Shown here: in pieces, positions 1-64,000 of the stretch | Position numbering within the stretch: the first letter of the stretch is position 1 | Layout of the letters: each line of letters opens with the position of its first letter | DNA from: an uncultured Clostridia bacterium | Lineage (GTDB): Bacteria; Bacillota; Clostridia; Christensenellales; UBA1242 | Direction: 5' to 3' | Assembly (NCBI GenBank): GCA_934746715.1 | Contig: CAKVFI010000003.1 | Coordinates: forward strand, 164,741-228,740 | DNA: 64,000 nucleotides | Program-made: the position numbers and the translations under genes | The notes under the pieces: generated by a model | The model's database searches: none | What the model was told of the DNA's origin: nothing | The model's input: only the letters and a program-made list of their open reading frames with translations

Positions 1-258
1 ATCAACATGAATGCAATTGATTGTGAAGATGATGAAGTGTTTACAGTTTACGCAGAACCAAGCGCAACTGCTGTTAACGAACTTGTTAAAGCGTTTGAAG
101 ACGCTGGCTACACAATTTTGAGTTCTGGTGTTGAAATGATACCACAAAATTATGTTACACTTGATGAACATAAACGCGAAACATTTGACAAAATGATAGA
201 CAAACTTAACGAAAGCGACGATGTAATTGATGTCGTTCACAATTTAGAGGAAGAGTAA
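1..258 (+). CDS. YebC/PmpR-family transcriptional regulator, C-terminal fragment (5' end outside window)
   Basis: Frame is open from base 1. VFTVYAEP...GYTILSSGVEMIPQNYVTL...VIDVVHNLE resembles the C-terminal domain of the YebC/TACO1 family. Lies upstream of ruvC. Confidence 0.8.
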   Translation: MNMNAIDCEDDEVFTVYAEPSATAVNELVKAFEDAGYTILSSGVEMIPQNYVTLDEHKRETFDKMIDKLNESDDVIDVVHNLEEE

Positions 259-261
259 AAA

Positions 262-855
262 ATGGAAACTAATGACAAATTGCTTGAAATAGTAAAACAA
301 CTTAATGACAATCGCAACAAATTGTCTGCTTTGTTTTCACTTTACAACAGTTCACTTTTGGTTGCAGAAGATAGCAGGGCAAACTTGCCAAGTTATTTTG
401 AACAACTGATTGACCACAAAAATGATTTAAGCACAATCACAAAAGATATTTCTTCCGCTCCAAAAACAGAAAGGAGCAGTGTTTTAAACAAAAGCAAATC
501 AAAAATCAACCGTTTAAACAGCGAAGTTGAACAAGTGAATAAAGATTTTGCTCAAGCCACAAAACAATATCGCGTTGCATTGCAAGAATGTGGCAGCCTT
601 AAAACCGAATATAAGCACGAAGTTAGCAATCTTTGCAAGGATTTTAAGGCCAATGTGGACGAAAACACTCCAGCAATTGTCATTAAGGGGTACAAACAAC
701 AAGTTAAAATCATCAAAGCAATTCTGGACAAAATTGAAATGCTTATCAGTGATTATAATGTTAAAAAGAACCAATTGGAGCAAGACAATACTCGCTTTAA
801 CGAACTCTATTCAAGCGTAAGCAGTTTGATTGACCAATTGCAAAAAATAGCGTAA
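262..855 (+). CDS. hypothetical coiled-coil protein (197 aa)
   Basis: SD GAGGAAG precedes the ATG. Heptad-rich K/E/Q/N sequence with no domain I recognise. Inserted between yebC and ruvC. Confidence 0.55.
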   Translation: METNDKLLEIVKQLNDNRNKLSALFSLYNSSLLVAEDSRANLPSYFEQLIDHKNDLSTITKDISSAPKTERSSVLNKSKSKINRLNSEVEQVNKDFAQATKQYRVALQECGSLKTEYKHEVSNLCKDFKANVDENTPAIVIKGYKQQVKIIKAILDKIEMLISDYNVKKNQLEQDNTRFNELYSSVSSLIDQLQKIA

Positions 856-865
856 AAGGGAAAGA

Positions 866-1351
866 ATGAGAATTTTAGGCATAGACCCAGGTTACAACAT
901 TGTGGGTTATGGCGTGATTGAAACAAATGGTTGCAAAGTGGTGGACTTTGGCGTTATTACCACGCCAAAATCTATGAGCATAAGTAGCCGATTAAACACA
1001 ATTTATCAAGCAACTTGCGAGTTGATGGAAACTTTTAAGCCAGACCAAGTTGCTTTTGAAGAATTGTTTTTTAATACCAACAACACAACCGCAATCCCAG
1101 TTGCAGAAGCCCGCGGTGTGCTGATTGTAGCGTCAAAGCAATACACAGACAAATTGTTTGAATACACTCCACTTCAAATCAAACAAGCGTTAACAGGCAA
1201 TGGTAGGGCAGAAAAAAAACAAGTTCAGTTTATGGTTAAAAACATTTTGGGTTTAAGCCAAACTCCAAAACCAGACGACGCAGCGGACGCACTTGCAGTT
1301 GCTCTCACACATATGCAAACTAATTCCGTGATGAGCGACAATTCAATCTAA
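866..1351 (+). CDS. ruvC: crossover junction endodeoxyribonuclease RuvC
   Basis: MRILGIDPGYNIVGYGVIE, FEELFF and DDAADALAVAL carry the RuvC acidic catalytic residues. 161 aa. Confidence 0.93.
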   Translation: MRILGIDPGYNIVGYGVIETNGCKVVDFGVITTPKSMSISSRLNTIYQATCELMETFKPDQVAFEELFFNTNNTTAIPVAEARGVLIVASKQYTDKLFEYTPLQIKQALTGNGRAEKKQVQFMVKNILGLSQTPKPDDAADALAVALTHMQTNSVMSDNSI

Positions 1352-1433
1352 TGTTTAGTAATATAGATTTTAATTTAGCGCATATATTTAACCATGTAAA
1401 TTTGAATAAGTTAAAATAAAAAAGGAGAAAAGT

Positions 1434-1913
1434 ATGATTTTATTTTGGATGAAGGCTTTTAAAAAGCCAAACACAGAGCAAGACGAGGCTCTTAAACAAA
1501 TGTATTTGTCCTTAACTGGTAAAAACCAAAAAAAGTTGGATAGGCATTACAAAATGGTTTTTTCAATTTACTTAATTATTGCATTACTGTGCTTGATTGC
1601 AACCATTGGATACAGTGTGTTTTATTTAATGATCGGTGGTCATAACACAATTAGTTTGATTGCTGATTTTGTTTTTGTTGCACTTTCAATTTACGCAACT
1701 TACACTTCATCTTCATGGTTTAGAGCTAAGCCATATCAACGCATTTTAATTAATATGGAATACATGCAAAGATTGTATGAAAACCAAGACAACACTTTGC
1801 CAACAGAATCTCAAGTTGTTAACAAAATCGTTGAAGAAGAAAAACAAACAGACGAAACCACAGAAGCAACCAAAACTGAACAATCTAACGAAAATGATAA
1901 CCAAACAAAATAG
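1434..1913 (+). CDS. hypothetical membrane protein (2 TM, acidic/polar tail)
   Basis: SD AAAGGAG precedes the ATG. Two hydrophobic segments (MVFSIYLIIALLCLIATIGY, ISLIADFVFVALSIYATY). Inserted between ruvC and ruvA. Confidence 0.55.
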   Translation: MILFWMKAFKKPNTEQDEALKQMYLSLTGKNQKKLDRHYKMVFSIYLIIALLCLIATIGYSVFYLMIGGHNTISLIADFVFVALSIYATYTSSSWFRAKPYQRILINMEYMQRLYENQDNTLPTESQVVNKIVEEEKQTDETTEATKTEQSNENDNQTK

Positions 1914-1928
1914 TTAATAAGGGAAAAT

Positions 1929-2525
1929 ATGATAGGATTTATTAAAGGCATATTAAGGGAAAAAGATATTGATAATGTAACCGTTGAATGCAATGGGGTT
2001 GGTTTTCAAATTTACGTAACAAAAAGTTGCATGCTTGCCATGCCTGCAATTGATGAAGAAGTTAAAATTTACACCTATATGCATGTTAGGGAAGATGAAA
2101 TGAGTCTGTATGGCTTTGTCAGCCCAGAAGAAAAACGTTTGTTTATGCAACTTATCTCCGTGTCTGGTGTGGGCAGCAAAACCGCCATTGCAATTTTGTC
2201 AGCAGAAAAAATGAACAAAATTGTTAACAGCATTGTTGCGCAAGATGTTTCTGTTATTGGCTCTTGCAAAGGCATTGGCAAAAAAACTGCAGAGCGCATT
2301 ATTGTTGAACTTAAGGACAAAATCAAACCTTTTGATTTCTTGTTGCCAGGGGTTAATCCGTTTGAAGCAGAAACAAACAATCAATATTTGGACGATGCTA
2401 TTGTTGTGCTCACAAGCCTTGGCATGAGCAAAGCAGAAGCCACAAAACGCGCAAAATCAGTTGCAACAGAAACCGACACTGGCGAATCAATTGTTGCAAA
2501 AGTTTTGCATTCTATGGGGGAATAA
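1929..2525 (+). CDS. ruvA: Holliday junction DNA helicase subunit RuvA
   Basis: MIGFIKGIL N-terminus and two HhH motifs (VSGVGSKTAIAIL, KGIGKKTAERII). 198 aa, directly upstream of ruvB. Confidence 0.92.
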   Translation: MIGFIKGILREKDIDNVTVECNGVGFQIYVTKSCMLAMPAIDEEVKIYTYMHVREDEMSLYGFVSPEEKRLFMQLISVSGVGSKTAIAILSAEKMNKIVNSIVAQDVSVIGSCKGIGKKTAERIIVELKDKIKPFDFLLPGVNPFEAETNNQYLDDAIVVLTSLGMSKAEATKRAKSVATETDTGESIVAKVLHSMGE

Positions 2526-2545
2526 ACAATTTTTAAAGGACAATT

Positions 2546-3595
2546 ATGGAAGAAAGAGATAGATTTATTAGCAGCACCAAAAATATGAGCGATGTTGAAG
2601 TTGAAAACAAACTTCGACCTATGTCTTTTGACGAATACACTGGGCAAGAAAAAATTAAAGCCAATTTAAAAGTGTATATTGCCGCTGCAAAAAAGCGTAA
2701 AGAAGCATTGGATCACGTTTTGCTTTATGGCCCACCGGGGCTTGGCAAAACAACATTAAGCCACATTATCGCCAACGAAATTGGCAGCCAAATCAAAATA
2801 ACCAGTGGCCCAAGCATTGAAAATGCTGCTGACCTTGCTGCAATTTTAACCAATCTCAACACAAATGATGTGCTTTTTATTGATGAAATTCACCGCATAA
2901 GCAAATCAGTTGAAGAAATTTTGTATCCAGCAATGGAAGATTACGCTCTTGATTTTATCGTTGGCAAAGGCCCAAGCGCACGTAGTATGCGCCTTAAAAT
3001 TCAACCTTTTACATTGATTGGCGCAACAACAAAAGCGGGCAATTTAAGCAGCCCTTTGCGTGATAGGTTTGGCATTTCTTGCCGTTTGGAACTTTACACA
3101 GTGGACGAAATTGCGCAAATCATCGCGCGTTCTGCCAGCATTTTGAATGTTAGCATAGATAAAGATGCAACTTATGAACTTGCTCGCCGCAGCCGTGGAA
3201 CACCACGTATTGCAAACCGCCTTTTAAAGCGTGTGCGCGATTACGTGCAAGTTGAAGATAAAGACAATATTGGCGTGGAAGATGCAAAAAAGGCTCTCAC
3301 TCTTATGGATATTGATGAACTCGGGCTTGATTATGTTGACAAACGCGTGCTTAAAGCAATGATAGAAAAGTTTGGGGGTGGCCCAGTTGGTTTGGAAACT
3401 TTGTCGGCAACCACAAATGAAGAAATTTCAACAATCGAAGATATTGTTGAGCCATATCTGATGCAACTTGGTTTTGTTTTGCGCACAAACAGGGGCAGAA
3501 TGGTCACACGTTTGGCGTATGAGCACTTTGGCTTGCCAGTGCCAAAATCTTTGCAAGTTGATGTAACTGAAGGGGAAGATAATGAAAGCAAGTAA
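2546..3595 (+). CDS. ruvB: Holliday junction DNA helicase RuvB
   Basis: [13 protein letters not shown], Walker [31 protein letters not shown]. Confidence 0.97.
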
Positions 3596-4673
3596 ATTAT
3601 CTAGTTTAACAACAAAAAAACAACCAGCAAAAAAGCAACCACAAGTGGACTATCAAAAATTGTCGACTTATGATTACTATTTGCCAGAAGAACTTATTGC
3701 ACAAACTCCACTTGAAAAACGAGATGAAAGCAAACTGCTTGTTTTTAACCGAAAAACAAAGGAAATCAAGCAAAGGCATTTTAAAGATATAACAGAATTT
3801 TTGCAAAAAGGTGATGTGCTTGTTGTTAACAACACTCGAGTTTTGCCTGCGCGGTTATATGGCAAAAAAGCAACTGGTGCAAACATTGAAGTGTTGCTTT
3901 TAAAACGCATTAATATGGACGAGTGGGAAGTGCTTATCAAACCGGCAAAGCGTGTTCCAGTTGGCACTGTTGTAACTTTTAATGACGAATTAAAGTGCGA
4001 AATCATGTCTGTTAAAGAAGACGGAAATCGCATTGTTAAATTTGTTTATGATGGCGTTTTTGAAGATATTTTGTCCCGCGTTGGTCAAATGCCGTTGCCA
4101 CATTATATCCATGAAAAATTGAAGGATAAAGAACGTTATCAAACAGTTTACAACAAAGTTGAAGGCAGTGCCGCAGCACCAACTGCTGGATTGCACTTTA
4201 CTAAAGAACTTCTTCAAAAAATTCAAGATATGGGGGTGGAGATAGTTGAACTTACCCTTGATGTTGGGCTTGGCACATTCCGCCCATGCAAGGAAGATGA
4301 CATAACCAAACACACCATGCACACAGAACATTATCATTTAAGCGAACAAGCAGCAGAAAGAATAAATTTGGCAAAAAAAGAAAACCGCCGTGTTATTGCT
4401 GTTGGTACAACCAGTGTGCGCACACTTGAAAGTGTTGCGTTAAAAGGCGTGCCACTTATGGCCGATGATGACAACACTAGCATATTTATTTATCCGCCAT
4501 ACAAATTTAAAATTGTTGACGCCCTCATTACAAATTTTCATTTGCCAAAATCAACTTTAATTATGTTGATTAGCGCATTTGCAGGCTATGAAAACACTAT
4601 GAATTTGTATGAATTTGCTGTTGAAAATCAATATCGCTTTTTCAGTTTTGGCGATAGCATGTTTATTGAATAA
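3582..4673 (+). CDS. queA: S-adenosylmethionine:tRNA ribosyltransferase-isomerase QueA
   Basis: [46 protein letters not shown] and [10 protein letters not shown] are typical QueA blocks. Overlaps the ruvB stop by 14 nt. Carries about 25 extra K/Q-rich N-terminal residues. Confidence 0.94.
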
Positions 4674-4725
4674 TTTAAAATTAAATGCAACAAATTTTTA
4701 ATATTTTTTTGTGCAAAAAAATTAA

Positions 4726-5907
<1,182 letters not shown>

Positions 5908-6037
5908 AATCTAATTGTTGTGTGATGAAAATTGAATATTAAAATTCACTTTTGATTAATTTAAACAAAATTTTTCATTTTGCAACATAAAAATTTAGAT
6001 TTTTTAAAGTTTAATTTTATATATTTGTTAAAAAGGT

Positions 6038-6067
6038 TTGACAGTTTGTTTAATCTTTTGTTAGAAT
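6038..6067 (+). promoter_or_regulatory. sigma-A type promoter for yajC
   Basis: TTGACA (6038-6043), 18 nt spacer, TAGAAT (6062-6067). Confidence 0.6.
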
Positions 6068-6094
6068 TGTGTCAGTTAAATTAAAGGGGATATT

Positions 6095-6523
6095 ATGGAA
6101 ATTGTTTTATTGGTAGTTTTACTTGTTTTGGTAGTGGCATTGTTTGTTTTGTCTTATTTCAAGAAAAAGAAATTTAACACAGAGCTTGGCTCAATGCGTG
6201 AAGAACTTAAACCAGGCGACAAAGTTATGACAGACACTGGCGTTGTTGGTGAAGTTGTTGAATCTTTCCAAGAAGATGAATACAAATACTTTGTGCTTAA
6301 AACTGGTCGTGGTGAGCACACTGGTTACTTCACAGTTCATGCAAATGCAATTTATTATGTTTTTGGCAAGGAAGATCAACAAAATCAAACAAAAAAAGTT
6401 GTTGTTGTAAAACCACAACCAAAAGCAGAAGTTAAGGAAGAAAAATCAGAAGTTGAAGCAGAACCAGCAAAGGAAGAAAAAGCTGAAAAACCTGCAAAAA
6501 CAGAAAAGAAATCTTCAAAATAA
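6095..6523 (+). CDS. yajC: preprotein translocase subunit YajC with K/E/A-rich C-terminal tail
   Basis: N-terminal TM followed by LKPGDKVMTDTGVVGEVVE, the YajC signature. SD AAAGGGG. 142 aa, longer than typical because of the charged tail. Confidence 0.85.
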   Translation: MEIVLLVVLLVLVVALFVLSYFKKKKFNTELGSMREELKPGDKVMTDTGVVGEVVESFQEDEYKYFVLKTGRGEHTGYFTVHANAIYYVFGKEDQQNQTKKVVVVKPQPKAEVKEEKSEVEAEPAKEEKAEKPAKTEKKSSK

Positions 6524-6537
6524 TTTAAATAAATTAA

Positions 6538-6562
6538 ATGCCAAATTATGGCATTTTTTTTT
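6538..6562 (+). terminator. intrinsic terminator after yajC
   Basis: ATGCCA-aatta-TGGCAT followed by T9. Confidence 0.8.
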
Positions 6563-6857
6563 GTGCAAAACTGCATTAAACAAAGTTAACTAGTTAGTCC
6601 AATATGATGAAAGATATTTCAGATTGCCATTCTAAACAAAACAAACGATTTAAAATCTTAAAAAATCCCTTTAATTGTTAGTGTTGTTAAAAATTTTTTA
6701 ATCATACTGCACGCTAAAAAAATTTAATTTTCCATTTTTTCAAAGCACAGCCAAAATTTGAAAGCGCATATACAATTTCTTCAAAACAAGCCTTTTTACA
6801 ACATTATTTTTGGTTCTTTAATTTGTGCAAACAAATAAGTTAAAGTAGGAGGGAAAT

Positions 6858-7256
6858 ATGGAAAAAGAAAAATCAGGTATTTCACGAGAAATTGTTTCAA
6901 TAGTTAAAAGTTGTTTGTTGGGGTTGGTTGTAACCTTAATTGGAACAGTTGTTTTGGCTGTTGTGCTTAAATTTGCAGATATTCCAAGCAAAGTTGTTTC
7001 TTACATCAATGATATTATAAAAGCGTTGTCCATCTTTTTTGTTGTGCTTGTGCTTAAAAAATCAACAGACGAAAAATTGTTGGTGCGCGCAATTATCGCT
7101 GGGGCAGTCTATGGTTTGCTTTCATTTGTAATTTTTTCAATTTTGAATGGCGGTTTCCATTTTAGCTTAAGCATTTTGTTTGATTTGATTTTTGCAGTTG
7201 TTGTTGCTATTGTTGCCTCAATAATTTTCAAACTTACAAGCAAAAAAACCGCTTAA
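6858..7256 (+). CDS. small integral membrane protein (about 4 TM); YrzE/TIGR04086-like by position only
   Basis: SD AGGAGGG. Hydrophobic throughout. Lies between yajC and secD, where B. subtilis has yrzE; that identification is tentative. Confidence 0.55.
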   Translation: MEKEKSGISREIVSIVKSCLLGLVVTLIGTVVLAVVLKFADIPSKVVSYINDIIKALSIFFVVLVLKKSTDEKLLVRAIIAGAVYGLLSFVIFSILNGGFHFSLSILFDLIFAVVVAIVASIIFKLTSKKTA

Positions 7257-7336
7257 GTATATATCAATGCTCACATAATCACGGCAAGCCAATATTTACG
7301 TCATTATAGCATATTAATACTCATAAATCATTTCGA

Positions 7337-7350
7337 GCAAACTTGTTTGC
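7337..7350. repeat. perfect 14-bp palindrome GCAAAC-TT-GTTTGC
   Basis: Read directly from the sequence. Lies in the 486-bp gap upstream of secD. Confidence 0.7.
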
Positions 7351-7404
7351 GAGCAAATCTATTATAGATACACTCGAAAGTTAGCACTTTCTCGGTATGA
7401 CACT

Positions 7405-7513
7405 GTCATCCTGAGCGTAGTCGAAGGATCTTGCACGTAGTGCTTTTAAACAAATGATTTAATTCTCAAAATCTTGCTATGCTCGAAAGATTCTTCACTG
7501 CGTTCAGAATGAC
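7405..7513. repeat. imperfect 25/26-nt inverted repeat (GTCATCCTGAGCGTAGTCGAAGGATC versus rc GTCATTCTGAACGCAGTGAAGAATC), arms 58 nt apart
   Basis: Arm 1 is 7405-7430 and arm 2 is 7489-7513. 21 positions are identical, the 4 substitutions are all transitions, and there is one 1-nt gap. A related copy lies at 22641-22672. Confidence 0.8.
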
Positions 7514-7691
7514 ATAATTATAACACGACTTTTGTTCCGCTCAACAAAACAAAAGGTACTGATACAAGCACTCAACATGACATCATAAAAAACAATTTTA
7601 AAAACATGTTACAAAAACAAACTTTTTGGGCAATAATTTAGTTATTTATTAAATTAATACTAGTTAGTTTTATATTTTGCGTTTGTTTCGT

Positions 7692-7720
7692 TTGACAATA
7701 ATGCAAATTTTGTTTATAAT
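7692..7720 (+). promoter_or_regulatory. consensus sigma-A promoter for secDF
   Basis: TTGACA (7692-7697), 17 nt spacer, TATAAT (7715-7720). Confidence 0.8.
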
Positions 7721-7742
7721 CTAACTGATTTAGGAGAATTAA

Positions 7743-9056
7743 ATGACTAAAAAACGCTCAAAAAGTTTATTTGTTATTTTTGCAATAATTTTAGTTATAG
7801 GTTTGCTTGCAACGTTTGTTAATTTCACATATCCATTAACAATCAATGGCAAATATTTTTCTTACTCCAATTTTGTTTCAAACTTAAAATTGGGCGAAGA
7901 TATTGGTCAAACTTATCGCATAATTTATCGTGCAGAATTGCTTGAAAATGAAATTGATTCAAATTACGACAATTTAACAAATTCTGCAATGCAAAAAATA
8001 CTTAAAATTGTTGAAAATGAAGGTTTTAAAGATGCCACAATCACAAGATATGGCGAAGATAAAGTTGCACTTCAAGTGGCAGTTGATGGGGAAGAAGATA
8101 TCACAAATTTGACAAGTTTGGTTGGTGAGCCTGCCAGAATTAGTTTTTCTATGGAACAAGACCAAACAAAGGCATTTATCGATGCTTCAAACATCAAAAA
8201 TGTTAGTTCACAAAGTTATTACAACAGTGAAACAGGCAAAATGCTTTACTATGTTCGCATAGATTTTAACGATGATGTTAAAGATGAAATTGCAACAAAA
8301 ACCGCCGAGGGTGGCAAACTGTACATCTATTTTGGTGACGAACTTTTCACTCAAATGGATTTAGGTGGCAATGCTATCACAGATGGCATGATTGTTATTC
8401 AAAGCGATGCTTTCACAAGTCAAATAGTTGCAAACACATATGCAAACAAAATTCGTTCTGGCATGTTGGATGTTAATTTAACAAAAATTGACGCTGGCAA
8501 AATGAGCGCAACATATGGCAGGGGAGCAAGCGTTTATGTTTATGTGCTTTTAGCTGTTTTTGCAATCGCCGTGCTTGCACTTTTGGTTGTTAAATATCGC
8601 GATATGGGTTGGCTCAGTGCTTTTGCAATGTTGTTCTTTGTTGTTATTGGTTTGTTCTTGCTTCAATCAATCCCAGCAGTGCATTTAAATTTTGCTGGCG
8701 TTATTGGCTTGATGCTTGCATATTTGCTTATGGCAGACAGTTTGGTTTCTGTTTTGGAAAACGCAAAACGCCATTATCAAGCAGACACAAAACTTTATAT
8801 TGCATTCAAACTTGCTTTCAAAGAAAGTTTGGTTCGCATATTTGTTAACAACACATTGTTTGCATTGCTTGGATTTGCTTGCATGTTTATGCCAAGTTTG
8901 GGCATTCAATCTTTTGGTTGGGTTGCATTTGTTTTGCCATTTGTAAGCGTGTTTGTAAGCCTTGCTTTAATGCGCTTGTTTGTTGCAATGTACCTTGCAA
9001 TCAACAACGAAGATGGCAAAAAGTGTAACTTCCACAAAGGAGGAAAAAATGCTTAA
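7743..9056 (+). CDS. secD: protein translocase subunit SecD
   Basis: N-terminal TM, large extracytoplasmic domain and a C-terminal 5-TM bundle. SD AGGAG. Directly followed by secF. Confidence 0.9.
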   Translation: MTKKRSKSLFVIFAIILVIGLLATFVNFTYPLTINGKYFSYSNFVSNLKLGEDIGQTYRIIYRAELLENEIDSNYDNLTNSAMQKILKIVENEGFKDATITRYGEDKVALQVAVDGEEDITNLTSLVGEPARISFSMEQDQTKAFIDASNIKNVSSQSYYNSETGKMLYYVRIDFNDDVKDEIATKTAEGGKLYIYFGDELFTQMDLGGNAITDGMIVIQSDAFTSQIVANTYANKIRSGMLDVNLTKIDAGKMSATYGRGASVYVYVLLAVFAIAVLALLVVKYRDMGWLSAFAMLFFVVIGLFLLQSIPAVHLNFAGVIGLMLAYLLMADSLVSVLENAKRHYQADTKLYIAFKLAFKESLVRIFVNNTLFALLGFACMFMPSLGIQSFGWVAFVLPFVSVFVSLALMRLFVAMYLAINNEDGKKCNFHKGGKNA

Positions 9057-9996
9057 TAGAGATTTTACAAAGTCTAATAAAGATTATTTTAACAAAAATA
9101 AAATTGTTTTGATTGTTTTGGCGTTATTCCTTGTTGTTGGCATTCTTCTTGCTTGCACAGTTAAATTGCGTGGCAATTTTGAACTTGCCGGTTACAACGA
9201 GTTTTCTGTTAAAATAGGCAGCGAAACAAAAGTTAACACCGCATCAAAAAAGGTTGAACAAGTTGTCAAGTCATACAATTCTGGTTTTGACACAATTTTG
9301 GTTTATGGTGAAGGCGACGACACTCAATTAGTAGTTCGTTATTTGAAAGATTTGTCCGCTGATGAAAAAACAGAAATTGCAACAAAAGTTGCAGAAAAAC
9401 TTGGAATTGGCGTTGAAAATGTTAGTGAACACAATCATGTTGCAGCAGTTGTAAAAAACACTGATTACATCTTTGCAAGCGTTGCAATCTTGTTGCTTGT
9501 TGCATTGGCTTCATTGTTTGCATTTATTCGTTACAATGGGGCAAGCGCCTTGGCAGTTATCATCAGTTGTTTGATTGGTAGTGCAGGTTTTGTGTCAATT
9601 TGTGCAATTTTGAGATTGACAGTTGGAATGAGCATTTTCACAATTATGATTGTTTTGAATTTGCTTATTGTTTATGGCTGCTTGAATGTGTTTGAGTCTA
9701 TGCGCAAGGATTCATGGTTGGAAGCAGGCGACTACGCAAACGCAATAAAAACAGCAATGAATCAATCCAAATTTAGGATGAACGCTTTGGCAATTGCAGT
9801 GTTTGCATTTGGATTGTTGTTTGTGTTCATTGCACCAAGTGCGCTTAAATATGTTGCACTTAACCTTATGTTTGTGGCAGTTGTTGAACTTGCAGTTTGC
9901 TTGTTTGTTTTGCCATTTGTTTGGAGTGCGTGCATCACACATTGCAAAAAACGCGTTAAAAAAGTTAAGCAAGCAAAACCAACAGTGGAAGAATAG
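9049..9996 (+). CDS. secF: protein translocase subunit SecF
   Basis: I take the start at ATG 9049, behind AAAGGAGG, rather than the track start at 8980. SecF topology: one TM, a periplasmic domain, then 5 TM. Confidence 0.88.
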   Translation: MLNRDFTKSNKDYFNKNKIVLIVLALFLVVGILLACTVKLRGNFELAGYNEFSVKIGSETKVNTASKKVEQVVKSYNSGFDTILVYGEGDDTQLVVRYLKDLSADEKTEIATKVAEKLGIGVENVSEHNHVAAVVKNTDYIFASVAILLLVALASLFAFIRYNGASALAVIISCLIGSAGFVSICAILRLTVGMSIFTIMIVLNLLIVYGCLNVFESMRKDSWLEAGDYANAIKTAMNQSKFRMNALAIAVFAFGLLFVFIAPSALKYVALNLMFVAVVELAVCLFVLPFVWSACITHCKKRVKKVKQAKPTVEE

Positions 9997-10003
9997 TAAA
10001 ATT

Positions 10004-10030
10004 AGCCTTTCATTTGAAAGGCTTTTTCTT
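10004..10030 (+). terminator. intrinsic terminator after secF
   Basis: AGCCTTTC-attt-GAAAGGCT followed by TTTTTCTTT. Confidence 0.85.
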
Positions 10031-10053
10031 TAAAAAAACGATATGGATAAAAA

Positions 10054-12444
10054 ATGAAATATATTTGTTCGATTGATGAAAATATTAATACGGAATTTGT
10101 TAACGAGATGAGCAAAATTTACAACATTGACAAACATCTTGTTGGTCTTTTATATTCTCGTGGTATCAACACGCAGGCAAAATTAAATCAATATCTTTCA
10201 CCAAGCATTCGCGACCTTTATGACCCATTTTTGTTTGAAGATATGTCTGCCGTGGTTGAAAAAATAGAAAAACATATTGCAAAAGACAGCAAAATTTTGA
10301 TTTTTGGCGACTACGATGTTGATGGCATAACTGCCAGCGCAATATTAATTAAATATTTCAGGTCAGTTGGTGCAAAAGTAACCAATTATATGCCAAACCG
10401 ATATGAAGATGGCTATGGTTTGTCCATTCAAACTTTGGACAAAATTTTTGCAAAAAACAAGCCAGATTTGGTTATCACAGTTGACTGCGGCATAACTGCT
10501 GTTGATGAAGTAGAGTACTTAAAAGCCAATGGCGTTGATGTTGTTGTAACTGACCACCATGAAAGAGGCGAAACTTTGCCAAATTGTTTGATTATCAACC
10601 CAAAAGTTAGCCAAACATATCCGTTTCATTGTCTGTGTGGGGCAGGTGTGGCACTCAAGCTTGTGCAAGCACTTGCTGGAATAACAGTTGCCAAAGAATA
10701 TTTGCCAATTTGTGCAATTGCAACAATTGCGGATATTGTTGAATTGTTAGATGAAAACCGCGCAATAGTGTCGCTAGGGTTAAAAGATATCGACAAATTG
10801 CCAGTTGGTATTTTGCGATTGATGCAGGAATGTGGAGTTAACAAAGCAAATTGCAAAGCAAGTGACATTGCGTTTAAAATTGCTCCAAAAATCAATGCAA
10901 GCGGACGTATGGGCAGTGCAGAAACCAGTTTGGAACTTTATATGGAAGAAAATCCAAACAAAGTTAAACCAATCATAAACAAGATCCTTGAATTTAACAA
11001 CCAACGCCAACAATTGTGTGATAAAGTTTACAATGATGTTGAAAATGAACTTCAAGGCAAAGATATCTTCAAAATCAGTGCGATTGTTATGTCTTCACCA
11101 GATTGGGACAGCGGTATTTTGGGCATTGTTTCTGCCCGCATTGCAGAAGAGTATCACCGCCCAACATTTTTGTTTAGTCAGGTGGGGGACGAGTTGACTG
11201 GCTCTTGCCGCAGCGTTAATGGGGTTAATGTTCACACACTTTTAAGCAGCATGAGTCAAATTTTAACAAAGTTTGGCGGGCACCCAATGGCGGCAGGTTT
11301 AACTCTTAAAGTTGACAAATTTGATGAATTTACAAGGTTAACAAACCAATACGTTGACGAAAATTTGAACAAGGCAGACTTTTTGCCAACAAAAACCTAC
11401 GATTTTGCGCTTGATTCAAGTGAAATCAACTTAAAAATGATTGAAGATATCGACAAACTTGAACCATGTGGTCATATGAATGCGCGCCCAATTTTTAGTT
11501 TAAAACTTAAAAATGCAACAATAAGCAGTTTGCCAAAGCACCCTCAACATTTGGTTTTAAATTATCCAAATTTCAACTTGCTTGCGTTTAATGCCAGCAA
11601 AAATTATTTTGTGCTATCTGGCAACACAGAGTGTGGCATTTTGGCAGATTTGAATGTGGACACTTTTAGAAACAGCAAACAAATTTCTGGCATTGTAAAA
11701 TCAATTGATTACGAAGGTGTTTATCGCCCACAAGATAATGATATTTTGCTTGCAGAGTACATCAAACAAATTATGTATCCAATCCAGGATAGTTACAAGT
11801 TCAACAATTACAATCGTGACCAATTGATTCGCATGTTGGTTGATATGGACAAAAATGTTTACGGCACACTTATTGTTGCCAACGATTACAACACATACAT
11901 CAACTTTAAATCTATTTATGACAGCAACAACATTTTCCGCAATCGCGTGTTTGAAATTGGCGACGCAACAGGGCTTAACACAATCCTTTTGTCCCCAACA
12001 AATTTTGATTATTTTAACACTTTTAGTCGCATTATATTTTTAGACCCACTACTAAATATGGGGTATTTGAATGAGTTGCAACACCACACAAAGTCAACAG
12101 TTTATTTGCCACATATGCCAGACACAAATGTGAGTTTGCTTAAAAACATTAACCTTTCAAGGGAGATTTTTGGCAAATATTTTAGGTTGTTGCAATTTGC
12201 TTGTGAAAACAAAATAACAGGTTATTATTGCTATCATTTTTACAAAAATATTATTAACAAAACCAAACAAAAAGCGGATTTCAATTATCTGCAATTTTAT
12301 GTTTGTTTGGAAGTGTTTAAAGAGCTTGGCATTGTTGTTACAAACGAAAATAACACTCAAGTTGAGGCAATTTTAAACAAAAAAAATCCGCTTAATGCAA
12401 GCAGTTTTTACAATCGTTTAAACAGCATGAAAACCGCAAAATAA
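10054..12444 (+). CDS. recJ: single-stranded-DNA-specific exonuclease RecJ
   Basis: DHH-family motifs GDYDVDGITASA, VDCG and VTDHHE, then DHHA1 GGHPMAAG. 796 aa. Confidence 0.93.
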   Translation: MKYICSIDENINTEFVNEMSKIYNIDKHLVGLLYSRGINTQAKLNQYLSPSIRDLYDPFLFEDMSAVVEKIEKHIAKDSKILIFGDYDVDGITASAILIKYFRSVGAKVTNYMPNRYEDGYGLSIQTLDKIFAKNKPDLVITVDCGITAVDEVEYLKANGVDVVVTDHHERGETLPNCLIINPKVSQTYPFHCLCGAGVALKLVQALAGITVAKEYLPICAIATIADIVELLDENRAIVSLGLKDIDKLPVGILRLMQECGVNKANCKASDIAFKIAPKINASGRMGSAETSLELYMEENPNKVKPIINKILEFNNQRQQLCDKVYNDVENELQGKDIFKISAIVMSSPDWDSGILGIVSARIAEEYHRPTFLFSQVGDELTGSCRSVNGVNVHTLLSSMSQILTKFGGHPMAAGLTLKVDKFDEFTRLTNQYVDENLNKADFLPTKTYDFALDSSEINLKMIEDIDKLEPCGHMNARPIFSLKLKNATISSLPKHPQHLVLNYPNFNLLAFNASKNYFVLSGNTECGILADLNVDTFRNSKQISGIVKSIDYEGVYRPQDNDILLAEYIKQIMYPIQDSYKFNNYNRDQLIRMLVDMDKNVYGTLIVANDYNTYINFKSIYDSNNIFRNRVFEIGDATGLNTILLSPTNFDYFNTFSRIIFLDPLLNMGYLNELQHHTKSTVYLPHMPDTNVSLLKNINLSREIFGKYFRLLQFACENKITGYYCYHFYKNIINKTKQKADFNYLQFYVCLEVFKELGIVVTNENNTQVEAILNKKNPLNASSFYNRLNSMKTAK

Positions 12445-12482
12445 ATTAAAAAAACTATGCTAAATATAGCGTGGTTTTTTTG

Positions 12483-12522
12483 TTGCGTTTAACTTTTTGT
12501 TTTGGTATAATTAATAAGATTA
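12483..12522 (+). promoter_or_regulatory. promoter abutting the M50-like gene (very short leader)
   Basis: TTGCGT, 17 nt spacer, TGgTATAAT (12506-12511). The ATG is 11 nt downstream with no SD. Confidence 0.6.
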
Positions 12523-13203
12523 ATGCTTATTTCAATTTTATTAAACAACAATTTAGACCCATTGGATGCAGTAATACAATTTTTGATGATTGTGTTTGTT
12601 TTTACATTTTCACTTTCACTGCGAGAGTTTTTTCGTGCTTTTGCTGCTTACAAGATGGGGGACGCCACTGCAAAATCAATGGGAATGATGACAATCAATC
12701 CAATAAAACATATCGACCCAGCAGGCTTTTTGTTTTTTGTGTTGCTTGGTGTAGGCTGGTCAAAACCTGTGCCAATCAATCCAACAAATTTCAAAAACTA
12801 CCGCAAAGGCATTAGGTGGGTGTCCGCTGCCGGCGTGTTGGTCAACTTTGTTTTTGGTTTGCTTGCGTCAATCGTTTATTTGGTGTTTAATCGCACACTG
12901 GGTTGTCCAAACGAAGCAATGGGTTACTTTTACTTGCTGCTTCAAATAATCATGCAAATCAACAGTTTTTTGGTGCTTTTCAACATCTTGCCAATTTATC
13001 CACTTGCAGGATTTGACTTTATAACAACGTTTATGAAGTCTAACAACAAATTTATTTACTTCAACTACAAAAATGGCGTAAAAATACTTTATGGGATATT
13101 GATTGTTAGTGTTGTGTTTGAGTTGCTGTTTGGCTTTGATTTGTTTGCTATTTATTTAAATTTATTATATAATTATATATATTTACCAATCGCTTTAATT
13201 TAG
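12523..13203 (+). CDS. site-2 protease (peptidase M50) family membrane protein lacking all three metal ligands
   Basis: LSLREFFRAFAAYKMGDATAK...INPIKHIDP...NILPIYPLAGFD is collinear with the M50B layout HExxH...NxxPxxPLDG, but reads RExxR and PLAG. Confidence 0.8.
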   Translation: MLISILLNNNLDPLDAVIQFLMIVFVFTFSLSLREFFRAFAAYKMGDATAKSMGMMTINPIKHIDPAGFLFFVLLGVGWSKPVPINPTNFKNYRKGIRWVSAAGVLVNFVFGLLASIVYLVFNRTLGCPNEAMGYFYLLLQIIMQINSFLVLFNILPIYPLAGFDFITTFMKSNNKFIYFNYKNGVKILYGILIVSVVFELLFGFDLFAIYLNLLYNYIYLPIALI

Positions 13204-13210
13204 GGGTGCT

Positions 13211-13960
13211 ATGGAAGAAATGGAAGAACTGACTGACGAATTTGGCAGTCATTTAACATTTAAGTTGGAAGGCTTTGAAGGGCCTTTGGATCTTTTGCTG
13301 CACCTTATCAAAGAAAACAACATGTCCATTCAAACCATTCGCATAAGTGAAATCACAGACCAGTACTTGAAATACATGGACGACATCTCAAGTTTGGATA
13401 TGGACGAAGCCGTTGCGTTTTTGGACATGACAAGCAGATTGTTGGAACTTAAATCAAAAGCATTGCTTCCTGTTGAACAAACCGATGAAGAAGATGACGA
13501 GCAAGATAGTTTGCTTAAACTTCAAATGGACTTGCAAGAATATCAATTGTTTAAAGGCGTTGGGGCAGAATTGCAACAAATTGAAAATGTTAACAGGTTT
13601 TACAAGCAGCCAGACAAAATGGCAAACGACACTCGCATTGTGTTCAACGATTTTAATTTGGACAAATTGCTTGATGCTTTTGCATTCATTTTGATGAAAA
13701 CAAAGGATAGAGAAAACCCAGAAGAAAAGCAAATTAAACGTGATCGCTGGACGGTTGCGGATAAAATTGCCTTTTTAACTGGTGTTTTGAAGGAAAACAA
13801 AGAAATCAACTTTTTTAGTTTGTTTGACGACACATATTCAAAAGGCGAAATTATTACAACATTCTTGGCAATTTTGGATATGCTTAAATTTCAAAAAATT
13901 GTTGTTGTTCAAACGGACAGATATCAAGATATTTTAATAAAAGCAAGGGAGGAACAATGA
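13211..13960 (+). CDS. scpA: segregation and condensation protein A
   Basis: FEGPLDLLLHLIKENNMSIQTIRISEITDQYL is the ScpA kleisin N-terminus. Followed by scpB. Confidence 0.9.
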   Translation: MEEMEELTDEFGSHLTFKLEGFEGPLDLLLHLIKENNMSIQTIRISEITDQYLKYMDDISSLDMDEAVAFLDMTSRLLELKSKALLPVEQTDEEDDEQDSLLKLQMDLQEYQLFKGVGAELQQIENVNRFYKQPDKMANDTRIVFNDFNLDKLLDAFAFILMKTKDRENPEEKQIKRDRWTVADKIAFLTGVLKENKEINFFSLFDDTYSKGEIITTFLAILDMLKFQKIVVVQTDRYQDILIKAREEQ

Positions 13961-14625
13961 AGTACGAAGACATAGCACGCGTTATTGAAGGCGTTTTGTT
14001 TGTTGCTGGTGACGGCGTTGAAATAGATGAATTTAAGCGCAAGTTTGACATTAACGACAAAGAATTTAACAAATGCCTTGACTTGCTTAAAGCAAAGTAT
14101 AACGAAAAAAGCGGAATAAATATTATTACATACAAAAGCAAAGTTCAATTGTGTTCAAACCCACAAATTGTTGAAGACATCAGTGAAATATTAAACCCTA
14201 TCCGTGAGCGCTCATTAACAAAAGCTGCGTTGGACACTGTTGCCATTATTGCCTACAAACAGCCTATAACTAGAATGGAAATTGAAGGCATTCGCCAAGT
14301 TAAAAACTGCGATTATGCCATTGATTTGTTGCTTTCAAACAACCTTATTGAAGTTGTTGGAAGAAAGGATGCAGTGGGCAAACCATTGCTTTATGGCACA
14401 ACAGATGCATTTTTGAAGCGCTTTGGTTTGTCAAGCATAGAAGCATTGCCAAACTACAACGAGTTGCTTGACCGTATCCGCGTCATTCACAGTGATGGCG
14501 ATTCATTATATCGCGAGTTCTCAATTCCAGATGAAGAACCAGAAAATTCCGCCACCGAAAAGGCAGAACCACCAACAAAAACTGCCAGTGAACAGCAAGA
14601 TGAAACACCAGCACAAGCAAGTTAA
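13957..14625 (+). CDS. scpB: segregation and condensation protein B
   Basis: IEGVLFVAGDGV, LSKAALDTVAIIAYKQPITRMEIEGIRQV, GKPLLYGTTDAFLKRFGL. Confidence 0.92.
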   Translation: MKYEDIARVIEGVLFVAGDGVEIDEFKRKFDINDKEFNKCLDLLKAKYNEKSGINIITYKSKVQLCSNPQIVEDISEILNPIRERSLTKAALDTVAIIAYKQPITRMEIEGIRQVKNCDYAIDLLLSNNLIEVVGRKDAVGKPLLYGTTDAFLKRFGLSSIEALPNYNELLDRIRVIHSDGDSLYREFSIPDEEPENSATEKAEPPTKTASEQQDETPAQAS

Positions 14626-14659
14626 AGTATAAAATCAAATTAAAGTAAGATACTACCAT

Positions 14660-15247
14660 ATGGGGTATCTTATTTTTTTGTTTGTTTGTCTTTTAACATT
14701 AATGTTGATTGTGTTTCCGTTTCTCATCAGTTATGAAATTAAAATCAATCTGTTGCGCCTTAAAGGTGTGTTTACGTTAATCATATTTGGCAAAATAAAA
14801 TTGCAGTTTAAATTGCGCGTAAAAAATGGCTATATTTACATTTATCACAACCGCAAAGAAAAGCGTTATAAATTAACTGACAAAAATTTTAATGTTATAT
14901 TTTTTGTCAATTTAATCAAACAGTTATATTTCCGCCACCAACTTTGCGTTTTGGATATATTTTCTAACTTTGGCTATATGAATGATGCTTGCGTTTCTGC
15001 AGTGGGCGTGGGGTATATAGACGTGATTAGCAAGTGTGTTTTAAGCAAAATCAAAAACAATAAAAAATCTGCACATATTTTTGTGAATGTTGATGCAAAA
15101 TATAATCAAGATATATGCTCAATTAGAGTTAAAAGTTCGGTGCGTGTGTCAATTTGGGACTTGCTGTTTTCGATTGTCTACACACTGCTTAACACATGGA
15201 GATATTATGAAAAACACCCAAACAATAAACTTAAACAAAAACAATAA
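14660..15247 (+). CDS. DUF2953/YtfI-like membrane protein (tentative)
   Basis: N-terminal TM and a K-rich beta-type sequence. Lies immediately upstream of, and overlapping, the ytfJ-like gene as in sporeformers. Confidence 0.5.
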   Translation: MGYLIFLFVCLLTLMLIVFPFLISYEIKINLLRLKGVFTLIIFGKIKLQFKLRVKNGYIYIYHNRKEKRYKLTDKNFNVIFFVNLIKQLYFRHQLCVLDIFSNFGYMNDACVSAVGVGYIDVISKCVLSKIKNNKKSAHIFVNVDAKYNQDICSIRVKSSVRVSIWDLLFSIVYTLLNTWRYYEKHPNNKLKQKQ

Positions 15248-15605
15248 AATAGAATCATTAATTGATGTTTCATTGGACAAAGTGCGTTCACTTATTGATG
15301 TTAACTGCGTGGTTGGCAATGCAATTTCCATGCCAGACAATTCAGTTATTATTCCAATTTCAAAAGTGAGTGTCGGCTTTGTTTCTGGTGGTGGAGAGTA
15401 TAGCGATTTAAATGCAAAACGCAATTCAGCGGATTTTCCAATGGCTGGCGGCACTGGTGGTGGCTTTACTGTTACACCAATTGGATTTTTTGTGGTTAAC
15501 AACAACAAATTTAAAATCATTCATGCAGACAAATCAACTGCGTATTTAGGGTTAATCAAAAATGCCACAGAAGTGCTTAAAAAATTTGTGGGGAACATGA
15601 AATGA
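15207..15605 (+). CDS. ytfJ: GerW/YtfJ-family sporulation protein
   Basis: I take the start at ATG 15207, behind GGAG, rather than the track start at 15087. IIPISKVSVGFVSGGGEY...FPMAGGTGGGFTVTPIGFFVV. Confidence 0.85.
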   Translation: MKNTQTINLNKNNKIESLIDVSLDKVRSLIDVNCVVGNAISMPDNSVIIPISKVSVGFVSGGGEYSDLNAKRNSADFPMAGGTGGGFTVTPIGFFVVNNNKFKIIHADKSTAYLGLIKNATEVLKKFVGNMK

Positions 15606-16798
15606 AGCAGTTAAACAGTCAATTTAAACAATTCAAAACAACAACAGCAATTACAAGGTTATTAGCCTTGTGTTTTGCTTTAATCAGCTCAATTTGTTGC
15701 TTTAATTTTGCAAGCATAAAACAGCTTTCAAATCCTATTTTTGCCGCCAGCAGTTCAGCAAAGGCGATGTGTGTGCTGGATAAGGACAGCAAACGTGTAT
15801 TATATTGCAAAAACCAAAACCAGAGTTTGCCAATGGCATCCACAACAAAAGTGGTTACAGCAATCACAGTGCTTGAAAATTGCAAAGATTTAAATCAAGT
15901 GATAACAATCAACAAACACGCAGTTGGTGTGGAAGGCACATCAATTTATTTGAGACAAGACGAGCATATTTCAGTTATGGATTTATTGTATGGTTTAATG
16001 CTTCGCAGTGGCAATGACAGTGCAACATCGTTGGCTTATCATGTTGGTGGTAGTGTTGACGGGTTTGCTTCTCTCATGAACAATTTTGCAAAAAAAGTTG
16101 GGGCAAAAAATTCTCATTTTGCAAACCCACATGGGTTAGATAATCCAAATCATTACACAACTGCATATGATTTGGCTCTTATCACTTGCCACGCATTAAA
16201 CAATCCAACTTTTAAGCAAATTGTTTCAACAAAAAATCACATTATTCCAGCAACAAACAAATCAGACAAACGCTATTTGACAAACAAAAACAGATTGCTT
16301 TCAAGCTTAACTGGCTGTTGTGGTGTTAAAACTGGCTTTACATCAAAAGCGGGGAGATGTTTGGTTAGTGCATGCGAAAGGGACAACAGAACAACCGTTT
16401 GTGTTGTGCTTAATTGTGGGCCTATGTTTGAAGAAAGTGTTGATTTGATTGAATCAAGCTTTGAAGATTATTCAAACAAAAAAGTTGTTGACAAAAACAA
16501 GGAAATTTACAATGAATATTTGCTTGATAACAAGGCTGGACGCCTATATTTGTACGCAGAAAAAGATGTTTACTGCCCAATAAAACAAGGGGAAGAAAAC
16601 AAAATACAAATTAAATATTCCGTTAAACTAGACGACGCTCATCAAGGCAGCGAAGTTGGGAAAATTGATGTTTTTTTGGATAATCAGTTGATTAATTCTG
16701 CAAAATTATATACAATGAATAAGATTGAAAAGTTTTTGGACAACAAAACTCTTCAAATAAAAGAAATACTATGGGAAGAAGAAATAAATGAGAATTAA
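15602..16798 (+). CDS. dacB: D-alanyl-D-alanine carboxypeptidase (serine type)
   Basis: SxxK (ASTTK), SGN (RSGND) and KTG (KTGFT) motifs. The scpAB ... rluB neighbourhood matches B. subtilis dacB, but no spmAB follows. Confidence 0.82.
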   Translation: MKQLNSQFKQFKTTTAITRLLALCFALISSICCFNFASIKQLSNPIFAASSSAKAMCVLDKDSKRVLYCKNQNQSLPMASTTKVVTAITVLENCKDLNQVITINKHAVGVEGTSIYLRQDEHISVMDLLYGLMLRSGNDSATSLAYHVGGSVDGFASLMNNFAKKVGAKNSHFANPHGLDNPNHYTTAYDLALITCHALNNPTFKQIVSTKNHIIPATNKSDKRYLTNKNRLLSSLTGCCGVKTGFTSKAGRCLVSACERDNRTTVCVVLNCGPMFEESVDLIESSFEDYSNKKVVDKNKEIYNEYLLDNKAGRLYLYAEKDVYCPIKQGEENKIQIKYSVKLDDAHQGSEVGKIDVFLDNQLINSAKLYTMNKIEKFLDNKTLQIKEILWEEEINEN

Positions 16799-17498
16799 TA
16801 AATATATCGCAAGTTCAGGTGTTACAAGCAGGCGCAAGGCAGAAGAATTGGTGCTTGCTGGCAAAGTTAAAATAAATGGCAAAGTTGTTTCTAATTTGGC
16901 AACAGATGTTAAGGAAACAGATCAAGTTACAATAGAAGGCAAACCAATCCACACAGCGGAAAATTTTGTTTATTACAAATTGCACAAACCAAAAGGCTAT
17001 GTTTCAACAGTTAATGACGATAAGGGCAGAAAAACTGTTATGGAATTGATGCGCGGTGTTCACACACGTGTTTTTCCTGTTGGCAGATTGGATTACGACA
17101 CTGAAGGGCTTTTGCTTTTAACAAACGACGGCGATTTGTCAAATATATTAACACGTCCCAAAAGTGAAGTGGAAAAGGTTTACTATGTCACAATAGAAGG
17201 CACAATAAGCAAGGACGAAGTTAAAACATTGTCATCTGGCATTGAAATTGATGGCTACAAAACCAAACCATGCAGCGTTGTGGTTATGAGTGAAAACCAA
17301 AATCAAACCAAACTTGCAATAACAATCACAGAAGGCAAAAACAGACAAATCCGCAAAATGCTTGAAGCAGTTAACAAAACTGTTACATTTTTAAAACGCG
17401 TTCAAATTGGCGAAATCCGTTTGGGCGGGTTATCTCGCGGGGAATATGCTCAACTTAATGCAAAAGAAGTTAGATATTTGCAAAATTTAAAAAAATAA
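16788..17498 (+). CDS. rluB: rRNA pseudouridine synthase RluB (S4 domain plus RsuA/RluB core)
   Basis: INKYIASSGVTSRRKAEELV, GRLDYDTEGLLLLTNDGD, GKNRQIRKM. Confidence 0.9.
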   Translation: MRINKYIASSGVTSRRKAEELVLAGKVKINGKVVSNLATDVKETDQVTIEGKPIHTAENFVYYKLHKPKGYVSTVNDDKGRKTVMELMRGVHTRVFPVGRLDYDTEGLLLLTNDGDLSNILTRPKSEVEKVYYVTIEGTISKDEVKTLSSGIEIDGYKTKPCSVVVMSENQNQTKLAITITEGKNRQIRKMLEAVNKTVTFLKRVQIGEIRLGGLSRGEYAQLNAKEVRYLQNLKK

Positions 17499-17569
17499 TT
17501 TAATTTTGTTTTGTTATTTTAAAATAATATGGCAGTTTTGCAAAATTTTTTGCGCAACTGCTTTTTTCT

Positions 17570-17605
17570 TTGCAAAAATCTATCAATTATGCTACAATAT
17601 CGCCA
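17570..17605 (+). promoter_or_regulatory. promoter fused to the start codon (leaderless geometry)
   Basis: TTGCAA (17570-17575), 17 nt spacer, TACAAT (17593-17598), 7 nt, ATG 17606. No SD. The track's TTG start is the -35 hexamer. Confidence 0.7.
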
Positions 17606-18829
17606 ATGGAAACAAATTTTGATGTTGTTGTTATCGGTGGCGGAGCATCGGGCATGATGTCCGCAATTTTTGCATCTCGCAAAGGCAAAAAAACTTTAAT
17701 TCTTGACCATAATGAAAAGCTGGGCAAAAAGTTATACATTACAGGCAAAGGTAAGTGCAATTTAACTAACAACAGCAGTGTGGAAACACATTTGGAAAAC
17801 ATTATGCACAACAGCAAATTTATGTATTCTGCTCTCAACGCGTTCACTCCGCAAGATACTATGGCGTTTTTTGAGGAAAACGGATTAAAATTGCGCACAG
17901 AACGTGGCAAAAGGGTTTTTCCAGAAAGTGATAAGTCAAGTGACGTTATCAAAACATTGGAAAAATGCTTGCATAGATATGAAGTTAAAATTTCATTAAA
18001 CAACGAAATTTTGTCAGTTCAAAAACAAGGAGATTTGTTCCATATTAAGTGTGATAATGGTGTTGAATACACATCATATAGTTTAATTTTAGCAACTGGT
18101 GGTTTATCGTATGCTGGCACAGGCGCTTCAGATTTTGGCTGCAAAATTGCCACTCAATTTGGTCATAAACTTATTAAAGCAAAAAGTGCACTATGCCCAA
18201 TTGTTTTGTATGACGATGTTAGTTCTCTTAATGGTTTAAGTTTAAAAAATGTAAGTTTGGAACTGGAAGTGAACGGCAAAAAGTTTAAGGAATTTGGCGA
18301 AATGATGTTCACTTTTAACTCAATCACTGGTCCAATTGCGCTGACGCTCTCCAGCAAAATCAATGAATATCAAATCAACAAAACAAAACTGATTTTAGAT
18401 TTAAAACCTGCTTTAACCATAACTCAACTTGACCAAAAACTTAAACGAGAAAGTCTTGAGTATGCAAAAACAGATTTAAAAAATTATCTTTACACTGTTT
18501 TGCCACATTCATTTGTTGACTATTTTATGCACCACACCAAATTAACCAACAAAAAAATGGCAGATTTAAGCAAAACAGAAAGAAACACAATTATTTCCAA
18601 CCTTAAACAATTTGACTTTTTAATTAAATCATTAGATAATATTAATGTTAGTATAGTAACCGCAGGTGGGGTTGATGTTAAACAAATCAATTCAAAAACA
18701 TGCGAAAGCAAACTTGTTCCAAACCTTTATATTGTTGGGGAACTGCTTGATGTGGATGCGCTAACTGGCGGCTTTAATTTGCAAATTGCTTGGTCAACAG
18801 GTTTTGTTGCTGGCAATTCAGTGAGATAA
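17606..18829 (+). CDS. NAD(P)/FAD-dependent oxidoreductase, HI0933/BaiN family
   Basis: FDVVVIGGGASGMM dinucleotide fold, KLYITGKGKCNLTN, C-terminal GELLDVDALTGGFNLQIAWSTG. Confidence 0.85.
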   Translation: METNFDVVVIGGGASGMMSAIFASRKGKKTLILDHNEKLGKKLYITGKGKCNLTNNSSVETHLENIMHNSKFMYSALNAFTPQDTMAFFEENGLKLRTERGKRVFPESDKSSDVIKTLEKCLHRYEVKISLNNEILSVQKQGDLFHIKCDNGVEYTSYSLILATGGLSYAGTGASDFGCKIATQFGHKLIKAKSALCPIVLYDDVSSLNGLSLKNVSLELEVNGKKFKEFGEMMFTFNSITGPIALTLSSKINEYQINKTKLILDLKPALTITQLDQKLKRESLEYAKTDLKNYLYTVLPHSFVDYFMHHTKLTNKKMADLSKTERNTIISNLKQFDFLIKSLDNINVSIVTAGGVDVKQINSKTCESKLVPNLYIVGELLDVDALTGGFNLQIAWSTGFVAGNSVR

Positions 18830-18839
18830 AAGGACAATT

Positions 18840-19439
18840 ATGTTATTTTGGTTTTTATTTGTTTTGGCGTTTATTCCTTGTTTGATTTTGTTTCCAATCA
18901 AAAAGGTTGGCAAAAAGAACTTAAAGGAATTAAAAGGCAAAAACTATATTATTTCATGCAATCATATGTCAAATAACGACGCACCAATGTTGGACATTAG
19001 GTTTTGCAGAAAACATTATTTTTTGGCAAAAAAAGAGTTGTTTAACGGCAAAATTAAGTCTGCTTTCATTAAAAGCCTTGGTGGCGTTAAAGTTGACAGG
19101 CAAAAGGTTGAACCAAGTTCTATTAAAGAAGTTTTGCGCTTAATTGGCAAAAACAAGCATATTTGCATTTTTCCACAGGGCACAAGGGCAAAAACTCCAT
19201 ATATTGAAGATGGTTCAGCAAAAGAAGGTGTTGCAATGTTTTCCATTCGCACCAACACGCCAGTTGTGCCAATGATGTACAACAAAAAAATAAAGCCTTT
19301 TAGAAGAGTTAAATTGTATATTGGCAAGCCAATTTACCCAGACGAAACAAGAAAAGGTGACAAAACATATTTGGCAGAATTTGCTGATTTAATCGTCAGC
19401 AAAATGAATGCCTTGCTTGAAGGAGAAAATAAACAATGA
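18840..19439 (+). CDS. plsC: 1-acyl-sn-glycerol-3-phosphate acyltransferase
   Basis: HxxxxD motif NHMSNND, FPQGTR and an N-terminal TM. Confidence 0.85.
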   Translation: MLFWFLFVLAFIPCLILFPIKKVGKKNLKELKGKNYIISCNHMSNNDAPMLDIRFCRKHYFLAKKELFNGKIKSAFIKSLGGVKVDRQKVEPSSIKEVLRLIGKNKHICIFPQGTRAKTPYIEDGSAKEGVAMFSIRTNTPVVPMMYNKKIKPFRRVKLYIGKPIYPDETRKGDKTYLAEFADLIVSKMNALLEGENKQ

Positions 19440-20443
19440 AAATGAAAGATTTTAATATTAGCATGACACAATACAATCGCGGGGACATCATCACTGGCAC
19501 AATTGTTATGATAGGCGAAAAGGAAGTTGTTGTTGCCATCGGTGGGCTTAAGGAAGGAGTTTTTCCACGTGAAGAACTTGAACCAAACTTTAAAATTGGC
19601 GATGCTGTTTTGGTTATGGTTACTGGCAAAATTGATGACAAAGGTTGCTTGATTGTTAATCACACAGGCGTAAACAAAGCCATCGAGGACAAGGAAAAGT
19701 TAAAGGCGCTTAAAGTTGGCAGCGAATTTAGTTTTGTTGCCTCTGCAATCAACACAGCAGGTATTTTGGGCGAATTTATGGGTTTTCGCGTGTTTTTGCC
19801 ATTCAGCCAATGCGCTCCACAAGATTTTATGAATAAAGATAGTTTGGTAAATCGTGAAATTTCAGCGATTGTTATTGAACTTAACAATATAAAAAAATCA
19901 ATTGTTTGCAGCACAAAACTTTTAACAAACACCGAAGTTCAACCTGTTGAAATTGGCGAAACCATTGCCGGCACAGTGATTAAATTGGAAGATAAATATG
20001 CTGTTGTTCTTTTGGAAAATGGGGCAAAAGCAAAACTTTCAATTTCTGACGCAAGTTACGAGCACATCAGCAGTTTGAAAGATGTTGTTGAAGAAAATCA
20101 AAAATATGATTTTAAAATTTTGGATGCAAACACAGATTTTTCAAGAATAACAGTGGGACTTAAACAATTAAAACAAGACCCACGCGATCAAGCGTTTAAT
20201 GAATTAAAGATTGGAGATGAAGTTGAAGGCGTAGTTGTCAAAATTTTGCCAGTTGGGGCTGTTATCAAACTTGACAACGGCTTTACAGCAATGGCAGTTA
20301 CCAAAGACAACACTGACAAATCAAATGTTGCAACTCATTATTTGTACAAACTTAATTCTCGTGTAAAAGGTTATATTTCACATCTCAACGCGGAAAGGCA
20401 CAAAATTAATATAATAACCAACAAAAAAGTAGAAAATATTTAA
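19436..20443 (+). CDS. S1 RNA-binding domain protein (ribosomal protein S1-like, about 4 S1 repeats)
   Basis: Repeated G(D/E)xxxGxV...V.L S1 modules (GDIITGTIVMI, GETIAGTVIKL, GDEVEGVVVKI). ATGA overlap with plsC. Confidence 0.8.
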   Translation: MKMKDFNISMTQYNRGDIITGTIVMIGEKEVVVAIGGLKEGVFPREELEPNFKIGDAVLVMVTGKIDDKGCLIVNHTGVNKAIEDKEKLKALKVGSEFSFVASAINTAGILGEFMGFRVFLPFSQCAPQDFMNKDSLVNREISAIVIELNNIKKSIVCSTKLLTNTEVQPVEIGETIAGTVIKLEDKYAVVLLENGAKAKLSISDASYEHISSLKDVVEENQKYDFKILDANTDFSRITVGLKQLKQDPRDQAFNELKIGDEVEGVVVKILPVGAVIKLDNGFTAMAVTKDNTDKSNVATHYLYKLNSRVKGYISHLNAERHKINIITNKKVENI

Positions 20444-20530
20444 TTTTTGCTAAAAAAATCATTATTTTTGCAAAAAATTTCAAAATTCACGATATTTTTT
20501 CGTTAAAATTGTTAAAAATCGACATTTTTA

Positions 20531-20568
20531 TTGCAAAAGCAACAAACAAAGTGTAAAATTGCCTTATA
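20531..20568 (+). promoter_or_regulatory. promoter fused to the start codon (leaderless geometry)
   Basis: TTGCAA, 17 nt spacer, TAAAAT (20554-20559), 9 nt, ATG 20569. No SD. Confidence 0.6.
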
Positions 20569-21708
20569 ATGAAGTTTAAGGCAATTTTTTATCCACTGAT
20601 TTGTGTGGCTATTGTTTTTGCAATTGCCAGTTTTTTGGTGGTTAAAAACAACATAGACAAATCACACTCACAAAAACATCAAACACAACTGGTTCAACAA
20701 ATTAATGATGAAAATTTGCCACCAAAAACAGATAACAACACTCAGCACAAAAACTCTGGGGAAACAACCATAAATGATTCTGACAAAAATCAAAGAATCA
20801 TTTCAGACAACGATGATAAGGACAACACAACAGATAGCAATAAATTAGAAAACCCATTTAACGAAGATAATGCAGATGACGATGATAAAGTTCTGCCAAC
20901 CGAACCAAAGCAAGAGTTTGTAAAAGATTTAAAATTGAATTGCAACTCAACAATTGAAATGGCGATTAACGAAACTGTGGTTTTAAAGGATTATTTAATA
21001 GTTGAACCTAAAAAATTTTTTAACGCCACAAAAATCAAAATTACAAATGGCAACGAGCCAACAAATGACTTAACTTTTAAAAATGGAACAATCTCTGCAA
21101 CAAAAATTGGGTGTTACAAAATTAGTTTTAGCATCAACGTAGGCAAAACAGAAATTAAAACAGAAGTTTTAACAATTATTGTAAAAGAAAAGTGCTCATA
21201 CATCGAATTAAAAACAAACAAACTTGAACTTGGCAAAACTTATAGCATTGATGATATAATTAACAACAAAACAGCAGGCGAAGTCAGCCTTAATTTTGAC
21301 AAAAAATATCTACGTTTTAAAAACAACAAATTAACAACATTAAAGGCGGGCAGCACAATTATTGAAATTTGTGTAACAAATGAAAATATGTTTTGTTATT
21401 TTGACTTTGACATTATTATCTTTAAACCAACTGTTTGCAATATTGTGTTGCCAGATTATGCCAACAAAAACAAAATTGAAACCAACAAAAATATGCTGGG
21501 CATAAATTATCAAATAATGTATGGCGACGCAGAATATGTTGACCAAACAATACTTGCAGAATTAAGTGATGAGTCAGTTGCAAGAATAATGTTTTCAGAT
21601 GCTCCAATGATTTACATCAAAAAACTTTCAAAGGGCAGTGTAACCTTAAAATTAACAAGTGTGGCAGATCCAACAATCACAAAAACGATAGTGATTGTGT
21701 TTAACTAA
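20569..21708 (+). CDS. hypothetical membrane-anchored surface protein (N-terminal TM, D/N/K-rich linker, beta-rich Ig-like C-terminal part)
   Basis: TM segment FYPLICVAIVFAIASFLVV, a low-complexity acidic region, then repeated beta-strand-like segments. No catalytic motif seen. Confidence 0.55.
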   Translation: MKFKAIFYPLICVAIVFAIASFLVVKNNIDKSHSQKHQTQLVQQINDENLPPKTDNNTQHKNSGETTINDSDKNQRIISDNDDKDNTTDSNKLENPFNEDNADDDDKVLPTEPKQEFVKDLKLNCNSTIEMAINETVVLKDYLIVEPKKFFNATKIKITNGNEPTNDLTFKNGTISATKIGCYKISFSINVGKTEIKTEVLTIIVKEKCSYIELKTNKLELGKTYSIDDIINNKTAGEVSLNFDKKYLRFKNNKLTTLKAGSTIIEICVTNENMFCYFDFDIIIFKPTVCNIVLPDYANKNKIETNKNMLGINYQIMYGDAEYVDQTILAELSDESVARIMFSDAPMIYIKKLSKGSVTLKLTSVADPTITKTIVIVFN

Positions 21709-21741
21709 AAACTGATAAATATTCATTTTTAAAACTCAATC

Positions 21742-21772
21742 AAAAAAATGCCTAATAGTTAGGCATTTTTTG
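21742..21772. terminator. bidirectional terminator shared by the surface-protein gene and the TrmH-family gene
   Basis: A7-ATGCCTAA-tag-TTAGGCAT-T6. The hairpin overlaps the last codons of the minus-strand gene. Confidence 0.8.
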
Positions 21773-22469
21773 TAAAGTGATATTCAGCCATTGCAACACT
21801 GATTGCCAAGTTGAAGGAATCAACATCTTTTGATTGCTTAATCTTGATTTTTGTGCCCATGTTGGCAACTTTGTCTGGCAAACCTGTTGCTTCGTTGCCA
21901 AAAACAAGGGTAAATGGCTTTTCGTTGTCAACTTGTGTTTGTTGCAAATATTGTTTTCCGTCAAGGCAAAAAGTAAAAATTTGGTTGTTTTTAAACTTTG
22001 CAACATAACTTTCAAAATCGTCAAACAATTCAATATTCAACTTAAAAATTGCCCCCATTGACGCACGCACCACTTTTGGATTGAATATATCTGCACAAGG
22101 GGTAACAAGTGCTATATTTTTAATGCCTAGTCCAAGTGATGTTCTAAAAATAGTGCCCAAATTGCCCATGTCGCTTGGGTTTACCAAAGCAAGATGATTG
22201 CCAGCATTAAGTGTTTGAATATATTTGTTGAACTCACACACAATATGCACATTTTCCTTGCCGGACAAACTTTCCACAAACTTTGTGCGTTCAAGCAATT
22301 CAATATTATTCTTTTTGCAAAAATCAAAAAGAGCAACAACATCTTCTGTCATTTTAATGTTTTTTGTGTAATATACGCCAACAACATGGTTTGGCATGGT
22401 GTTAACAATCTCGTATGTTGCAAACATACCGATTGCAAAACTTGTTTTGTCATTTTTATCATATTTCAT
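21759..22469 (-). CDS. TrmH/SpoU-family RNA 2'-O-methyltransferase
   Basis: NPSDMGNLGTIFRTSLGLG and LVFGNEATGLP motifs. I take the start at ATG 22469 (MKYDKND) rather than the track's TTG at 22487. Confidence 0.85.
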   Translation of the reverse strand: MKYDKNDKTSFAIGMFATYEIVNTMPNHVVGVYYTKNIKMTEDVVALFDFCKKNNIELLERTKFVESLSGKENVHIVCEFNKYIQTLNAGNHLALVNPSDMGNLGTIFRTSLGLGIKNIALVTPCADIFNPKVVRASMGAIFKLNIELFDDFESYVAKFKNNQIFTFCLDGKQYLQQTQVDNEKPFTLVFGNEATGLPDKVANMGTKIKIKQSKDVDSFNLAISVAMAEYHFTKNA

Positions 22470-22504
22470 AAAATGATAATACACCAAATCAAAATATTTT
22501 TCAA
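22470..22504 (-). promoter_or_regulatory. promoter fused to the start codon (leaderless geometry)
   Basis: Minus strand: TTGAAA (22504-22499), 17 nt spacer, TATTAT (22481-22476), 6 nt, ATG 22469. Confidence 0.7.
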
Positions 22505-22532
22505 CTGTAAGCTGTTAAAAAAGCAAAAAAAA

Positions 22533-22608
22533 TGGAGCTGATGGCCGGACTTGAACCGGCGACCTATTGATTACGAATCAATTGCACTACCGACTGTGCT
22601 ACATCAGC
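22533..22608 (-). tRNA. tRNA-Thr (anticodon CGT), CCA encoded
   Basis: Cloverleaf read by hand: GCTGATG/TA/GCAC-AGTCGGTA-GTGC/A/ATTGA-TTCGTAA-TCAAT/AGGTC/GCCGG-TTCAAGT-CCGGC/CATCAGC/T/CCA. Confidence 0.9.
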
Positions 22609-22752
22609 ATAAATATTAAGATGTTAATGGGGCGTCGGTAGTGCAAGCACTTCCATCGCTTACGCTCACTCGTTGCCATGCGGCACCGCTACAACATGCC
22701 AATTGTGGCATATTGCTTAACGCTACTCGCCAACTGTGCTACATCAGCATAA
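22593..22752 (-). repeat. 20-nt direct repeat of the tRNA-Thr 5' end (plus 4 leader nt) flanking a GC-rich insert of about 120 nt
   Basis: ACTGTGCTACATCAGCATAA occurs at 22593-22612 and 22733-22752, a period of 140 bp. Confidence 0.85.
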
Positions 22753-22763
22753 TCTACTTTGAT

Positions 22764-22792
22764 ATATTAACAAATTAGCGCCAATTTTACAA
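22764..22792 (-). promoter_or_regulatory. promoter upstream of the truncated tRNA-Thr 5' copy
   Basis: Minus strand: TTGTAA (22792-22787), 17 nt spacer, TAATAT (22769-22764), 15 nt before the distal GCTGATG. Confidence 0.6.
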
Positions 22793-22850
22793 TAATTTTA
22801 ATTAACTTTTGCAAATTTTTTGTTTAAAACAGCAATTTGTGCCCATTTAG

Positions 22851-22885
22851 TTGCGATAATTTTGCAGTTTTGCTAAAATAAAAAT
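22851..22885 (+). promoter_or_regulatory. promoter fused to the start codon (leaderless geometry)
   Basis: TTGCGA, 17 nt spacer, TAAAAT (22874-22879), 6 nt, ATG 22886. No SD. Confidence 0.6.
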
Positions 22886-24223
22886 ATGCTAATTAAAATT
22901 ATATTAATTTTATTGCTGATGTTTGTGTTGATCACAATGTCTGCAGCAATGATTATTTTTGAGCGTGATAAACCACGCTCAATTGTTTTGTGGTTGGCAT
23001 TGTTTGTTTGCACATCTCTTGTTGGTGGGGCAATATATTTAACATCAAAAGTTATTTATTACAAAAAGCGCAATTCTCTCAATGTTAAAGATAAAGAAGA
23101 CCAAATTTATGAGTCACTTGTTAGCAAACAACTTTTGCCACAAAACAACAAATTTAATGATGATTACTTTATGTTTAACCAATTGGGTTACAATGCAAAT
23201 GTTTATCAAAACAATTGTTGTGAATTTTTTCATACCTATGCCAAATTTAAAGAAAACTTGTTGCGTGAAATTGCTGGGGCAAAGGACTACATAATTTTTG
23301 AAGTTACTCAACTTAAAGTACGCGATTTGGAGTGGATTAAAGAGCCATTAACAAAAAAATTGGCTGCTGGTGTTGTTGTTAAAATTATTTACGACAAAAA
23401 CATCAACAAAAAGATTAAAAAAGAACTTATTGCCGCAGGAGCAAAGGTTTACAGATTCAACAAATTGCAAACATTGGACAATAAATTTGTTAACAGGCGA
23501 AATGTTGTGATTGTTGACGGAACAACTGCATACATTGGCAAAATTGATTTAAAACCTTGCCAGGAAAAAGAAAAGTGCATTGTTTCCAATATGATTGTTA
23601 AATTTAAGGGCGAAATTGTGCAAGCAATTGATTTGTCGGCTCACAAAGATGTTGTTTTTGCCAGTGGCAAATATATGGAATACAAAGCACCCAAATTTGA
23701 GCAAACAAAAGCACAAGTTCAAATGCAATATATAAGTAATTCAACTGCTCAAGGTTTGGACTTGGCACTTATCAAAGCAATTTGCATGGCAAAAGAGTCA
23801 ATTCAAATTCAAGTTGAAGAATTTATTCCAACTGAAAGTATTATGTCGCTTTTAAAATTCGCGCTTAATTCAAACATCGATGTTAGATTGATGATACCAA
23901 TGAAGTCAGAAGATAGCAGCCGCTATTATGCTTCTCGTGCATATGCAAAAGAACTTGCCTTATATGGTGCAAATTGCTATCTTTATGACGGATATATTAG
24001 GTTTAATTCAATTGTCATAGACTCCCAATACGGGCTATATGGTTCATTTACACTCAATCAAGGCTTGATAAACGAAAGTTTGCAAGATGTTGTTATAATC
24101 AACGATGAAAAGGCAATAACGCACTTAAACAGAACATTTGATGTTAGCGTGGACAATAGTTATCGCATTAATGATGCAAAATTTTTGTTGTTAAGGGAAA
24201 AATTCTTTAAAAACTTTGTGTAA
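22886..24223 (+). CDS. cardiolipin synthase-like (two PLD domains) membrane protein with degenerate HKD motifs
   Basis: Cls-type N-terminus (two TM, IIFERDKPRSIVLWL). The two PLD repeats read NRRNVVIVDG and IRFNSIVIDS, i.e. RxNxxxxD instead of HxKxxxxD. Confidence 0.75.
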   Translation: MLIKIILILLLMFVLITMSAAMIIFERDKPRSIVLWLALFVCTSLVGGAIYLTSKVIYYKKRNSLNVKDKEDQIYESLVSKQLLPQNNKFNDDYFMFNQLGYNANVYQNNCCEFFHTYAKFKENLLREIAGAKDYIIFEVTQLKVRDLEWIKEPLTKKLAAGVVVKIIYDKNINKKIKKELIAAGAKVYRFNKLQTLDNKFVNRRNVVIVDGTTAYIGKIDLKPCQEKEKCIVSNMIVKFKGEIVQAIDLSAHKDVVFASGKYMEYKAPKFEQTKAQVQMQYISNSTAQGLDLALIKAICMAKESIQIQVEEFIPTESIMSLLKFALNSNIDVRLMIPMKSEDSSRYYASRAYAKELALYGANCYLYDGYIRFNSIVIDSQYGLYGSFTLNQGLINESLQDVVIINDEKAITHLNRTFDVSVDNSYRINDAKFLLLREKFFKNFV

Positions 24224-24241
24224 ACAATTAAAAGGGTAGAT

Positions 24242-25096
24242 ATGGAACAAAATCAACCAATTTTTGGCGTTGCTGGCACACCAACCAACTTTAAAGGCAA
24301 ATTTAAAGATTTGTTTGCATGGCTGCGCGATATGGGGCTTAATGCGTACGAAATTCAATGTGTGTATGGCTTTAAAGCAAGTGACGCCAACAAGGAAATA
24401 TATTTAAAAGAACGCCAAAACGGCATGCATTTTTCCATTCACGCACCTTATTATGTAAATTTGGGCAGCAAAAATGCTCCAAGTGTTGAAAAAAGCAAAG
24501 AGTATATGCGTCAAGGCATTGAATTTGCAAAATCAATTAATGTCAACCGCATAATTTTTCACCCGGGCGGTGGGCACGACAACACACCAGAAGGCAGGCG
24601 CGTGGCAATCAAACAACTTATTGACGCAATCAACGAAATCGCATCGTCAACAGACATGGGAGATGTTCGTTTTTACCCAGAAATTGGCGGCAAAACAGCA
24701 AACCTTGGCTCTCTTGATGAAATTATTGAAATATGCAAACAATGCCCATATTGTTATCCTTGCATTGATATTGCACATTTGCATGCCCGCGAAGTTGGCA
24801 GTTTAACAGACAAACAAGCAATCCGCGATAGATTGCAAAAAATCAAAGAAGAAATACCAGAAAAATTTGAGCATATTCATTTTCACGCTTACACAATTCA
24901 ATATAACGACAAGGGAGAAATGCATCATTTGGTTCATGGGCAAAACATGGCAGACGGCAGCGTTGGCAAGCCAGATTTAAAGGAGTTTGTTGAAGTGTTG
25001 CACGAGATGAACATTACTCCTTGGGTTATCAGTGAAGCAAGCGATAGCCAAGAGATTGGTGCAAAATATATGCGCGATTTGTATTTTGGCAAGTAA
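24242..25096 (+). CDS. xylose-isomerase-like TIM-barrel protein, AP endonuclease family 2 / endonuclease IV-like
   Basis: SIHAPYYVNLGS, RIIFHPGG, PEIGGK and IDIAHLHA match the spacing of the endo IV metal-ligand blocks. Assignment by motif only. Confidence 0.6.
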   Translation: MEQNQPIFGVAGTPTNFKGKFKDLFAWLRDMGLNAYEIQCVYGFKASDANKEIYLKERQNGMHFSIHAPYYVNLGSKNAPSVEKSKEYMRQGIEFAKSINVNRIIFHPGGGHDNTPEGRRVAIKQLIDAINEIASSTDMGDVRFYPEIGGKTANLGSLDEIIEICKQCPYCYPCIDIAHLHAREVGSLTDKQAIRDRLQKIKEEIPEKFEHIHFHAYTIQYNDKGEMHHLVHGQNMADGSVGKPDLKEFVEVLHEMNITPWVISEASDSQEIGAKYMRDLYFGK

Positions 25097-25121
25097 AAAT
25101 AATATAAAAATCAATATCCAT

Positions 25122-25952
25122 ATGCAAAAAATTGAATTTGAAGTTAAAACAGACAAAAAGTTAGTTAAGGCAATTATTGATGAATTGCCTTTTCTTTCTC
25201 GCTTTGATGTTGCAAAAATTTTGGCAAACAAAGATGTTAAAGTTAACAATGTGCGCACAAAAGAAGACATAGATTTGCATTCTGGCGACAAATTGGTTGT
25301 TTTTTACACAGAAAAACAGCAAAAAGAGTGGTACACTTTGGTTTATGCAGATGACAATGTGCTTGTTGTAAACAAACGCGCAGGCATTGAAGTTGTGAGT
25401 GAAACCGAACGCGACCTTGTGTCAGTTTTAAATCAAACATATGCCACAGTTTTACCCGTTCATCGCATAGACCGCAACACAGAAGGACTTGTTGTTTTTG
25501 CTTTAAACAAAACAGCAGAACGCTCACTTTTGTCCGCTTTCAAAACGCGCAAGGGCATCATAAAAAAATATGCTTTGTTGGTGCATGGCAGGGTTGACTT
25601 AACAAAAATCAAACGCACAGTCTATTTAAAAAAAGTTGACACTTTAAGCAAAGTTTGGATAAGTGAACTTAAAACAACTGGGTATGAGCCCATTGTAACA
25701 GAATTTGATGTGGTTGAATACCGTGGAGAAAACACCCTTATGACTGCTAACCTTATAACAGGCAAAACACACCAAATCCGTGCGCATATAGCATATTATG
25801 GTTATCCAATAGTGGGGGACAATAAATATGGTAAGGACGGCGAAAAACAACTGCATTTAACAGCCAATTATCTGGCTTTTAAGTTTGACAAATGTTCGCC
25901 ACTTGCATATTTAAACACAAAAACTTTTGAAATTATACCAAGTTGGTTATAA
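25122..25952 (+). CDS. RluA-family pseudouridine synthase
   Basis: HRIDRNTEGLVVFA, GKTHQIRAH. I take the start at ATG 25122, because the track start at 25032 lies inside the previous gene. Confidence 0.88.
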   Translation: MQKIEFEVKTDKKLVKAIIDELPFLSRFDVAKILANKDVKVNNVRTKEDIDLHSGDKLVVFYTEKQQKEWYTLVYADDNVLVVNKRAGIEVVSETERDLVSVLNQTYATVLPVHRIDRNTEGLVVFALNKTAERSLLSAFKTRKGIIKKYALLVHGRVDLTKIKRTVYLKKVDTLSKVWISELKTTGYEPIVTEFDVVEYRGENTLMTANLITGKTHQIRAHIAYYGYPIVGDNKYGKDGEKQLHLTANYLAFKFDKCSPLAYLNTKTFEIIPSWL

Positions 25953-26128
25953 ACAAATTTTTGCTTTAACTTTTGTAAAACAATTGCAAATTAATAATAT
26001 TTCTAGGGTTTTAAATTCAAACAAAAATTTTGTTTAACCCAGATTATTGCATAAAATTTAAAATAAAAGATAAAACTTTAAACAAACATTAAAATTTTAA
26101 AAAAATACAAAAAAGTTAACTAAAACCA

Positions 26129-26157
26129 TTGACATTAATTTTAGAATATTGTAATAT
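26129..26157 (+). promoter_or_regulatory. sigma-A promoter of the tRNA cluster
   Basis: TTGACA (26129-26134), 17 nt spacer, TAATAT (26152-26157). Confidence 0.75.
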
Positions 26158-26171
26158 TAAAAAGTAATCGT

Positions 26172-26247
26172 CGGGGTGTAGCGCAGTTGGTAGCGCACGT
26201 GATTTGGGATCATGGGGCCGGGGGTTCGAGTCCCTTCACCCCGACCA
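26172..26247 (+). tRNA. tRNA-Pro (TGG)
   Basis: CGGGGTG...CACCCCG-A-CCA acceptor, anticodon loop TTTGGGA, T-loop TTCGAGT. Confidence 0.92.
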
Positions 26248-26304
26248 TTATCTGCATTGTGACGAGTGCAGATCACCTTGCTAGTTGTTTTAAGCAACGC
26301 ACAA

Positions 26305-26381
26305 GGGCCTTTAGCTCAGTTGGTTAGAGCAACCGGCTCATAACCGGTCGGTCCGCGGTTCAAGTCCGTGAAGGCCCACCA
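26305..26381 (+). tRNA. tRNA with CAT anticodon, probably tRNA-Ile2 (lysidine) rather than elongator Met
   Basis: GGGCCTT...AAGGCCC-A-CCA acceptor and an Ile-like body. Anticodon loop CTCATAA. Confidence 0.88.
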
Positions 26382-26412
26382 GCCCTAAAGGCAAACATCT
26401 TAATTTTAATTT

Positions 26413-26489
26413 GGCCCGGTAGCTCAGCTGGTTAGAGCGCCAGCCTGTCACGCTGGAGGTCGAGGGTTCGAGCCCCTTCCGGGTCGCCA
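26413..26489 (+). tRNA. tRNA-Asp (GTC)
   Basis: GGCCCGG...CCGGGTC-G-CCA acceptor. Anticodon loop CTGTCAC. Confidence 0.92.
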
Positions 26490-26495
26490 AATTAA

Positions 26496-26571
26496 GGCTC
26501 GATAGCTCAGTCGGTAGAGCAAAGGACTGAAAATCCTTGTGTCACTGGTTCGATTCCGGTTCGAGCCACCA
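26496..26571 (+). tRNA. tRNA-Phe (GAA)
   Basis: GGCTCGA...TCGAGCC-A-CCA acceptor. Anticodon loop CTGAAAA. Confidence 0.92.
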
Positions 26572-26594
26572 CACTTGTTAATTCAAGTGCGTAT

Positions 26595-26679
26595 GGAAGG
26601 GTTGCAGAGCGGCCAAATGCAACGGACTGTAAATCCGTCGACTTCGTCTTCGATGGTTCGAATCCATCCCCTTCCACCA
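26595..26679 (+). tRNA. tRNA-Tyr (GTA), long variable arm
   Basis: GGAAGGG...CCCTTCC-A-CCA acceptor. Anticodon loop CTGTAAA. 85 nt. Confidence 0.92.
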
Positions 26680-26707
26680 CTCCTAGTGGAAAGTGCAACA
26701 AATTTGT

Positions 26708-26736
26708 TTGACAAGCAAATTTAATTATGATATCAT
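26708..26736 (+). promoter_or_regulatory. internal promoter ahead of tRNA-Thr(TGT)
   Basis: TTGACA (26708-26713), 17 nt spacer, TATCAT (26731-26736). Confidence 0.6.
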
Positions 26737-26752
26737 ACAATCATCTAAATAT

Positions 26753-26827
26753 GCTAGTGTGGCTCAATGGCAGAGCAGCTGACTTGTAATCAGCAGGTTG
26801 ATGGTTCGACTCCATTCACTAGCTCCA
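26753..26827 (+). tRNA. tRNA-Thr (TGT)
   Basis: GCTAGTG...CACTAGC-T-CCA acceptor. Anticodon loop CTTGTAA. Confidence 0.92.
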
Positions 26828-26856
26828 AAAACTTCCAATAATGGGAGTTTTTTTGT
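26828..26856 (+). terminator. terminator of the tRNA cluster
   Basis: AACTTCC-aataat-GGGAGTT followed by T7. Confidence 0.8.
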
Positions 26857-26894
26857 TATCCAGTTGATTATCAATTTAAATATAGCTCAAATAT

Positions 26895-26929
26895 TTGATT
26901 ATTGAAAAAAAATCTGCTACACTAAAGTT
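26895..26929 (+). promoter_or_regulatory. promoter fused to the start codon (leaderless geometry)
   Basis: TTGATT (26895-26900), 17 nt spacer, TACACT (26918-26923), 6 nt, ATG 26930. No SD. Confidence 0.65.
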
Positions 26930-27961
26930 ATGAGTAAATGTGTTAGATGTGGTGGGGTTTTGTATTTTGACCCCAAAAGAAAAAGTAATGTGTGCGAAAG
27001 TTGTGGTGCAGCAGACCCTGTTAAATATAATTATGTTTTTAACAAAAAAGATTTTGACAAAGCACAACAAATGGAATCAGACCCTTTAGCAAAGGAATTG
27101 CAAACAGTTAAATGCAAATCGTGTGGTGCAAACATTTTGGTTAACAAGCAGGAAATGGTCAGCAAATGCATGTATTGTGGAAGTGAAACAATTTCGGCAT
27201 CAAGCAAAAAAACTATGATGTATATTGATTCAATTGTGCCATTCACTTTTGGCAAGGCTGATGCAGTTAACAAGTTTAAAAGGGCAGTAGCCACTCGTTT
27301 TTATGCCAACAAAAAGGTGTTTAAGGGTGTTTCATCACAAGATGTAACTGGTTTGTATGTTAATACTTTTGTTTTTGATTTTAACACAAATTCACATTAC
27401 AACGGCACGTTGTCCTACCAAAAATCAGTTAAAGATAGTGAAGGCAACACGCATTACGAAACAGTAACAAAAAATGTTTCTGGCAGTTTGGACAAGCTTT
27501 TTAAAAACCTTACTATTGAAGCAAATCCAAATTTAAACCAACGCGAATTATTGCAAATTATGCCTTTTGAATACACATCGGCAGTTGATTTCCAACAAGA
27601 TTTTATTAATGGCTATGTGATTGAATATCAAGACAAATTGTTTAACGAGTGTGTTGCAAATGCTGAACGTGTTGTTAAACGTGAGTTAGAGCGTGAAATT
27701 TTGAATAGATATGGCTGCGACACAATTGTTAGTTTGGATATAGACACAGAATATTTGGATAGGAAATATAATTACTGTCTGTTGCCTGTTTATATGTTTA
27801 ACAAAGAATATAAAGGGCAAAGATACAAAGCACTTATGAATGGGCAATCTGGCAAAGTTGGAGAATTGCCAACAGACAAACTGCGTGTGTTCTTAACCAT
27901 ATTATTTGCAGCAGTGATTGTGGTTGGAATAATTTTTTTGGTTATATTTTTGTCAAAATAA
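26930..27961 (+). CDS. hypothetical double zinc-ribbon protein with C-terminal TM anchor
   Basis: CVRCGG..CESCG and CKSCGA..CMYCGS pairs, a domain of about 230 aa with no motif I recognise, and the C-terminal TM LTILFAAVIVVGIIFLVIFL. Confidence 0.65.
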   Translation: MSKCVRCGGVLYFDPKRKSNVCESCGAADPVKYNYVFNKKDFDKAQQMESDPLAKELQTVKCKSCGANILVNKQEMVSKCMYCGSETISASSKKTMMYIDSIVPFTFGKADAVNKFKRAVATRFYANKKVFKGVSSQDVTGLYVNTFVFDFNTNSHYNGTLSYQKSVKDSEGNTHYETVTKNVSGSLDKLFKNLTIEANPNLNQRELLQIMPFEYTSAVDFQQDFINGYVIEYQDKLFNECVANAERVVKRELEREILNRYGCDTIVSLDIDTEYLDRKYNYCLLPVYMFNKEYKGQRYKALMNGQSGKVGELPTDKLRVFLTILFAAVIVVGIIFLVIFLSK

Positions 27962-27995
27962 CAGACTTTACAATTCAACATAAATCAACAATAAA

Positions 27996-28030
27996 TGATG
28001 ACATTATTACAAATGTTATCATTTTTTTTA
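27996..28030 (+). terminator. terminator after the zinc-ribbon gene
   Basis: TGATGACAT-tattacaa-ATGTTATCA followed by T8. Confidence 0.7.
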
Positions 28031-28068
28031 TGCTGCAATTTGTTAGTATGCTTTCAAGGAGGAAGCGT

Positions 28069-28380
28069 ATGCAAATTAAGTCGAGGATTATGAACAAAAC
28101 CTTGTACATTTTGCTTTCAGGGGAATTGGACGAATGCACTGCAAAAACCGTCCGCAAGGAAATGGACACATTGCTGGACACGGAAAAAGGATATGTCCAA
28201 ATTGTGTTGGATTTAAGCGAATTGAGTTTTATGGACAGCACAGGCGTTGGCGTGCTTATTGGGAGATATAAAAAAATGAGAGAATACAACAAACCGATAT
28301 TCATCTCAAACCCAAGCAGAAACGCAGAACGAATTTTTAAAATGTCTGGATTGTATGAGATTATGCCAAAGATAGTGTGA
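28069..28380 (+). CDS. spoIIAA: anti-sigma F factor antagonist SpoIIAA (STAS)
   Basis: ATG 28069 lies behind AAGGAGG. DLSELSFMDSTGVGVL carries the phosphorylatable Ser. Followed by spoIIAB and sigF. Confidence 0.93.
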   Translation: MQIKSRIMNKTLYILLSGELDECTAKTVRKEMDTLLDTEKGYVQIVLDLSELSFMDSTGVGVLIGRYKKMREYNKPIFISNPSRNAERIFKMSGLYEIMPKIV

Positions 28381-28393
28381 TATGGGGGAAAAT

Positions 28394-28822
28394 ATGAAAA
28401 ATATGATGGAATTAAAATTTAAGGCTTTGCCAGAAAATGAAAGTTTTGCGCGTTCAGTTGCTGCTGGTTTTTTGATGCAAATGAATCCTACATTGGAAGA
28501 AATTGAAGATGTTAAAACAGCAGTTAGCGAAGCGGTTACAAACTCAATTGTACACGCCTATCCAACAAAACCGGGATTTGTAACATTAAAAATGAGCATT
28601 AAGGACAACACGGTTCAAATTTCGGTTATCGACAACGGAATAGGCATTGTTGATATCAAAAAGGCATTAAGTCCATTTTACACATCAAAACCAGAGCAAG
28701 AACGCAGCGGCATGGGATTTACTGTTATTGAGGCGTTTATGGACGCTTTGGAGGTTAAAAACAGCAAAGAAGGTCTTGTTGTTAATATGACAAAAAAAAT
28801 ATTGTCTGCCGAGGCGTGTTAG
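28394..28822 (+). CDS. spoIIAB: anti-sigma F factor / Ser kinase SpoIIAB
   Basis: MKNMMELKF...NESFARS...EAVTNSIVHAY...DNGIGI...SGMGFTV. I prefer the start at 28394 (GGGGGA SD) to the track start at 28382. Confidence 0.93.
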   Translation: MKNMMELKFKALPENESFARSVAAGFLMQMNPTLEEIEDVKTAVSEAVTNSIVHAYPTKPGFVTLKMSIKDNTVQISVIDNGIGIVDIKKALSPFYTSKPEQERSGMGFTVIEAFMDALEVKNSKEGLVVNMTKKILSAEAC

Positions 28823-29545
28823 ATGCTAACAGGCAGTCAAACTGCGGAATTGTTGGTTTTGGCAAAGCAGGGCGACAATTCTGCCAAAGAAAAACTTATA
28901 ACATTTAACTCTCCACTTATCAAAAGCGTGATAAAAAGGTATCTTAACAGGGGTATAGAGTATGACGACTTGTATCAACTAGGGTCAATGGGCTTTGTTA
29001 AGGCAATAAACAATTACGACCCAAGTTTTAATGTTAAATTTACCACATATGCTGTGCCAATGATAGCAGGAGAGATAAAGCGCTTTTTGCGTGATGATGG
29101 CAGCGTTAAAGTTTCCAGAAGTGTTAAGCGTAACGCGGTGCTAATTAAAAACTATATTGCAGAATATCAGCGCAAATATGGCGAAAGTCCGTCAATGGAG
29201 CATCTTGCAAAAGAATTTAACATGGACAAAGTTGATTTGGTGTTTACAATGGAAGCAAACACAAATCCGCTTTCTTTAAACGAAAAATTTGACGATGGAG
29301 AAGACAGCGTAACCTTGTTTGATAAGGTGGCGGATAATTTTTCTTACGACAATTATATCGACAAACTTGCCTTGCGTGAAATGATTGAAAAACTTGACGC
29401 GCGTGAAAAACAAGTTATTTTAATGCGTTATTATTTTGACAAAACGCAAAGCGAAATTGCCGCCGAACTTGGGGTCAGCCAAGTGCAAGTTAGCCGCATA
29501 GAAAACAAAGTATTAAAAGAGATGAGAGAAAACATAAATATTTAA
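28823..29545 (+). CDS. sigF: sporulation sigma factor SigF
   Basis: Sigma-70 regions 2-4 (DLYQLGSMGFVKAINNYD, FTTYAVPMIAGEIKRFLRD, QSEIAAELGVSQVQVSRIE). Third gene of the spoIIA operon. Confidence 0.95.
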   Translation: MLTGSQTAELLVLAKQGDNSAKEKLITFNSPLIKSVIKRYLNRGIEYDDLYQLGSMGFVKAINNYDPSFNVKFTTYAVPMIAGEIKRFLRDDGSVKVSRSVKRNAVLIKNYIAEYQRKYGESPSMEHLAKEFNMDKVDLVFTMEANTNPLSLNEKFDDGEDSVTLFDKVADNFSYDNYIDKLALREMIEKLDAREKQVILMRYYFDKTQSEIAAELGVSQVQVSRIENKVLKEMRENINI

Positions 29546-29554
29546 TTCTATTAT

Positions 29555-29586
29555 TAAAAAAACTTGGTTTGGTGCCAAGTTTTTTC
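29555..29586. terminator. bidirectional terminator (sigF / lipoprotein gene)
   Basis: A7-CTTGG-tttggtg-CCAAG-T6. Confidence 0.8.
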
Positions 29587-29640
29587 GTTTAAAATCTATT
29601 TGTTTTTGATTATATCGCTTTGATGAAATATGTCAAAATT

Positions 29641-31200
29641 TTAGTTTTGCTTGTTTGCTTGTTTGCTTTTGAATTTTGAAAAGAAACCATTTACAGAACT
29701 TTTTATTTTTGCAAATTTTTGCTTTGGGGTTAATGTTTCATCGGTTTTATAGGTGTCGATGTTTTTTTTAAAATTAATTTTTTTTCGTGTCTTTTTTTGC
29801 GCTGTTGTTTGGTTATTTTGTGTGTTTGTGTTGTTTTGCACACCATTTGTTGTGTTGCCGTTGTTGTAATTAAAATTGGCGTTGTTAAAATTTTGATTGT
29901 AGTCATATCCGTAATTTGCAGGATAGCCGTACATATTTGGTGCGTAATAACCATAGCCATTTCCCATATAATTTCTTCCATAAGCGTCAGCAAATCTATC
30001 TAATAAAGCAGTGTTGTAAAAAGTGTCGATATTAGAGTGAAAATTGCCGTAACTATCAATGTTTGGTGTCAACCAAGTCCTTTTGTTGTCTTTTGTTTGT
30101 TCATTTTGAACGTTATCGTGATTTTCAGTGGTTGTGTTTTGATTTTCAGTGGTTGTGTTTTGATTGTCTGTGCTGTCTTTTTCTTGATTGTTTTGCGCAT
30201 TTTCAATTATTTTGCCATCTTTATCAATCATGTAGTCATAAACAACTGGTGGCTTGCCATTTTGCGTAAATCCGTACAAAATTCTGCCTTGATTGTTGCC
30301 ATCAATCGGTGCAGACATGCGCAACATCTGATTAATCATATTCATTGAATATAATCCGTCTTCAAGCATGGAATTGCCAGCATTTAAATTGTTTAAAAGC
30401 AACAGATATTTGAAAGTTAAATCGTCCAAATCGCCATTGGAATTGATTAATTTGCTCAAGTCATTAACGCTAAAATTCAATTCGTTTGTTACAACAGACA
30501 ATCGTTTGCCAAGGTTTTTAAGTTGAGATGATTGTTCAGTTAAAAATATTCTTTGTTCATTGCTTAAATCAATTTCGTTTTTGTTAACTTTATCAATCAA
30601 ATTTTGTGTTTCAACAATTGCGTTAACAAGTTGTTTTTTCAATTCGCAAAAATTATCACACTCGTTGTCAACATCGTCAGTTAAAGAGTATAGAGTAGAA
30701 ATCTTAATATTTGTGTCATTATCTTGTTTAGTTGTATCTTGTGTTGAGTTTTGGCTTTTGTCTGTTGGAATTTCGGCAACAATAGGCTTGCTTTTGTCGG
30801 TGCTTGGCAAAATTGTTGGTTGTTGTTCATCCAAAACATCATTATTTTGCTCATTTTCGCTTTCTGGAGTGCCGTTGCCAATATCTGTGGTTGTGTCAAT
30901 AGGTTTGTTGTCATTAATGTCTTTTGTTGGTAAGTTGCTTGTGTCTGTTTTTGGCTCTGTTTCTGCCACATCAGCATCTTCAAGATTTGCCACATCTATG
31001 CTCAAACGATATTTGTTAAGGTTAACTTTGTTCAAATATTGGTCGTTTAAATTGCTATATTCTTTAAACTGCTTTTGAAATTGGTTTATATTTGATTTGT
31101 AATTTGAAAAGGATAAATTTGCTTTTTCCTTGTCGTCATTGCAAGCAGAAAGCATAAAAGGCAAAGTTAAAATTGATAAAACTGGTAATATTTTTTTCAT
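29641..31200 (-). CDS. hypothetical lipoprotein, N/Q/T/D-rich low complexity
   Basis: Signal peptide with lipobox LSAC (MKKILPVLSILTLPFMLSAC). SD AAGGAG. Internal ENQNTTT duplication and an N/Y/G-rich C-terminal part. Confidence 0.75.
   Translation of the reverse strand: MKKILPVLSILTLPFMLSACNDDKEKANLSFSNYKSNINQFQKQFKEYSNLNDQYLNKVNLNKYRLSIDVANLEDADVAETEPKTDTSNLPTKDINDNKPIDTTTDIGNGTPESENEQNNDVLDEQQPTILPSTDKSKPIVAEIPTDKSQNSTQDTTKQDNDTNIKISTLYSLTDDVDNECDNFCELKKQLVNAIVETQNLIDKVNKNEIDLSNEQRIFLTEQSSQLKNLGKRLSVVTNELNFSVNDLSKLINSNGDLDDLTFKYLLLLNNLNAGNSMLEDGLYSMNMINQMLRMSAPIDGNNQGRILYGFTQNGKPPVVYDYMIDKDGKIIENAQNNQEKDSTDNQNTTTENQNTTTENHDNVQNEQTKDNKRTWLTPNIDSYGNFHSNIDTFYNTALLDRFADAYGRNYMGNGYGYYAPNMYGYPANYGYDYNQNFNNANFNYNNGNTTNGVQNNTNTQNNQTTAQKKTRKKINFKKNIDTYKTDETLTPKQKFAKIKSSVNGFFSKFKSKQANKQN
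30120..30161. repeat. 2 x 21-bp perfect tandem repeat inside the lipoprotein gene
   Basis: GATTTTCAGTGGTTGTGTTTT appears twice and encodes ENQNTTT twice on the minus strand. Confidence 0.9.
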
Positions 31201-31331
31201 ATTCGCTCCTTAATCTAGTTTGGATAAAATGCCAAAAATTATTTATAAAAAGCATTATATATTTGCAAAATTTTAATTAACCTTTGTTTTAAAGCACATA
31301 ATTTTGGCAATTATCGTTTTCAGAGGTGGAT

Positions 31332-31778
31332 ATGGACAAAAACAAAAGGAACACAAATTACAATTTGTATGTGGAATCAAAATTGCCAAAAACAAAAGCG
31401 TGGCCATCACTTTTAAAAGCATTTTTTTTGGGTGGTTTGATTTGTGCTATTGGGCAGGGGCTGTTTGATATGTATAGTTACTTTTTTCCAAATCTTGCGG
31501 AAAGTGAAGTTACAACTTGCATGTTGATGACAATCATCTTTATAACATGTTTGTTAACAGGAATTGGCGTTTACGATGTTATTGGCGCTTGGGGTGGCGC
31601 TGGTTCGGTTATTCCAATCACTGGGTTTAGCAACTCAATTTCAAGCCCAGCAATTGAATTTAAAAAGGAAGGCATTATTTACGGCATTTGCGTAAAAATG
31701 TTTACAATTGCAGGCCCTGTTATCGTTTGTGGTGTGGTTGGCTCAATTGTGTGTGGCTTTGTGGCGTTGTTTGTTTAG
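31332..31778 (+). CDS. spoVAC: stage V sporulation protein AC
   Basis: LLKAFFLGGLICAIGQ...GAGSVIPITGFSNSI. ATG 31332 lies behind AGAGG. Confidence 0.9.
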   Translation: MDKNKRNTNYNLYVESKLPKTKAWPSLLKAFFLGGLICAIGQGLFDMYSYFFPNLAESEVTTCMLMTIIFITCLLTGIGVYDVIGAWGGAGSVIPITGFSNSISSPAIEFKKEGIIYGICVKMFTIAGPVIVCGVVGSIVCGFVALFV

Positions 31779-31788
31779 GTGGTGGGAT

Positions 31789-32823
31789 ATGCAAACAATC
31801 ACATTAAAAGGCAATGCTTATTTGATGGAAGGCTATAGCATGGTTGGACCATTGGAAGGCAAAGGCCCATTGAAAGATTATTTTGACTTTTGCTTTGCTG
31901 ATGACACATTAAAGGAAAAAACATTTGAAAAGGCAGAAAGGAAATTGCTTAAAAACATCATTAAAGGAGCAATGCAAAAAGCGGGAACAGATATTGGGCA
32001 AATTGATTTTTTGTTTGGCGGTGATTTGCTTAATCAAATTGTTAGTTCCTCATATGCAGCACGCGATTTGGAATTGCCATTTGTAGGGCTTTATTCAGCG
32101 TGCGCCACAATGGCAGAAAGTTTGGCTCTTGGTGCAATTTTTGTAGACAATAATTTGGCAAAAAATGTTATAGCGGCAACATGTACGCATTTTAGCAGTG
32201 CGGAAAGGCAATATCGTTTTCCGTTGGAATTGGGCAATCAGCGCCCACCAACAGCACAATGGACGATTACTGGTGGCGGAGCAAGTGTTATAACCAGCAA
32301 GCAAAGCAAAATAAAAATCAAAGCAGTAACATTTGGCAAGGTTGTTGATTTTGGCATTGCCGATGTTAACAATATGGGTGCGGCAATGGCACCTGCGGCA
32401 GCGGATACAATTGAGCAGCACTTAATCAATCGTAATTTGAAAGTTGGCGATTTTGATTTTATTGCAACTGGAGATTTGGGTAAACTTGGAAGTGAGATTT
32501 TGATTGATATAATGGAGCGCAAAGGTTTTGTTATGGGCAAAAATTATGCAGATTGTGGGTGCATGATGTTTGACAAAACCGAGCGAGTGTTTATGGGTGG
32601 CAGTGGTGCTGGTTGCAGTGCCAGCATTTTAAATTCTTACATTTTAAACAAATTAAAAACAGGAGAATTTAAGCGTGTTTTGCTTGTTTCCTCTGGTGCA
32701 TTGATGAGCACAACAACATCACAACAAGGCGATACAATCCCCGGCATTGCCCACGCTGTGGAATTTGAATATTGCGGTAATTTGCCATCTAACGAACCCA
32801 AAAAGGAGACAAAAAATGTTTAA
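31789..32823 (+). CDS. spoVAD: stage V sporulation protein AD
   Basis: Thiolase-like fold sequence (VGPLEGKGPL, GDLLNQI, SACATMAESL, GAAMAPAAADTI). I take the start at ATG 31789, not the track start at 31708. Confidence 0.9.
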   Translation: MQTITLKGNAYLMEGYSMVGPLEGKGPLKDYFDFCFADDTLKEKTFEKAERKLLKNIIKGAMQKAGTDIGQIDFLFGGDLLNQIVSSSYAARDLELPFVGLYSACATMAESLALGAIFVDNNLAKNVIAATCTHFSSAERQYRFPLELGNQRPPTAQWTITGGGASVITSKQSKIKIKAVTFGKVVDFGIADVNNMGAAMAPAAADTIEQHLINRNLKVGDFDFIATGDLGKLGSEILIDIMERKGFVMGKNYADCGCMMFDKTERVFMGGSGAGCSASILNSYILNKLKTGEFKRVLLVSSGALMSTTTSQQGDTIPGIAHAVEFEYCGNLPSNEPKKETKNV

Positions 32824-33193
32824 TGTAATGGACTATATAATTTCATTTTTGGTTGGTGGATTTATTTGCTTTTTGGGGCAAATTTTGGTGATAAGAACAA
32901 AGATAACAACCGCACGCATATTGGTTTTGTTTTTAATCATTGGCATGATTTTGGAAGTGTTTAACATCTACGCACCATTTAAAGAATTTGCAAAGGCAGG
33001 TGCTAGCGTGCCAATCATAGGCTTTGGTGCAAGTTTGGCAAGAGGTGCAATAACAGCAACAAGGCAATTTGGCGTTTTGGGCATATTTACAGGTGGACTA
33101 ACTGCTGCAGCGGGCGGAATATCTATGGCGATATTTGCGTCTTTTGTGTTTGCGTTAATTTTCAGCAGCAAAACAAAGCGCGGTGGTCATTGA
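32816..33193 (+). CDS. spoVAE: stage V sporulation protein AE
   Basis: ATG 32816 lies behind AAGGAG. GGFICFLGQIL...VPIIGFGASLARG. Confidence 0.88.
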   Translation: MFNVMDYIISFLVGGFICFLGQILVIRTKITTARILVLFLIIGMILEVFNIYAPFKEFAKAGASVPIIGFGASLARGAITATRQFGVLGIFTGGLTAAAGGISMAIFASFVFALIFSSKTKRGGH

Positions 33194-33254
33194 CGAAAAT
33201 TGCAATAATTTGTTAAAAACAAATATCTTTAAATTTTTATTAATAATTTAATAT

Positions 33255-33905
33255 ATGAAAAAAGGCAGGTCAAAAAGAAAAATTAAAATTATTGTGGCTG
33301 TCTTTTTTGTTTTGATTATTACAAATTGTTATTTCTTTTTTATTTGTAGCCCGGTTATCAAAACATATTGCAAGGCAGAAACGCGCGCATTAACAGAAAA
33401 AGCAATCAATTTGGCTGTGAGCAATGTGATAAACAGAACTATAAGTTACGACACGTTAATTGATATCAATTATGACTCAAATGGCGAGATTATTTCATTT
33501 TCTGCCAATCAATACGAAATAAACAGCATAACAAGAGAAATTGTTAAAGAAGCACAACTTCAAATGCAAACGCTTGGCAATAATGGTTTAAAATTAAATT
33601 TTGGCACTTTAACAGGGATCCCAGTTTTAATAGGGCGCGGCCCATTAATCAATTTTAGGCTTGTGCCAATAGGTGCTGTTAGCAGCAAATTTGACAGCGA
33701 GTTTGATTCAGTTGGTATAAACATAACCAAACATACATTGTTTTTGTACATAAACACACATGTAAGCATAGTTATGCCAGTTAAGTCATATGATTTTTAT
33801 TCAACAAACCAAGTGATGTTGGCAGAGAGTATTATTGTGGGCAAAGTGCCAGAAGTGTACTTAAACGGTGGCAGTTTAGGAAAATCTTTAAATCTTGTGC
33901 CATAG
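33255..33905 (+). CDS. yunB: sporulation protein YunB
   Basis: N-terminal TM followed by AINLAVSNVI...ITREIVKEAQ...GIPVLIGRGPLINFRLVPIGAV, which is YunB-like. Confidence 0.8.
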   Translation: MKKGRSKRKIKIIVAVFFVLIITNCYFFFICSPVIKTYCKAETRALTEKAINLAVSNVINRTISYDTLIDINYDSNGEIISFSANQYEINSITREIVKEAQLQMQTLGNNGLKLNFGTLTGIPVLIGRGPLINFRLVPIGAVSSKFDSEFDSVGINITKHTLFLYINTHVSIVMPVKSYDFYSTNQVMLAESIIVGKVPEVYLNGGSLGKSLNLVP

Positions 33906-33908
33906 AGA

Positions 33909-33944
33909 TTGTTTTAAATTTAAACATGTGATATAATATCCAGT
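33909..33944 (+). promoter_or_regulatory. promoter fused to the start codon (leaderless geometry)
   Basis: TTGTTT (33909-33914), 17 nt spacer, TGaTATAAT (33932-33937), 7 nt, ATG 33945. No SD. Confidence 0.7.
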
Positions 33945-35051
33945 ATGTTATATTTCGACAACGCAGCCACAACAAAAATAAGCAAATCATCACTTGAAGC
34001 ATATGTTAAAGCAAGTGAATTGTTTTTTAATCCAAGTGCGCTATATGCAAATGCAGGAGAAGCAAAAAAGCAATTGGAAAATGCAAGGGCATATTTTGTT
34101 AAAAAATTTAATGGAGCACCTAAATCAACATTTATATTTACAGGTTCTGCCACAGAAGCAAACAATTCAGTTTTAAATGCACATATCACTCGTGCAGACA
34201 AAAAGTATATATTTAGTGCAGGGGAACATAGTTCAATATATGAAACTGCTAAAGCATATAAGGAAAAGGGATTTAATATTGTTTTTGTCCCACTAAACAA
34301 AGATGGTAGTGTTGATACAAATCAATTGTTTAAAGAGATAGATAATTCAACAGTGTTGGTTTCAGTAATACATGTTAGCAATGAAACTGGTGCAGTTAAT
34401 GATATCAAGGCAATAACAAAAAGAATTAAAGAAATTAATCCAAATGTATTTGTCCATTCAGACGGAGTGCAAGCAGTTGGCAAGTTGAACATTAATTTAG
34501 CAGATTTAGGCGTGGATTACTACACTATGAGTGCCCACAAGATAAATGGACCTAAAGGCGTGGCAGCGTTGTATATAAGCAAGCCTAATAGATTTAAACC
34601 ATTCATTTGTGGTGGCGGGCAAGAAATGAATTTGCGCTCTGGAACAGAAAATCTGCCGGGCATTTTGGCGTTTAAGCAAGCAGTTGAAGATTTAGTGTTG
34701 CATAACTATGCAGAATATAAGCAAGCAATTTTGCAAAACATCAAACAAGACCATATTTTGGTTTCAACCAACAAAAGCGTTGATAATATTATATCAATAT
34801 GTTTTAAAGGCGTTAGGGGAGAAACGATTTTGCATATGCTGGAATCTCTTGGATTTTTGATTGGCACTGGCAGTGCGTGTAACAGCAAAGCAGGGTTAAA
34901 CAGGGTGCTTGCTCCTATTGTGCCAAAAGATTACATAGAAGGAGCAATAAGGTTGTCTTTCGGCGATGATATTACGCTTAAAGACTGCTTAAATTTGGGT
35001 TTGGCCATTGACAATGCGGTGGCGGAATATAAAGCAAGGATAAAAAGATGA
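33945..35051 (+). CDS. cysteine desulfurase (NifS/IscS class), partner of ThiI
   Basis: HVSNETG, PLP lysine in SAHKINGPKG, catalytic Cys in GSACNS. Confidence 0.9.
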   Translation: MLYFDNAATTKISKSSLEAYVKASELFFNPSALYANAGEAKKQLENARAYFVKKFNGAPKSTFIFTGSATEANNSVLNAHITRADKKYIFSAGEHSSIYETAKAYKEKGFNIVFVPLNKDGSVDTNQLFKEIDNSTVLVSVIHVSNETGAVNDIKAITKRIKEINPNVFVHSDGVQAVGKLNINLADLGVDYYTMSAHKINGPKGVAALYISKPNRFKPFICGGGQEMNLRSGTENLPGILAFKQAVEDLVLHNYAEYKQAILQNIKQDHILVSTNKSVDNIISICFKGVRGETILHMLESLGFLIGTGSACNSKAGLNRVLAPIVPKDYIEGAIRLSFGDDITLKDCLNLGLAIDNAVAEYKARIKR

Positions 35052-36205
35052 TAAACAATATTATTTTGATTAGATTTAATGAAATTCATTTGAAAGGTGG
35101 CAACAAAAAGTATTTTACACACCTTCTTTTTGAAAATATAAAGCATGCATTAAAAGGTTATGAGTGCAAGATTGAAAACATTCAAAATCGCTTGTTGGTG
35201 CGCAATTACACAGATGAAAATGGCATTATTGATGAATTAAAATGCGTTTTTGGCGTTCATTCCATTTCAAAAGCGGTTGAAATTGACAATTCTGTTGAAC
35301 TAATAAACAACTATGTTGCTGGTTTGAAAATCGATGGCAGTTTTAAATGCGAAGTTAATAGGGCAGAAAAATCATTTCCAATCAAATCAAATGAATATGC
35401 CGCAGACCTTGGCGAGATTGTGTTAAAAAACAATGCAAATGCTTATGTTGACATTCACAAGCCAAACACAGTTGTTCATGTTGATATTCGTGAAAATGGC
35501 AAAACTTACATTTTTAATGAAATAATTTATGCATATTCTGGTTTACCATTGGGAGAATATCGCGATGGTTTGCTGATGTTGAGCGGTGGTATCGATAGCC
35601 CTGTTGCTGGATTTTGCATGGCAAAACGCGGTTTAAGGCAAGACATTTTGCATTTTGACAGTTTTCCATACACAAGCCCACAAGCAAAGCAAAAAGTTAT
35701 TGACATTGCAAAACGAGTTAAAAAGTTTATTGGTGCAAAATATATGTATATTTGCAGCATGACAAAAATGCAAGAAGAATTTCATATTCAATGCAAAACA
35801 GAATTTGCAATCAATTTGTTGCGTAGGGCAATGATCAGAGTTGCAAATGCTGTTTGCGACAAATTTAATTACAAAACAATAGTAACAGGCGAAAGTTTGG
35901 GGCAAGTTGCAAGCCAAACAATTGAAAGTTTAACAAGCACAAATGCAGTGGCAAAATATCCTGTTTTGCGTCCATTAATCAGTTTTAACAAGCAAGACAT
36001 CATCGAAATTGCTCAAGATATCAACACATACGATTTGTCAATTTTGCCATATGAAGATTGCTGCACAGTGTTTTTGCCACGCAATCCAGTTATAAAACCC
36101 AAAATTAGTGAAAGTGAAAAGGAAGAGGCAAAAGTGATCAACTATAACAGTTTGCTCAATGCAGTTTTGGAAAATATGGAAATTATTGATTTGGATAAAG
36201 TTTAA
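35048..36205 (+). CDS. thiI: tRNA 4-thiouridine(8) synthase ThiI
   Basis: THUMP N-terminal part and PP-loop LSGGIDSPVA. Has no rhodanese domain, which is the Firmicute type. Confidence 0.93.
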   Translation: MINNIILIRFNEIHLKGGNKKYFTHLLFENIKHALKGYECKIENIQNRLLVRNYTDENGIIDELKCVFGVHSISKAVEIDNSVELINNYVAGLKIDGSFKCEVNRAEKSFPIKSNEYAADLGEIVLKNNANAYVDIHKPNTVVHVDIRENGKTYIFNEIIYAYSGLPLGEYRDGLLMLSGGIDSPVAGFCMAKRGLRQDILHFDSFPYTSPQAKQKVIDIAKRVKKFIGAKYMYICSMTKMQEEFHIQCKTEFAINLLRRAMIRVANAVCDKFNYKTIVTGESLGQVASQTIESLTSTNAVAKYPVLRPLISFNKQDIIEIAQDINTYDLSILPYEDCCTVFLPRNPVIKPKISESEKEEAKVINYNSLLNAVLENMEIIDLDKV

Positions 36206-36303
36206 AACACAACATATAGTGTTTGTTATATTTTAAATACACAATTATAAGTCAAGTTTATTTTATTAGTTAAGCACAAATTGCTTCAAACTTTAAGATA
36301 TGC

Positions 36304-36332
36304 TTGACTTGTTTTTTTATTTAATATATAAT
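36304..36332 (+). promoter_or_regulatory. candidate sigma-A promoter about 240 nt upstream of rny
   Basis: TTGACT (36304-36309), 17 nt spacer, TATAAT (36327-36332). Confidence 0.5.
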
Positions 36333-36571
36333 TATTATATCGTTGAATGCGATTATATTTAGCCGAAGTTGAATAAATTTTGTATTAGTGGTTTAATCAA
36401 CTTCGTTTTGCAATAATTCAATTTTAATTTATTGTTGCGCAAAACTAAACCTATATAAAGCAAATTAGGAGTAGTTTAAGCAACAAAACATCGAAATATT
36501 TTGATAAATAATCAATTTTGAATTTTTTGATATATTAAATATTTTAGTATTACGATTTAAAGGGTGGAATT

Positions 36572-38161
36572 ATGAATTTAACAAATATGTTACTTTCTGT
36601 TAGTCCGGCTCTTACAATTATTTTATCAATTATTATGCTTGCCATTGGTGGTGGAGCAGGTTTTGGCATCACTTCAGTTGTTGTAAACAAAAAAACAAAA
36701 TCAGCACGTGCAAATGCAGATAAAATATTGGAAGAAGCACGCGTTCAAGCAGAAAAAATTAAAAAAGATCAAGTTGAACAAACAAACAAAGAAATTGACT
36801 TGCTTAAATCAACTTTTGAGCGTGAAAACAAGGAAAGAAGAGAAGAAGCTAAACGCAGTGAAGAGCGTTTGTACGCTCGTGAAGAATTGCTTTCTAAACG
36901 CGAAACAGCACTTGACAAAAAAGTTGATGAACTTGAAGCAAATAAAGAGCGTGTTCGCAATCAAATTGAAGCACTCAACAGCAAGGAAAGTGCTCTTGAC
37001 GATTTGCAAGAAAGCATTGTTAAAGAACTTGAAAAAGTTAGCGGCATGACAAAGGACGAAGCTAAACAAGTTATCATTGACCGCTACACTGATGAAGCAA
37101 AGGTTGACGCTGTTAAACTTGCAAAAGAAATTGAAGATAAAGCCAAGGAAGAAGCAGACAAAAAAGCAAGAAACATTATCACTTTGGCAATTCAAAAATG
37201 TGCAGTTGACAACACAAGTGAAGTTACAACAAGTGTTGTTACATTGCCAAGTGAAGAGATGAAAGGTCGCATTATTGGTCGTGAAGGGCGCAATATTCGT
37301 GCATTGGAAGCAGCAACAGGCATCGACTTTATTGTTGATGACACTCCAGAAGCAATCACATTGTCTGGCTTTGACCCTGTGCGCCGTGAAATTGCGCGTA
37401 TTGCTCTTGAAAAATTGATTTTAGATGGTCGCATTCACCCAGCACGTATTGAAGAGTTGGTGCAAAAAGTTCAACGCGATGTTGAAGAAACAATTAAGGA
37501 AGCGGGTGAAAATGCTTGCTTTGATGCCGACATTCACAACATTCATCCAGAAATTGTAAAAGTTTTGGGCAGATTGAAATACCGCACAAGTTATGGTCAA
37601 AATGTGCTTAATCATTCTTTGGAAGTTTCGTACATTGCTGGCATGTTGGCTGCGGAAGTTGGAGCAAATGAAAAGGTTGCTCGCCGTGCTGGCTTGTTGC
37701 ACGATTTGGGCAAAGCAGTTGACCACGAAGTTGAAGGCACACACGTTAGTATTGGTGTTGAACTTGCTCGTAAATACAAGGAAAGCGAAGCAGTTATTCA
37801 TTGTATTGAAGCACATCACAACGATGTTGAACCTCGCACTCTTGAAGCCGTTATCGTGCAAGCAGCAGATGCAATTTCAAGTTCTCGTCCGGGTGCAAGG
37901 CGCGAAAGTTTGGAAAATTACATCAAGCGTTTGCAAGAGTTGGAAGCAATAGCAAACAAACACACTGGCGTTGAAAAAACTTATGCAATTCAAGCGGGTC
38001 GTGAAATTCGTGTGATGGTTAAACCAGAACAAATCAGTGATGATGAAGCACAAGTTTTGGCTCATGATATTGCCAAAGAAATTGAAGCACAACTTGAATA
38101 TCCTGGGCATATCAAAGTTAATGTAATTCGAGAATCTCGTTTTACAGACACTGCAAAATAA
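36572..38161 (+). CDS. rny: ribonuclease Y
   Basis: N-terminal TM, coiled coil, KH ([15 protein letters not shown]) and HD ([12 protein letters not shown]) domains. Confidence 0.96.
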
Positions 38162-38172
38162 GTTAAATATTA

Positions 38173-38199
38173 AAGGAAGAATTAAATTCTTCCTTTTTT
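38173..38199 (+). terminator. terminator after rny
   Basis: AAGGAAGAAT...ATTCTTCCTT followed by T5. Confidence 0.85.
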
Positions 38200-38220
38200 G
38201 TTTCAAATCAACACAAATCG

Positions 38221-38249
38221 TTGACAATGATTTTGTTATATGCTATTAT
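38221..38249 (+). promoter_or_regulatory. promoter of tRNA-Trp
   Basis: TTGACA (38221-38226), 17 nt spacer, TATTAT (38244-38249). Confidence 0.75.
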
Positions 38250-38261
38250 AAAATAGCGTAA

Positions 38262-38336
38262 AGGGGAGTGGCTCAACGGTAGAGTAGTGGTCTCCAAAAC
38301 CATTGGTTGCGTGTTCGAATCGCGTCTCCCCTGCCA
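38262..38336 (+). tRNA. tRNA-Trp (CCA)
   Basis: AGGGGAG...CTCCCCT-G-CCA acceptor. Anticodon loop CTCCAAA. T-loop TTCGAAT. Confidence 0.92.
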
Positions 38337-38345
38337 AAATTAATT

Positions 38346-38390
38346 TTGCTTATTACCTGAATATTTTGGGTGATTTAAGCAATTTTTTTT
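38346..38390 (+). terminator. terminator after tRNA-Trp
   Basis: Imperfect hairpin TGCTTATTACC...GGGTGATTTAAGCA followed by T8. Confidence 0.6.
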
Positions 38391-38482
38391 AATAAATTGG
38401 AATTTTATTAATGCGAAAAATATTTTAAATTCGTATATCAATTTGTTTATTGAACAAACAAAAAAACCACAATAAGTTTTTG

Positions 38483-38518
38483 TTTACAACTTTTGCATTT
38501 TGTGGTATCATATTAACA
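38483..38518 (+). promoter_or_regulatory. promoter fused to the start codon (leaderless geometry)
   Basis: TTTACA (38483-38488), 17 nt spacer, TGgTATCAT (38506-38511), 7 nt, ATG 38519. Confidence 0.65.
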
Positions 38519-38800
38519 ATGAAAGAAGTTCATTATTATCAAGCATTAATGAAAATGGGGCATATGGGTGCTGGTAATCATTTGCAAGTTAACATTTTTA
38601 TTAAATCTCACAATTTAATTTCGGCAATAACAAAGGCACAAAAAATTCCAGCAATCAAGCACAATGAAATGCCAATTTCAATCAAAGAAATTAGCTACGA
38701 AGAATATTTAATAGGTATTGAAAAAGGCGAATATTATACAAGAATGAGCGCAATTTCAAATGCCAAGGAGAAGCATGAAAAAAGTTACAATTTATACTGA
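38519..38800 (+). CDS. hypothetical 93-aa protein overlapping the rnhA start
   Basis: ATG 38519 lies directly behind a promoter. MKEVHYYQALMKMGHMGAGNH... has no domain I recognise. Its 3' end overlaps rnhA by 26 nt. Confidence 0.5.
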   Translation: MKEVHYYQALMKMGHMGAGNHLQVNIFIKSHNLISAITKAQKIPAIKHNEMPISIKEISYEEYLIGIEKGEYYTRMSAISNAKEKHEKSYNLY

Positions 38801-39215
38801 TGGCGCGTGCAGTGGCAATCCGGGTGCCGGTGGATGGGGCGCAGTTTTGTTTTATAAAGATAGTATGAAGGAAATCAGCGGTTTTGAAGCATCAACGACA
38901 AACAACAAAATGGAATTGACTGCTGCTATCAACGCAATTGAATTGCTTAAAGAACCTTGCGAGATTGATTTGTATAGCGACAGTGCTTATCTTGTCAATG
39001 GATTTTTGCAAAATTGGGTTACTAATTGGCAGATGAATGGTTTTAAAAACGCCAAAAAGAAGCCAGTGGAAAATGCCGATTTGTGGCGTAAGTTGATTGA
39101 ATTAAATTCAACACACAAAATCACATGGATTAAGGTTAAAGGCCATGCAGACAACAAATACAACAATCGTTGCGATGAATTGGCAACGGGAGAAATTGCA
39201 AAACATAGCAATTAA
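38775..39215 (+). CDS. rnhA: ribonuclease HI
   Basis: ATG 38775 lies behind AAGGAG. DEDD residues are in IYTDGAC, NNKMELTA, YSDSAY and GHADNKYNNRCDELA. Confidence 0.93.
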   Translation: MKKVTIYTDGACSGNPGAGGWGAVLFYKDSMKEISGFEASTTNNKMELTAAINAIELLKEPCEIDLYSDSAYLVNGFLQNWVTNWQMNGFKNAKKKPVENADLWRKLIELNSTHKITWIKVKGHADNKYNNRCDELATGEIAKHSN

Positions 39216-39242
39216 AATAAAATTTTTGACTTTTGAACAAAC

Positions 39243-39275
39243 AAAAAAAACACCAGATTTACTGGTGGTTTTTTG
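39243..39275. terminator. bidirectional terminator (rnhA / ABC operon)
   Basis: A8-CACCAG-attta-CTGGTG-g-T6. Confidence 0.85.
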
Positions 39276-41030
39276 TTATATTTCCTTGCGTTTGAATATC
39301 TTTGCAGAAACAATATTGCACACAACAATAATAACAGCAATTGTAAGCAAGGTTAAAGCCAAATTTGTGGTTGGATAAACTTTTGCCCCCATAAGCATGT
39401 TAAATGCATTTTGGGAGTTAGCAACCAAAGAACTGCCGAACAATGAATACAACGAAATGTGGCTAAATGGGTAATAAGCAAGCCAGCCAATTGAAGAACT
39501 TGAGAAAATTGGCAAAAGCACATTGATTAAGTACACAACCATTAAAATTGTTACAGCAAGGATATCTGATTTAATGAATGTTGAAAGCAACAATGCGATA
39601 GACAAGTAAACAAGCAACTCAAAAATCAAACTAATTAAATAAATCAAAATCATAACAATTGGGTGGAGTGTTATGGCATATTTGCCAGCAAAAACTGTCA
39701 AAATCATTTGAGATTTAAGACCATAAATAAAGCCACCAACAACAATTGAAATCACGCCACTAAAAGCAATCAAAATGATAGACATAAGGGCAATGGCAAT
39801 AAATTTGCCAAACAAAATTGATGTGCGTTTAACTGGCCTTATTGCCAAATATCTCATTGTGCCTTCTTTAATTTCGCCAGCGATTGTGTGTGCGCCCGCC
39901 ATGATTGCATAAGCAATAATAACAAAAGAGAACATCTTCATAATAAAGTAAGCATAATCATAACCATTTGTTTCGTTGTTGGAAGTAATGCCAATTGTCA
40001 AAGGAAGGGCAAAATCAGCAAGATTTTTGTTTTTGTTGAAAAGGTAATTGTATTTAATCAACCAAGATTGGGATTCCATTAAGGTTTCATTTTCCAAATA
40101 CAACAAACTGCCTTTATCTTTTGTTTTTACAGTTGTAAGAGCGTTTGTCAACAAATCATATTTAATTAAGTTTGCATATGTTTGGCTGCAACTATAATAA
40201 TTTGTAATCAAATTTTTGATTTTGTTAATTTTTTCTTCATTAAGATTTTCGTCGGCAGAAGTTTGAGCTTCGGTTTTTAATGCTTCAATTTGTTGCAGAA
40301 TTTCGTTTTTGTTTTCAGTAAAAGCACTATATTTTGAATTGTTGCCATCAACTGTGTAATCGTTAACTTTTTCTGCTGAAATGGTAGGGTAGTAAAGTGT
40401 TGCCAAGCAATTTTCAATTTGTGATTTGTAATTGGTGCTAAATTCATCACAAATTTCTGCAATCTTTGATGTTTTTGTTTTTAAGAGATTGTACGCTTCG
40501 CCATAAAGTGAAGTAAGATTGTCATAATTTGTCTTTGTTGAAATAACTGGATAACTGCTTTGATTGTTCAAGTTTAAACCATTGTTTACAGTGTCGTAAA
40601 GAGATTTTAAACTATCCAACATTTTTGTGCGCTTTTCATTTGTGTATTCTTCGTTGGAAACAGGCAAAAATGCACATTGATTGTATAAATTAAAGTTATA
40701 TTCAAAATCTTGTTTTAAATCATCAACCTTTTGGGCATATGTTTTGCCATCAATATAATAATTGTTTAAAGAAGCAATTGATGAAGCAACAATGTCATCT
40801 GCTTCAAGTTTTAATCCATAACTTGCGCCATCGCCAAAATCCGTGGAGTAAATATCCAAAATTGTGTTGCCAGCAAATTCGATTGAATTTGTTTTTTGAT
40901 GTTCTGGCTTGTAAATTAACACCCCCAAAACCATAATTATGGCAAGCAAAAGTGCCAAGATGTAAATCCCTGGCTTTGAAACTGTTTTTTTAAGTTCTGC
41001 TTGAATAACTTTGTTCATATTTATCCTCAT
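39276..41030 (-). CDS. ABC-2 type transporter permease with a large extracytoplasmic loop (about 330 aa)
   Basis: One N-terminal TM, a long N/Y/T-rich soluble region, then 5 C-terminal TM. Start/stop overlap with the ATPase gene. Confidence 0.75.
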   Translation of the reverse strand: MRINMNKVIQAELKKTVSKPGIYILALLLAIIMVLGVLIYKPEHQKTNSIEFAGNTILDIYSTDFGDGASYGLKLEADDIVASSIASLNNYYIDGKTYAQKVDDLKQDFEYNFNLYNQCAFLPVSNEEYTNEKRTKMLDSLKSLYDTVNNGLNLNNQSSYPVISTKTNYDNLTSLYGEAYNLLKTKTSKIAEICDEFSTNYKSQIENCLATLYYPTISAEKVNDYTVDGNNSKYSAFTENKNEILQQIEALKTEAQTSADENLNEEKINKIKNLITNYYSCSQTYANLIKYDLLTNALTTVKTKDKGSLLYLENETLMESQSWLIKYNYLFNKNKNLADFALPLTIGITSNNETNGYDYAYFIMKMFSFVIIAYAIMAGAHTIAGEIKEGTMRYLAIRPVKRTSILFGKFIAIALMSIILIAFSGVISIVVGGFIYGLKSQMILTVFAGKYAITLHPIVMILIYLISLIFELLVYLSIALLLSTFIKSDILAVTILMVVYLINVLLPIFSSSSIGWLAYYPFSHISLYSLFGSSLVANSQNAFNMLMGAKVYPTTNLALTLLTIAVIIVVCNIVSAKIFKRKEI

Positions 41031-41962
41031 TAAAAAATGCTTGTTGATGGCCTATTTGATTGGAGAATTTCAAAATACAATTGTTCCAATGTTTTTGTTA
41101 TCTTTTTCACACCATAAATTTTAACTCTTTTGCTGGTTAAGTAGGAGATAACAACAGCAATATTTGCTTCTCTCACTGGCAAAATTAATGAGTTGCCAAT
41201 CACTTGACCTACAATGTTATATTTTTGTTTAACAACAAGGGCTGCATAGTTAGGGTAATTGCACAGCAATTGCAATTGTTGATTGCTTGCAACTTGCTCT
41301 TTTATGTCGTGCATAGTGCGTTGTTGCAACATTTTGCCGTTGTTGATTATGCCAATCACATCACACAACTGTTCAAGTTCTGCCAAATTATGGCTTGAAA
41401 TAAGGATTGCAATTTTTTCTTTTTCTGCCAAAACACGCAAAATGTTGCGCATTTCAACAATTCCGTTTGGGTCTAAGCCATTTGTTGGTTCGTCCAAGAT
41501 CAACAAACTAGGGTGGTTTAACAATGCTTGTGCAATGCCAAGGCGTTGCTTCATGCCAAGAGAGTAAGTTGAAACTTTGTCTTTAATGCGTTGTTCCATG
41601 CCAACAAGTTTAACAATTTGAGGAATACGCTCAACTGCTTTTTTGCCGTAAAATTTTGCAAACAATTGCAAGTTTTTAAGCCCAGATAAGTAAGGGTACA
41701 ATTGTGGTGTTTCAATAACTGCACCAATAAGCGAAAGTGCATGATTGTGTGATTTTTCAACGCTGTAACCAGATATCTTTATATTGCCTTCGTTAGCGTC
41801 AATCAAACCTGTTATCATACGGATTGTTGTTGATTTGCCAGCGCCATTTGGGCCAACAAAGCCATAGATTTGACCAGGATAAATGGAGAATGAAACATTA
41901 TCAACAACTTTTTTGTTGCCGTAAATTTTTGTTACATTTGAAACTTGAAGAGCAGGTATCAT
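41030..41962 (-). CDS. ABC transporter ATP-binding protein
   Basis: Walker A GPNGAGKST, signature YSLGMKQR, Walker B LLILDEP. Confidence 0.93.
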   Translation of the reverse strand: MIPALQVSNVTKIYGNKKVVDNVSFSIYPGQIYGFVGPNGAGKSTTIRMITGLIDANEGNIKISGYSVEKSHNHALSLIGAVIETPQLYPYLSGLKNLQLFAKFYGKKAVERIPQIVKLVGMEQRIKDKVSTYSLGMKQRLGIAQALLNHPSLLILDEPTNGLDPNGIVEMRNILRVLAEKEKIAILISSHNLAELEQLCDVIGIINNGKMLQQRTMHDIKEQVASNQQLQLLCNYPNYAALVVKQKYNIVGQVIGNSLILPVREANIAVVISYLTSKRVKIYGVKKITKTLEQLYFEILQSNRPSTSIF

Positions 41963-41974
41963 AAAACTCCTAAA

Positions 41975-43324
41975 TTATTTTGTGGTTTTGTTAACCATAT
42001 AAACAGCCAACAAATCAATCCAGATTGGTGTAACTAGCAAAATTGGTGCATACAAATTTGCAAAATTACTACCACTAAACATACTAGATATTGTGTTGTT
42101 GCCAATTGATATACTCGAAATAATGCTTATAACTACAACCAATAGGGTAATGGCTGCTGCTAAAATAATGCGTAATTTCAATTTAACCGAATAATTCCCA
42201 TTTTGAACTTTTAATCGCAGATCATCATTTTTGGCAATTCCAAAATATAGATAAATCAAAGTGCAAACAACACCCAAAATGAATGCTACGTAATAAAATG
42301 CACTTATATTGTTGTTTTTTACACCAACAAGGCAGATAAACAGCATAATAAAAGAGTAAAAAGCAGTTAAAATTGTTTTTATCAAACAGCCTTTGGCAAA
42401 GCGTTTTGCTTTTATGTATTCCTTTTTTGTTTTAAAATCAACATAATCAACATACTTGACGTTGCCAAATGTCAAATCAGCATTAGATATTTTAGGAGTA
42501 ACAGCATTTAAATTGTCAAATTGTTGTTCAAAATCTTTAAGTTCTGCTTTTGGTGCAGGGGATTTTTCAACAAATTTGGCAACATTTTTGTTTTCTGCAA
42601 ACTGTTCAACATTTTGTTTTGTTTCATCTTTCAAAAAACTGCTGTTCAATTTGTTCATTTCAACTGTTGTTTTGTTGTCAATATCATTAGACGCAAAAAC
42701 ATCGGTTGTATTAACAACAGAAGCAATAGGTGTTTGTTGTTCTGCAGCGTTGTCCGCAATCAAGTCCATAATTGAAAATGATTTTTCTTCTTCTGCTGGT
42801 TGTTTTTCTTCAAATGTTGGTTCAACTTTTGGTTGATTTTCATCAAAAAGTGGGGCAGCATTGTTTGTTTGATTGTCTATTAATAAATCAGTTGATTGGC
42901 TGGTTTGTTTTTGAGCAAAGTTTGTTTCCTCAATTATGTTGTTGGTTTGCACTGGTTCAAAATTGGTATTTTCATGATTAGTTTCAATGTTTTCATCTGC
43001 AATTGGCAAATCTTCATTTTCTTCTTGTTCAGACATCAAAATATTTTTAACACATACATCAAAAGAAGGCAAAGTTGAAAGTTGAGCTTTGCCATTTTCT
43101 GTTATTTTGTAATAATGTCGTTTGCCACCAATTTCACTATCTTCCCAGTACGATGAAATAAATTTTGATTTTTCCAACTTTTTCAAAACAGTGTAAAGGG
43201 TAGGCTGTTTTATTTGAATTTTTTGATTTGATTTGTCCTCAATTGCTTTTGTAAGTTCAAACCCATATTTGTTGCCAGTAGACAATTCAATTAAAATCAA
43301 AGGTATTAAATCTGCAGTTTTCAT
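41975..43324 (-). CDS. PadR-family winged-helix regulator fused to a long linker and a 4-5 TM C-terminal domain
   Basis: GNKYGFELTKAIE...QPTLYTVLKKLEKSKFISSYWEDSEIGGKRHYYKITENG is a PadR domain. The C-terminus is hydrophobic. I take the start at ATG 43324. Confidence 0.82.
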   Translation of the reverse strand: MKTADLIPLILIELSTGNKYGFELTKAIEDKSNQKIQIKQPTLYTVLKKLEKSKFISSYWEDSEIGGKRHYYKITENGKAQLSTLPSFDVCVKNILMSEQEENEDLPIADENIETNHENTNFEPVQTNNIIEETNFAQKQTSQSTDLLIDNQTNNAAPLFDENQPKVEPTFEEKQPAEEEKSFSIMDLIADNAAEQQTPIASVVNTTDVFASNDIDNKTTVEMNKLNSSFLKDETKQNVEQFAENKNVAKFVEKSPAPKAELKDFEQQFDNLNAVTPKISNADLTFGNVKYVDYVDFKTKKEYIKAKRFAKGCLIKTILTAFYSFIMLFICLVGVKNNNISAFYYVAFILGVVCTLIYLYFGIAKNDDLRLKVQNGNYSVKLKLRIILAAAITLLVVVISIISSISIGNNTISSMFSGSNFANLYAPILLVTPIWIDLLAVYMVNKTTK

Positions 43325-43437
43325 AACACCCCTTATTGCGTTAATCACAACAAACAACATCATCAAGCATGTGTGGCAATCATGTTTATTGCAAAAAACA
43401 ACAAAACATCTAATCTACGAGATATTTTCCTTTAATT

Positions 43438-43466
43438 ATTATAAATAATTAAGTTAGGATAGTCAA
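43438..43466 (-). promoter_or_regulatory. promoter of the PadR-ABC operon
   Basis: Minus strand: TTGACT (43466-43461), 17 nt spacer, TATAAT (43443-43438). Confidence 0.7.
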
Positions 43467-43534
43467 ACAAAAAGCATTTATTATTAAATTTTGGCTTTTA
43501 CAAAGCTCTAAATCAAGCAAAAAAACGCAAAAAA

Positions 43535-44119
43535 TTAAAACTTTGTGCGAATTAAGCCAACAACTTTGCCCAAAATTTGCAAATGGTCTGTGATAATAGG
43601 ACGCATAAAAGAGTTTTCTGGTTGAAGCCTAAAATAGCCATTTTCCTTATAATATCTTTTTACTGTTGCTTCATTGTCAATCAAACAAGCAACAATTTCG
43701 CCATTATTTGCAACTGATTGTTGAGAAATAACAACAAAATCTCCATCATAAATTCCAACATTAATCATGCTGTCACCTTTAACTTTTAAAACAAACATAT
43801 TATTGCCAGAAAACATATTTTCAGATATAATTATTTTTTCAGTTAAATTTTCTTCTGCTAAAATTGGTTGACCTGCAGCAATTGTGCCAAGCAAGGGCAG
43901 AGTGATGCTTGGTATGGTAGGCTCGTTTAATTCAATTGCTCTATTTTTGTTTTCATTTCTGGATATTTTGCCAAGTTTTTCAAGCTTTTTCAAATGATAA
44001 AAAGCTGTTGAAGTAGAATCAAAATTCAAACTTGCGCAAATTTCCCTTACAGTTGGCGGATATTTGTTTTTTTCTATATAATCGCAAATAAATTGGTAAG
44101 TTTTTTCGGTCATATTCAT
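43535..44119 (-). CDS. lexA: LexA repressor
   Basis: wHTH PPTVREICASL, cleavage site AAGQPI, Ser in VKGDSM and Lys in TVKRY. ATG 44119 lies behind GAGGTGA. Confidence 0.95.
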   Translation of the reverse strand: MNMTEKTYQFICDYIEKNKYPPTVREICASLNFDSTSTAFYHLKKLEKLGKISRNENKNRAIELNEPTIPSITLPLLGTIAAGQPILAEENLTEKIIISENMFSGNNMFVLKVKGDSMINVGIYDGDFVVISQQSVANNGEIVACLIDNEATVKRYYKENGYFRLQPENSFMRPIITDHLQILGKVVGLIRTKF

Positions 44120-44142
44120 AAATTTCACCTCAATTTTATTGT

Positions 44143-44171
44143 ATAATAACAAAAAAATACAATTCTGTCAA
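44143..44171 (-). promoter_or_regulatory. lexA promoter
   Basis: Minus strand: TTGACA (44171-44166), 17 nt spacer, TATTAT (44148-44143). Confidence 0.7.
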
Positions 44172-44182
44172 ACATTTGTTCG
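44169..44182 (-). promoter_or_regulatory. LexA (Cheo) box overlapping the lexA -35
   Basis: The minus strand reads CGAACAAATGTTTG, against consensus CGAAC-N4-GTTCG (one mismatch). Confidence 0.7.
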
Positions 44183-44215
44183 ATAAAATTGTATTAAAAT
44201 TAAATTTTTGTTTGA

Positions 44216-45268
44216 TTATACTTCATCATTTTTTAGTTTAACTTTGCCGGCAACTGCTTTTCTAATGTCATCACTGATTGCTGCATAGTGCTTTTTGGTT
44301 GTGTTAACATCTTTGTGACCCAAAACTTCTGCAACGATGTAAATGTCTTTTGTTTCCTTGTAAAGGTTTGTGCCATAGGTGGAGCGGAGTTTGTGAGGGG
44401 TAATGTTTTTTAAAGGTGTGGCAACTTTTGCATATTTTTTAACTAAATATTCCATGGTTCTAACCATCATTCGTTTGCCTTGGCTGGAAATAAACAAAGC
44501 GCGTTCTTCCTTTGGAATTTGCAAAGTTTCACGATATTGCAGATAGCTTTTTAAGGCTTCAGCTGTGTCCTCGCCAAAATATAGGATAACTTGATTGCCA
44601 CCTTTGCGCGTTACACGGAAAGAGTTTAAGTTAAAGTTTAAATCATCAATATTGAGCCCAACACATTCACTAACACGAATGCCTGTGGTTAAAAACAAGG
44701 ATAAAATCGCATTATCTCTAACTTTAAATTTTTCGTTGTATTTGCGTTGATGCTCGCCGAAGCCAGTCAAAGTATCGCAAGAATACATTAATTCTTCAGT
44801 TTCTTGTTGTTCCAAACGAATGATAGGTTTATCATGCAATTTTGGAGATTTAACCTTGCTGGCGACATTTGCTTTTAACATGTCTTTGTAAAAAAAGTAC
44901 TTAAAAAATGCTCGAAGGGTAGACAATTTGCGAAGTTTGCCACGCTCGCCATTGGTTAAAATTTCGCCATCTTCTTTGTCATAATATGACAAATATGCTA
45001 AAAATCTTTCAATAAGTTGAGCATCAATTCCATCAATATCGCTTAAAGTGATATCTGTAACTTTTTTGTTAAAAAATCCAGTTTCATAGGTAATCAAATA
45101 ATTAAAAAAGGTTTTTAAGTCAACAGCGTAATTTAAACGCGTTAGTGGGGTGGTGGTGTCCTGAATGCCAATAAAGAAAATGCTGCAAAAACTTGGCAAA
45201 TCAGTCAACATCTCATTCAATTTGCGCATATTGTTGCGATTTCTATCTAAATAATAGTTATTTGACAT
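44216..45268 (-). CDS. tyrosine site-specific recombinase (Xer-like, 350 aa)
   Basis: Catalytic set: TGIRVSE (Arg), HKLRST (HxxR), LGH, KKHY (Tyr). SD AAGGATG. Flanked by housekeeping genes. Confidence 0.9.
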   Translation of the reverse strand: MSNNYYLDRNRNNMRKLNEMLTDLPSFCSIFFIGIQDTTTPLTRLNYAVDLKTFFNYLITYETGFFNKKVTDITLSDIDGIDAQLIERFLAYLSYYDKEDGEILTNGERGKLRKLSTLRAFFKYFFYKDMLKANVASKVKSPKLHDKPIIRLEQQETEELMYSCDTLTGFGEHQRKYNEKFKVRDNAILSLFLTTGIRVSECVGLNIDDLNFNLNSFRVTRKGGNQVILYFGEDTAEALKSYLQYRETLQIPKEERALFISSQGKRMMVRTMEYLVKKYAKVATPLKNITPHKLRSTYGTNLYKETKDIYIVAEVLGHKDVNTTKKHYAAISDDIRKAVAGKVKLKNDEV

Positions 45269-45382
45269 ACAACATCCTTAATATTTAATAATTTTTAAAT
45301 AGGTATATAAATATTTTAACATCTTTGCGTAAAAAGTCAAAACAAATTTGGGATTTTTAAAAAAATTTTATTATAAAATTGG

Positions 45383-45412
45383 TTGACAAAATTAAATTGA
45401 TTGGTTTATACT
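45383..45412 (+). promoter_or_regulatory. promoter of the serS leader
   Basis: TTGACA (45383-45388), 18 nt spacer, TATACT (45407-45412). Confidence 0.7.
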
Positions 45413-45424
45413 AAAAATAGTTTA

Positions 45425-45651
45425 ATTTGTCGTTTGAAAGGGACTAATGCAGGCTGGAAGTGTTAGAGAGTATCGCGGTTGGTGAAAGCGATTCATGAAA
45501 GGTTTGTGTGTCTACCCCTTGAGACACCTGGCAATGCGGGGCCGAAATGCACGGCAAAACAATGCATTTAAGAGTGGAACATTTTTGTTAATGTTCAAAT
45601 AGAGTGGCACAGTGGTTAATATCACCTCTAGTTTTAGTGGTGATTTTTTTA
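45425..45651 (+). promoter_or_regulatory. T-box leader (tRNA-Ser responsive) with terminator
   Basis: Stem I elements AGAGAG and GGTGAAA. Candidate specifier TCT-A at 45511-45514. T-box AATAGAGTGGCACAGTGG with UGGC (matches discriminator G). Terminator ATCACCTCTA-gttt-TAGTGGTGAT followed by T7. Confidence 0.85.
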
Positions 45652-45709
45652 TACTTTGTATAGTGTAAATTTAAAAACAATCACACAATATATAGATATA
45701 GGAGAAATT

Positions 45710-46996
45710 ATGATTGATATCAATTTAATTAGAAACACACCAGATTTGGTTAAAGAAAACATTAAAAAGAAATTTCAAGATCAAAAATTGCACTTGGTTG
45801 ATGAAGTTTTGGAGTGGGACAAAGATGTTCGCCTTTTAAAGCAAGAAGGCGATGATTTGCGCGCAAAACGTAACAGTTTGTCTCAACAAATTGGTTTGTT
45901 GATGCGTGAAAAACGCGTTGAAGAAGCAAACGAAATTAAGGCGACAGTTGTTAAAAATAATGAGCGCATTGCTGAAATTGAGCAACAAGTTGCTGAATAC
46001 AACGACAAAATTAAGCAAAACATGATGGCAATACCAAATATTATTGACCCATCAGTTCCAATTGGTAAGGACGATAGTCAAAATGTTGAAGTTCAACGCT
46101 TTGGTGAAGCAAAAGTTCCAGATTATGAAATTCCTTACAATGCAGATATTTTAAATGCTGTTGGTGGGTTGGACAAGGAAAGTGCTGGCAGAACATCTGG
46201 CGCAGGTTTTTACTATTTAATTGGCGATATTGCAAGGTTGCATGAAGCAATGATTGCTTACGCCAGAGATTTTATGATTAATCAAGGATTTGTTTACTGC
46301 ATTCCACCTTTTATGATTCACGGAGATGTTGTTAATGGCGTTATGAGTTTTGCCGAGATGGACGCTATGATGTACAAAATTGAAGGCGAAGATTTATATT
46401 TGATTGGCACAAGTGAACACAGCATGATTGGTAGATTTAAAGACCAAATAATCAAGGAAGAAGAATTGCCAATTAGAATGACATCATACAGCCCTTGTTT
46501 TAGAAAAGAGGGCGGAGCACATGGCTTGGAAGAACGTGGCATTTATCGTGTTCATCAATTTGAAAAGCAAGAAATGATTGTGCTTTGCAAGGCAGAAGAA
46601 GCAATGGATTGGTACAACAAAATGTGGCAATATACTGTTGATGTGTTTAGAAATCTTGAAATTCCTGTGCGTCAACTTGATTGTTGTTCAGGCGATTTGG
46701 CAGATTTAAAAGTTAAATCTTGCGACATCGAAGCATGGAGCCCAAGGCAACAAAAGTATTTTGAAGTTGGCTCTTGCTCAACATTAGGCGATGCTCAAGC
46801 AAGGAGATTGAACATTCGTGCAAAGGGCAAAGATGGCACATATCTTGTTAACACATTAAACAATACAGTGCTTGCAAGCCCAAGAGCAATTATTGCGTTT
46901 ATTGAAAATCATTATCAAAAAGATGGCTCAATAACAATCCCAGAATGCTTGCAAAGTTATATGGGTGGCAAAAAAATTATTATGCCAAAAAAATAA
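45710..46996 (+). CDS. serS: seryl-tRNA synthetase
   Basis: MIDINLIRNTPD... coiled-coil arm and class II motifs (FRKEGGAHG, RVHQFEKQE, GSCSTLGDAQARR). ATG 45710 lies behind AGGAG. Confidence 0.96.
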   Translation: MIDINLIRNTPDLVKENIKKKFQDQKLHLVDEVLEWDKDVRLLKQEGDDLRAKRNSLSQQIGLLMREKRVEEANEIKATVVKNNERIAEIEQQVAEYNDKIKQNMMAIPNIIDPSVPIGKDDSQNVEVQRFGEAKVPDYEIPYNADILNAVGGLDKESAGRTSGAGFYYLIGDIARLHEAMIAYARDFMINQGFVYCIPPFMIHGDVVNGVMSFAEMDAMMYKIEGEDLYLIGTSEHSMIGRFKDQIIKEEELPIRMTSYSPCFRKEGGAHGLEERGIYRVHQFEKQEMIVLCKAEEAMDWYNKMWQYTVDVFRNLEIPVRQLDCCSGDLADLKVKSCDIEAWSPRQQKYFEVGSCSTLGDAQARRLNIRAKGKDGTYLVNTLNNTVLASPRAIIAFIENHYQKDGSITIPECLQSYMGGKKIIMPKK

Positions 46997-47028
46997 TCAA
47001 AATTTAAAATTTTAATTAAACAATAAAG

Positions 47029-47063
47029 AACCAATCACACAAAAAATCTGTGGTTGGTTTTTT
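47029..47063 (+). terminator. terminator after serS
   Basis: AACCAATCACA-caaaaaatc-TGTGGTTGGTT followed by T4. Confidence 0.8.
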
Positions 47064-47510
47064 ACGCAAAGATATTGTTTTTGACAATAACTATCTTATT
47101 AAGTCAAAAATTATTGAATATAACAAATCTGCAATTAATATGATTTTTTGTAACTCAAAATGTTAAACATATAAAATGTCGCTTGCAAAACAATTTTTGA
47201 TAAAAATTGGATTTTAAATTTAAAATAGTCTTTTCAAATGTTTATCTTAAAATCATCAAAAAATAGGATAGTGCTAAAATGCTCTCAGAGCGATTTTGGA
47301 TAAAAAAGATGAAGGATTGGTCATCTAAAATTTTGTAGATTGATTTTAAACTAGGTAAAATTTTTTTCTTTATTAAAATTTTGCAATTTTAGGTTGAAAC
47401 ATTCAAACACACAATTAATCAAAACAAAGAAATGTTACACACAGACTTAAAAGAATTTTTAATAAAATAAAGTGTTTTGATAAAATTGTTTAAGAAGAAA
47501 TATTAAAAAA

Positions 47511-47592
47511 CTATCCACACAATAGTTAGTCGAAATTTGGTGCAAATTATAATAAACAAAACTAAATGTGGAAAAAATTAGGGTTATCCACG
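47511..47592. promoter_or_regulatory. cluster of three 8/9 matches to the DnaA box TTATCCACA
   Basis: cTATCCACA at 47511-47519 (+), TGTGGAAAA at 47567-47575 (rc TTtTCCACA), TTATCCACg at 47584-47592 (+). Confidence 0.4.
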
Positions 47593-47614
47593 CAAAATAT
47601 TGTCTATTTTATAT

Positions 47615-47650
47615 TATCTTTGCGCAAAAGAAGAGTTTTGCGCAAAGATA
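47615..47650. repeat. perfect 15-bp inverted repeat with a 6-bp spacer
   Basis: TATCTTTGCGCAAAA-GAAGAG-TTTTGCGCAAAGATA. Related 15-mers lie at 47059-47073 and, inverted, at 45321-45335. Confidence 0.95.
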
Positions 47651-47798
47651 TGTATGCAACTTTGTGCACTACTCTGTATTTATACACATTCAAGTTTTTG
47701 TGATTTTGTTTGTAAATTTATAATAACTTTCTTTGATTATATTACTTTTCTGCCCTATTAAGAGATTGATTATATTGCAAAGATTTTGTTGATTGTTG

Positions 47799-47826
47799 AT
47801 TGGTGTTGGCTCACCAATAATTTTTT
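47799..47826 (+). terminator. orphan plus-strand intrinsic terminator in the coding-free gap
   Basis: ATTGGTG-ttggct-CACCAAT-aa-T6. No annotated plus-strand gene lies upstream within 730 bp. Confidence 0.55.
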
Positions 47827-47842
47827 ATGATAATGCAATAGC

Positions 47843-47872
47843 ATAAAAAATGCCCAATTGAAATAATTGGAC
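47843..47872 (-). terminator. weak terminator after the ynbB-like gene
   Basis: Minus strand: CCAATT-atttc-AATTGG-gca-T6. The stem is only 6 bp. Confidence 0.35.
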
Positions 47873-47947
47873 ATTCCTACTATTGTTCAAATAATAAAAC
47901 GTAATTATAAACTCGTTTTAAGTTATTTATGTTAGTGTTGATAATTT

Positions 47948-49186
47948 TTAGATTAAACTTGCAATTGCATTTGTTAAACCAATTTTGCCATGAGCATAAC
48001 TTAATGAGCCTTGCAAATATCCTGCATATGGTGGACGGATTGGACCATCGCAACTCAATTCAATTGTGCTGCCTTGGTTAAAACTGCCACTTGCCATAAT
48101 TATTTGGTCTGCATAACCTTCCATATCGCATGGAACTGGCACTGTGTTGCTGTCTATTGCGCTGCCCTGTTGAATGCCTTTTACAAAGTTGATTAATTTG
48201 TTTGGTTCTTCAAATTTGATTACACACACAATGTCACTGATCGGTTGTGTTATGCTTGGTATTGTTTGGTAACCTAATGAAGAAATTGCCATGCTTGCCA
48301 AACGCACAATTTTAACACTTTGCGCCACAACGTGCGGTGCAGTAAAAATTCCTTGGAAAAACGCTTTGTAACCCAATTCATAGCCGCCAGCATCAAACCC
48401 CACTGCCGGGCTTGAAATTTGATAAGAAATCAATTCAAGTAAATCACTTTTGCCTGCTACATAGCCACCACATGGAGCAATGCCTGCCCCCAGATTTTTG
48501 ATTAAAGACCCAACAACAACATCTGCTCCAACATCAGTTGGTTCACGAGTTTCAGTAAACTCACCATAGCAATTGTCAACAAGGATTGTTGCATTTGTTA
48601 AAGTTTTAACTTCTTTAAGAACCTTTTCAATTTGTGAAATGGTTAAAGCGTTTCTCAATTCATATCCACGAGAGCGTTGAATATAAATCAAATCTGGATT
48701 ATGCTTTAATATAGCTTGTTTAACAGCTGGGATATCAAAGTCGTTATCCTTTAATTCAACTTGGTTATATTCAATGTTATAATCCTTTAAAGACCCTACA
48801 TTTTTGCCTTCTACGCCCCAAATAACATCGTGAAGAGTGTCATAAGGTGTGCCAGACAAACAAAGCATGTTTTGCCCTGGACGCAAAAGCCCCAACAAAC
48901 ATTTTGTTATTGCTTCTGTTCCGCAAGAAATCAATGGGCTAACCAATGCCCTTTCTGTGTGAAAAACGCTTGCAAAAACTTGGCAAAGTTTTTCTTTGCC
49001 CAAGTCGTTGTGCCCGTAGCCGTTGCTACCAGCAAAATGGTATGCTTGCACATTATTTGTGCCAAAAGCGTTTAGCACTTTTAATTGGTTTTCAAATTCT
49101 ATTTGTTCAATCTCAGCAAAAAGTGGTTTGCACTTTTCTTCTGCTGCATTGACTATTTCTATTGCTTTTTTGTTTAAATTAATCAT
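47948..49186 (-). CDS. methionine gamma-lyase family PLP protein (YnbB / aluminium-resistance-protein-like)
   Basis: YHFAGSNGYGHNDLGKEKL, GTEAI, VDNCYGEF, SLIKNLGAGIAPCGGY. Lies downstream of miaA as in other Firmicutes. Confidence 0.8.
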   Translation of the reverse strand: MINLNKKAIEIVNAAEEKCKPLFAEIEQIEFENQLKVLNAFGTNNVQAYHFAGSNGYGHNDLGKEKLCQVFASVFHTERALVSPLISCGTEAITKCLLGLLRPGQNMLCLSGTPYDTLHDVIWGVEGKNVGSLKDYNIEYNQVELKDNDFDIPAVKQAILKHNPDLIYIQRSRGYELRNALTISQIEKVLKEVKTLTNATILVDNCYGEFTETREPTDVGADVVVGSLIKNLGAGIAPCGGYVAGKSDLLELISYQISSPAVGFDAGGYELGYKAFFQGIFTAPHVVAQSVKIVRLASMAISSLGYQTIPSITQPISDIVCVIKFEEPNKLINFVKGIQQGSAIDSNTVPVPCDMEGYADQIIMASGSFNQGSTIELSCDGPIRPPYAGYLQGSLSYAHGKIGLTNAIASLI

Positions 49187-50081
49187 ATATAAACCTTTTA
49201 ATTTCTTCTTCTGCTTGCTGTTTGTTCAGCAAGAGAATGTTTGGTATTGTTTTTAAAAATGTAAGTTGTCTTTTACAATAATTTCTGTTGTGTTGTTTAA
49301 TCAATTCGATTGTTTTTTCTTTTGTTGTTTTGCCTTCAAAATAATCAAACCATTCTTTGTAACCAATTGAATTGAACGCTTGCATATCCCTTGTTGCTCC
49401 ATCAGCAATCAATGTTTTTACTTCATTTTCCAAGCCGTCTGCAAGCATCTGTTCCACTCTCAAATTAAGTTTTGAATATATTTGTTCTCTTTCAGCAACC
49501 AAGCCCACACACAACACATCAAAATCCTTTAAAGGACTTTCTGCTTTGTCTGCTTTAACTGTGCTTGTTGCCAATTCCAGATACCTGATAACGCGCTTGA
49601 TGTTGTTTGGATGCACTTGTTCTGCTTTGCTTGGGTCAACATTGTTTAAACATTCCCAAACATATTGATTGCCCTTTTCTTTTGCAAGTTCTTCATACTT
49701 TTTTCTAAATTCAAGATTGGCACTATTGCCCAAAGTGTATCCCTCCATAAGGGCTTTTATATACAACCCTGTGCCACCACAGATGATTGGCAATTTGCCG
49801 TGTTTTTGCACTGTTTTGATAACATTGCAGCAATCTTGAACAAATTCACCAACATTGTAATTTTGATTAAAATCTTTGATATCAATCAAATAATGCGGAA
49901 TATTTTGCATTTCTTGTTTAGTTACTTTTGCGCTGCCGATGTTTAATCGTTTGTAAATTTGCACACTATCAGCAGAGATAATTTCTCCATTAAATTCTTT
50001 TGCAATTTCAACTGCCAAGCTAGATTTTCCAGTGCCGGTTAATCCTGTTATAATAGCTATTTTATTTTTCATATTAAACAA
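49179..50081 (-). CDS. miaA: tRNA dimethylallyltransferase
   Basis: P-loop GLTGTGKSS, SADSVQIYKRLNIGSAK, IPHYLID, ICGGTGLYIKAL. Confidence 0.94.
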   Translation of the reverse strand: MFNMKNKIAIITGLTGTGKSSLAVEIAKEFNGEIISADSVQIYKRLNIGSAKVTKQEMQNIPHYLIDIKDFNQNYNVGEFVQDCCNVIKTVQKHGKLPIICGGTGLYIKALMEGYTLGNSANLEFRKKYEELAKEKGNQYVWECLNNVDPSKAEQVHPNNIKRVIRYLELATSTVKADKAESPLKDFDVLCVGLVAEREQIYSKLNLRVEQMLADGLENEVKTLIADGATRDMQAFNSIGYKEWFDYFEGKTTKEKTIELIKQHNRNYCKRQLTFLKTIPNILLLNKQQAEEEIKRFIYD

Positions 50082-51921
50082 TTCTTTTAAACCATTTTTC
50101 TATTTCTGTTCTGTTGATAATTGTTAAAACTGGACGCCCATGTGGGCACAACAAAACTGGATTTTTTTCGTCCAAATCTTTGAGCAAGGTGTTGATTTCC
50201 ATTTCATTTAATGTCATGCCTGATTTAACACTGCTTTTGCATGCTTTTTGCATCAAATAATGACGTATTTCATTATTCATTTTTGGTTTTAAATTGCCCA
50301 TATCATGCAATAAGTCGTCAACAAATGCCTTGATATTTATATCTTTAAGTTGCATTGGAATTGAAGTGATTTCAATTGTATTATCGTCAACTTTTAAAAG
50401 ATTAAAGCCAAGTTCTTTCAAATCTCCTTGCAAAGTGAGCAAATATTCAACTTCATTTGCTGTTAATTTAACCTCAAATGGCACCAACAAATCTTGAATG
50501 ACAATTTGCCTATTGTTAACCATTTTTGTAAATTTGTCGTAATTTAAGCGCTCATGTCCAGCATGAAAATCAAGCAGAATCATTTTGTCATTTTTTTCAA
50601 TAACCAAAAATTCATTAAACAATTGCCCTATCACTTTAAAATCAACAATCTGGTTGACATCTTTGTAGTCATTATTTTGCTCTATTTTTTCTTCAAAGTT
50701 GTTTTGCAATGGTTTGTCATCATAACTAAAGTTGGTTTGAGATTGTTGCTTAATTGAGCTTTCTTCTGGCATGTCAAATATGCTAAAAGGCTTAAAATTT
50801 GTTTGCTTTAATGTGTTTGTACTGTTTAAAATTGGGTTTACTATTGGCTCAATTTCAATTTCTTTCATGCTGTCAAGGTCAACCTTAATTAAAGGCTGTT
50901 CAACAGGCGTTTGCGACAATGGTTTTTGGCTGTTGTTTTGTGATTCATATATTGCCGAACGCACAGCACTGTAAACCAAATCATATATAGTGCTTGGATT
51001 TGCAAATTTGATGTTGATTTTGCTTGGGTGCACATTTACATCAACATCAATTGCTGGCATGGTTAAATTTAACACATAAAATGGGAATTGCCTTGTCATT
51101 AAATATTCTTCAAAAGCCATGTAACAAGCTTTTGAAACAATTTCATCAACAACATATCTGCCGTTTACCATAAGAGTTTGATATGTTGTGTTTGGTTTGC
51201 TGTAACCAATTTTTGAAACATAACCGGTGAGTGTGATATTTCCAACAGTTTTTTCAACTTGTATAATATTTTGTGCTGTTTCTGCACCATACACACAATA
51301 TATAGCGTCAAGCAAAGTTTTGCCAGTTGTTTTAAAGATTGTTTTGCCGTCTGCAATATAAGTGAAATCAACTGATGGGTGTGCCATAATGTAGCGAGAA
51401 ATGATGTTTGTTATTTGACTTTCTTCTTGCTTTGGTTTGTGCAAAAACTTTCTTCTTGCTGGAGTGTTAAAAAACAAATTGTTAACTTGAATTTTTGTGC
51501 CAGACACGCTTTCTGTTGGCTCTATTTCTCCAAATTTGCCGCCATTAACTTCCATTTGGTAAGCCAATTCATCTGCTTCAGTTTTTGTTACAATTTTTGT
51601 TTGTGTAACATTGGAAATGCTTGCCAAAGCTTCCCCACGGAAGCCAAGAGTTGAAATTGCATCCAAATCTTCTATTTTTGAAATTTTGCTGGTGGCATGT
51701 GGCAAAAATGCTTTGACGATATCTTCCCTTTCTATGCCTTTGCCGTTGTCTTTAATAGTAATTGAATCAATGCCACCATTTTTGATTTCAACCAAAATTT
51801 TATCTGCCCCAGCGTCCAGAGAATTGTCAACCAATTCTTTAACAATTGAAAAAGGGCTTTCAACAACTTCGCCTGCTGAAATTCGGTTGATAATCATGCT
51901 GTCCAAAATGTTGATTGACAT
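50074..51921 (-). CDS. mutL: DNA mismatch repair protein MutL (endonuclease type)
   Basis: GHKL N-terminus (ISAGEVVESPFSIVKELVDNSLDAG), C-terminal DFHAGHERLNY, ACKSSVK, CPHGRP. ATG 51921 lies behind GGAGA. Confidence 0.95.
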   Translation of the reverse strand: MSINILDSMIINRISAGEVVESPFSIVKELVDNSLDAGADKILVEIKNGGIDSITIKDNGKGIEREDIVKAFLPHATSKISKIEDLDAISTLGFRGEALASISNVTQTKIVTKTEADELAYQMEVNGGKFGEIEPTESVSGTKIQVNNLFFNTPARRKFLHKPKQEESQITNIISRYIMAHPSVDFTYIADGKTIFKTTGKTLLDAIYCVYGAETAQNIIQVEKTVGNITLTGYVSKIGYSKPNTTYQTLMVNGRYVVDEIVSKACYMAFEEYLMTRQFPFYVLNLTMPAIDVDVNVHPSKINIKFANPSTIYDLVYSAVRSAIYESQNNSQKPLSQTPVEQPLIKVDLDSMKEIEIEPIVNPILNSTNTLKQTNFKPFSIFDMPEESSIKQQSQTNFSYDDKPLQNNFEEKIEQNNDYKDVNQIVDFKVIGQLFNEFLVIEKNDKMILLDFHAGHERLNYDKFTKMVNNRQIVIQDLLVPFEVKLTANEVEYLLTLQGDLKELGFNLLKVDDNTIEITSIPMQLKDINIKAFVDDLLHDMGNLKPKMNNEIRHYLMQKACKSSVKSGMTLNEMEINTLLKDLDEKNPVLLCPHGRPVLTIINRTEIEKWFKRIV

Positions 51922-51940
51922 AATTTCTCCTTTTAAATGA

Positions 51941-54517
51941 CTATTTTGCAAGTTCGATTAATCTAACAAGTGTGTCAAACGCTACGAGTGGTGTTAAACT
52001 ATTTGGGTCAATTGATTTGAGTGTGTCAACAATTTCACTTTCCTTTTGTGCTTCGTTTGTAACTTTTGTTGACTCAAACTCTTTAATTAACTCTTTTGCC
52101 CTATTAATTATTTCTTTTGGCAAACCTGCCAAACTTGCAACTTCAATGCCGTAACTTTTTGTTGCACTTCCACGCATTATTTTGCGCATAAACACAAGTT
52201 GCCCGCCAATTTCTTTAATTGATATGCAAAAGTTTTTCACGCCGTCGTAAAGACCTTCCAATTGCATCAATTCATGATAATGAGTGGCAAACAAAGTTTT
52301 TGCATTAAGGTGTTTTGAAAGATATTCAACAACAGCCCAAGCAATTGACAAGCCGTCAAAAGTAGATGTTCCCCTACCCACTTCATCCAAAATAATCAAA
52401 CTATTGTTTGTTGCATAATGCAAGATATTTGCAACTTCAATCATTTCAACCATGAATGTTGATTGGCCAATGGACAAGTCATCACTTGCACCGATACGCG
52501 TAAAAATACGGTCAACAATGCAAATATCTGCTTTCCTTGCTGGCACAAAACTGCCAATATGTGCCATGTAAGTGATAAGTGCCACTTGGCGCATATATGT
52601 TGATTTACCAGCCATATTAGGACCAGTTAAAATCATGGTGCGTTGGTCTGATTCGTTCAATCTGCAGTCGTTGGCAATAAAATCTGTGTCGCGTTGCATT
52701 TTTTCAACAACTGGGTGTCGCCCCGCCACGATATCAATATCTTTCCCATTTGTGATGTTTGGACGATGATAATCGTTTGTGATTGCAACTGTTGCCAGTG
52801 AGTAAATGCAATCTATTTGAGCAATAACACGAGCAATTTGTTGCAAAACAGAAGCATTTGCAAGTATTTGTTCCTTAACTTGAGCAAAAATTGCTTCTTC
52901 CATGTTTAAAGCAGTTTCATGTGAAGAAAAAACTTGTTCCTCAAACTGTTTTAATTCTTCTGTAATGTAGCGTTCGCCATTTGCTGTTGTTTGCTTTCTA
53001 ACATATCTAAAAGGCACTTGGTCAGCATATTGTTTGCCAACTTCAATGTAATAGCCAAACACTCGATTGTGCCCTATCCTTAAAGTTTTTATGCCTGTGG
53101 TTTCGCGCTCTTGCGCTTCCATTTGAGAAATATAATTTTCTGCCTCATCTCTAATTGATTTGATGTGGTCAAGGTTGGCATTAAAACCGGGTTTGATATA
53201 ATTGCCATTTTTAAACAAAAGTGGCGGTTCATCAACAATTGTTGCATTAATCATGTCTGCAATTTCATGCACATCAACAAGTTGATTTGCCAAATTAAGC
53301 AAATCTTGATTGTTGTTGCTTAAAAGCACTTTTTTTATCATTGGCACTTGATAAAGTGATGTTTTTAACGCAACGCAATCTTTTGGCGAAAAACTGCCAT
53401 AGCCCACCTTGCCAACAATACGCTCAATGTCTTGCACTTGTTGCAAAGTTATCTTTAAATTGGCACGCAAAACGGTGTCGTTAACCAAACTTTCAACCAT
53501 ATTCAAGCGTTTGTCAATTTCTTGCTTGTTTTGAAGTGGTTGCCTAACCCAATTGCGCAACATACGAGAGCCAATATTTGTGCAAGTGTTGTCCAACACC
53601 CAAAGCAATGTGCCTTTCCTTTCGCCATCTTTTGTTTGTTCAATTTCCAAATTTCGCCTTGTGTTTGTGTCCAAGTACATAAATTCTTGGTCAAAAATCT
53701 TTTTGGGAAAATTTAAATGTTTTAAATCTCTTTTTTGTGTTTCTTGGAAATATGCAAGCAAAGCTCCAATTGCTTTAACACTTGGCTTGGAGTCAATGTC
53801 AAAGCCAGCCAAAGATTTTATGTTGTATTGTGTTAAAATTTGTTTTTCTGCATCAGCATAGTTAAATGCCCAATCAAAGTACTCTGAAAAACGATAACCA
53901 TCACGCAAAGAACAAACCAAATCCTTGCTTAATGTCATCATAAGTTTGTTGCATATGATTTCACTAGGCATAATCCTAACAATTTGGTCATTAATATATT
54001 CCGCGATGTTTGCGCCAGAATATTCTGCAACTTTAATTTCGCCAGTTGACAAATCACTATAAGCGTAAGATATTGTGCTCTTTTCTGCATATATACACAT
54101 TATGTACGAATTTTTACGCTCGTTTAGCATAGAACTTTCAACAACTGTACCGGGAGTTATAATGCGCACAATTTCACGCTGAACAAGCCCATTTCTTATT
54201 TCATCAGTTTGCTCACAAATGGCAACTTTGTAGCCACGTTCAATCAAGCGTTGAGCATACGATTCATATGCGTGAAAAGGGATGCCACACATAGGTGCGC
54301 GCTCACCAACGCCACAATCTTTGCCTGTTAGGGTCAAATCCAAAATTCTGCTGCCAACAACAGCATCGTCTAAAAACAACTCATAAAAGTCGCCCAAACG
54401 ATAAAATATAATGCAATCTTCGTTATTTTCTTTAATTGAAAGGTATTGTTTGATAACTGGAGATAACTTTTTGTTGTTTGAATTAAATATTTCTTTATTT
54501 ACGTAACTTTCAATCAT
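51941..54517 (-). CDS. mutS: DNA mismatch repair protein MutS
   Basis: PVIKQYLSIKE..FYRLGDFYELF, Walker A GPNMAGKST, DEVGRGTSTFDG. Confidence 0.97.
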   Translation of the reverse strand: MIESYVNKEIFNSNNKKLSPVIKQYLSIKENNEDCIIFYRLGDFYELFLDDAVVGSRILDLTLTGKDCGVGERAPMCGIPFHAYESYAQRLIERGYKVAICEQTDEIRNGLVQREIVRIITPGTVVESSMLNERKNSYIMCIYAEKSTISYAYSDLSTGEIKVAEYSGANIAEYINDQIVRIMPSEIICNKLMMTLSKDLVCSLRDGYRFSEYFDWAFNYADAEKQILTQYNIKSLAGFDIDSKPSVKAIGALLAYFQETQKRDLKHLNFPKKIFDQEFMYLDTNTRRNLEIEQTKDGERKGTLLWVLDNTCTNIGSRMLRNWVRQPLQNKQEIDKRLNMVESLVNDTVLRANLKITLQQVQDIERIVGKVGYGSFSPKDCVALKTSLYQVPMIKKVLLSNNNQDLLNLANQLVDVHEIADMINATIVDEPPLLFKNGNYIKPGFNANLDHIKSIRDEAENYISQMEAQERETTGIKTLRIGHNRVFGYYIEVGKQYADQVPFRYVRKQTTANGERYITEELKQFEEQVFSSHETALNMEEAIFAQVKEQILANASVLQQIARVIAQIDCIYSLATVAITNDYHRPNITNGKDIDIVAGRHPVVEKMQRDTDFIANDCRLNESDQRTMILTGPNMAGKSTYMRQVALITYMAHIGSFVPARKADICIVDRIFTRIGASDDLSIGQSTFMVEMIEVANILHYATNNSLIILDEVGRGTSTFDGLSIAWAVVEYLSKHLNAKTLFATHYHELMQLEGLYDGVKNFCISIKEIGGQLVFMRKIMRGSATKSYGIEVASLAGLPKEIINRAKELIKEFESTKVTNEAQKESEIVDTLKSIDPNSLTPLVAFDTLVRLIELAK

Positions 54518-55841
54518 CTACAACCACCCCAGACAATTTATGGTTTCTTATCCCTTCAACTCTAACGTTTGCAAAATAGTTTTCGTTGTTAAATTTGTAA
54601 CTTGGCAAATAAATTTCTCTTCCGCCGTCTGTCAACCCCATCGCCACGCCATTGTGTGTTTTGATGAGGCAATTATAGGTTTTGTTTATTGTTTTAACCA
54701 TCAAATCTTTTTGAATAAGCCTTTGTTTTTTAAGCAAGTTGTTCACTCTTCTGTTTTTTGTTTCTTCATCAATTTGGTCAACAAAACTTGCAGCTGGTGT
54801 TCCAGCCCTTGGAGAATACATAAACGCAAACACTTGGTCATATTTAACCTTTTTGAGTAATTTTAAGGTTTGATTGTAGTCCTTTTCTGTTTCACCAGGG
54901 AAGCCAACAATAATATCAGTTGAAAGTGAAATATTTGGCATTGCATGTTTAACTTTTTTGATAATTTTGTAATAGTGCTTGATGTCGTAATGCCTATTCA
55001 TCCTTTTAAGCACTTTTGTGCTGCCAGATTGCACTGGCAAATGAAGTGCCTTTGCAACTTTATCTTGCTCTTTCATCACCTTAATCAAATCCAAATCAAA
55101 ATCCATTGGGTGTGAGGTCATAAACTTGATTTTAAAGTCCCCTTCAATTTTGCAAAGTTCATTAAGCAAAGTTGCAAAATTGGTTTGAGGAGTTAAATCC
55201 TTGCCATAAGAGTTAACATTTTGCCCTAACAATGTTATATACTTGTAATTTTGCTTTTGAACAAGGTTTTTAACTTCATTGTAAATGTCAGCCATAGGTC
55301 TGCTTGTTTCACGCCCACGAACATATGGCACAATGCAATAAGTGCAAAATTTGTTGCAACCATAAATGATGTTAACATAGGCATTAACTTTGTCATCACG
55401 CACGCAAGTTTCAGTTTCCATGCCATTGATTGGTGCATCAACAATTTCAACAATGCGTTTGCGGTCAGCAAGCAAGCGTTTTAAATATTCTCCCAGCATA
55501 TTGATGTTGTGTGTGCCAATAACAATATCAACAAAAGTTAAGCGCTTTTTAAAGTCATATTTGCCATTTTTTTGTTGAGGCATGCAACCACAAACAACAA
55601 TAATTCTGTTTGGGTCTTGTTGTTTCCACTTTTTTAATGCAGCGATGTTGCTATATGCTTTGTCTTCTGCCCCTTCTCTAATGCAGCAGGTGTTAAAAAG
55701 AACCATTGATGCTTGATTAACATCATCGGTTTCCGCCATTCCAAAAGTGGACAAAATGCCACGAAGTTTTTCACTTTCGTGCACGTTCATTTGACAACCA
55801 TATGTTTCGATATGGTAAAATTTTCCATTTAATTCTTTCAT
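54510..55841 (-). CDS. miaB: tRNA-2-methylthio-N6-dimethylallyladenosine synthase MiaB
   Basis: YGCQMN, radical-SAM CNKFCTYC, TRAM C-terminus. I take the start at ATG 55841 (MKELNGKFY), because the track's TTG at 55877 coincides with the -35 hexamer. Confidence 0.94.
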   Translation of the reverse strand: MKELNGKFYHIETYGCQMNVHESEKLRGILSTFGMAETDDVNQASMVLFNTCCIREGAEDKAYSNIAALKKWKQQDPNRIIVVCGCMPQQKNGKYDFKKRLTFVDIVIGTHNINMLGEYLKRLLADRKRIVEIVDAPINGMETETCVRDDKVNAYVNIIYGCNKFCTYCIVPYVRGRETSRPMADIYNEVKNLVQKQNYKYITLLGQNVNSYGKDLTPQTNFATLLNELCKIEGDFKIKFMTSHPMDFDLDLIKVMKEQDKVAKALHLPVQSGSTKVLKRMNRHYDIKHYYKIIKKVKHAMPNISLSTDIIVGFPGETEKDYNQTLKLLKKVKYDQVFAFMYSPRAGTPAASFVDQIDEETKNRRVNNLLKKQRLIQKDLMVKTINKTYNCLIKTHNGVAMGLTDGGREIYLPSYKFNNENYFANVRVEGIRNHKLSGVVVDD

Positions 55842-55877
55842 ATCATACATTATAAACAAAATCGGCAATATTTTCAA
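55842..55877 (-). promoter_or_regulatory. promoter fused to the start codon (leaderless geometry)
   Basis: Minus strand: TTGAAA (55877-55872), 17 nt spacer, TATAAT (55854-55849), 7 nt, ATG 55841. No SD. Confidence 0.7.
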
Positions 55878-55929
55878 CTAAAATATTACAATTTAAATTA
55901 TTTTTCTACATTTTGCAAATAATACATTG

Positions 55930-58215
55930 ATGACAAAAACTGCCACAAAACCAATTGACAAGCACAACAAAAAAGGCAAAAATATTGCGTTAAAAATTTT
56001 GTTGGTTTTTTCAATTTTAATTGTTTCAATCCTTTTGGCAGGCTTAACTTATTTCTCCATTCTTTACAATAAATATAATTTGAATATAGAAAAGTTAACC
56101 AGCGTAAATAATGGCATAAAAGTTTATTCAGCAAGCGGACAGGACAACAGTTTGTACAACTCAAATCGAACAATCGTTGAAATTGAAAAGTTGCCAGATT
56201 ATGTTGTAAACGCCTTTGTTAACATAGAAGATAAACGATTTTACAAGCATAATGGTTATGATTTAAAACGAATTGTTAAGGCTGGAATTGTAAATTTTTC
56301 GTCAAAATCAAAATCTCAAGGTGCCTCAACAATAAGTCAACAGTTGATTAAAAACGCATTGCTAACCAACGAAAAAACTTACGAACGCAAAATTAAGGAA
56401 ATAGTGCTTGCAATAAAAATGGAAAAAAAGTTTTCAAAACAACAGATTTTGGAGATGTATTTAAACACAATTTATTTTGGACAAAATGCGTATGGAATTG
56501 AAAACGCAAGTCAAATCTATTTTGGCAAATCCGCAAAAGATTTAACATTAAACGAAGCATGTTTTTTGGCGGGAATAATTAAATCTCCTGCAAAATACTC
56601 TCCAAAAAACAATTATGAACTGGCAAAAACAAGGCGTAATGTGGTTGCAAAAGCGATGCTTGAGCAAAAAAGCATAACAGAAGAACAATACAAGCAAGTT
56701 GTTGAAAGTGAAATTAAAACTACCACTACCCCAACTTTGGACGCAAGTTATGAGCGTGAAGCAATTTACGAAGCATGCAGTTTGTTAAATATCAGCGAAC
56801 GAGAGTTAATCAATAATGATTATCAAATAATAACAAACAAAGATGAAAATTTGCAAAAACATGTTGTTGAAATAAATCAAACAAACCTGCAAAATGCCAA
56901 AACTCAATTTAATTGCGAACTAGACAGCATATCAATATTGGCAGATAATTCTGGCAAAATTTTGGCATATTATGTGAACAGCAATTACAATTTGCACAAC
57001 ATGAAGCGTCAGCCAGCATCTCTTTTAAAACCTTTGGCTGTTTATTTGCCATGCTTTAAACAAAATATCTTGTCGCCTGCCACATTAATTTTAGACGAGC
57101 CCATCAATTACAATGGATTTTCACCCCAAAATGCAGGTGGAGATTATTATGGATATGTGCCAACAAAATACGCAATTGCAAATTCATTAAATATCCCAGC
57201 AGTTAAAGCCTTGGATTATGTTGGGCTTGAAAATGCTTGTTCAACTTTGGCTGATTTAGGCATAAATATTGCAAATGATGACATAAATTTGTCGCTAGCA
57301 CTTGGTGCAGTTAAAAATGGTGTTGAGTTGATTCAAATTTTAAATGCTTACTCCACCATTGCAAACTATGGCATGTTTAAACCATTGTCGTTCATCAATA
57401 AAATAATAGACAAAGATAACAAAACAATTTACTCATCATCTGATTTTTGCCAAAATGTGGCTGATGAACAATCATGCTTTTTATTAACTGATTGCTTAAA
57501 ACAAACTGGCAAAACTGGCACAGCAAAGCGTTTTAATGATTTAGGCTTTGATGTGGCATCTAAAACTGGCACAGCGTTTAATGGCGAGCATAACACAGAC
57601 ACTTACAATCTGGCTTTTACCACAAACCACACGCTTTTAACATGGATAGCAAATGTCAAAGACAATGCTTTAAATGACAATATTCACAGTTCAAATCAGC
57701 CAACAGAAATCAACAAACAGATTTTATCACAACTATACTTAAACAACAAACCAGCAACTTTTAGCGTGCCAGATGGTGTTGAATTGGCTGGCTATGATGT
57801 AACAGAATATGAAAAAAATCACATTATTGTTGCCCCAAATTCAAATTTGGATAGATTTGTTGCCTATGACTATTTTAAAACAGAAAACAAACCAGAGCCA
57901 AGGCAAATTGACCAACAAAATATGACTGTGGATTTGGATAAATATGGCAGTAAAATAACCTTTAATGTGTTAAAAAACATGCATTATGACTTGTTTAAAA
58001 GCACAACAAACAACCAAGTTAAATTGGCAACTATCAGCGAAAAAACAGACACAATAACAATCAATGATGCCGATATCTTTAAATTTGATGAAATAACTTA
58101 CATTTTAAAATGCAACAATCAAATTGTTTCAACTGTAAAGATTATGCCAAAAAAATACTTGCTAAATTTGCTGGAAAGTCAAATGTTAAATGGCAAATCG
58201 CGCTGGTTTGTTTAA
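55930..58215 (+). CDS. class A penicillin-binding protein (glycosyltransferase plus transpeptidase)
   Basis: GT51 motifs EDKRFYKHNGYD, GASTISQQL, RKIKE. Transpeptidase motifs SLLK, SLN, KTGT. N-terminal TM anchor. Confidence 0.92.
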   Translation: MTKTATKPIDKHNKKGKNIALKILLVFSILIVSILLAGLTYFSILYNKYNLNIEKLTSVNNGIKVYSASGQDNSLYNSNRTIVEIEKLPDYVVNAFVNIEDKRFYKHNGYDLKRIVKAGIVNFSSKSKSQGASTISQQLIKNALLTNEKTYERKIKEIVLAIKMEKKFSKQQILEMYLNTIYFGQNAYGIENASQIYFGKSAKDLTLNEACFLAGIIKSPAKYSPKNNYELAKTRRNVVAKAMLEQKSITEEQYKQVVESEIKTTTTPTLDASYEREAIYEACSLLNISERELINNDYQIITNKDENLQKHVVEINQTNLQNAKTQFNCELDSISILADNSGKILAYYVNSNYNLHNMKRQPASLLKPLAVYLPCFKQNILSPATLILDEPINYNGFSPQNAGGDYYGYVPTKYAIANSLNIPAVKALDYVGLENACSTLADLGINIANDDINLSLALGAVKNGVELIQILNAYSTIANYGMFKPLSFINKIIDKDNKTIYSSSDFCQNVADEQSCFLLTDCLKQTGKTGTAKRFNDLGFDVASKTGTAFNGEHNTDTYNLAFTTNHTLLTWIANVKDNALNDNIHSSNQPTEINKQILSQLYLNNKPATFSVPDGVELAGYDVTEYEKNHIIVAPNSNLDRFVAYDYFKTENKPEPRQIDQQNMTVDLDKYGSKITFNVLKNMHYDLFKSTTNNQVKLATISEKTDTITINDADIFKFDEITYILKCNNQIVSTVKIMPKKYLLNLLESQMLNGKSRWFV

Positions 58216-58892
58216 ATGCTCGGTTTGTTGATAAGTTTTAAAATTGTTTGTTGGTAGTTTTCATCTTTTTTTGAAAACAGCAATTTTATGGTCAAAAATG
58301 CTTGCTTTGGCTCAAAACTGATTGACTCAACAAGATTTTTGCTGTTTAACTTGAAAATTGTGTTTGGGCAAAAACTTTCAAACAATTTTTTGGTTAATTC
58401 GTAATGAGTGCACCCTAATGTTATGCTTTTATATTGACTTAAATTGTGCAATTTAACTTTGTTTTTTATGATTTGCTTCATTTTGTTTTTATCGTCAATA
58501 TATTTCTCAATTAAGTTAGCCAAATTTTTGTCAGCAATCACATGAAAACCTGCCAACTGCTTTGATGTTAAGTTTGTTGCCAAAATTGGGTTGGATTTGT
58601 TAAATTCAATGGTTAAAACATTGTTATATTTTGCTTTGTCTATTACACTTGACGCTGTGTTGCAAGCAACAATTATATAGTCCGGCTGATAATTTTTGTT
58701 TAAAGATTCTATTATCTCTTCAACTCTAGTTTTAACAAATTTTGCACTTTTGTTGCCATAAGGCATAAACAGATTGTCGGCAAAATAGATATAATTGCCA
58801 GTTTTAAATTTTAACAACAATTGATTTAATACACTAATTCCCCCAATTCCGCTATCAATAACAGCAATCGTTGGCTTTAATTTGTTTAACAT
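58212..58892 (-). CDS. murI: glutamate racemase
   Basis: VIDSGIGGISV, VACNTAS and LGCTHY carry the two catalytic Cys. 226 aa, shorter than usual. Confidence 0.88.
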   Translation of the reverse strand: MLNKLKPTIAVIDSGIGGISVLNQLLLKFKTGNYIYFADNLFMPYGNKSAKFVKTRVEEIIESLNKNYQPDYIIVACNTASSVIDKAKYNNVLTIEFNKSNPILATNLTSKQLAGFHVIADKNLANLIEKYIDDKNKMKQIIKNKVKLHNLSQYKSITLGCTHYELTKKLFESFCPNTIFKLNSKNLVESISFEPKQAFLTIKLLFSKKDENYQQTILKLINKPSI

Positions 58893-59013
58893 AATATTAG
58901 TTACGCTGATTAATAAATAATTGTGATTTTTGCCAAAATCTTTTCAAAATTCCAATGATTTTGTTTGTTAGAGCACATTTTTAAGTTAATATGCAAAATT
59001 TTGCAAAAACTAC

Positions 59014-59042
59014 TTGCCAAAACTTTGTCAATTTGATATACT
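59014..59042 (+). promoter_or_regulatory. rpsT promoter
   Basis: TTGCCA (59014-59019), 17 nt spacer, TATACT (59037-59042). Confidence 0.7.
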
Positions 59043-59064
59043 AAACAAGAATTGGAGGTTTTAA

Positions 59065-59322
59065 ATGGCTAATATTAAATCAGCAAAGAAACGCATTGAT
59101 GTTATCAACAGACAAACTGAAGAAAACAAATCATATAGATCAAAAATTGCAACTTATGTTAAAAAATACAAGGTTGCTGTTGACAATAAGGACGAAAATG
59201 CAAGCAAAATTTTAAGTGAAACATTTTCTTTGATTGACTCTGCTGTTTCTAAAGGCATTTTGCAAAAAGCAACTGCAAACAGAAAAAAAGCAAGATTAAG
59301 CGCTTACAAAACCCAAGCGTAG
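59065..59322 (+). CDS. rpsT: 30S ribosomal protein S20
   Basis: MANIKSAKKRI...ATANRKKARL. SD GGAGG. Confidence 0.95.
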   Translation: MANIKSAKKRIDVINRQTEENKSYRSKIATYVKKYKVAVDNKDENASKILSETFSLIDSAVSKGILQKATANRKKARLSAYKTQA

Positions 59323-59333
59323 TTTATTAAAAA

Positions 59334-59359
59334 AGTGAGATTATTTCTCACTTTTTTTT
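59334..59359 (+). terminator. terminator after rpsT
   Basis: GTGAGA-ttatt-TCTCAC followed by T8. Confidence 0.85.
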
Positions 59360-59419
59360 GTTGCCTTAACACACTTTTTGTTTAGCAAAAATACGCCATA
59401 TTTAAAACAAAATTGTATT

Positions 59420-60079
59420 TTACAAATAGTTTATTACACCCTTATTTTCTTTGAGCCATTGTTCTGCAAGTTTGTAATTTGGCATACAATTTTTAACTAA
59501 TTGGTAAAATTTTGCACTATGATTTTTAATTTTTGTGTGCGACAATTCGTGTATTATAATATAATCTACCACAAAATATGGTGTAAACATCAATTTGTAA
59601 GTAAAATTCAAATCGTTCCTGCCACTGCAAGACCCCCACACAGTTTTTGCGCTTCCAACCTTTATGTTGCCATATTTAAAATTAAATTTAAAACTTAATT
59701 GCGGAACTCTTTCTTGCAAATAGTTTAAAGCAATTTTTTTAATTAAGTTAATCAGGTGTTTTTTGCTGTTTAAACTTGGCAAAACAATATTGTCATCAAC
59801 AATTTTTGTTTTAATATTTGGCTTTAAATTGATTGTGTAATTTTTTTCCAAAATGGTTAAAACTGCCCTATCTTCAACTTTAAATGGTGCGTATTTTAGT
59901 TTGCCGGCTTCAACTTCTTTAAGATGTTTAACAATCCATTTAGATTTTTCTTTTATAAAGGCGTCTAGTTTTGCCTTATCGTAATTGTATGGCACACGAG
60001 CAACAAGTTCTGCATCGTTGTTGATTGAAAGTGAAATTGTGCGCCTTTTGCTTTTGATGATTTTTAATTTAACCTGCAT
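59420..60079 (-). CDS. YgjP-like (DUF45) metal-dependent hydrolase / M48-family
   Basis: C-terminal HELSH (HExxH) in YIIIHELSHTKIKNHSAKF. WGSCS motif. Confidence 0.8.
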   Translation of the reverse strand: MQVKLKIIKSKRRTISLSINNDAELVARVPYNYDKAKLDAFIKEKSKWIVKHLKEVEAGKLKYAPFKVEDRAVLTILEKNYTINLKPNIKTKIVDDNIVLPSLNSKKHLINLIKKIALNYLQERVPQLSFKFNFKYGNIKVGSAKTVWGSCSGRNDLNFTYKLMFTPYFVVDYIIIHELSHTKIKNHSAKFYQLVKNCMPNYKLAEQWLKENKGVINYL

Positions 60080-60081
60080 TT

Positions 60082-60990
60082 TTAAAATACCAATTCATAC
60101 AAGGCATTTTCAGCACTGATTTTGCCAGATTTGATTTTGTAATCTAAATCAACATATTTTTGATAAAGGGAAATATAAAACTTTGTTCCATTTTTTGCAA
60201 TGTTTTGCCTAGACATTTTTATGGCATATGGTTTTATTGCCAAAATGCTTGATAGTTTTGCGTCGTCTTTGTTTAAAGCGATGTATTGCATACGCTTAAA
60301 ATATTTGCCCAAAAAAGCAAAAATATCGCCGGCTGTTTGTGATTTTGACATTGTGTTTAATATTTTTTGATAGTCAGTGTATGATTTTGTGTCGATTGCA
60401 TTTGTAAGCATGTAACTAACATATTCACTGCTGTTGGCAATCAAATTTGTTGCAACATTTATGCTAACAACTGTTTGTCCTTGCAAATAACTTACAATTT
60501 TTAGCAATTCATTGTTTATTTTGGACATATTGCCACCAGTTGCATCAATAATGTAATCCAAAGCCTGCTCTTCAATTGTCATTTGGCGTTTGGTTAAAAA
60601 GTTGATTATATATTTGCAGATATCCGTCCTATCCAATTTTGTGCAATCAACTTGCTCGCCTGCATTTAATTTTGCATTTTTAACAACAACCACTTGAAAA
60701 TCTTCAAACTGATATTTTTGCAAATATAAACAAACTTCATTTGAGGGAGCATCTATAACAATCATTCTATAATCGTTGCCGATTGGCAAAGTTTCAAGTT
60801 GTGCCGCAAATTCACTTTTGGTTATTGCCGTGCCATCAAGTTTGGCAAAATTAAATTCTTCAAGGTCATTTATAGTTGCAGCTTTAATCAAATTAACGGC
60901 AGAATTAAGCAAAAAAACATCATCACCTGTTAAAACATATAGGTGCTTGATTTCATTTTTAAGTGATTTGTTAAGTTCAATAAATTTCAT
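60082..60990 (-). CDS. holA: DNA polymerase III delta subunit
   Basis: Conserved comEC-holA / rpsT neighbourhood. LYVLTGDDVFLL N-terminus. I take the start at ATG 60990, not the track start at 61068. Confidence 0.82.
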   Translation of the reverse strand: MKFIELNKSLKNEIKHLYVLTGDDVFLLNSAVNLIKAATINDLEEFNFAKLDGTAITKSEFAAQLETLPIGNDYRMIVIDAPSNEVCLYLQKYQFEDFQVVVVKNAKLNAGEQVDCTKLDRTDICKYIINFLTKRQMTIEEQALDYIIDATGGNMSKINNELLKIVSYLQGQTVVSINVATNLIANSSEYVSYMLTNAIDTKSYTDYQKILNTMSKSQTAGDIFAFLGKYFKRMQYIALNKDDAKLSSILAIKPYAIKMSRQNIAKNGTKFYISLYQKYVDLDYKIKSGKISAENALYELVF

Positions 60991-60997
60991 AAAATCA

Positions 60998-62542
60998 TTA
61001 TAGCATAATTGCAAACAAAATTGCAACAACTGGAAGAATAACTGCCATTTTATGTTCTGGTTTTGCAACAGTGATTCTTGACATCAACATAAGCAAAATA
61101 AAGTATACAACAATAGTTATGTATGGCACACTGATTGTGCTGAAATTGGCAAAAGGCAACGACCCCAACACTTGTGCCACAAGCCTGATAAAATCAAATA
61201 AGTAATTAGCTGGCAACAAAACATGCCCTATTATTGGGCAAATAATGCCAGCAAAACCAACCACAAAACAAACAATAAATCCAATTGTAAAAAGCGGAAT
61301 TAAAATAACATTTGCCAACAGTGAAATTATGTTTAAAGTCCTGTAACTATACGCCAAAATTATCAAGATGCTAATCATTGTTGATGCACTTATTGAAAAA
61401 CTGCTTGCAAGAGTGCCTGGCATTCTTGTTTTTAACAATGCTTTGCTTATTGTTGAATTAAAAAATGTAATCCCAACCACACAAGAAAAACTCATGATTG
61501 CGCCAATATCAAACACAAACAAAGGCTCAAACAAAAAGCATATAATACCCGCCAAACCAATTGCAGAAAGTGAATCATATTTGCGCATAACTATTGGAGC
61601 AATTAACACTACAATTGACATTATTGCCGCCCTAACAATTGATGATGAAAAATCACACAAATACATGTAAAACAACAAAATCATTGCAACAAGTGCAACT
61701 TTATACCACTTTTTGATATGCAACAATTTGCAAACAAAATTTAATATTGCCACAATTATGCCAACATGCAAGCCAGAAACAGCAAGCAAATGTGCAACAC
61801 CAGAAAGTTGAAATGCTTCCTTGCTGTTTTGCTGAAGTGAAGTTTTGTCGCCAAACAATGCAGAATAAGTTAGTTCCGCATTTTCATTGCTTAACCCTTT
61901 ATATAAAACTTTTTTAACCTGCGCTCTAACCTTTTCTGCCAAAGTTGATTTTGTGTTGCCAAATTCAATGTTATTAATCTTAACAAAAGCCTTATATTTA
62001 ACATCTTTTTTATAATAGTAAGATGAAGGAGTGTCGTATTCAAACAAATTGGTTGTTGTTATTTTTTCTGGAGAAAATTTGATTTCTTTGCCAATTTCAA
62101 CACCATTAAAAATTTGGGAATAATCGTAAATACTGATTGAAATAACCCCTTTTGTTTTTATTCCGTCAAAATAAAGACTATCGGCATAAACAGTTTTAAA
62201 TGTTCCATGGTCTTCAATTGTTTTTATTCGTGCAGAAATTGAGTATGGTGCAACAAATTGTTTGTTAACAAAAGTTGACACACTCAAGCAAAAAACGCCA
62301 ATACCAATTGCAAGTGAAATTAATGGAATCAACAACAATTTTAGGCTTTTATTCCTTATTGCAAAAAACAAAATTAAAGCAACGCCAAACAGCAAAACAA
62401 TCAAACTTAAAATGCAATTAAGATTGTTGTTAACCAAATTAGTTTTGTCGTAAAAGCAATAAAAGGCAAAAACACTGCCTAGCATTAAAAACACAAAAAC
62501 TAGGCATAAAGGTCTATAATTAAACCAGCGTTCTTTCTTCAT
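60998..62542 (-). CDS. comEC: ComEC/Rec2-family DNA internalisation channel, no metallo-beta-lactamase domain
   Basis: DUF4131-like N-terminus plus the competence TM domain (SGVAHLLAVSGLHVGI). The protein ends within the TM region. Confidence 0.82.
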   Translation of the reverse strand: MKKERWFNYRPLCLVFVFLMLGSVFAFYCFYDKTNLVNNNLNCILSLIVLLFGVALILFFAIRNKSLKLLLIPLISLAIGIGVFCLSVSTFVNKQFVAPYSISARIKTIEDHGTFKTVYADSLYFDGIKTKGVISISIYDYSQIFNGVEIGKEIKFSPEKITTTNLFEYDTPSSYYYKKDVKYKAFVKINNIEFGNTKSTLAEKVRAQVKKVLYKGLSNENAELTYSALFGDKTSLQQNSKEAFQLSGVAHLLAVSGLHVGIIVAILNFVCKLLHIKKWYKVALVAMILLFYMYLCDFSSSIVRAAIMSIVVLIAPIVMRKYDSLSAIGLAGIICFLFEPLFVFDIGAIMSFSCVVGITFFNSTISKALLKTRMPGTLASSFSISASTMISILIILAYSYRTLNIISLLANVILIPLFTIGFIVCFVVGFAGIICPIIGHVLLPANYLFDFIRLVAQVLGSLPFANFSTISVPYITIVVYFILLMLMSRITVAKPEHKMAVILPVVAILFAIML

Positions 62543-62609
62543 CTGCAATCTATTAGTTTTATTTTTGTAAATATCCCAAAATAAAAACAATACTTTTTGT
62601 TTTAAATGG

Positions 62610-62638
62610 TTGAAAATATCAAAATTTTATGTTATCAT
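62610..62638 (+). promoter_or_regulatory. tRNA-Glu promoter
   Basis: TTGAAA (62610-62615), 17 nt spacer, TATCAT (62633-62638). Confidence 0.7.
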
Positions 62639-62657
62639 ATAACAGCATAAATCATAT

Positions 62658-62732
62658 GGCCTTATAGTCTAGCGGTTAGGACACGGCCCTCTCAAGGCTG
62701 GGACACGGGTTCGATTCCCGTTAAGGCTACCA
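62658..62732 (+). tRNA. tRNA-Glu (CTC)
   Basis: GGCCTTA...TAAGGCT-A-CCA acceptor. Anticodon loop CTCTCAA. T-loop TTCGATT. Confidence 0.9.
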
Positions 62733-62935
62733 AGAAAATGCTGCGTAAGCAGTGTTTTTTATTTGGTAGACTTATAAGGGAACAATAATTCCATTATTAT
62801 TCTTCGATTAGGCTACCAAGAAAATGCTGCGTAAGCAGTGTTTTTTTATTTGGTAGACTTACAAGGGAACAATAATTCCTATTATTATTCCTCGACTAGG
62901 CTACCAAGAAAATGCTGCGTGAGCAGTGTTTTTTA
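62725..62935 (+). repeat. 2.4 tandem copies (periods 86 and 88 bp) of [tRNA-Glu 3' end GGCTACCA plus terminator hairpin plus spacer]
   Basis: GGCTACCAAGAAAATGCTGCGT(A/G)AGCAGTGTTTTTT starts at 62725, 62811 and 62899. The spacers are also near-identical. Confidence 0.9.
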
Positions 62936-62938
62936 ATG

Positions 62939-62966
62939 TCAAAAAGCACACTGCTTACGTGTGCTT
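62939..62966 (-). terminator. terminator after proS
   Basis: Hairpin AAGCACAC-tgcttac-GTGTGCTT with a T-run on the minus strand. Its core CACTGCTTACG is an inverted copy of the repeat hairpin. Confidence 0.75.
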
Positions 62967-62974
62967 AAAATGAA

Positions 62975-64000
62975 TTATTTTAAATTTTTAATGCAATAAT
63001 CAACAAATTCATCAATCTTAATTTCAGTTTTTTCACCAGTTTTGTTGTTTTCAAGTTCCAACAAACCATTGTCAACTGATTTGCCACAAACAACAACAAA
63101 AGGTGTGCCAGTTATTTTGGAATCCTTGATTTTTGCACCAATTGAAAGGTCTAATCTATCATCAATTAAAACATCAACTCCATTTTCAATGAGAGTATCA
63201 TGCAATTTGTTTGCAAGTGCTAATTTTGCACTGTCATCTGTTTTTGGAACAATATACAATTTGTAAGGTGCAACATTGAGTGGAAGAGCCACGCCTTCAA
63301 CTTTGCCATTGTTAACGATTGCATTTGCTTCATAAAGCATTGCCAAAGTTCTGCTTACGCCAATGCCATAGCAGCCCATAACATAGTTGCTTACACCATT
63401 GTCTTTGTTAACAAATGTGCCGTTCATAGATTTTGAATACTTGTCGCCAAGTTGGAAAATATGCCCCAATTCAACTGCCCTTTTTGTGGTCAAAGTATCT
63501 GTATCTTTAACGCCATAAACATCAAGCAAATATTGTTTGTGGTCTGGCCTTTCCAACAACTCTTGGTTGAATGCTTGCCCTGTTACAGTGTCAAACAAAA
63601 TAGTGTCTTCACCAATTTCGGAAAGGCACATAAATTCTTCCGATTTGCTACCGCCAATTGCGCCACTATCAGCACCCACTGGTTGAACATTAAGCCCAAG
63701 TTGATTAAATATTTCAATATATGCTTTTTTCATATTGTCATATTCAATATCCAAATCGCTTTTATCTCTGCCAAAACTATAAGCATCCATCATATCGAAC
63801 GCTTTTCCGCGCAACAAATAACCACGAGTGCGGATCTCGTTTCTAAATTTAGGTCCAATTTGGAAATATGTAACAGGCAATTGTTTGTAAGATGTCAAAC
63901 GGGATTTTGCATAAGCAACAACTGCTTCTTCTGCGGTTGGAGCAAGGCAAAAATTGCCATTTTTGTTTAATGACCTAAACATAACTCCATCATCAACGTA
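62975..64000 (-). CDS. proS: prolyl-tRNA synthetase, C-terminal part (5' end outside window)
   Basis: FQIGPKFRNEIRTRGYLLRGKAFDMMDAYSF, GCYGIGVSR and an anticodon-binding C-terminus. The frame stays open to the window edge. Confidence 0.93.
   Translation of the reverse strand, partial: YVDDGVMFRSLNKNGNFCLAPTAEEAVVAYAKSRLTSYKQLPVTYFQIGPKFRNEIRTRGYLLRGKAFDMMDAYSFGRDKSDLDIEYDNMKKAYIEIFNQLGLNVQPVGADSGAIGGSKSEEFMCLSEIGEDTILFDTVTGQAFNQELLERPDHKQYLLDVYGVKDTDTLTTKRAVELGHIFQLGDKYSKSMNGTFVNKDNGVSNYVMGCYGIGVSRTLAMLYEANAIVNNGKVEGVALPLNVAPYKLYIVPKTDDSAKLALANKLHDTLIENGVDVLIDDRLDLSIGAKIKDSKITGTPFVVVCGKSVDNGLLELENNKTGEKTEIKIDEFVDYCIKNLK

Follow-up and report, generated by a model that had tools for sequence, protein, structure and literature searches.

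The window analysed here, a 64,000-nt stretch from the genome of an uncultured Clostridia bacterium (about 1 Mb, 34% GC), raises the question of whether promoters that run almost directly into an ATG are placed so that the mRNA begins at the start codon itself. A sequence-only reading of the window had pointed to nine such places, and checking of the sequence returned the coordinates and spacings of all nine unchanged. Each of the nine sites consisted of a -35 element, a 17-nt spacer and a TAnnnT -10 box ending 6-11 nt before the ATG, and a Shine-Dalgarno (SD) word of the GGAG type was absent in front of all nine start codons, as had been claimed. The sites, together with a further one found at 60990 and the proposed start of comEC at 62542, are listed below with their genes.

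12483 to 12525, plus strand: promoter TTGCGT-17-TGgTATAAT-11-ATG, ATG at 12523; 226-aa membrane-like protein.
17570 to 17608, plus strand: promoter TTGCAA-17-TGcTACAAT-7-ATG, ATG at 17606; TIGR00275 FAD enzyme, first gene of a three-gene operon.
20531 to 20571, plus strand: promoter TTGCAA-17-TAAAAT-9-ATG, ATG at 20569; 379-aa protein of unknown kind.
22467 to 22504, minus strand: promoter TTGAAA-17-TATTAT-6-ATG, ATG at 22469; RlmB/TrmH-like methyltransferase.
22851 to 22888, plus strand: promoter TTGCGA-17-TGcTAAAAT-6-ATG, ATG at 22886; cardiolipin-synthase-like protein (cls), operon leader.
26895 to 26932, plus strand: promoter TTGATT-17-TGcTACACT-6-ATG, ATG at 26930; 343-aa zinc-ribbon protein.
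33909 to 33947, plus strand: promoter TTGTTT-17-TGaTATAAT-7-ATG, ATG at 33945; NifS/IscS-type cysteine desulfurase (nifS).
38483 to 38521, plus strand: promoter TTTACA-17-TGgTATCAT-7-ATG, ATG at 38519; 93-aa ORF overlapping the SD-led start of the next gene.
55839 to 55877, minus strand: promoter TTGAAA-17-TATAAT-7-ATG, ATG at 55841; miaB, at the head of a long minus-strand operon.
60988 to 61026, minus strand: additional site, promoter TTGCAA-18-TGcTATAAT-6-ATG, ATG at 60990; 302-aa holA-like protein, named from gene order only.
62540 to 62578, minus strand: comEC start with the degenerate box TGGGAT-17-TAATAG-7-ATG.

The promoter of the holA-like gene, an eleventh site absent from the earlier reading, was located within the 3' end of comEC. 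The suggested tenth case, comEC itself, did not hold up, as no convincing promoter was present in this genome: its only -10 candidate, TAATAG, is without the final T and has no -35 element, and comEC was rejected as a case for this genome. An inverted repeat (TGCCTTA-N10-TAAGGCA) was observed across the start at 20569. The accompanying statement that internal operon genes are SD-led was true of most of them and not of all (160 of 247 by a strict 4-mer test).

The distance between the -10 box and the ATG was scanned over the whole genome, a check proposed with the original claim, and a sharp peak at 6-7 nt was obtained. Strong promoters (score of at least 11 of 14) were paired with an ATG 41 times at 6 nt, 15 times at 7 nt and 4 times at 8 nt, and none of these 60 pairs contained an SD word. 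At the control distances of 9-15 nt, 0-3 strong pairs were found at each, or about 1.6 per genome at each distance, and at 16-30 nt a broad hump appeared in which an SD was nearly always present. For the 43-kb stretch that holds the nine sites, about 0.14 strong promoters would be expected by chance, whereas 5 were observed at this score, a number that rose to 7 when the threshold was lowered to 10. When sites were picked by the -10 box alone, 42% of those with a 6-nt gap and 30% of those with a 7-nt gap had the -35 TTG, compared with 7-8% at 9-15 nt, and the TG at -15/-14 was found in 45-46% at 6-7 nt, compared with 3-12% at 9-15 nt. All 51 cases at 6 nt had a pyrimidine as base -1, in contrast to 65% of SD-led genes. 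Thus the -35 TTG, the TGn of the extended -10 and the pyrimidine at -1 joined the -10 box only at 6-7 nt. Of the 63 genes preceded by a promoter at 5-9 nt, 61 had ATG as the start codon. With gene calls and an SD test that are both crude, about 60-83 of roughly 830 genes (7-10%) had this promoter-ATG arrangement, and among the 585 genes taken, by a crude definition, to be first in their operons, 78 (13%) qualified. Three further species of the genus displayed the same two-peaked distance histogram, and in the four genus genomes 20-40% of the strong promoters found no more than 40 nt from a candidate ATG were at 6-7 nt.

The geometry was also retained among relatives, between species that share only 45-70% protein identity. 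It was kept in all 19 genus orthologues of nifS, in 16-17 of 19 of miaB (two had an SD-led GTG start), in 15 of 17 of the FAD enzyme at 17606, plus one with a GTG start, and in about 15 of 17 of cls, for which the most divergent species was SD-led. For the holA-like gene, three of five relatives kept the arrangement and the remaining two had an SD. In three of five relatives, comEC carried TGnTATAAT 6-7 nt before an ATG or GTG at the homologous place, and a few orthologues in relatives appeared to use GTG at 6 nt. The orthologues of 12523 had a short SD-containing leader in four of the five examined, and the closest one (G005) had a 24-nt leader with no clear SD. Orthologues switch between leaderless and short SD-led forms. 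Between the kept promoter elements, the sequences of the spacer and the discriminator drifted.

The spacing, the promoter elements, the pyrimidine at -1, the absence of an SD, the preference for ATG, the lack of SD-led starts downstream, the alignment of family profiles and the conservation are each an indirect test, and each favoured the reading of these transcripts as leaderless. From the geometry, the statistics and the conservation we infer the point of transcription start and the mode of translation. Housekeeping-sigma promoters (sigma-70/SigA-type), mostly of the extended -10 kind, are probably placed to start the mRNA at the ATG, which would then be translated by the leaderless route, as a trait of the lineage. 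With a gap of 6-7 nt, RNA polymerase would start at the A of the ATG and the mRNA would therefore have neither a leader nor an SD, while a gap of 9-11 nt would put the start 2-5 nt upstream. The ribosome with the initiator tRNA would bind the 5'-terminal AUG directly, and the downstream operon genes and the other transcription units would keep ordinary SD pairing. The arrangement belongs to the lineage and is not peculiar to the window.

Quite improbable is a situation in which the transcripts are longer and come from upstream promoters, with the A/T-rich box serving as an unstructured, SD-independent landing site for the ribosome instead of a promoter. Other phyla are known to initiate without an SD on mRNAs that have leaders (the "atypical genes" of PMC3160421), and the holA-like start does lie inside comEC. 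The nifS promoter occupies the whole 39-nt gap behind the preceding gene, and since this gap is so short and contains no terminator, read-through transcripts of nifS probably also exist. For a landing site, however, there would be no need of spacing precise to one nucleotide, and none of a pyrimidine at -1, a TG at -15/-14 or a TTG placed upstream by exactly 17 bp. Terminators also stand directly upstream of two of the promoters, at 12447-12482 (for the 12523 promoter) and at 26827-26852 (for that of 26930), and several sites are in divergent intergenic regions with no same-strand gene upstream.

A similarly small probability is given to real promoters with transcription start points that are scattered or lie a few bases ahead of the ATG, so that the mRNAs have leaders of 1-5 nt and are not strictly leaderless. 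The sites at 12523 (11 nt) and 20569 (9 nt) are outside the genome-wide spacing peak, and several miaB and cls orthologues have gaps of 9-10 nt; with the transcription start taken 7 nt after the -10 box, leaders of 2-5 nt are estimated for such genes. The mRNA of 12523 would accordingly be near-leaderless, with a predicted leader of 4-5 nt, and that of 20569 would have one of 2-3 nt. Most of the genome-wide signal nevertheless came from gaps of exactly 6-7 nt, where +1 is an A and -1 a pyrimidine, and this matches the usual start point and the pyrimidine-purine preference of transcription. Leaders of 1-5 nt are too short for an SD, and translation would therefore still be of the leaderless type.

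It is very improbable that the start codons were mis-assigned and that the true starts are downstream, behind an internal SD, or are the TTG or GTG codons that the ORF track lists upstream. The gene at 17606 does contain in-frame ATGs with GGAG at +48 and +51, but a downstream in-frame start with an SD word was found in only 4 of 83 leaderless-type genes (5%), below the background of 10%. The track offers upstream TTGs at 17570, 22487, 55877 and 61068; these fall inside promoters and are therefore not to be called as starts. Two of them, at 17570 and 55877, coincide with the -35 hexamer, as had been noted, but the one at 22487, for which the same was claimed, lies inside the spacer between the -35 and -10 elements. 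Family profiles aligned from residues 1-9 of the proteins at the proposed ATGs, and N-terminal residues were conserved from these ATGs on, whereas conservation of the upstream DNA was confined to the promoter elements. Chance matches in AT-rich DNA have a negligible probability: promoter-like hexamers are common in this 34% GC genome (99 against 70 expected in 20 kb), but the 6-7 nt peak was at least 25-fold above neighbouring distances, the distance controls refuted the idea, a strict promoter-ATG pattern read backwards gave 1 match against 18, and the sites were conserved in orthologues.

Loss of SD recognition was considered as a cause of the leaderless starts and rejected because the anti-SD sequence is intact (GGATCACCTCCTTT), the 16S rRNA retaining its CCUCC tail. 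As to whether an odd S1/IF3 content explains the trait, infC was present, and a short S1 homologue of the low-GC Gram-positive type was found at 19436-20443 of the window, for a family whose cut-off was reached by only 2 of 14 control genomes. Folding over the 5' 40 nt was slightly less stable in leaderless than in strong-SD genes (mean of -2.17 and -2.66 kcal/mol, respectively; p = 0.04, a weak difference). The GC content of the first 40 nt was 0.267 in leaderless and 0.306 in strong-SD genes, and the second codon was AAA in 36% and 20% of them, respectively. These differences between the gene classes are suggestive only.

Starts of this promoter-ATG type are already known, although they are rare in Clostridia with mapped transcripts. 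Frequent leaderless transcription defines group C of GeneMarkS-2, with Mycobacterium tuberculosis, Streptomyces and Deinococcus (10.1101/193490, PMC4633059). As in that group, the -10 (Pribnow) box here sits sharply 6-8 nt before the start of operon-first genes that have no SD, and internal genes and other operons keep SD-led initiation. Group C, however, consists of Actinobacteria and Deinococcus-Thermus of high GC content, in which the -35 is weak and the TANNNT box bare, whereas this genome has 34% GC and a full TTGnnn -35 with a TGn extended -10. By our own promoter counts, the leaderless share (13% of first genes, 20-40% of nearby promoters) is at or below the 25-50% of operons given for group C.

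Leaderless starts are not unprecedented in the phylum either. A distance analysis like the one used here (Zheng et al. 2011, PMC3160421) predicted leaderless genes in the Lactococcus/Streptococcus and Oenococcus/Leuconostoc clades and in Mycoplasma. Like this genome, these are low in GC and have a TAtAAT box, with TG peaking strongly about 10 nt ahead of the start. The share of leaderless genes there was 2.4-16.6%, compared with 7-10% here. Those Firmicutes cases belong to the Lactobacillales and Mycoplasma, with Clostridia unmentioned, and the present one is an uncultured Clostridia lineage with a genome of about 1 Mb. In the mapped Clostridia (C. phytofermentans, PMC5171806; three solventogenic clostridia, PMC9045289), which are of the same class and have the same sigma-70-type promoter consensus, no more than 2-4% of the start sites are leaderless-like, and the leaderless-like genes of C. 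phytofermentans keep a ribosome-binding site and a second upstream start site (PMC5171806). The sites described here, in contrast, are without an SD and far more frequent.

For comparison of density across genomes, a strict 18-nt pattern, TGNTATAAT-N6-ATG, was used. It matched 18 times in this genome (18 per Mb), while the N9 control matched 0 times. Members of the family had 9-27 matches per approximately 1 Mb, and the order in total had 893 matches against 401 for the control. In a phylum sample of 200 genomes, no genome had more than 13 matches and no other genome exceeded about 5 per Mb, on a pattern that is AT-rich and thus sensitive to GC content (the two out-of-family genomes fetched had 50% and 60% GC). 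The density in this lineage was the highest in the order and phylum samples. This agrees with the earlier remark that such a frequency is unusual for Firmicutes, as do the 2-4% of the mapped Clostridia. Within the order, the signal was stronger in families with smaller genomes (Spearman rho = -0.50 at the family level, n = 42); a literature search for work tying leaderless mRNAs to genome reduction or to metagenome-assembled genomes found nothing relevant. We judge the chances to be even that leaderless initiation was expanded independently in this uncultured Clostridia family of about 1 Mb, alongside genome reduction, and reached the highest density of the phylum there.

For annotation, the signature corrects gene starts, and about 7-10% of the genes of the lineage will be given a wrong start by gene-finding programs that presuppose an SD. 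For the biology of the organism, the finding means that continued use of SD pairing does not keep a low-GC lineage of the Clostridia from having a sizeable leaderless regulon, which the mapped Clostridium species would not lead one to expect. Because close relatives switch gene by gene between SD-led and leaderless forms, they make it possible to study how such transitions happen, and the apparent link with small genomes makes it possible to study why. If the independent expansion is true, the lineage would be a natural system for the turnover of translation-initiation modes in Firmicutes.

The recurrent fusion of promoter and ATG in the window was confirmed. When the 70 nt upstream of each ATG were read and the exact coordinates computed, all nine sites claimed by the sequence-only reading were found where it had placed them. 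The absence of a Shine-Dalgarno (SD) sequence was borne out too, with a GGAG-type word upstream of the ATG at none of the nine sites. The -10 hexamer was TAnnnT at all nine sites, with the canonical TGn extension at six; the spacer was 17 bp throughout, and the -35 hexamer was of the TTGnnn type except for TTTACA at 38483. An eleventh site at 60990, missed by that reading, was a very good match.

Promoter-to-ATG sites in the window (ATG position, distance from the -10 hexamer to the ATG)
22469 (minus strand), 22886 and 26930: 6 nt
17606, 33945, 38519 and 55841 (minus strand): 7 nt
20569: 9 nt
12523: 11 nt
60990 (minus strand), eleventh site: 6 nt, TTGCAA-18-TGcTATAAT-6-ATG

The upstream TTG starts of the ORF track had been taken for -35 hexamers at three of these genes, which held at 17570 and 55877; the TTG at 22487 is located in the spacer, between the -35 (22504-22499) and the -10 (22481-22476). 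The gene comEC (ATG 62542), suggested as a tenth case, had no convincing promoter and offered only TGGGAT-17-TAATAG-7-ATG. The near-consensus promoter of 60990 is embedded in the last codons at the 3' end of comEC, and the gene it precedes appears to be holA-like, judged by its N-terminus and its position after comEC. Its start is most likely ATG 60990; the TTG at 61068 chosen by the ORF track is probably incorrect (window 60988-61068, minus strand). The promoters at 12483 and 26895 are each immediately preceded by a terminator-like hairpin. The proposed ATGs are plausible as true starts, since the NCBIfam profile alignments begin at residues 1-9 of the products (TIGR00275 FAD enzyme, RlmB/TrmH-like methyltransferase, cardiolipin synthase, NifS/IscS desulfurase, and MiaB).

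Two further features were observed in this region. An inverted repeat, TGCCTTA-N10-TAAGGCA (20560-20589, plus strand), covers the predicted transcription start and ATG of a 379-aa unknown gene and looks like an operator or 5' hairpin; the orthologue of the closest genus relative compared has a near-identical sequence here and over its first 10 codons, although the proteins are only ~40% identical overall. The 335-aa S1-domain protein at 19436-20443 (plus strand), the best rpsA-like match of the genome, is encoded by the third gene in the operon led by the leaderless-type FAD-enzyme gene.

The genome-wide scan of -10-to-ATG distances, which had been proposed as a check, gave a sharp peak at 6-7 nt. 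The genome (986,685 bp in three contigs, 34% GC, TGA as a stop codon; window at G000:C3:164741-228740) yielded 832 gene calls with a simple codon-usage ORF picker, covering 88% of it. Promoters were scored by matches to both hexamers plus a TG bonus (cut-off at least 11 of 14), and all candidate ATGs near ORF starts were set against any promoter at the cut-off. The counts were 41 at 6 nt, 15 at 7 nt and 4 at 8 nt, with SD in none; distances of 9-15 nt were near-empty (0-3 promoters per distance), and a broad hump followed at 16-30 nt, with SD in nearly all. Among strong promoters no more than 40 nt from a candidate ATG, 20-40% lay at 6-7 nt. The same peak appeared in a scan free of gene calls, restricted to ATGs that open ORFs of 80 aa or more: TATAAT lay 6 nt ahead of 29 such ATGs and 7 nt ahead of 12, over a background of ~4.

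The promoter nature of these boxes was examined at sites picked solely for having TAnnnT at a set distance upstream of the ATG, using the unselected positions. TTG occurred at -35 with a 17-bp spacer in 42% of the 6-nt and 30% of the 7-nt sites, compared with 7-8% at 9, 12 and 15 nt, and TG at -15/-14 in 45-46% at 6-7 nt, compared with 3-12% at the control distances, where the gap contained GGAG instead. At 6 nt a pyrimidine directly preceded the ATG in all 51 cases (46 T, 5 C), against 65% in SD-led genes, in line with the pyrimidine(-1)/purine(+1) preference at start sites that was found to be universal by Cappable-seq (PMC4782308). The start codon was ATG in 61 of 63 cases, and an in-frame start with an SD word within the next 150 nt was present in only 4 of 83 leaderless-type genes, under the 10% background. 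Genome-wide, AAA was the second codon in 36% of leaderless-type and 20% of strong-SD genes, and the GC content of the first 40 nt was 0.267 and 0.306, respectively.

At a score cut-off of 10 there were 83 leaderless-type genes, 78 of them among the 585 genes heading transcription units by a crude rule (upstream gene on the opposite strand, or a gap of at least 40 nt); at a cut-off of 11 there were ~60, so that the two cut-offs give a share of 7-10% of genes. SD-led initiation is kept in the genome, where the 16S rRNA 3' end is GGATCACCTCCTTT, infC was found, and a strict SD word was present in 160 of 247 internal genes.

The geometry was also conserved in the genus, which comprises 20 or more genomes at species level, 0.7-1.1 Mb in size.

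Promoter geometry in orthologues of the genus
miaB: kept in 16-17 of 19 (TTGAAA-17-TATAAT, 6-10 nt to ATG); protein identity 65-91%; exceptions, two species with a short GGAG leader and GTG start
nifS: kept in 19 of 19 (TTGnnn-16/17-TGnTAnnnT; 6-7 nt in 18, 9 nt in one); identity 57-76%; no exceptions
FAD enzyme: kept in 15 of 17; identity 53-81%; exceptions, one GTG at 6 nt and the most divergent species without a nearby promoter
cls: kept in ~15 of 17; identity 34-82%; exception, a 23-nt SD-containing leader in the most divergent species

Promoter elements and spacing persisted in these orthologues while spacer sequences and the discriminator of 6-7 nt were free to vary, as would be expected if promoter geometry were under selection. 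For three genes, orthologues could be seen to change between the SD-led and the leaderless form. The gene at 12523, with an 11-nt gap lacking SD here and a leader of 24 nt in the nearest relative, was SD-led in four of five relatives (L167-L171), with short GGAG leaders and GTG, TTG or ATG starts, and is a clear case of leader turnover among orthologues. A TGnTATAAT box lay 6-7 nt upstream of the comEC start in three relatives out of five; the holA-like gene was leaderless-type in three of five and had SD in two. In some FAD enzyme, cls and comEC orthologues of genus relatives (L140, L152, L178), GTG replaced ATG exactly 6 nt past TGnTAnnnT; therefore, leaderless GTG starts may be tolerated in this lineage. 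The two-peaked distance histogram recurred in three other species of the genus, one having 16 sites at 6 nt within 120 kb of its genome.

The density of the signal was compared using a strict pattern, TGNTATAAT-N6-ATG, with an N9 gap and the pattern read backwards as controls.

Matches to the strict pattern
This genome (~1 Mb): N6 18; N9 0; reversed 1
Four other family genomes: N6 9-27 per ~1 Mb; N9 2-3
121 order genomes: N6 893; N9 401; reversed 108
200 further phylum genomes: N6 718 (N6 count only)
Closest public record, 'uncultured Clostridia bacterium ERR6760067_bin.7': N6 31
Christensenellaceae MAG: N6 7
Lachnospiraceae MAG: N6 3
Thermoactinomyces daqus: N6 2
Sporolactobacillus kofuensis: N6 5

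Clear enrichment was found in 17 of the 42 families of the order, with the family of this genome the densest by far (18 per Mb); the maximum in any genome of the phylum sample was 13 matches, ~5 per Mb. Within the order the signal weakened as genome size rose (family-level Spearman rho = -0.50, n = 42), a trend treated as a lead only because the genomes, being related, are not independent data points and GC confounds it.

Leaderless genes have been predicted in 56 of 209 Firmicutes genomes, mostly Lactobacillales and Mycoplasma, and account for 4.2% of genes on average and for 16.6% at most (Zheng et al. 2011, PMC3160421); of 1064 Firmicutes classified by GeneMarkS-2, 36 fell into the leaderless 'group C' (10.1101/193490). 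In mapped Clostridia such transcripts are few. They make up ~4% of the intergenic start sites of C. phytofermentans, and the genes concerned retain an RBS (PMC5171806); the share is 2-3% in three solventogenic species (PMC9045289). A leaderless-rich family of Clostridia has apparently not been described in the literature searched. The leaderless mechanism and its sequence signature are already well known. The reading of the predicted mRNAs as leaderless is well supported by indirect evidence, and its interest is moderate, lying in the lineage, in how dense and how conserved the signal is, and in the switches between SD-led and leaderless starts that can be seen among orthologues.

Follow-up and report, generated by a model that had tools for sequence, protein, structure and literature searches.

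A symmetric dif-like palindrome and its probable XerS-like recombinase in an uncultured lineage of gut Clostridia

The window analyzed here is a stretch of 64,000 nucleotides from an uncultured Clostridia bacterium (GCA_934746715.1, CAKVFI010000003.1:164741-228740), and all coordinates are counted from its first letter. A gap of 951 bp (46997-47947) separates the 3' ends of serS, on the plus strand at 45711-46996, and of a Met_gamma_lyase-family gene on the minus strand, and this gap holds a palindrome at 47615-47650. The serS gene is preceded by a T-box leader at 45424-45632 on the same strand (Rfam T-box, 60.7 bits, E 4e-12, below the gathering score). Beyond the leader lie the gene for a XerS-like tyrosine recombinase of 350 aa (44216..45268, minus strand), hereafter called xer, and, directly downstream of it, lexA (43535..44152, minus strand; NCBIfam LexA, 196 bits). 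The T-box leader and serS thus stand between xer and the palindrome, which are 2.3 kb apart. The original prediction had described the palindrome as lying between convergent genes at a point where gene orientation flips, and the strands of serS (plus) and of the Met_gamma_lyase-family gene (minus) agree with this.

By direct reading and by a repeat finder, the palindrome is TATCTTTGCGCAAAA-GAAGAG-TTTTGCGCAAAGATA, with two 15-nt arms of 100% complementarity around a 6-nt spacer, which is the perfect 15-6-15 layout that had been predicted. The conserved core is 14-6-14, ATCTTTGCG[C/T]AAAA-N6-TTTT[G/A]CGCAAAGAT. In the window its arms are the conserved 14-mers ATCTTTGCGCAAAA (47616-47629) and TTTTGCGCAAAGAT (47636-47649), and the spacer at 47630-47635 is the part that varies between species. 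The element was annotated as a dif-like core site (47615..47650, no strand assigned) from its sequence, the repeat scan, its conservation among species and prophage junctions at orthologous loci. The only other perfect short-spacer repeat of similar size returned by the repeat finder in the 64-kb window is a 13-nt terminator stem. The self-complementary decamer TTTGCGCAAA is part of each arm and has no other exact match in the 64 kb. A search of the 64-kb window with the 14-mer ATCTTTGCGYAAAA at up to one mismatch found positions 45321, 47060, 47616 and 47636 and no others, and the window contains one full site. No T-run follows the palindrome on either side, and the palindrome does not appear in the list from the terminator scan, so that it does not have the hairpin-plus-T-run form of an intrinsic terminator, as had been claimed when it was set apart from ordinary terminators. 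The reported lack of a canonical 28-bp Firmicute dif in the window was likewise confirmed, with 0 matches to ACTTCCTAGAATATATATTATGTAAACT-like sequences at up to three mismatches in the 64 kb. No known RNA family of Rfam was matched in the gap at 47.0-47.9 kb.

The 350-aa open reading frame matches Phage_integrase in Pfam, and its assignment as a XerS-like recombinase draws on NCBIfam and Pfam profiles, catalytic residues and linkage. The best NCBIfam model is XerS, with 175 bits over residues 11-340 of the protein and positions 4-353 of the 360 in the model, a score that does not reach the cut-off of 267. XerC (162 bits), archaeal XerA (159 bits) and XerD (153 bits) follow slightly lower. In an alignment to XerD (1a0p) none of the catalytic residues is missing: R (TTGIRVSE), K, H-x-x-R (PHKLRS), H (GHKD) and Y (HY). 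The closest solved structures are those of XerD, XerA and XerH. No second recombinase or Xer paralogue was found in the 64-kb window. The claim that this is the only recombinase of the window, with a full R/HxxR/H/Y set, is borne out by the alignment to XerD and the paralogue scan, and its suggested likeness to single-recombinase Xer proteins agrees with a profile comparison that puts XerS first, though below the cut-off. The xer-lexA neighborhood is conserved among relatives. The palindrome was also considered as a LexA operator and ruled out, lexA having its own conventional box, the LexA-box-like CGAACAAATGTTTG (CGAAC-N4-GTTTG) at 44169-44182 on the minus strand.

Within the 64-kb window, cumulative G-C reaches a local maximum at 48043, which is some 400 bp away from the palindrome. 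The GC skew is positive to the left of the site and negative to the right, and genes occupy the plus strand over roughly the first 39 kb and the minus strand from 47.9 kb on. From skew and gene orientation together, replication forks and genes converge at the site, which marks it as a terminus and not an origin. A replication origin, which had been considered on account of DnaA-box-like motifs near the palindrome, was ruled out by this convergence. The original prediction had proposed a plot of skew and gene orientation over the complete replicon for placing the terminus; within the window, the turning point lies close to the palindrome.

An unbiased k-mer scan picked out the hexamer AGGGCA, which in the 64-kb window occurs to the left of the palindrome 17 times on the plus strand and 0 times on the minus strand, and to its right 0 times on the plus strand and 13 times on the minus strand. 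The strand flip falls between the copy at 46824-46829 (plus), the last on the left, and that at 47751..47756 (minus), the first on the right. Among 40 related loci, the count is 102 copies directed toward the site against 10 directed away from it. The stretches behind the AGGGCA bias are short, and a conserved copy in the flank accounts for part of it. Three of the left-side copies sit on the non-coding strand of minus-strand genes, and the bias therefore tracks the replichore and not the strand of the genes. AGGGCA likely behaves as an FtsK-orienting polar (KOPS-like) sequence, and FtsK is the candidate reader of the motif. The KOPS motif of L. lactis, GAAGAAG, is weakly skewed in the related loci, at 52 to 30.

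Thousands of close homologues of the recombinase were found in gut metagenomes. Their named hosts are Candidatus Onthoplasma or "Clostridia/Christensenellaceae bacterium", and NCBI places Onthoplasma in Christensenellaceae. The pattern TCTTTGCGYAAAA-N6-YTTTRCG was scanned against one genome per species for 185,579 species (GTDB) and gave 85 loci, roughly half of which are unrelated look-alikes in other phyla; matches in Peribacillus, Methanomicrobiales, Prochlorococcus and Treponema were rejected as such. The site is present in about 45 Onthoplasma, Christensenellaceae or "Clostridia" MAGs, in most of them as the full palindrome, and in all of them it adjoins the Met_gamma_lyase gene and serS-xer-lexA. 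Most of these species carry no prophage. There is one locus per species genome, as counted in MAGs that may be incomplete, with the exception of a single bin that appears to be a mixture of two strains because it contains two different xer-serS-lexA sets. These counts are what the original prediction had expected of a dif, namely conservation beside orthologous recombinases and near uniqueness in the genome.

In 34 species with xer proteins 77-91% identical, the 14-bp arms are invariant save at one position, which is C/G in both arms in 17 species, T/A in both arms in 15 and mixed in two. The spacer takes six forms in these species (GCCTTC, CAACAC, CTCTTC, CACTTC, CCCTTC and GTCTAG), and its orientation relative to the flanking genes is the same in all 34. 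Linkage between site and recombinase extends to xer proteins of 49% identity. In five distant loci (L083, L020, L081, L029 and L042), whose xer proteins are 49-57% identical, serS does not intervene and a distance of 140-250 bp separates xer from the site upstream of it; in two others (L061 and L066; 51-52% identical) a site with a 6-bp spacer is found about 750 bp upstream of xer. The T-box leader and serS stand between gene and site in the Onthoplasma-like clade only. Among the distant recombinases, those of L083, L042 and L029 were scanned, and XerS was again the best model, at 167-207 bits and below the cut-off of 267.

Contigs that encode an identical recombinase protein have either an empty site or a site that holds a Microviridae prophage of 5.3 kb. 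The prophage genes encode capsid F, a Chlamydia-phage-type scaffold protein, ORF5, Rep and a small RHH or HTH protein. No recombinase was found in the prophages of L005 and L012 by open reading frame list and Pfam scan, nor is there room for one. In the first of the two lineages, the empty site is ATCTTTGCGTAAAA-CACTTC-TTTTACGCAAAGAT, attL is ATCTTTGCGTAAAA (host) followed by CACTTC and TTTTGCGAGTAAAT (degenerate, from the phage), and attR is ATCTTTGCGCAAAA (with the phage-type C) followed by CACTTC and TTTTACGCAAAGAT (host). These hybrid junctions place the crossover between position 10 of the left arm and the start of the right arm, that is, in or at the spacer. In the second lineage, the empty site is ATCTTTGCGCAAAA-CTCTTC-TTTTGCGCAAAGAT, identical to the palindrome in the window, and attL is ATCTTTGCGCAAAA-CCCTTC-CTTTACGCAAAAAT, with a spacer that differs from the empty site at position 2; attR is the same as the empty site. 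The junctions of this lineage would fit an exchange at the border of left arm and spacer. Three other species (L033, L034 and L087) also have junctions, with the same polarity.

A free circular microvirus, PQ007018.1 (bajarodmic virus 781, from rodent feces), carries TATCTTTGCGCAAAA-CGCTTC in non-coding DNA after Rep, and no second arm is recognizable after this arm and spacer. Scans of IMG/VR with two arm-spacer-arm patterns and with the Rep protein of the prophage returned no matching attP and nothing else of relevance, and the two prophages had no close free relatives there. The features of an IMEX, a mobile element that makes use of Xer, are represented: the prophages have no recombinase of their own, they have the host dif and a hybrid site at their ends, and there is a free element with a dif mimic. 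The flank of the core on the side of the Met_gamma_lyase gene (47651..47690, minus strand) is homologous to DNA beside the intact arm of the microvirus attP, and bajarodmic virus 781 gave a 59-nt blastn match (76%, E 6e-6) to flank, arm and spacer together. Three microviruses compared with host intergenic regions by blastn and tblastx matched in the flank of about 40 nt and the arm only; on this basis, the stretch from the core to the Met_gamma_lyase gene was judged not to hold a decayed prophage. The 64-kb window itself contains no prophage. The phages may mimic an accessory element, or the host flank may derive from phage DNA.

Two copies of a single arm lie elsewhere in the window, ATCTTTGCGTAAAAA at 45321-45335 (plus) and its exact reverse complement at 47059-47073, and both are the exact 15-nt inverted copies that had been described. 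The first falls in the predicted xer promoter (45313..45340, minus strand), for which the promoter scan gave TTGACT, a 16-nt spacer and TG-n-TAAAAT. On that strand the half-site TTTTACGCAAAGAT (45321-45334) fills the space between -35 and -10. The same arrangement of a -35-like TTGTT/TTGAC, then TTTTACGCAAAGAT, then a TG-n-TATAAT-like element, was seen in 14/14 species. In L029 a full 14-8-14 copy is found 50-85 bp upstream of xer, and L061 and L066 have a similar copy further upstream. The promoter half-site is a candidate autoregulatory operator, and control of xer by the arm-binding protein is probably the simplest reading of this arrangement.

The second copy, the solitary half-site TTTTACGCAAAGAT at 47060..47073 (plus), reads toward the core. 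The U-tract of the serS terminator (47029-47063; hairpin 47029-47059, -13.6 kcal/mol) is formed by its T-run, and the overlap with that T-run noted in the original prediction is real. The 34 species together have 48 solitary half-sites within 1.2 kb of the core. These occupy one side or both, are frequently paired at a distance of 28-58 bp, and every one of them (48/48) reads 5'-TTTTRCGCAAAGAT-3' toward the core. Seventeen of the 48, the window copy included, come directly after a stable hairpin and supply the U-tract of a terminator with their T-run. The 14-mer of the half-sites is invariant and its surroundings are not, which points to selection. Half-sites as decayed attL or attR remnants were ruled out, remnants being expected to face the opposite way to all 48.

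A third feature had been described as a degenerate copy of the arm at 47588-47602. It did not hold up as an arm copy and instead overlaps a conserved, DnaA-box-like inverted pair, TGTGGAAAA-N-TTATCCACG (47568..47593, no strand assigned), at a distance of 22 bp from the core, toward serS. An anchored alignment of the 34 species and a MAFFT alignment gave the consensus TGTGGAAAA-N-TTATCCAC(A/G) for this pair, and an additional TATCCACA is present at 47512-47519. On the Met_gamma_lyase side, host species share a conserved block TGTGGAtaa-N-aGGGcAGTG, and this block adjoins the intact arm in the three microviruses too. The TGTGGA motifs of the inverted pair and of the opposite block are absent from the distant lineages. 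A plain dif model predicts neither the solitary half-sites nor the TGTGGA motifs. The MAFFT alignment also contains a conserved block with two small hairpins at 47278-47326.

Taken together, these observations make it very probable that the palindrome is the dif site of the chromosome, acted upon by the XerS-like recombinase whose gene lies 2.3 kb away. The site lies at the turning point of the skew, the polar motif changes strand across it, it is conserved in single copy and linked to xer, and hybrid prophage junctions have formed at it in orthologous loci; with the XerS match, the skew, the motif, the linkage and the junctions support the original prediction of a dif-like core site for a single recombinase of the XerS/XerH type. 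From its sequence and that of its relatives, the system may be expected to work as follows. Two recombinase monomers would bind the two identical 14-bp arms. A chromosome dimer would join two copies of the site at the division septum, where a tetramer would exchange strands at the edges of the 6-bp spacer and so return monomers, and the asymmetric spacer would lend polarity to an otherwise symmetric site. The AGGGCA(R) motifs aimed at the site from both replichores would likely serve as the guide for the FtsK translocase. Through the solitary arm in the xer promoter, the recombinase would probably repress its own gene. Microviridae without an integrase would use the host enzyme to insert, by means of one good arm, a spacer that matches and a second arm that is degenerate.

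The palindrome could instead be a phage attachment site and nothing more, into which microviruses insert by means of some recombinase and at which host dimers are not resolved. The direct evidence of recombination does come from prophage junctions alone, one flank resembles phage DNA, and a separate XerCD/dif system may exist outside the 64-kb window. A pure entry site for phages would, however, give the host nothing to conserve, and what is seen is one copy with invariant arms in about 45 species, most of them free of prophages, at the turning point of the skew and with a polar motif that flips across it. Linkage to a chromosomal Xer-family gene down to 49% identity, in lineages without signs of microviruses as well, also argues against this explanation, and we regard it as improbable. 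Still less likely is that palindrome and half-sites are operators for xer, serS or genes nearby, bound by another protein or by the recombinase acting solely as a repressor. Such a role would suit the half-site placed exactly between the -35 and -10 of xer in 14/14 species, and symmetric co-variation of the arms would suit any dimeric DNA-binding protein. The full palindrome, however, sits between two convergent gene ends, away from promoters, the hybrid junctions exchanged at the spacer need a strand-exchange enzyme, and an operator has no need of a conserved spacer orientation. A regulatory role of the promoter half-site does not conflict with the dif reading, of which it forms a part.

The half-sites at 45321 and 47060 might also be taken to mark an invertible or mobile cassette of T-box leader and serS moved by the recombinase, given that exact 15-nt inverted copies flank the unit and that serS, being missing here in distant relatives, arrived by some rearrangement. 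The orientation of serS relative to xer is, however, identical in 14/14 species examined, and single arms without a partner or spacer make no core site possible. The copies bracketing serS that the original prediction pointed out are genuine, but they do not delimit a unit: the one on the xer side is a promoter element, and its counterpart is one of the half-sites directed at the core, which are present beyond the core too. We give the cassette very little credence. A structural hairpin or bidirectional terminator would suit a location between convergent genes and a possible 15-bp stem, but its probability is close to negligible: T-runs are missing on both sides, the terminator scan passed over the palindrome, serS has its own terminator at 47029-47063, the arms are invariant in sequence across species beyond what complementarity would demand, and prophages recombine at the palindrome.

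Within the dif reading, a further proposal is offered tentatively and we consider it rather less likely to be right than wrong. The core may sit in a purpose-built "dif island", undescribed for any Xer system and composed of the promoter copy, flanking TGTGGA(A/T)A motifs and the inward half-sites 0.3-1 kb off on either side, many of which are joined to terminators of the converging genes. In this island the recombinase would repress its own gene and build a polar or looped nucleoprotein structure that controls the timing and direction of recombination. If this were true, such a structure might serve as a topological filter, halt or load FtsK, or keep transcription or replication from entering the site, and the microviruses would be copying part of the island, namely one arm and the adjacent flank. 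The inward-pointing half-sites are possibly a new layer of the system.

In the literature searched, XerS-type systems were found described for streptococci and lactococci only, plus a xerS gene in one Lactobacillus helveticus genome. A related single-recombinase system with a different and fully symmetric site can now be proposed for an abundant, uncultured lineage of gut Clostridia, and its site sequence was not found in the literature searched. Symmetry of the site raises the question of how the order of strand exchange is set, for which the orientation of the spacer, the one-sided AGGGCAG flank, the inward half-sites and the promoter half-site are candidate controls. Gokushovirus prophages were reported in no sequenced genomes outside the enterobacteria (PMC7062461), and no report of microvirus prophages in Clostridia was found in the literature searched. 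The arm motif ties microviruses, PQ007018.1 among them, to Christensenellales-like hosts.

Several known systems are comparable in part. XerH/difH of Helicobacter and Campylobacter and XerA/dif of archaea share with the present system a single recombinase, inverted arms and a short center; sequence matches to these recombinases are weaker than to XerS or XerD, and their arm sequences are unrelated. Extra copies of an arm motif outside the crossover site, abutting the core, occur in the resolution site of TnpI from Tn4430 (accessory repeats) and in the third repeat of FRT. Arm-motif copies outside the crossover site are found here as well, but they lie 280-1080 bp off, on both sides, all pointing inward and with one in the recombinase promoter.

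Integrating elements offer a second set of parallels. Gokushoviruses without an integrase integrate at the dif of E. coli in dependence on XerC and XerD, as was demonstrated experimentally, with a host-side motif that is conserved and a phage-side motif that varies in the spacer and one arm (PMC7062461); Bacteroidetes microvirus proviruses have also been described (PMC3091885). Integrase-less Microviridae at a host dif, with a phage motif degenerate in one arm, are common to the gokushovirus case and to ours. There, the enzymes are a XerC/XerD pair and the site is a 28-bp 11-6-11, whereas here a XerS-like enzyme is paired with a symmetric 14-6-14, and the phages here have, in addition, a flank of about 40 nt that is similar to that of the host. 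XerL/dif of the Legionellales was found by way of LME-1, which carries a dif mimic, and XerL was shown by experiment to be necessary and sufficient (10.1101/2021.09.12.459815). It resembles the present case as a single-recombinase terminus system recognized through an integrating mobile element with a dif mimic. The evidence here is comparative only, and the phylum, the site sequence and the type of mobile element all differ.

The closest counterpart is XerS/difSL, in which a recombinase of 356 aa is encoded beside its site, a 31-bp difSL whose arms are imperfect, differ from each other and flank a central region of 11 bp (PMC5357621). In both systems there is one long Xer-family recombinase (350 aa here, 356 aa in XerS), and XerS is the top NCBIfam family for the present protein over its full length. 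Gene and site, one terminus module in XerS/difSL, are adjacent (140-250 bp) in the distant relatives of the present lineage; in the window they are 2.3 kb apart, and the xer promoter keeps a solitary arm. The arm cores resemble one another, TTTCCGAAAA in difSL and TTTGCGCAAAA here. The two differ in several respects. Scores here are 167-207 bits (175 for the protein in the window), where the cut-off is 267; the two arms of the 14-6-14 site are identical to each other; the T-box leader and serS come between gene and site in the Onthoplasma-like lineage; there are additional half-sites, solitary ones and one in the promoter; and the host is a Clostridia lineage and not one of the Streptococcaceae. 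With a score that falls short and a 14-6-14 site, the system is related to the single-recombinase Xer/dif systems but is not a strict member of XerS/difSL.

The putative dif-like site (core, 47615-47650) is flanked by conserved motifs. DnaA-box-like motifs (TGTGGAAAA and TTATCCAC[A/G]), found at 47512-47519, 47568-47576 and 47585-47593 and also in related loci L006-L097, include a conserved inverted pair 22 bp away from the core. A block related to these motifs is seen on the other side of the core and also next to the att arm (the viral copy of one core arm) in three microviruses. The DnaA-box-like motifs are absent in the distant lineages, whose XerS-like recombinase genes (xer) are about 49-57% identical to that of the window. 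The spacer between serS and the core contains a further conserved block (47278-47326) that comprises two hairpins, a small one followed by a T-run at 47280-47297 and a second one, AGATGA-N8-TCATCT, at 47307-47326, with partly compensating changes in the stem of the latter in locus L023. This block, for which no match was observed in Rfam, might encode a small RNA or serve as a binding site for a protein.

The T-box leader of serS (45424-45632) scored 60.7 bits (E 4e-12) with Rfam, below the gathering score of 93, so that a search with the default threshold does not report it. Directly downstream of xer, within 43535-44215, lies lexA, for which a box at 44169-44182 reads CGAACAAATGTTTG. This pairing of xer and lexA is kept even where xer is only about 50% identical, and a link between this locus and the SOS response is possible. 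In several species (L011 9985-10003; L036, L043, L068 and L086, upstream of xer), a gap of just 7-10 nt separates the predicted -10 element from the start codon of xer, which suggests that the xer mRNA of these species is leaderless.

Two full palindromes, approximately 130-190 bp apart and with spacers of 6 bp and 8 bp, were observed in some distant relatives (L061, 982-1017 and 1205-1238; L066, 2963-2998 and 3187-3220; L029, 4425-4458 and 4590-4625). The copy closer to the xer start in L029 is the one with the 8-bp spacer. The metagenome-assembled genome Lapin-014__bin9 contained two distinct xer-serS-lexA-dif loci (L052 and L075), with xer genes 82% and 83% identical to that of the window. 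This is most simply explained by a mixed bin containing two strains, rather than by two dif sites per chromosome.

Two sets of loci returned by the pattern scan were rejected as look-alikes unrelated to the dif-like site. The Peribacillus loci (L030, L031, L037, L044, L049, L059 and L065) correspond to ATCTTTGCGTAAAAT-N5-ATTTTACGAAGATAAT, present in several copies in Peribacillus genomes and on a plasmid, and the Methanomicrobiales loci (L024, L039 and L088) to ATCTTTGCGCAAAATAATAATTTTGCGAT, common to the three methanogens.

Across the window (1-64000), the hexamer AGGGCA, mostly as AGGGCAR, occurs 17 times on the plus strand left of the palindrome and 13 times on the minus strand right of it, with no copies on the opposite strand on either side. 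The closest copies are at 46824-46829 (plus) and 47751-47756 (minus). Given this perfect strand polarity, and since an unbiased scan ranked AGGGCA as the most one-sided of all hexamers, it is a candidate FtsK-orienting motif for the source lineage.
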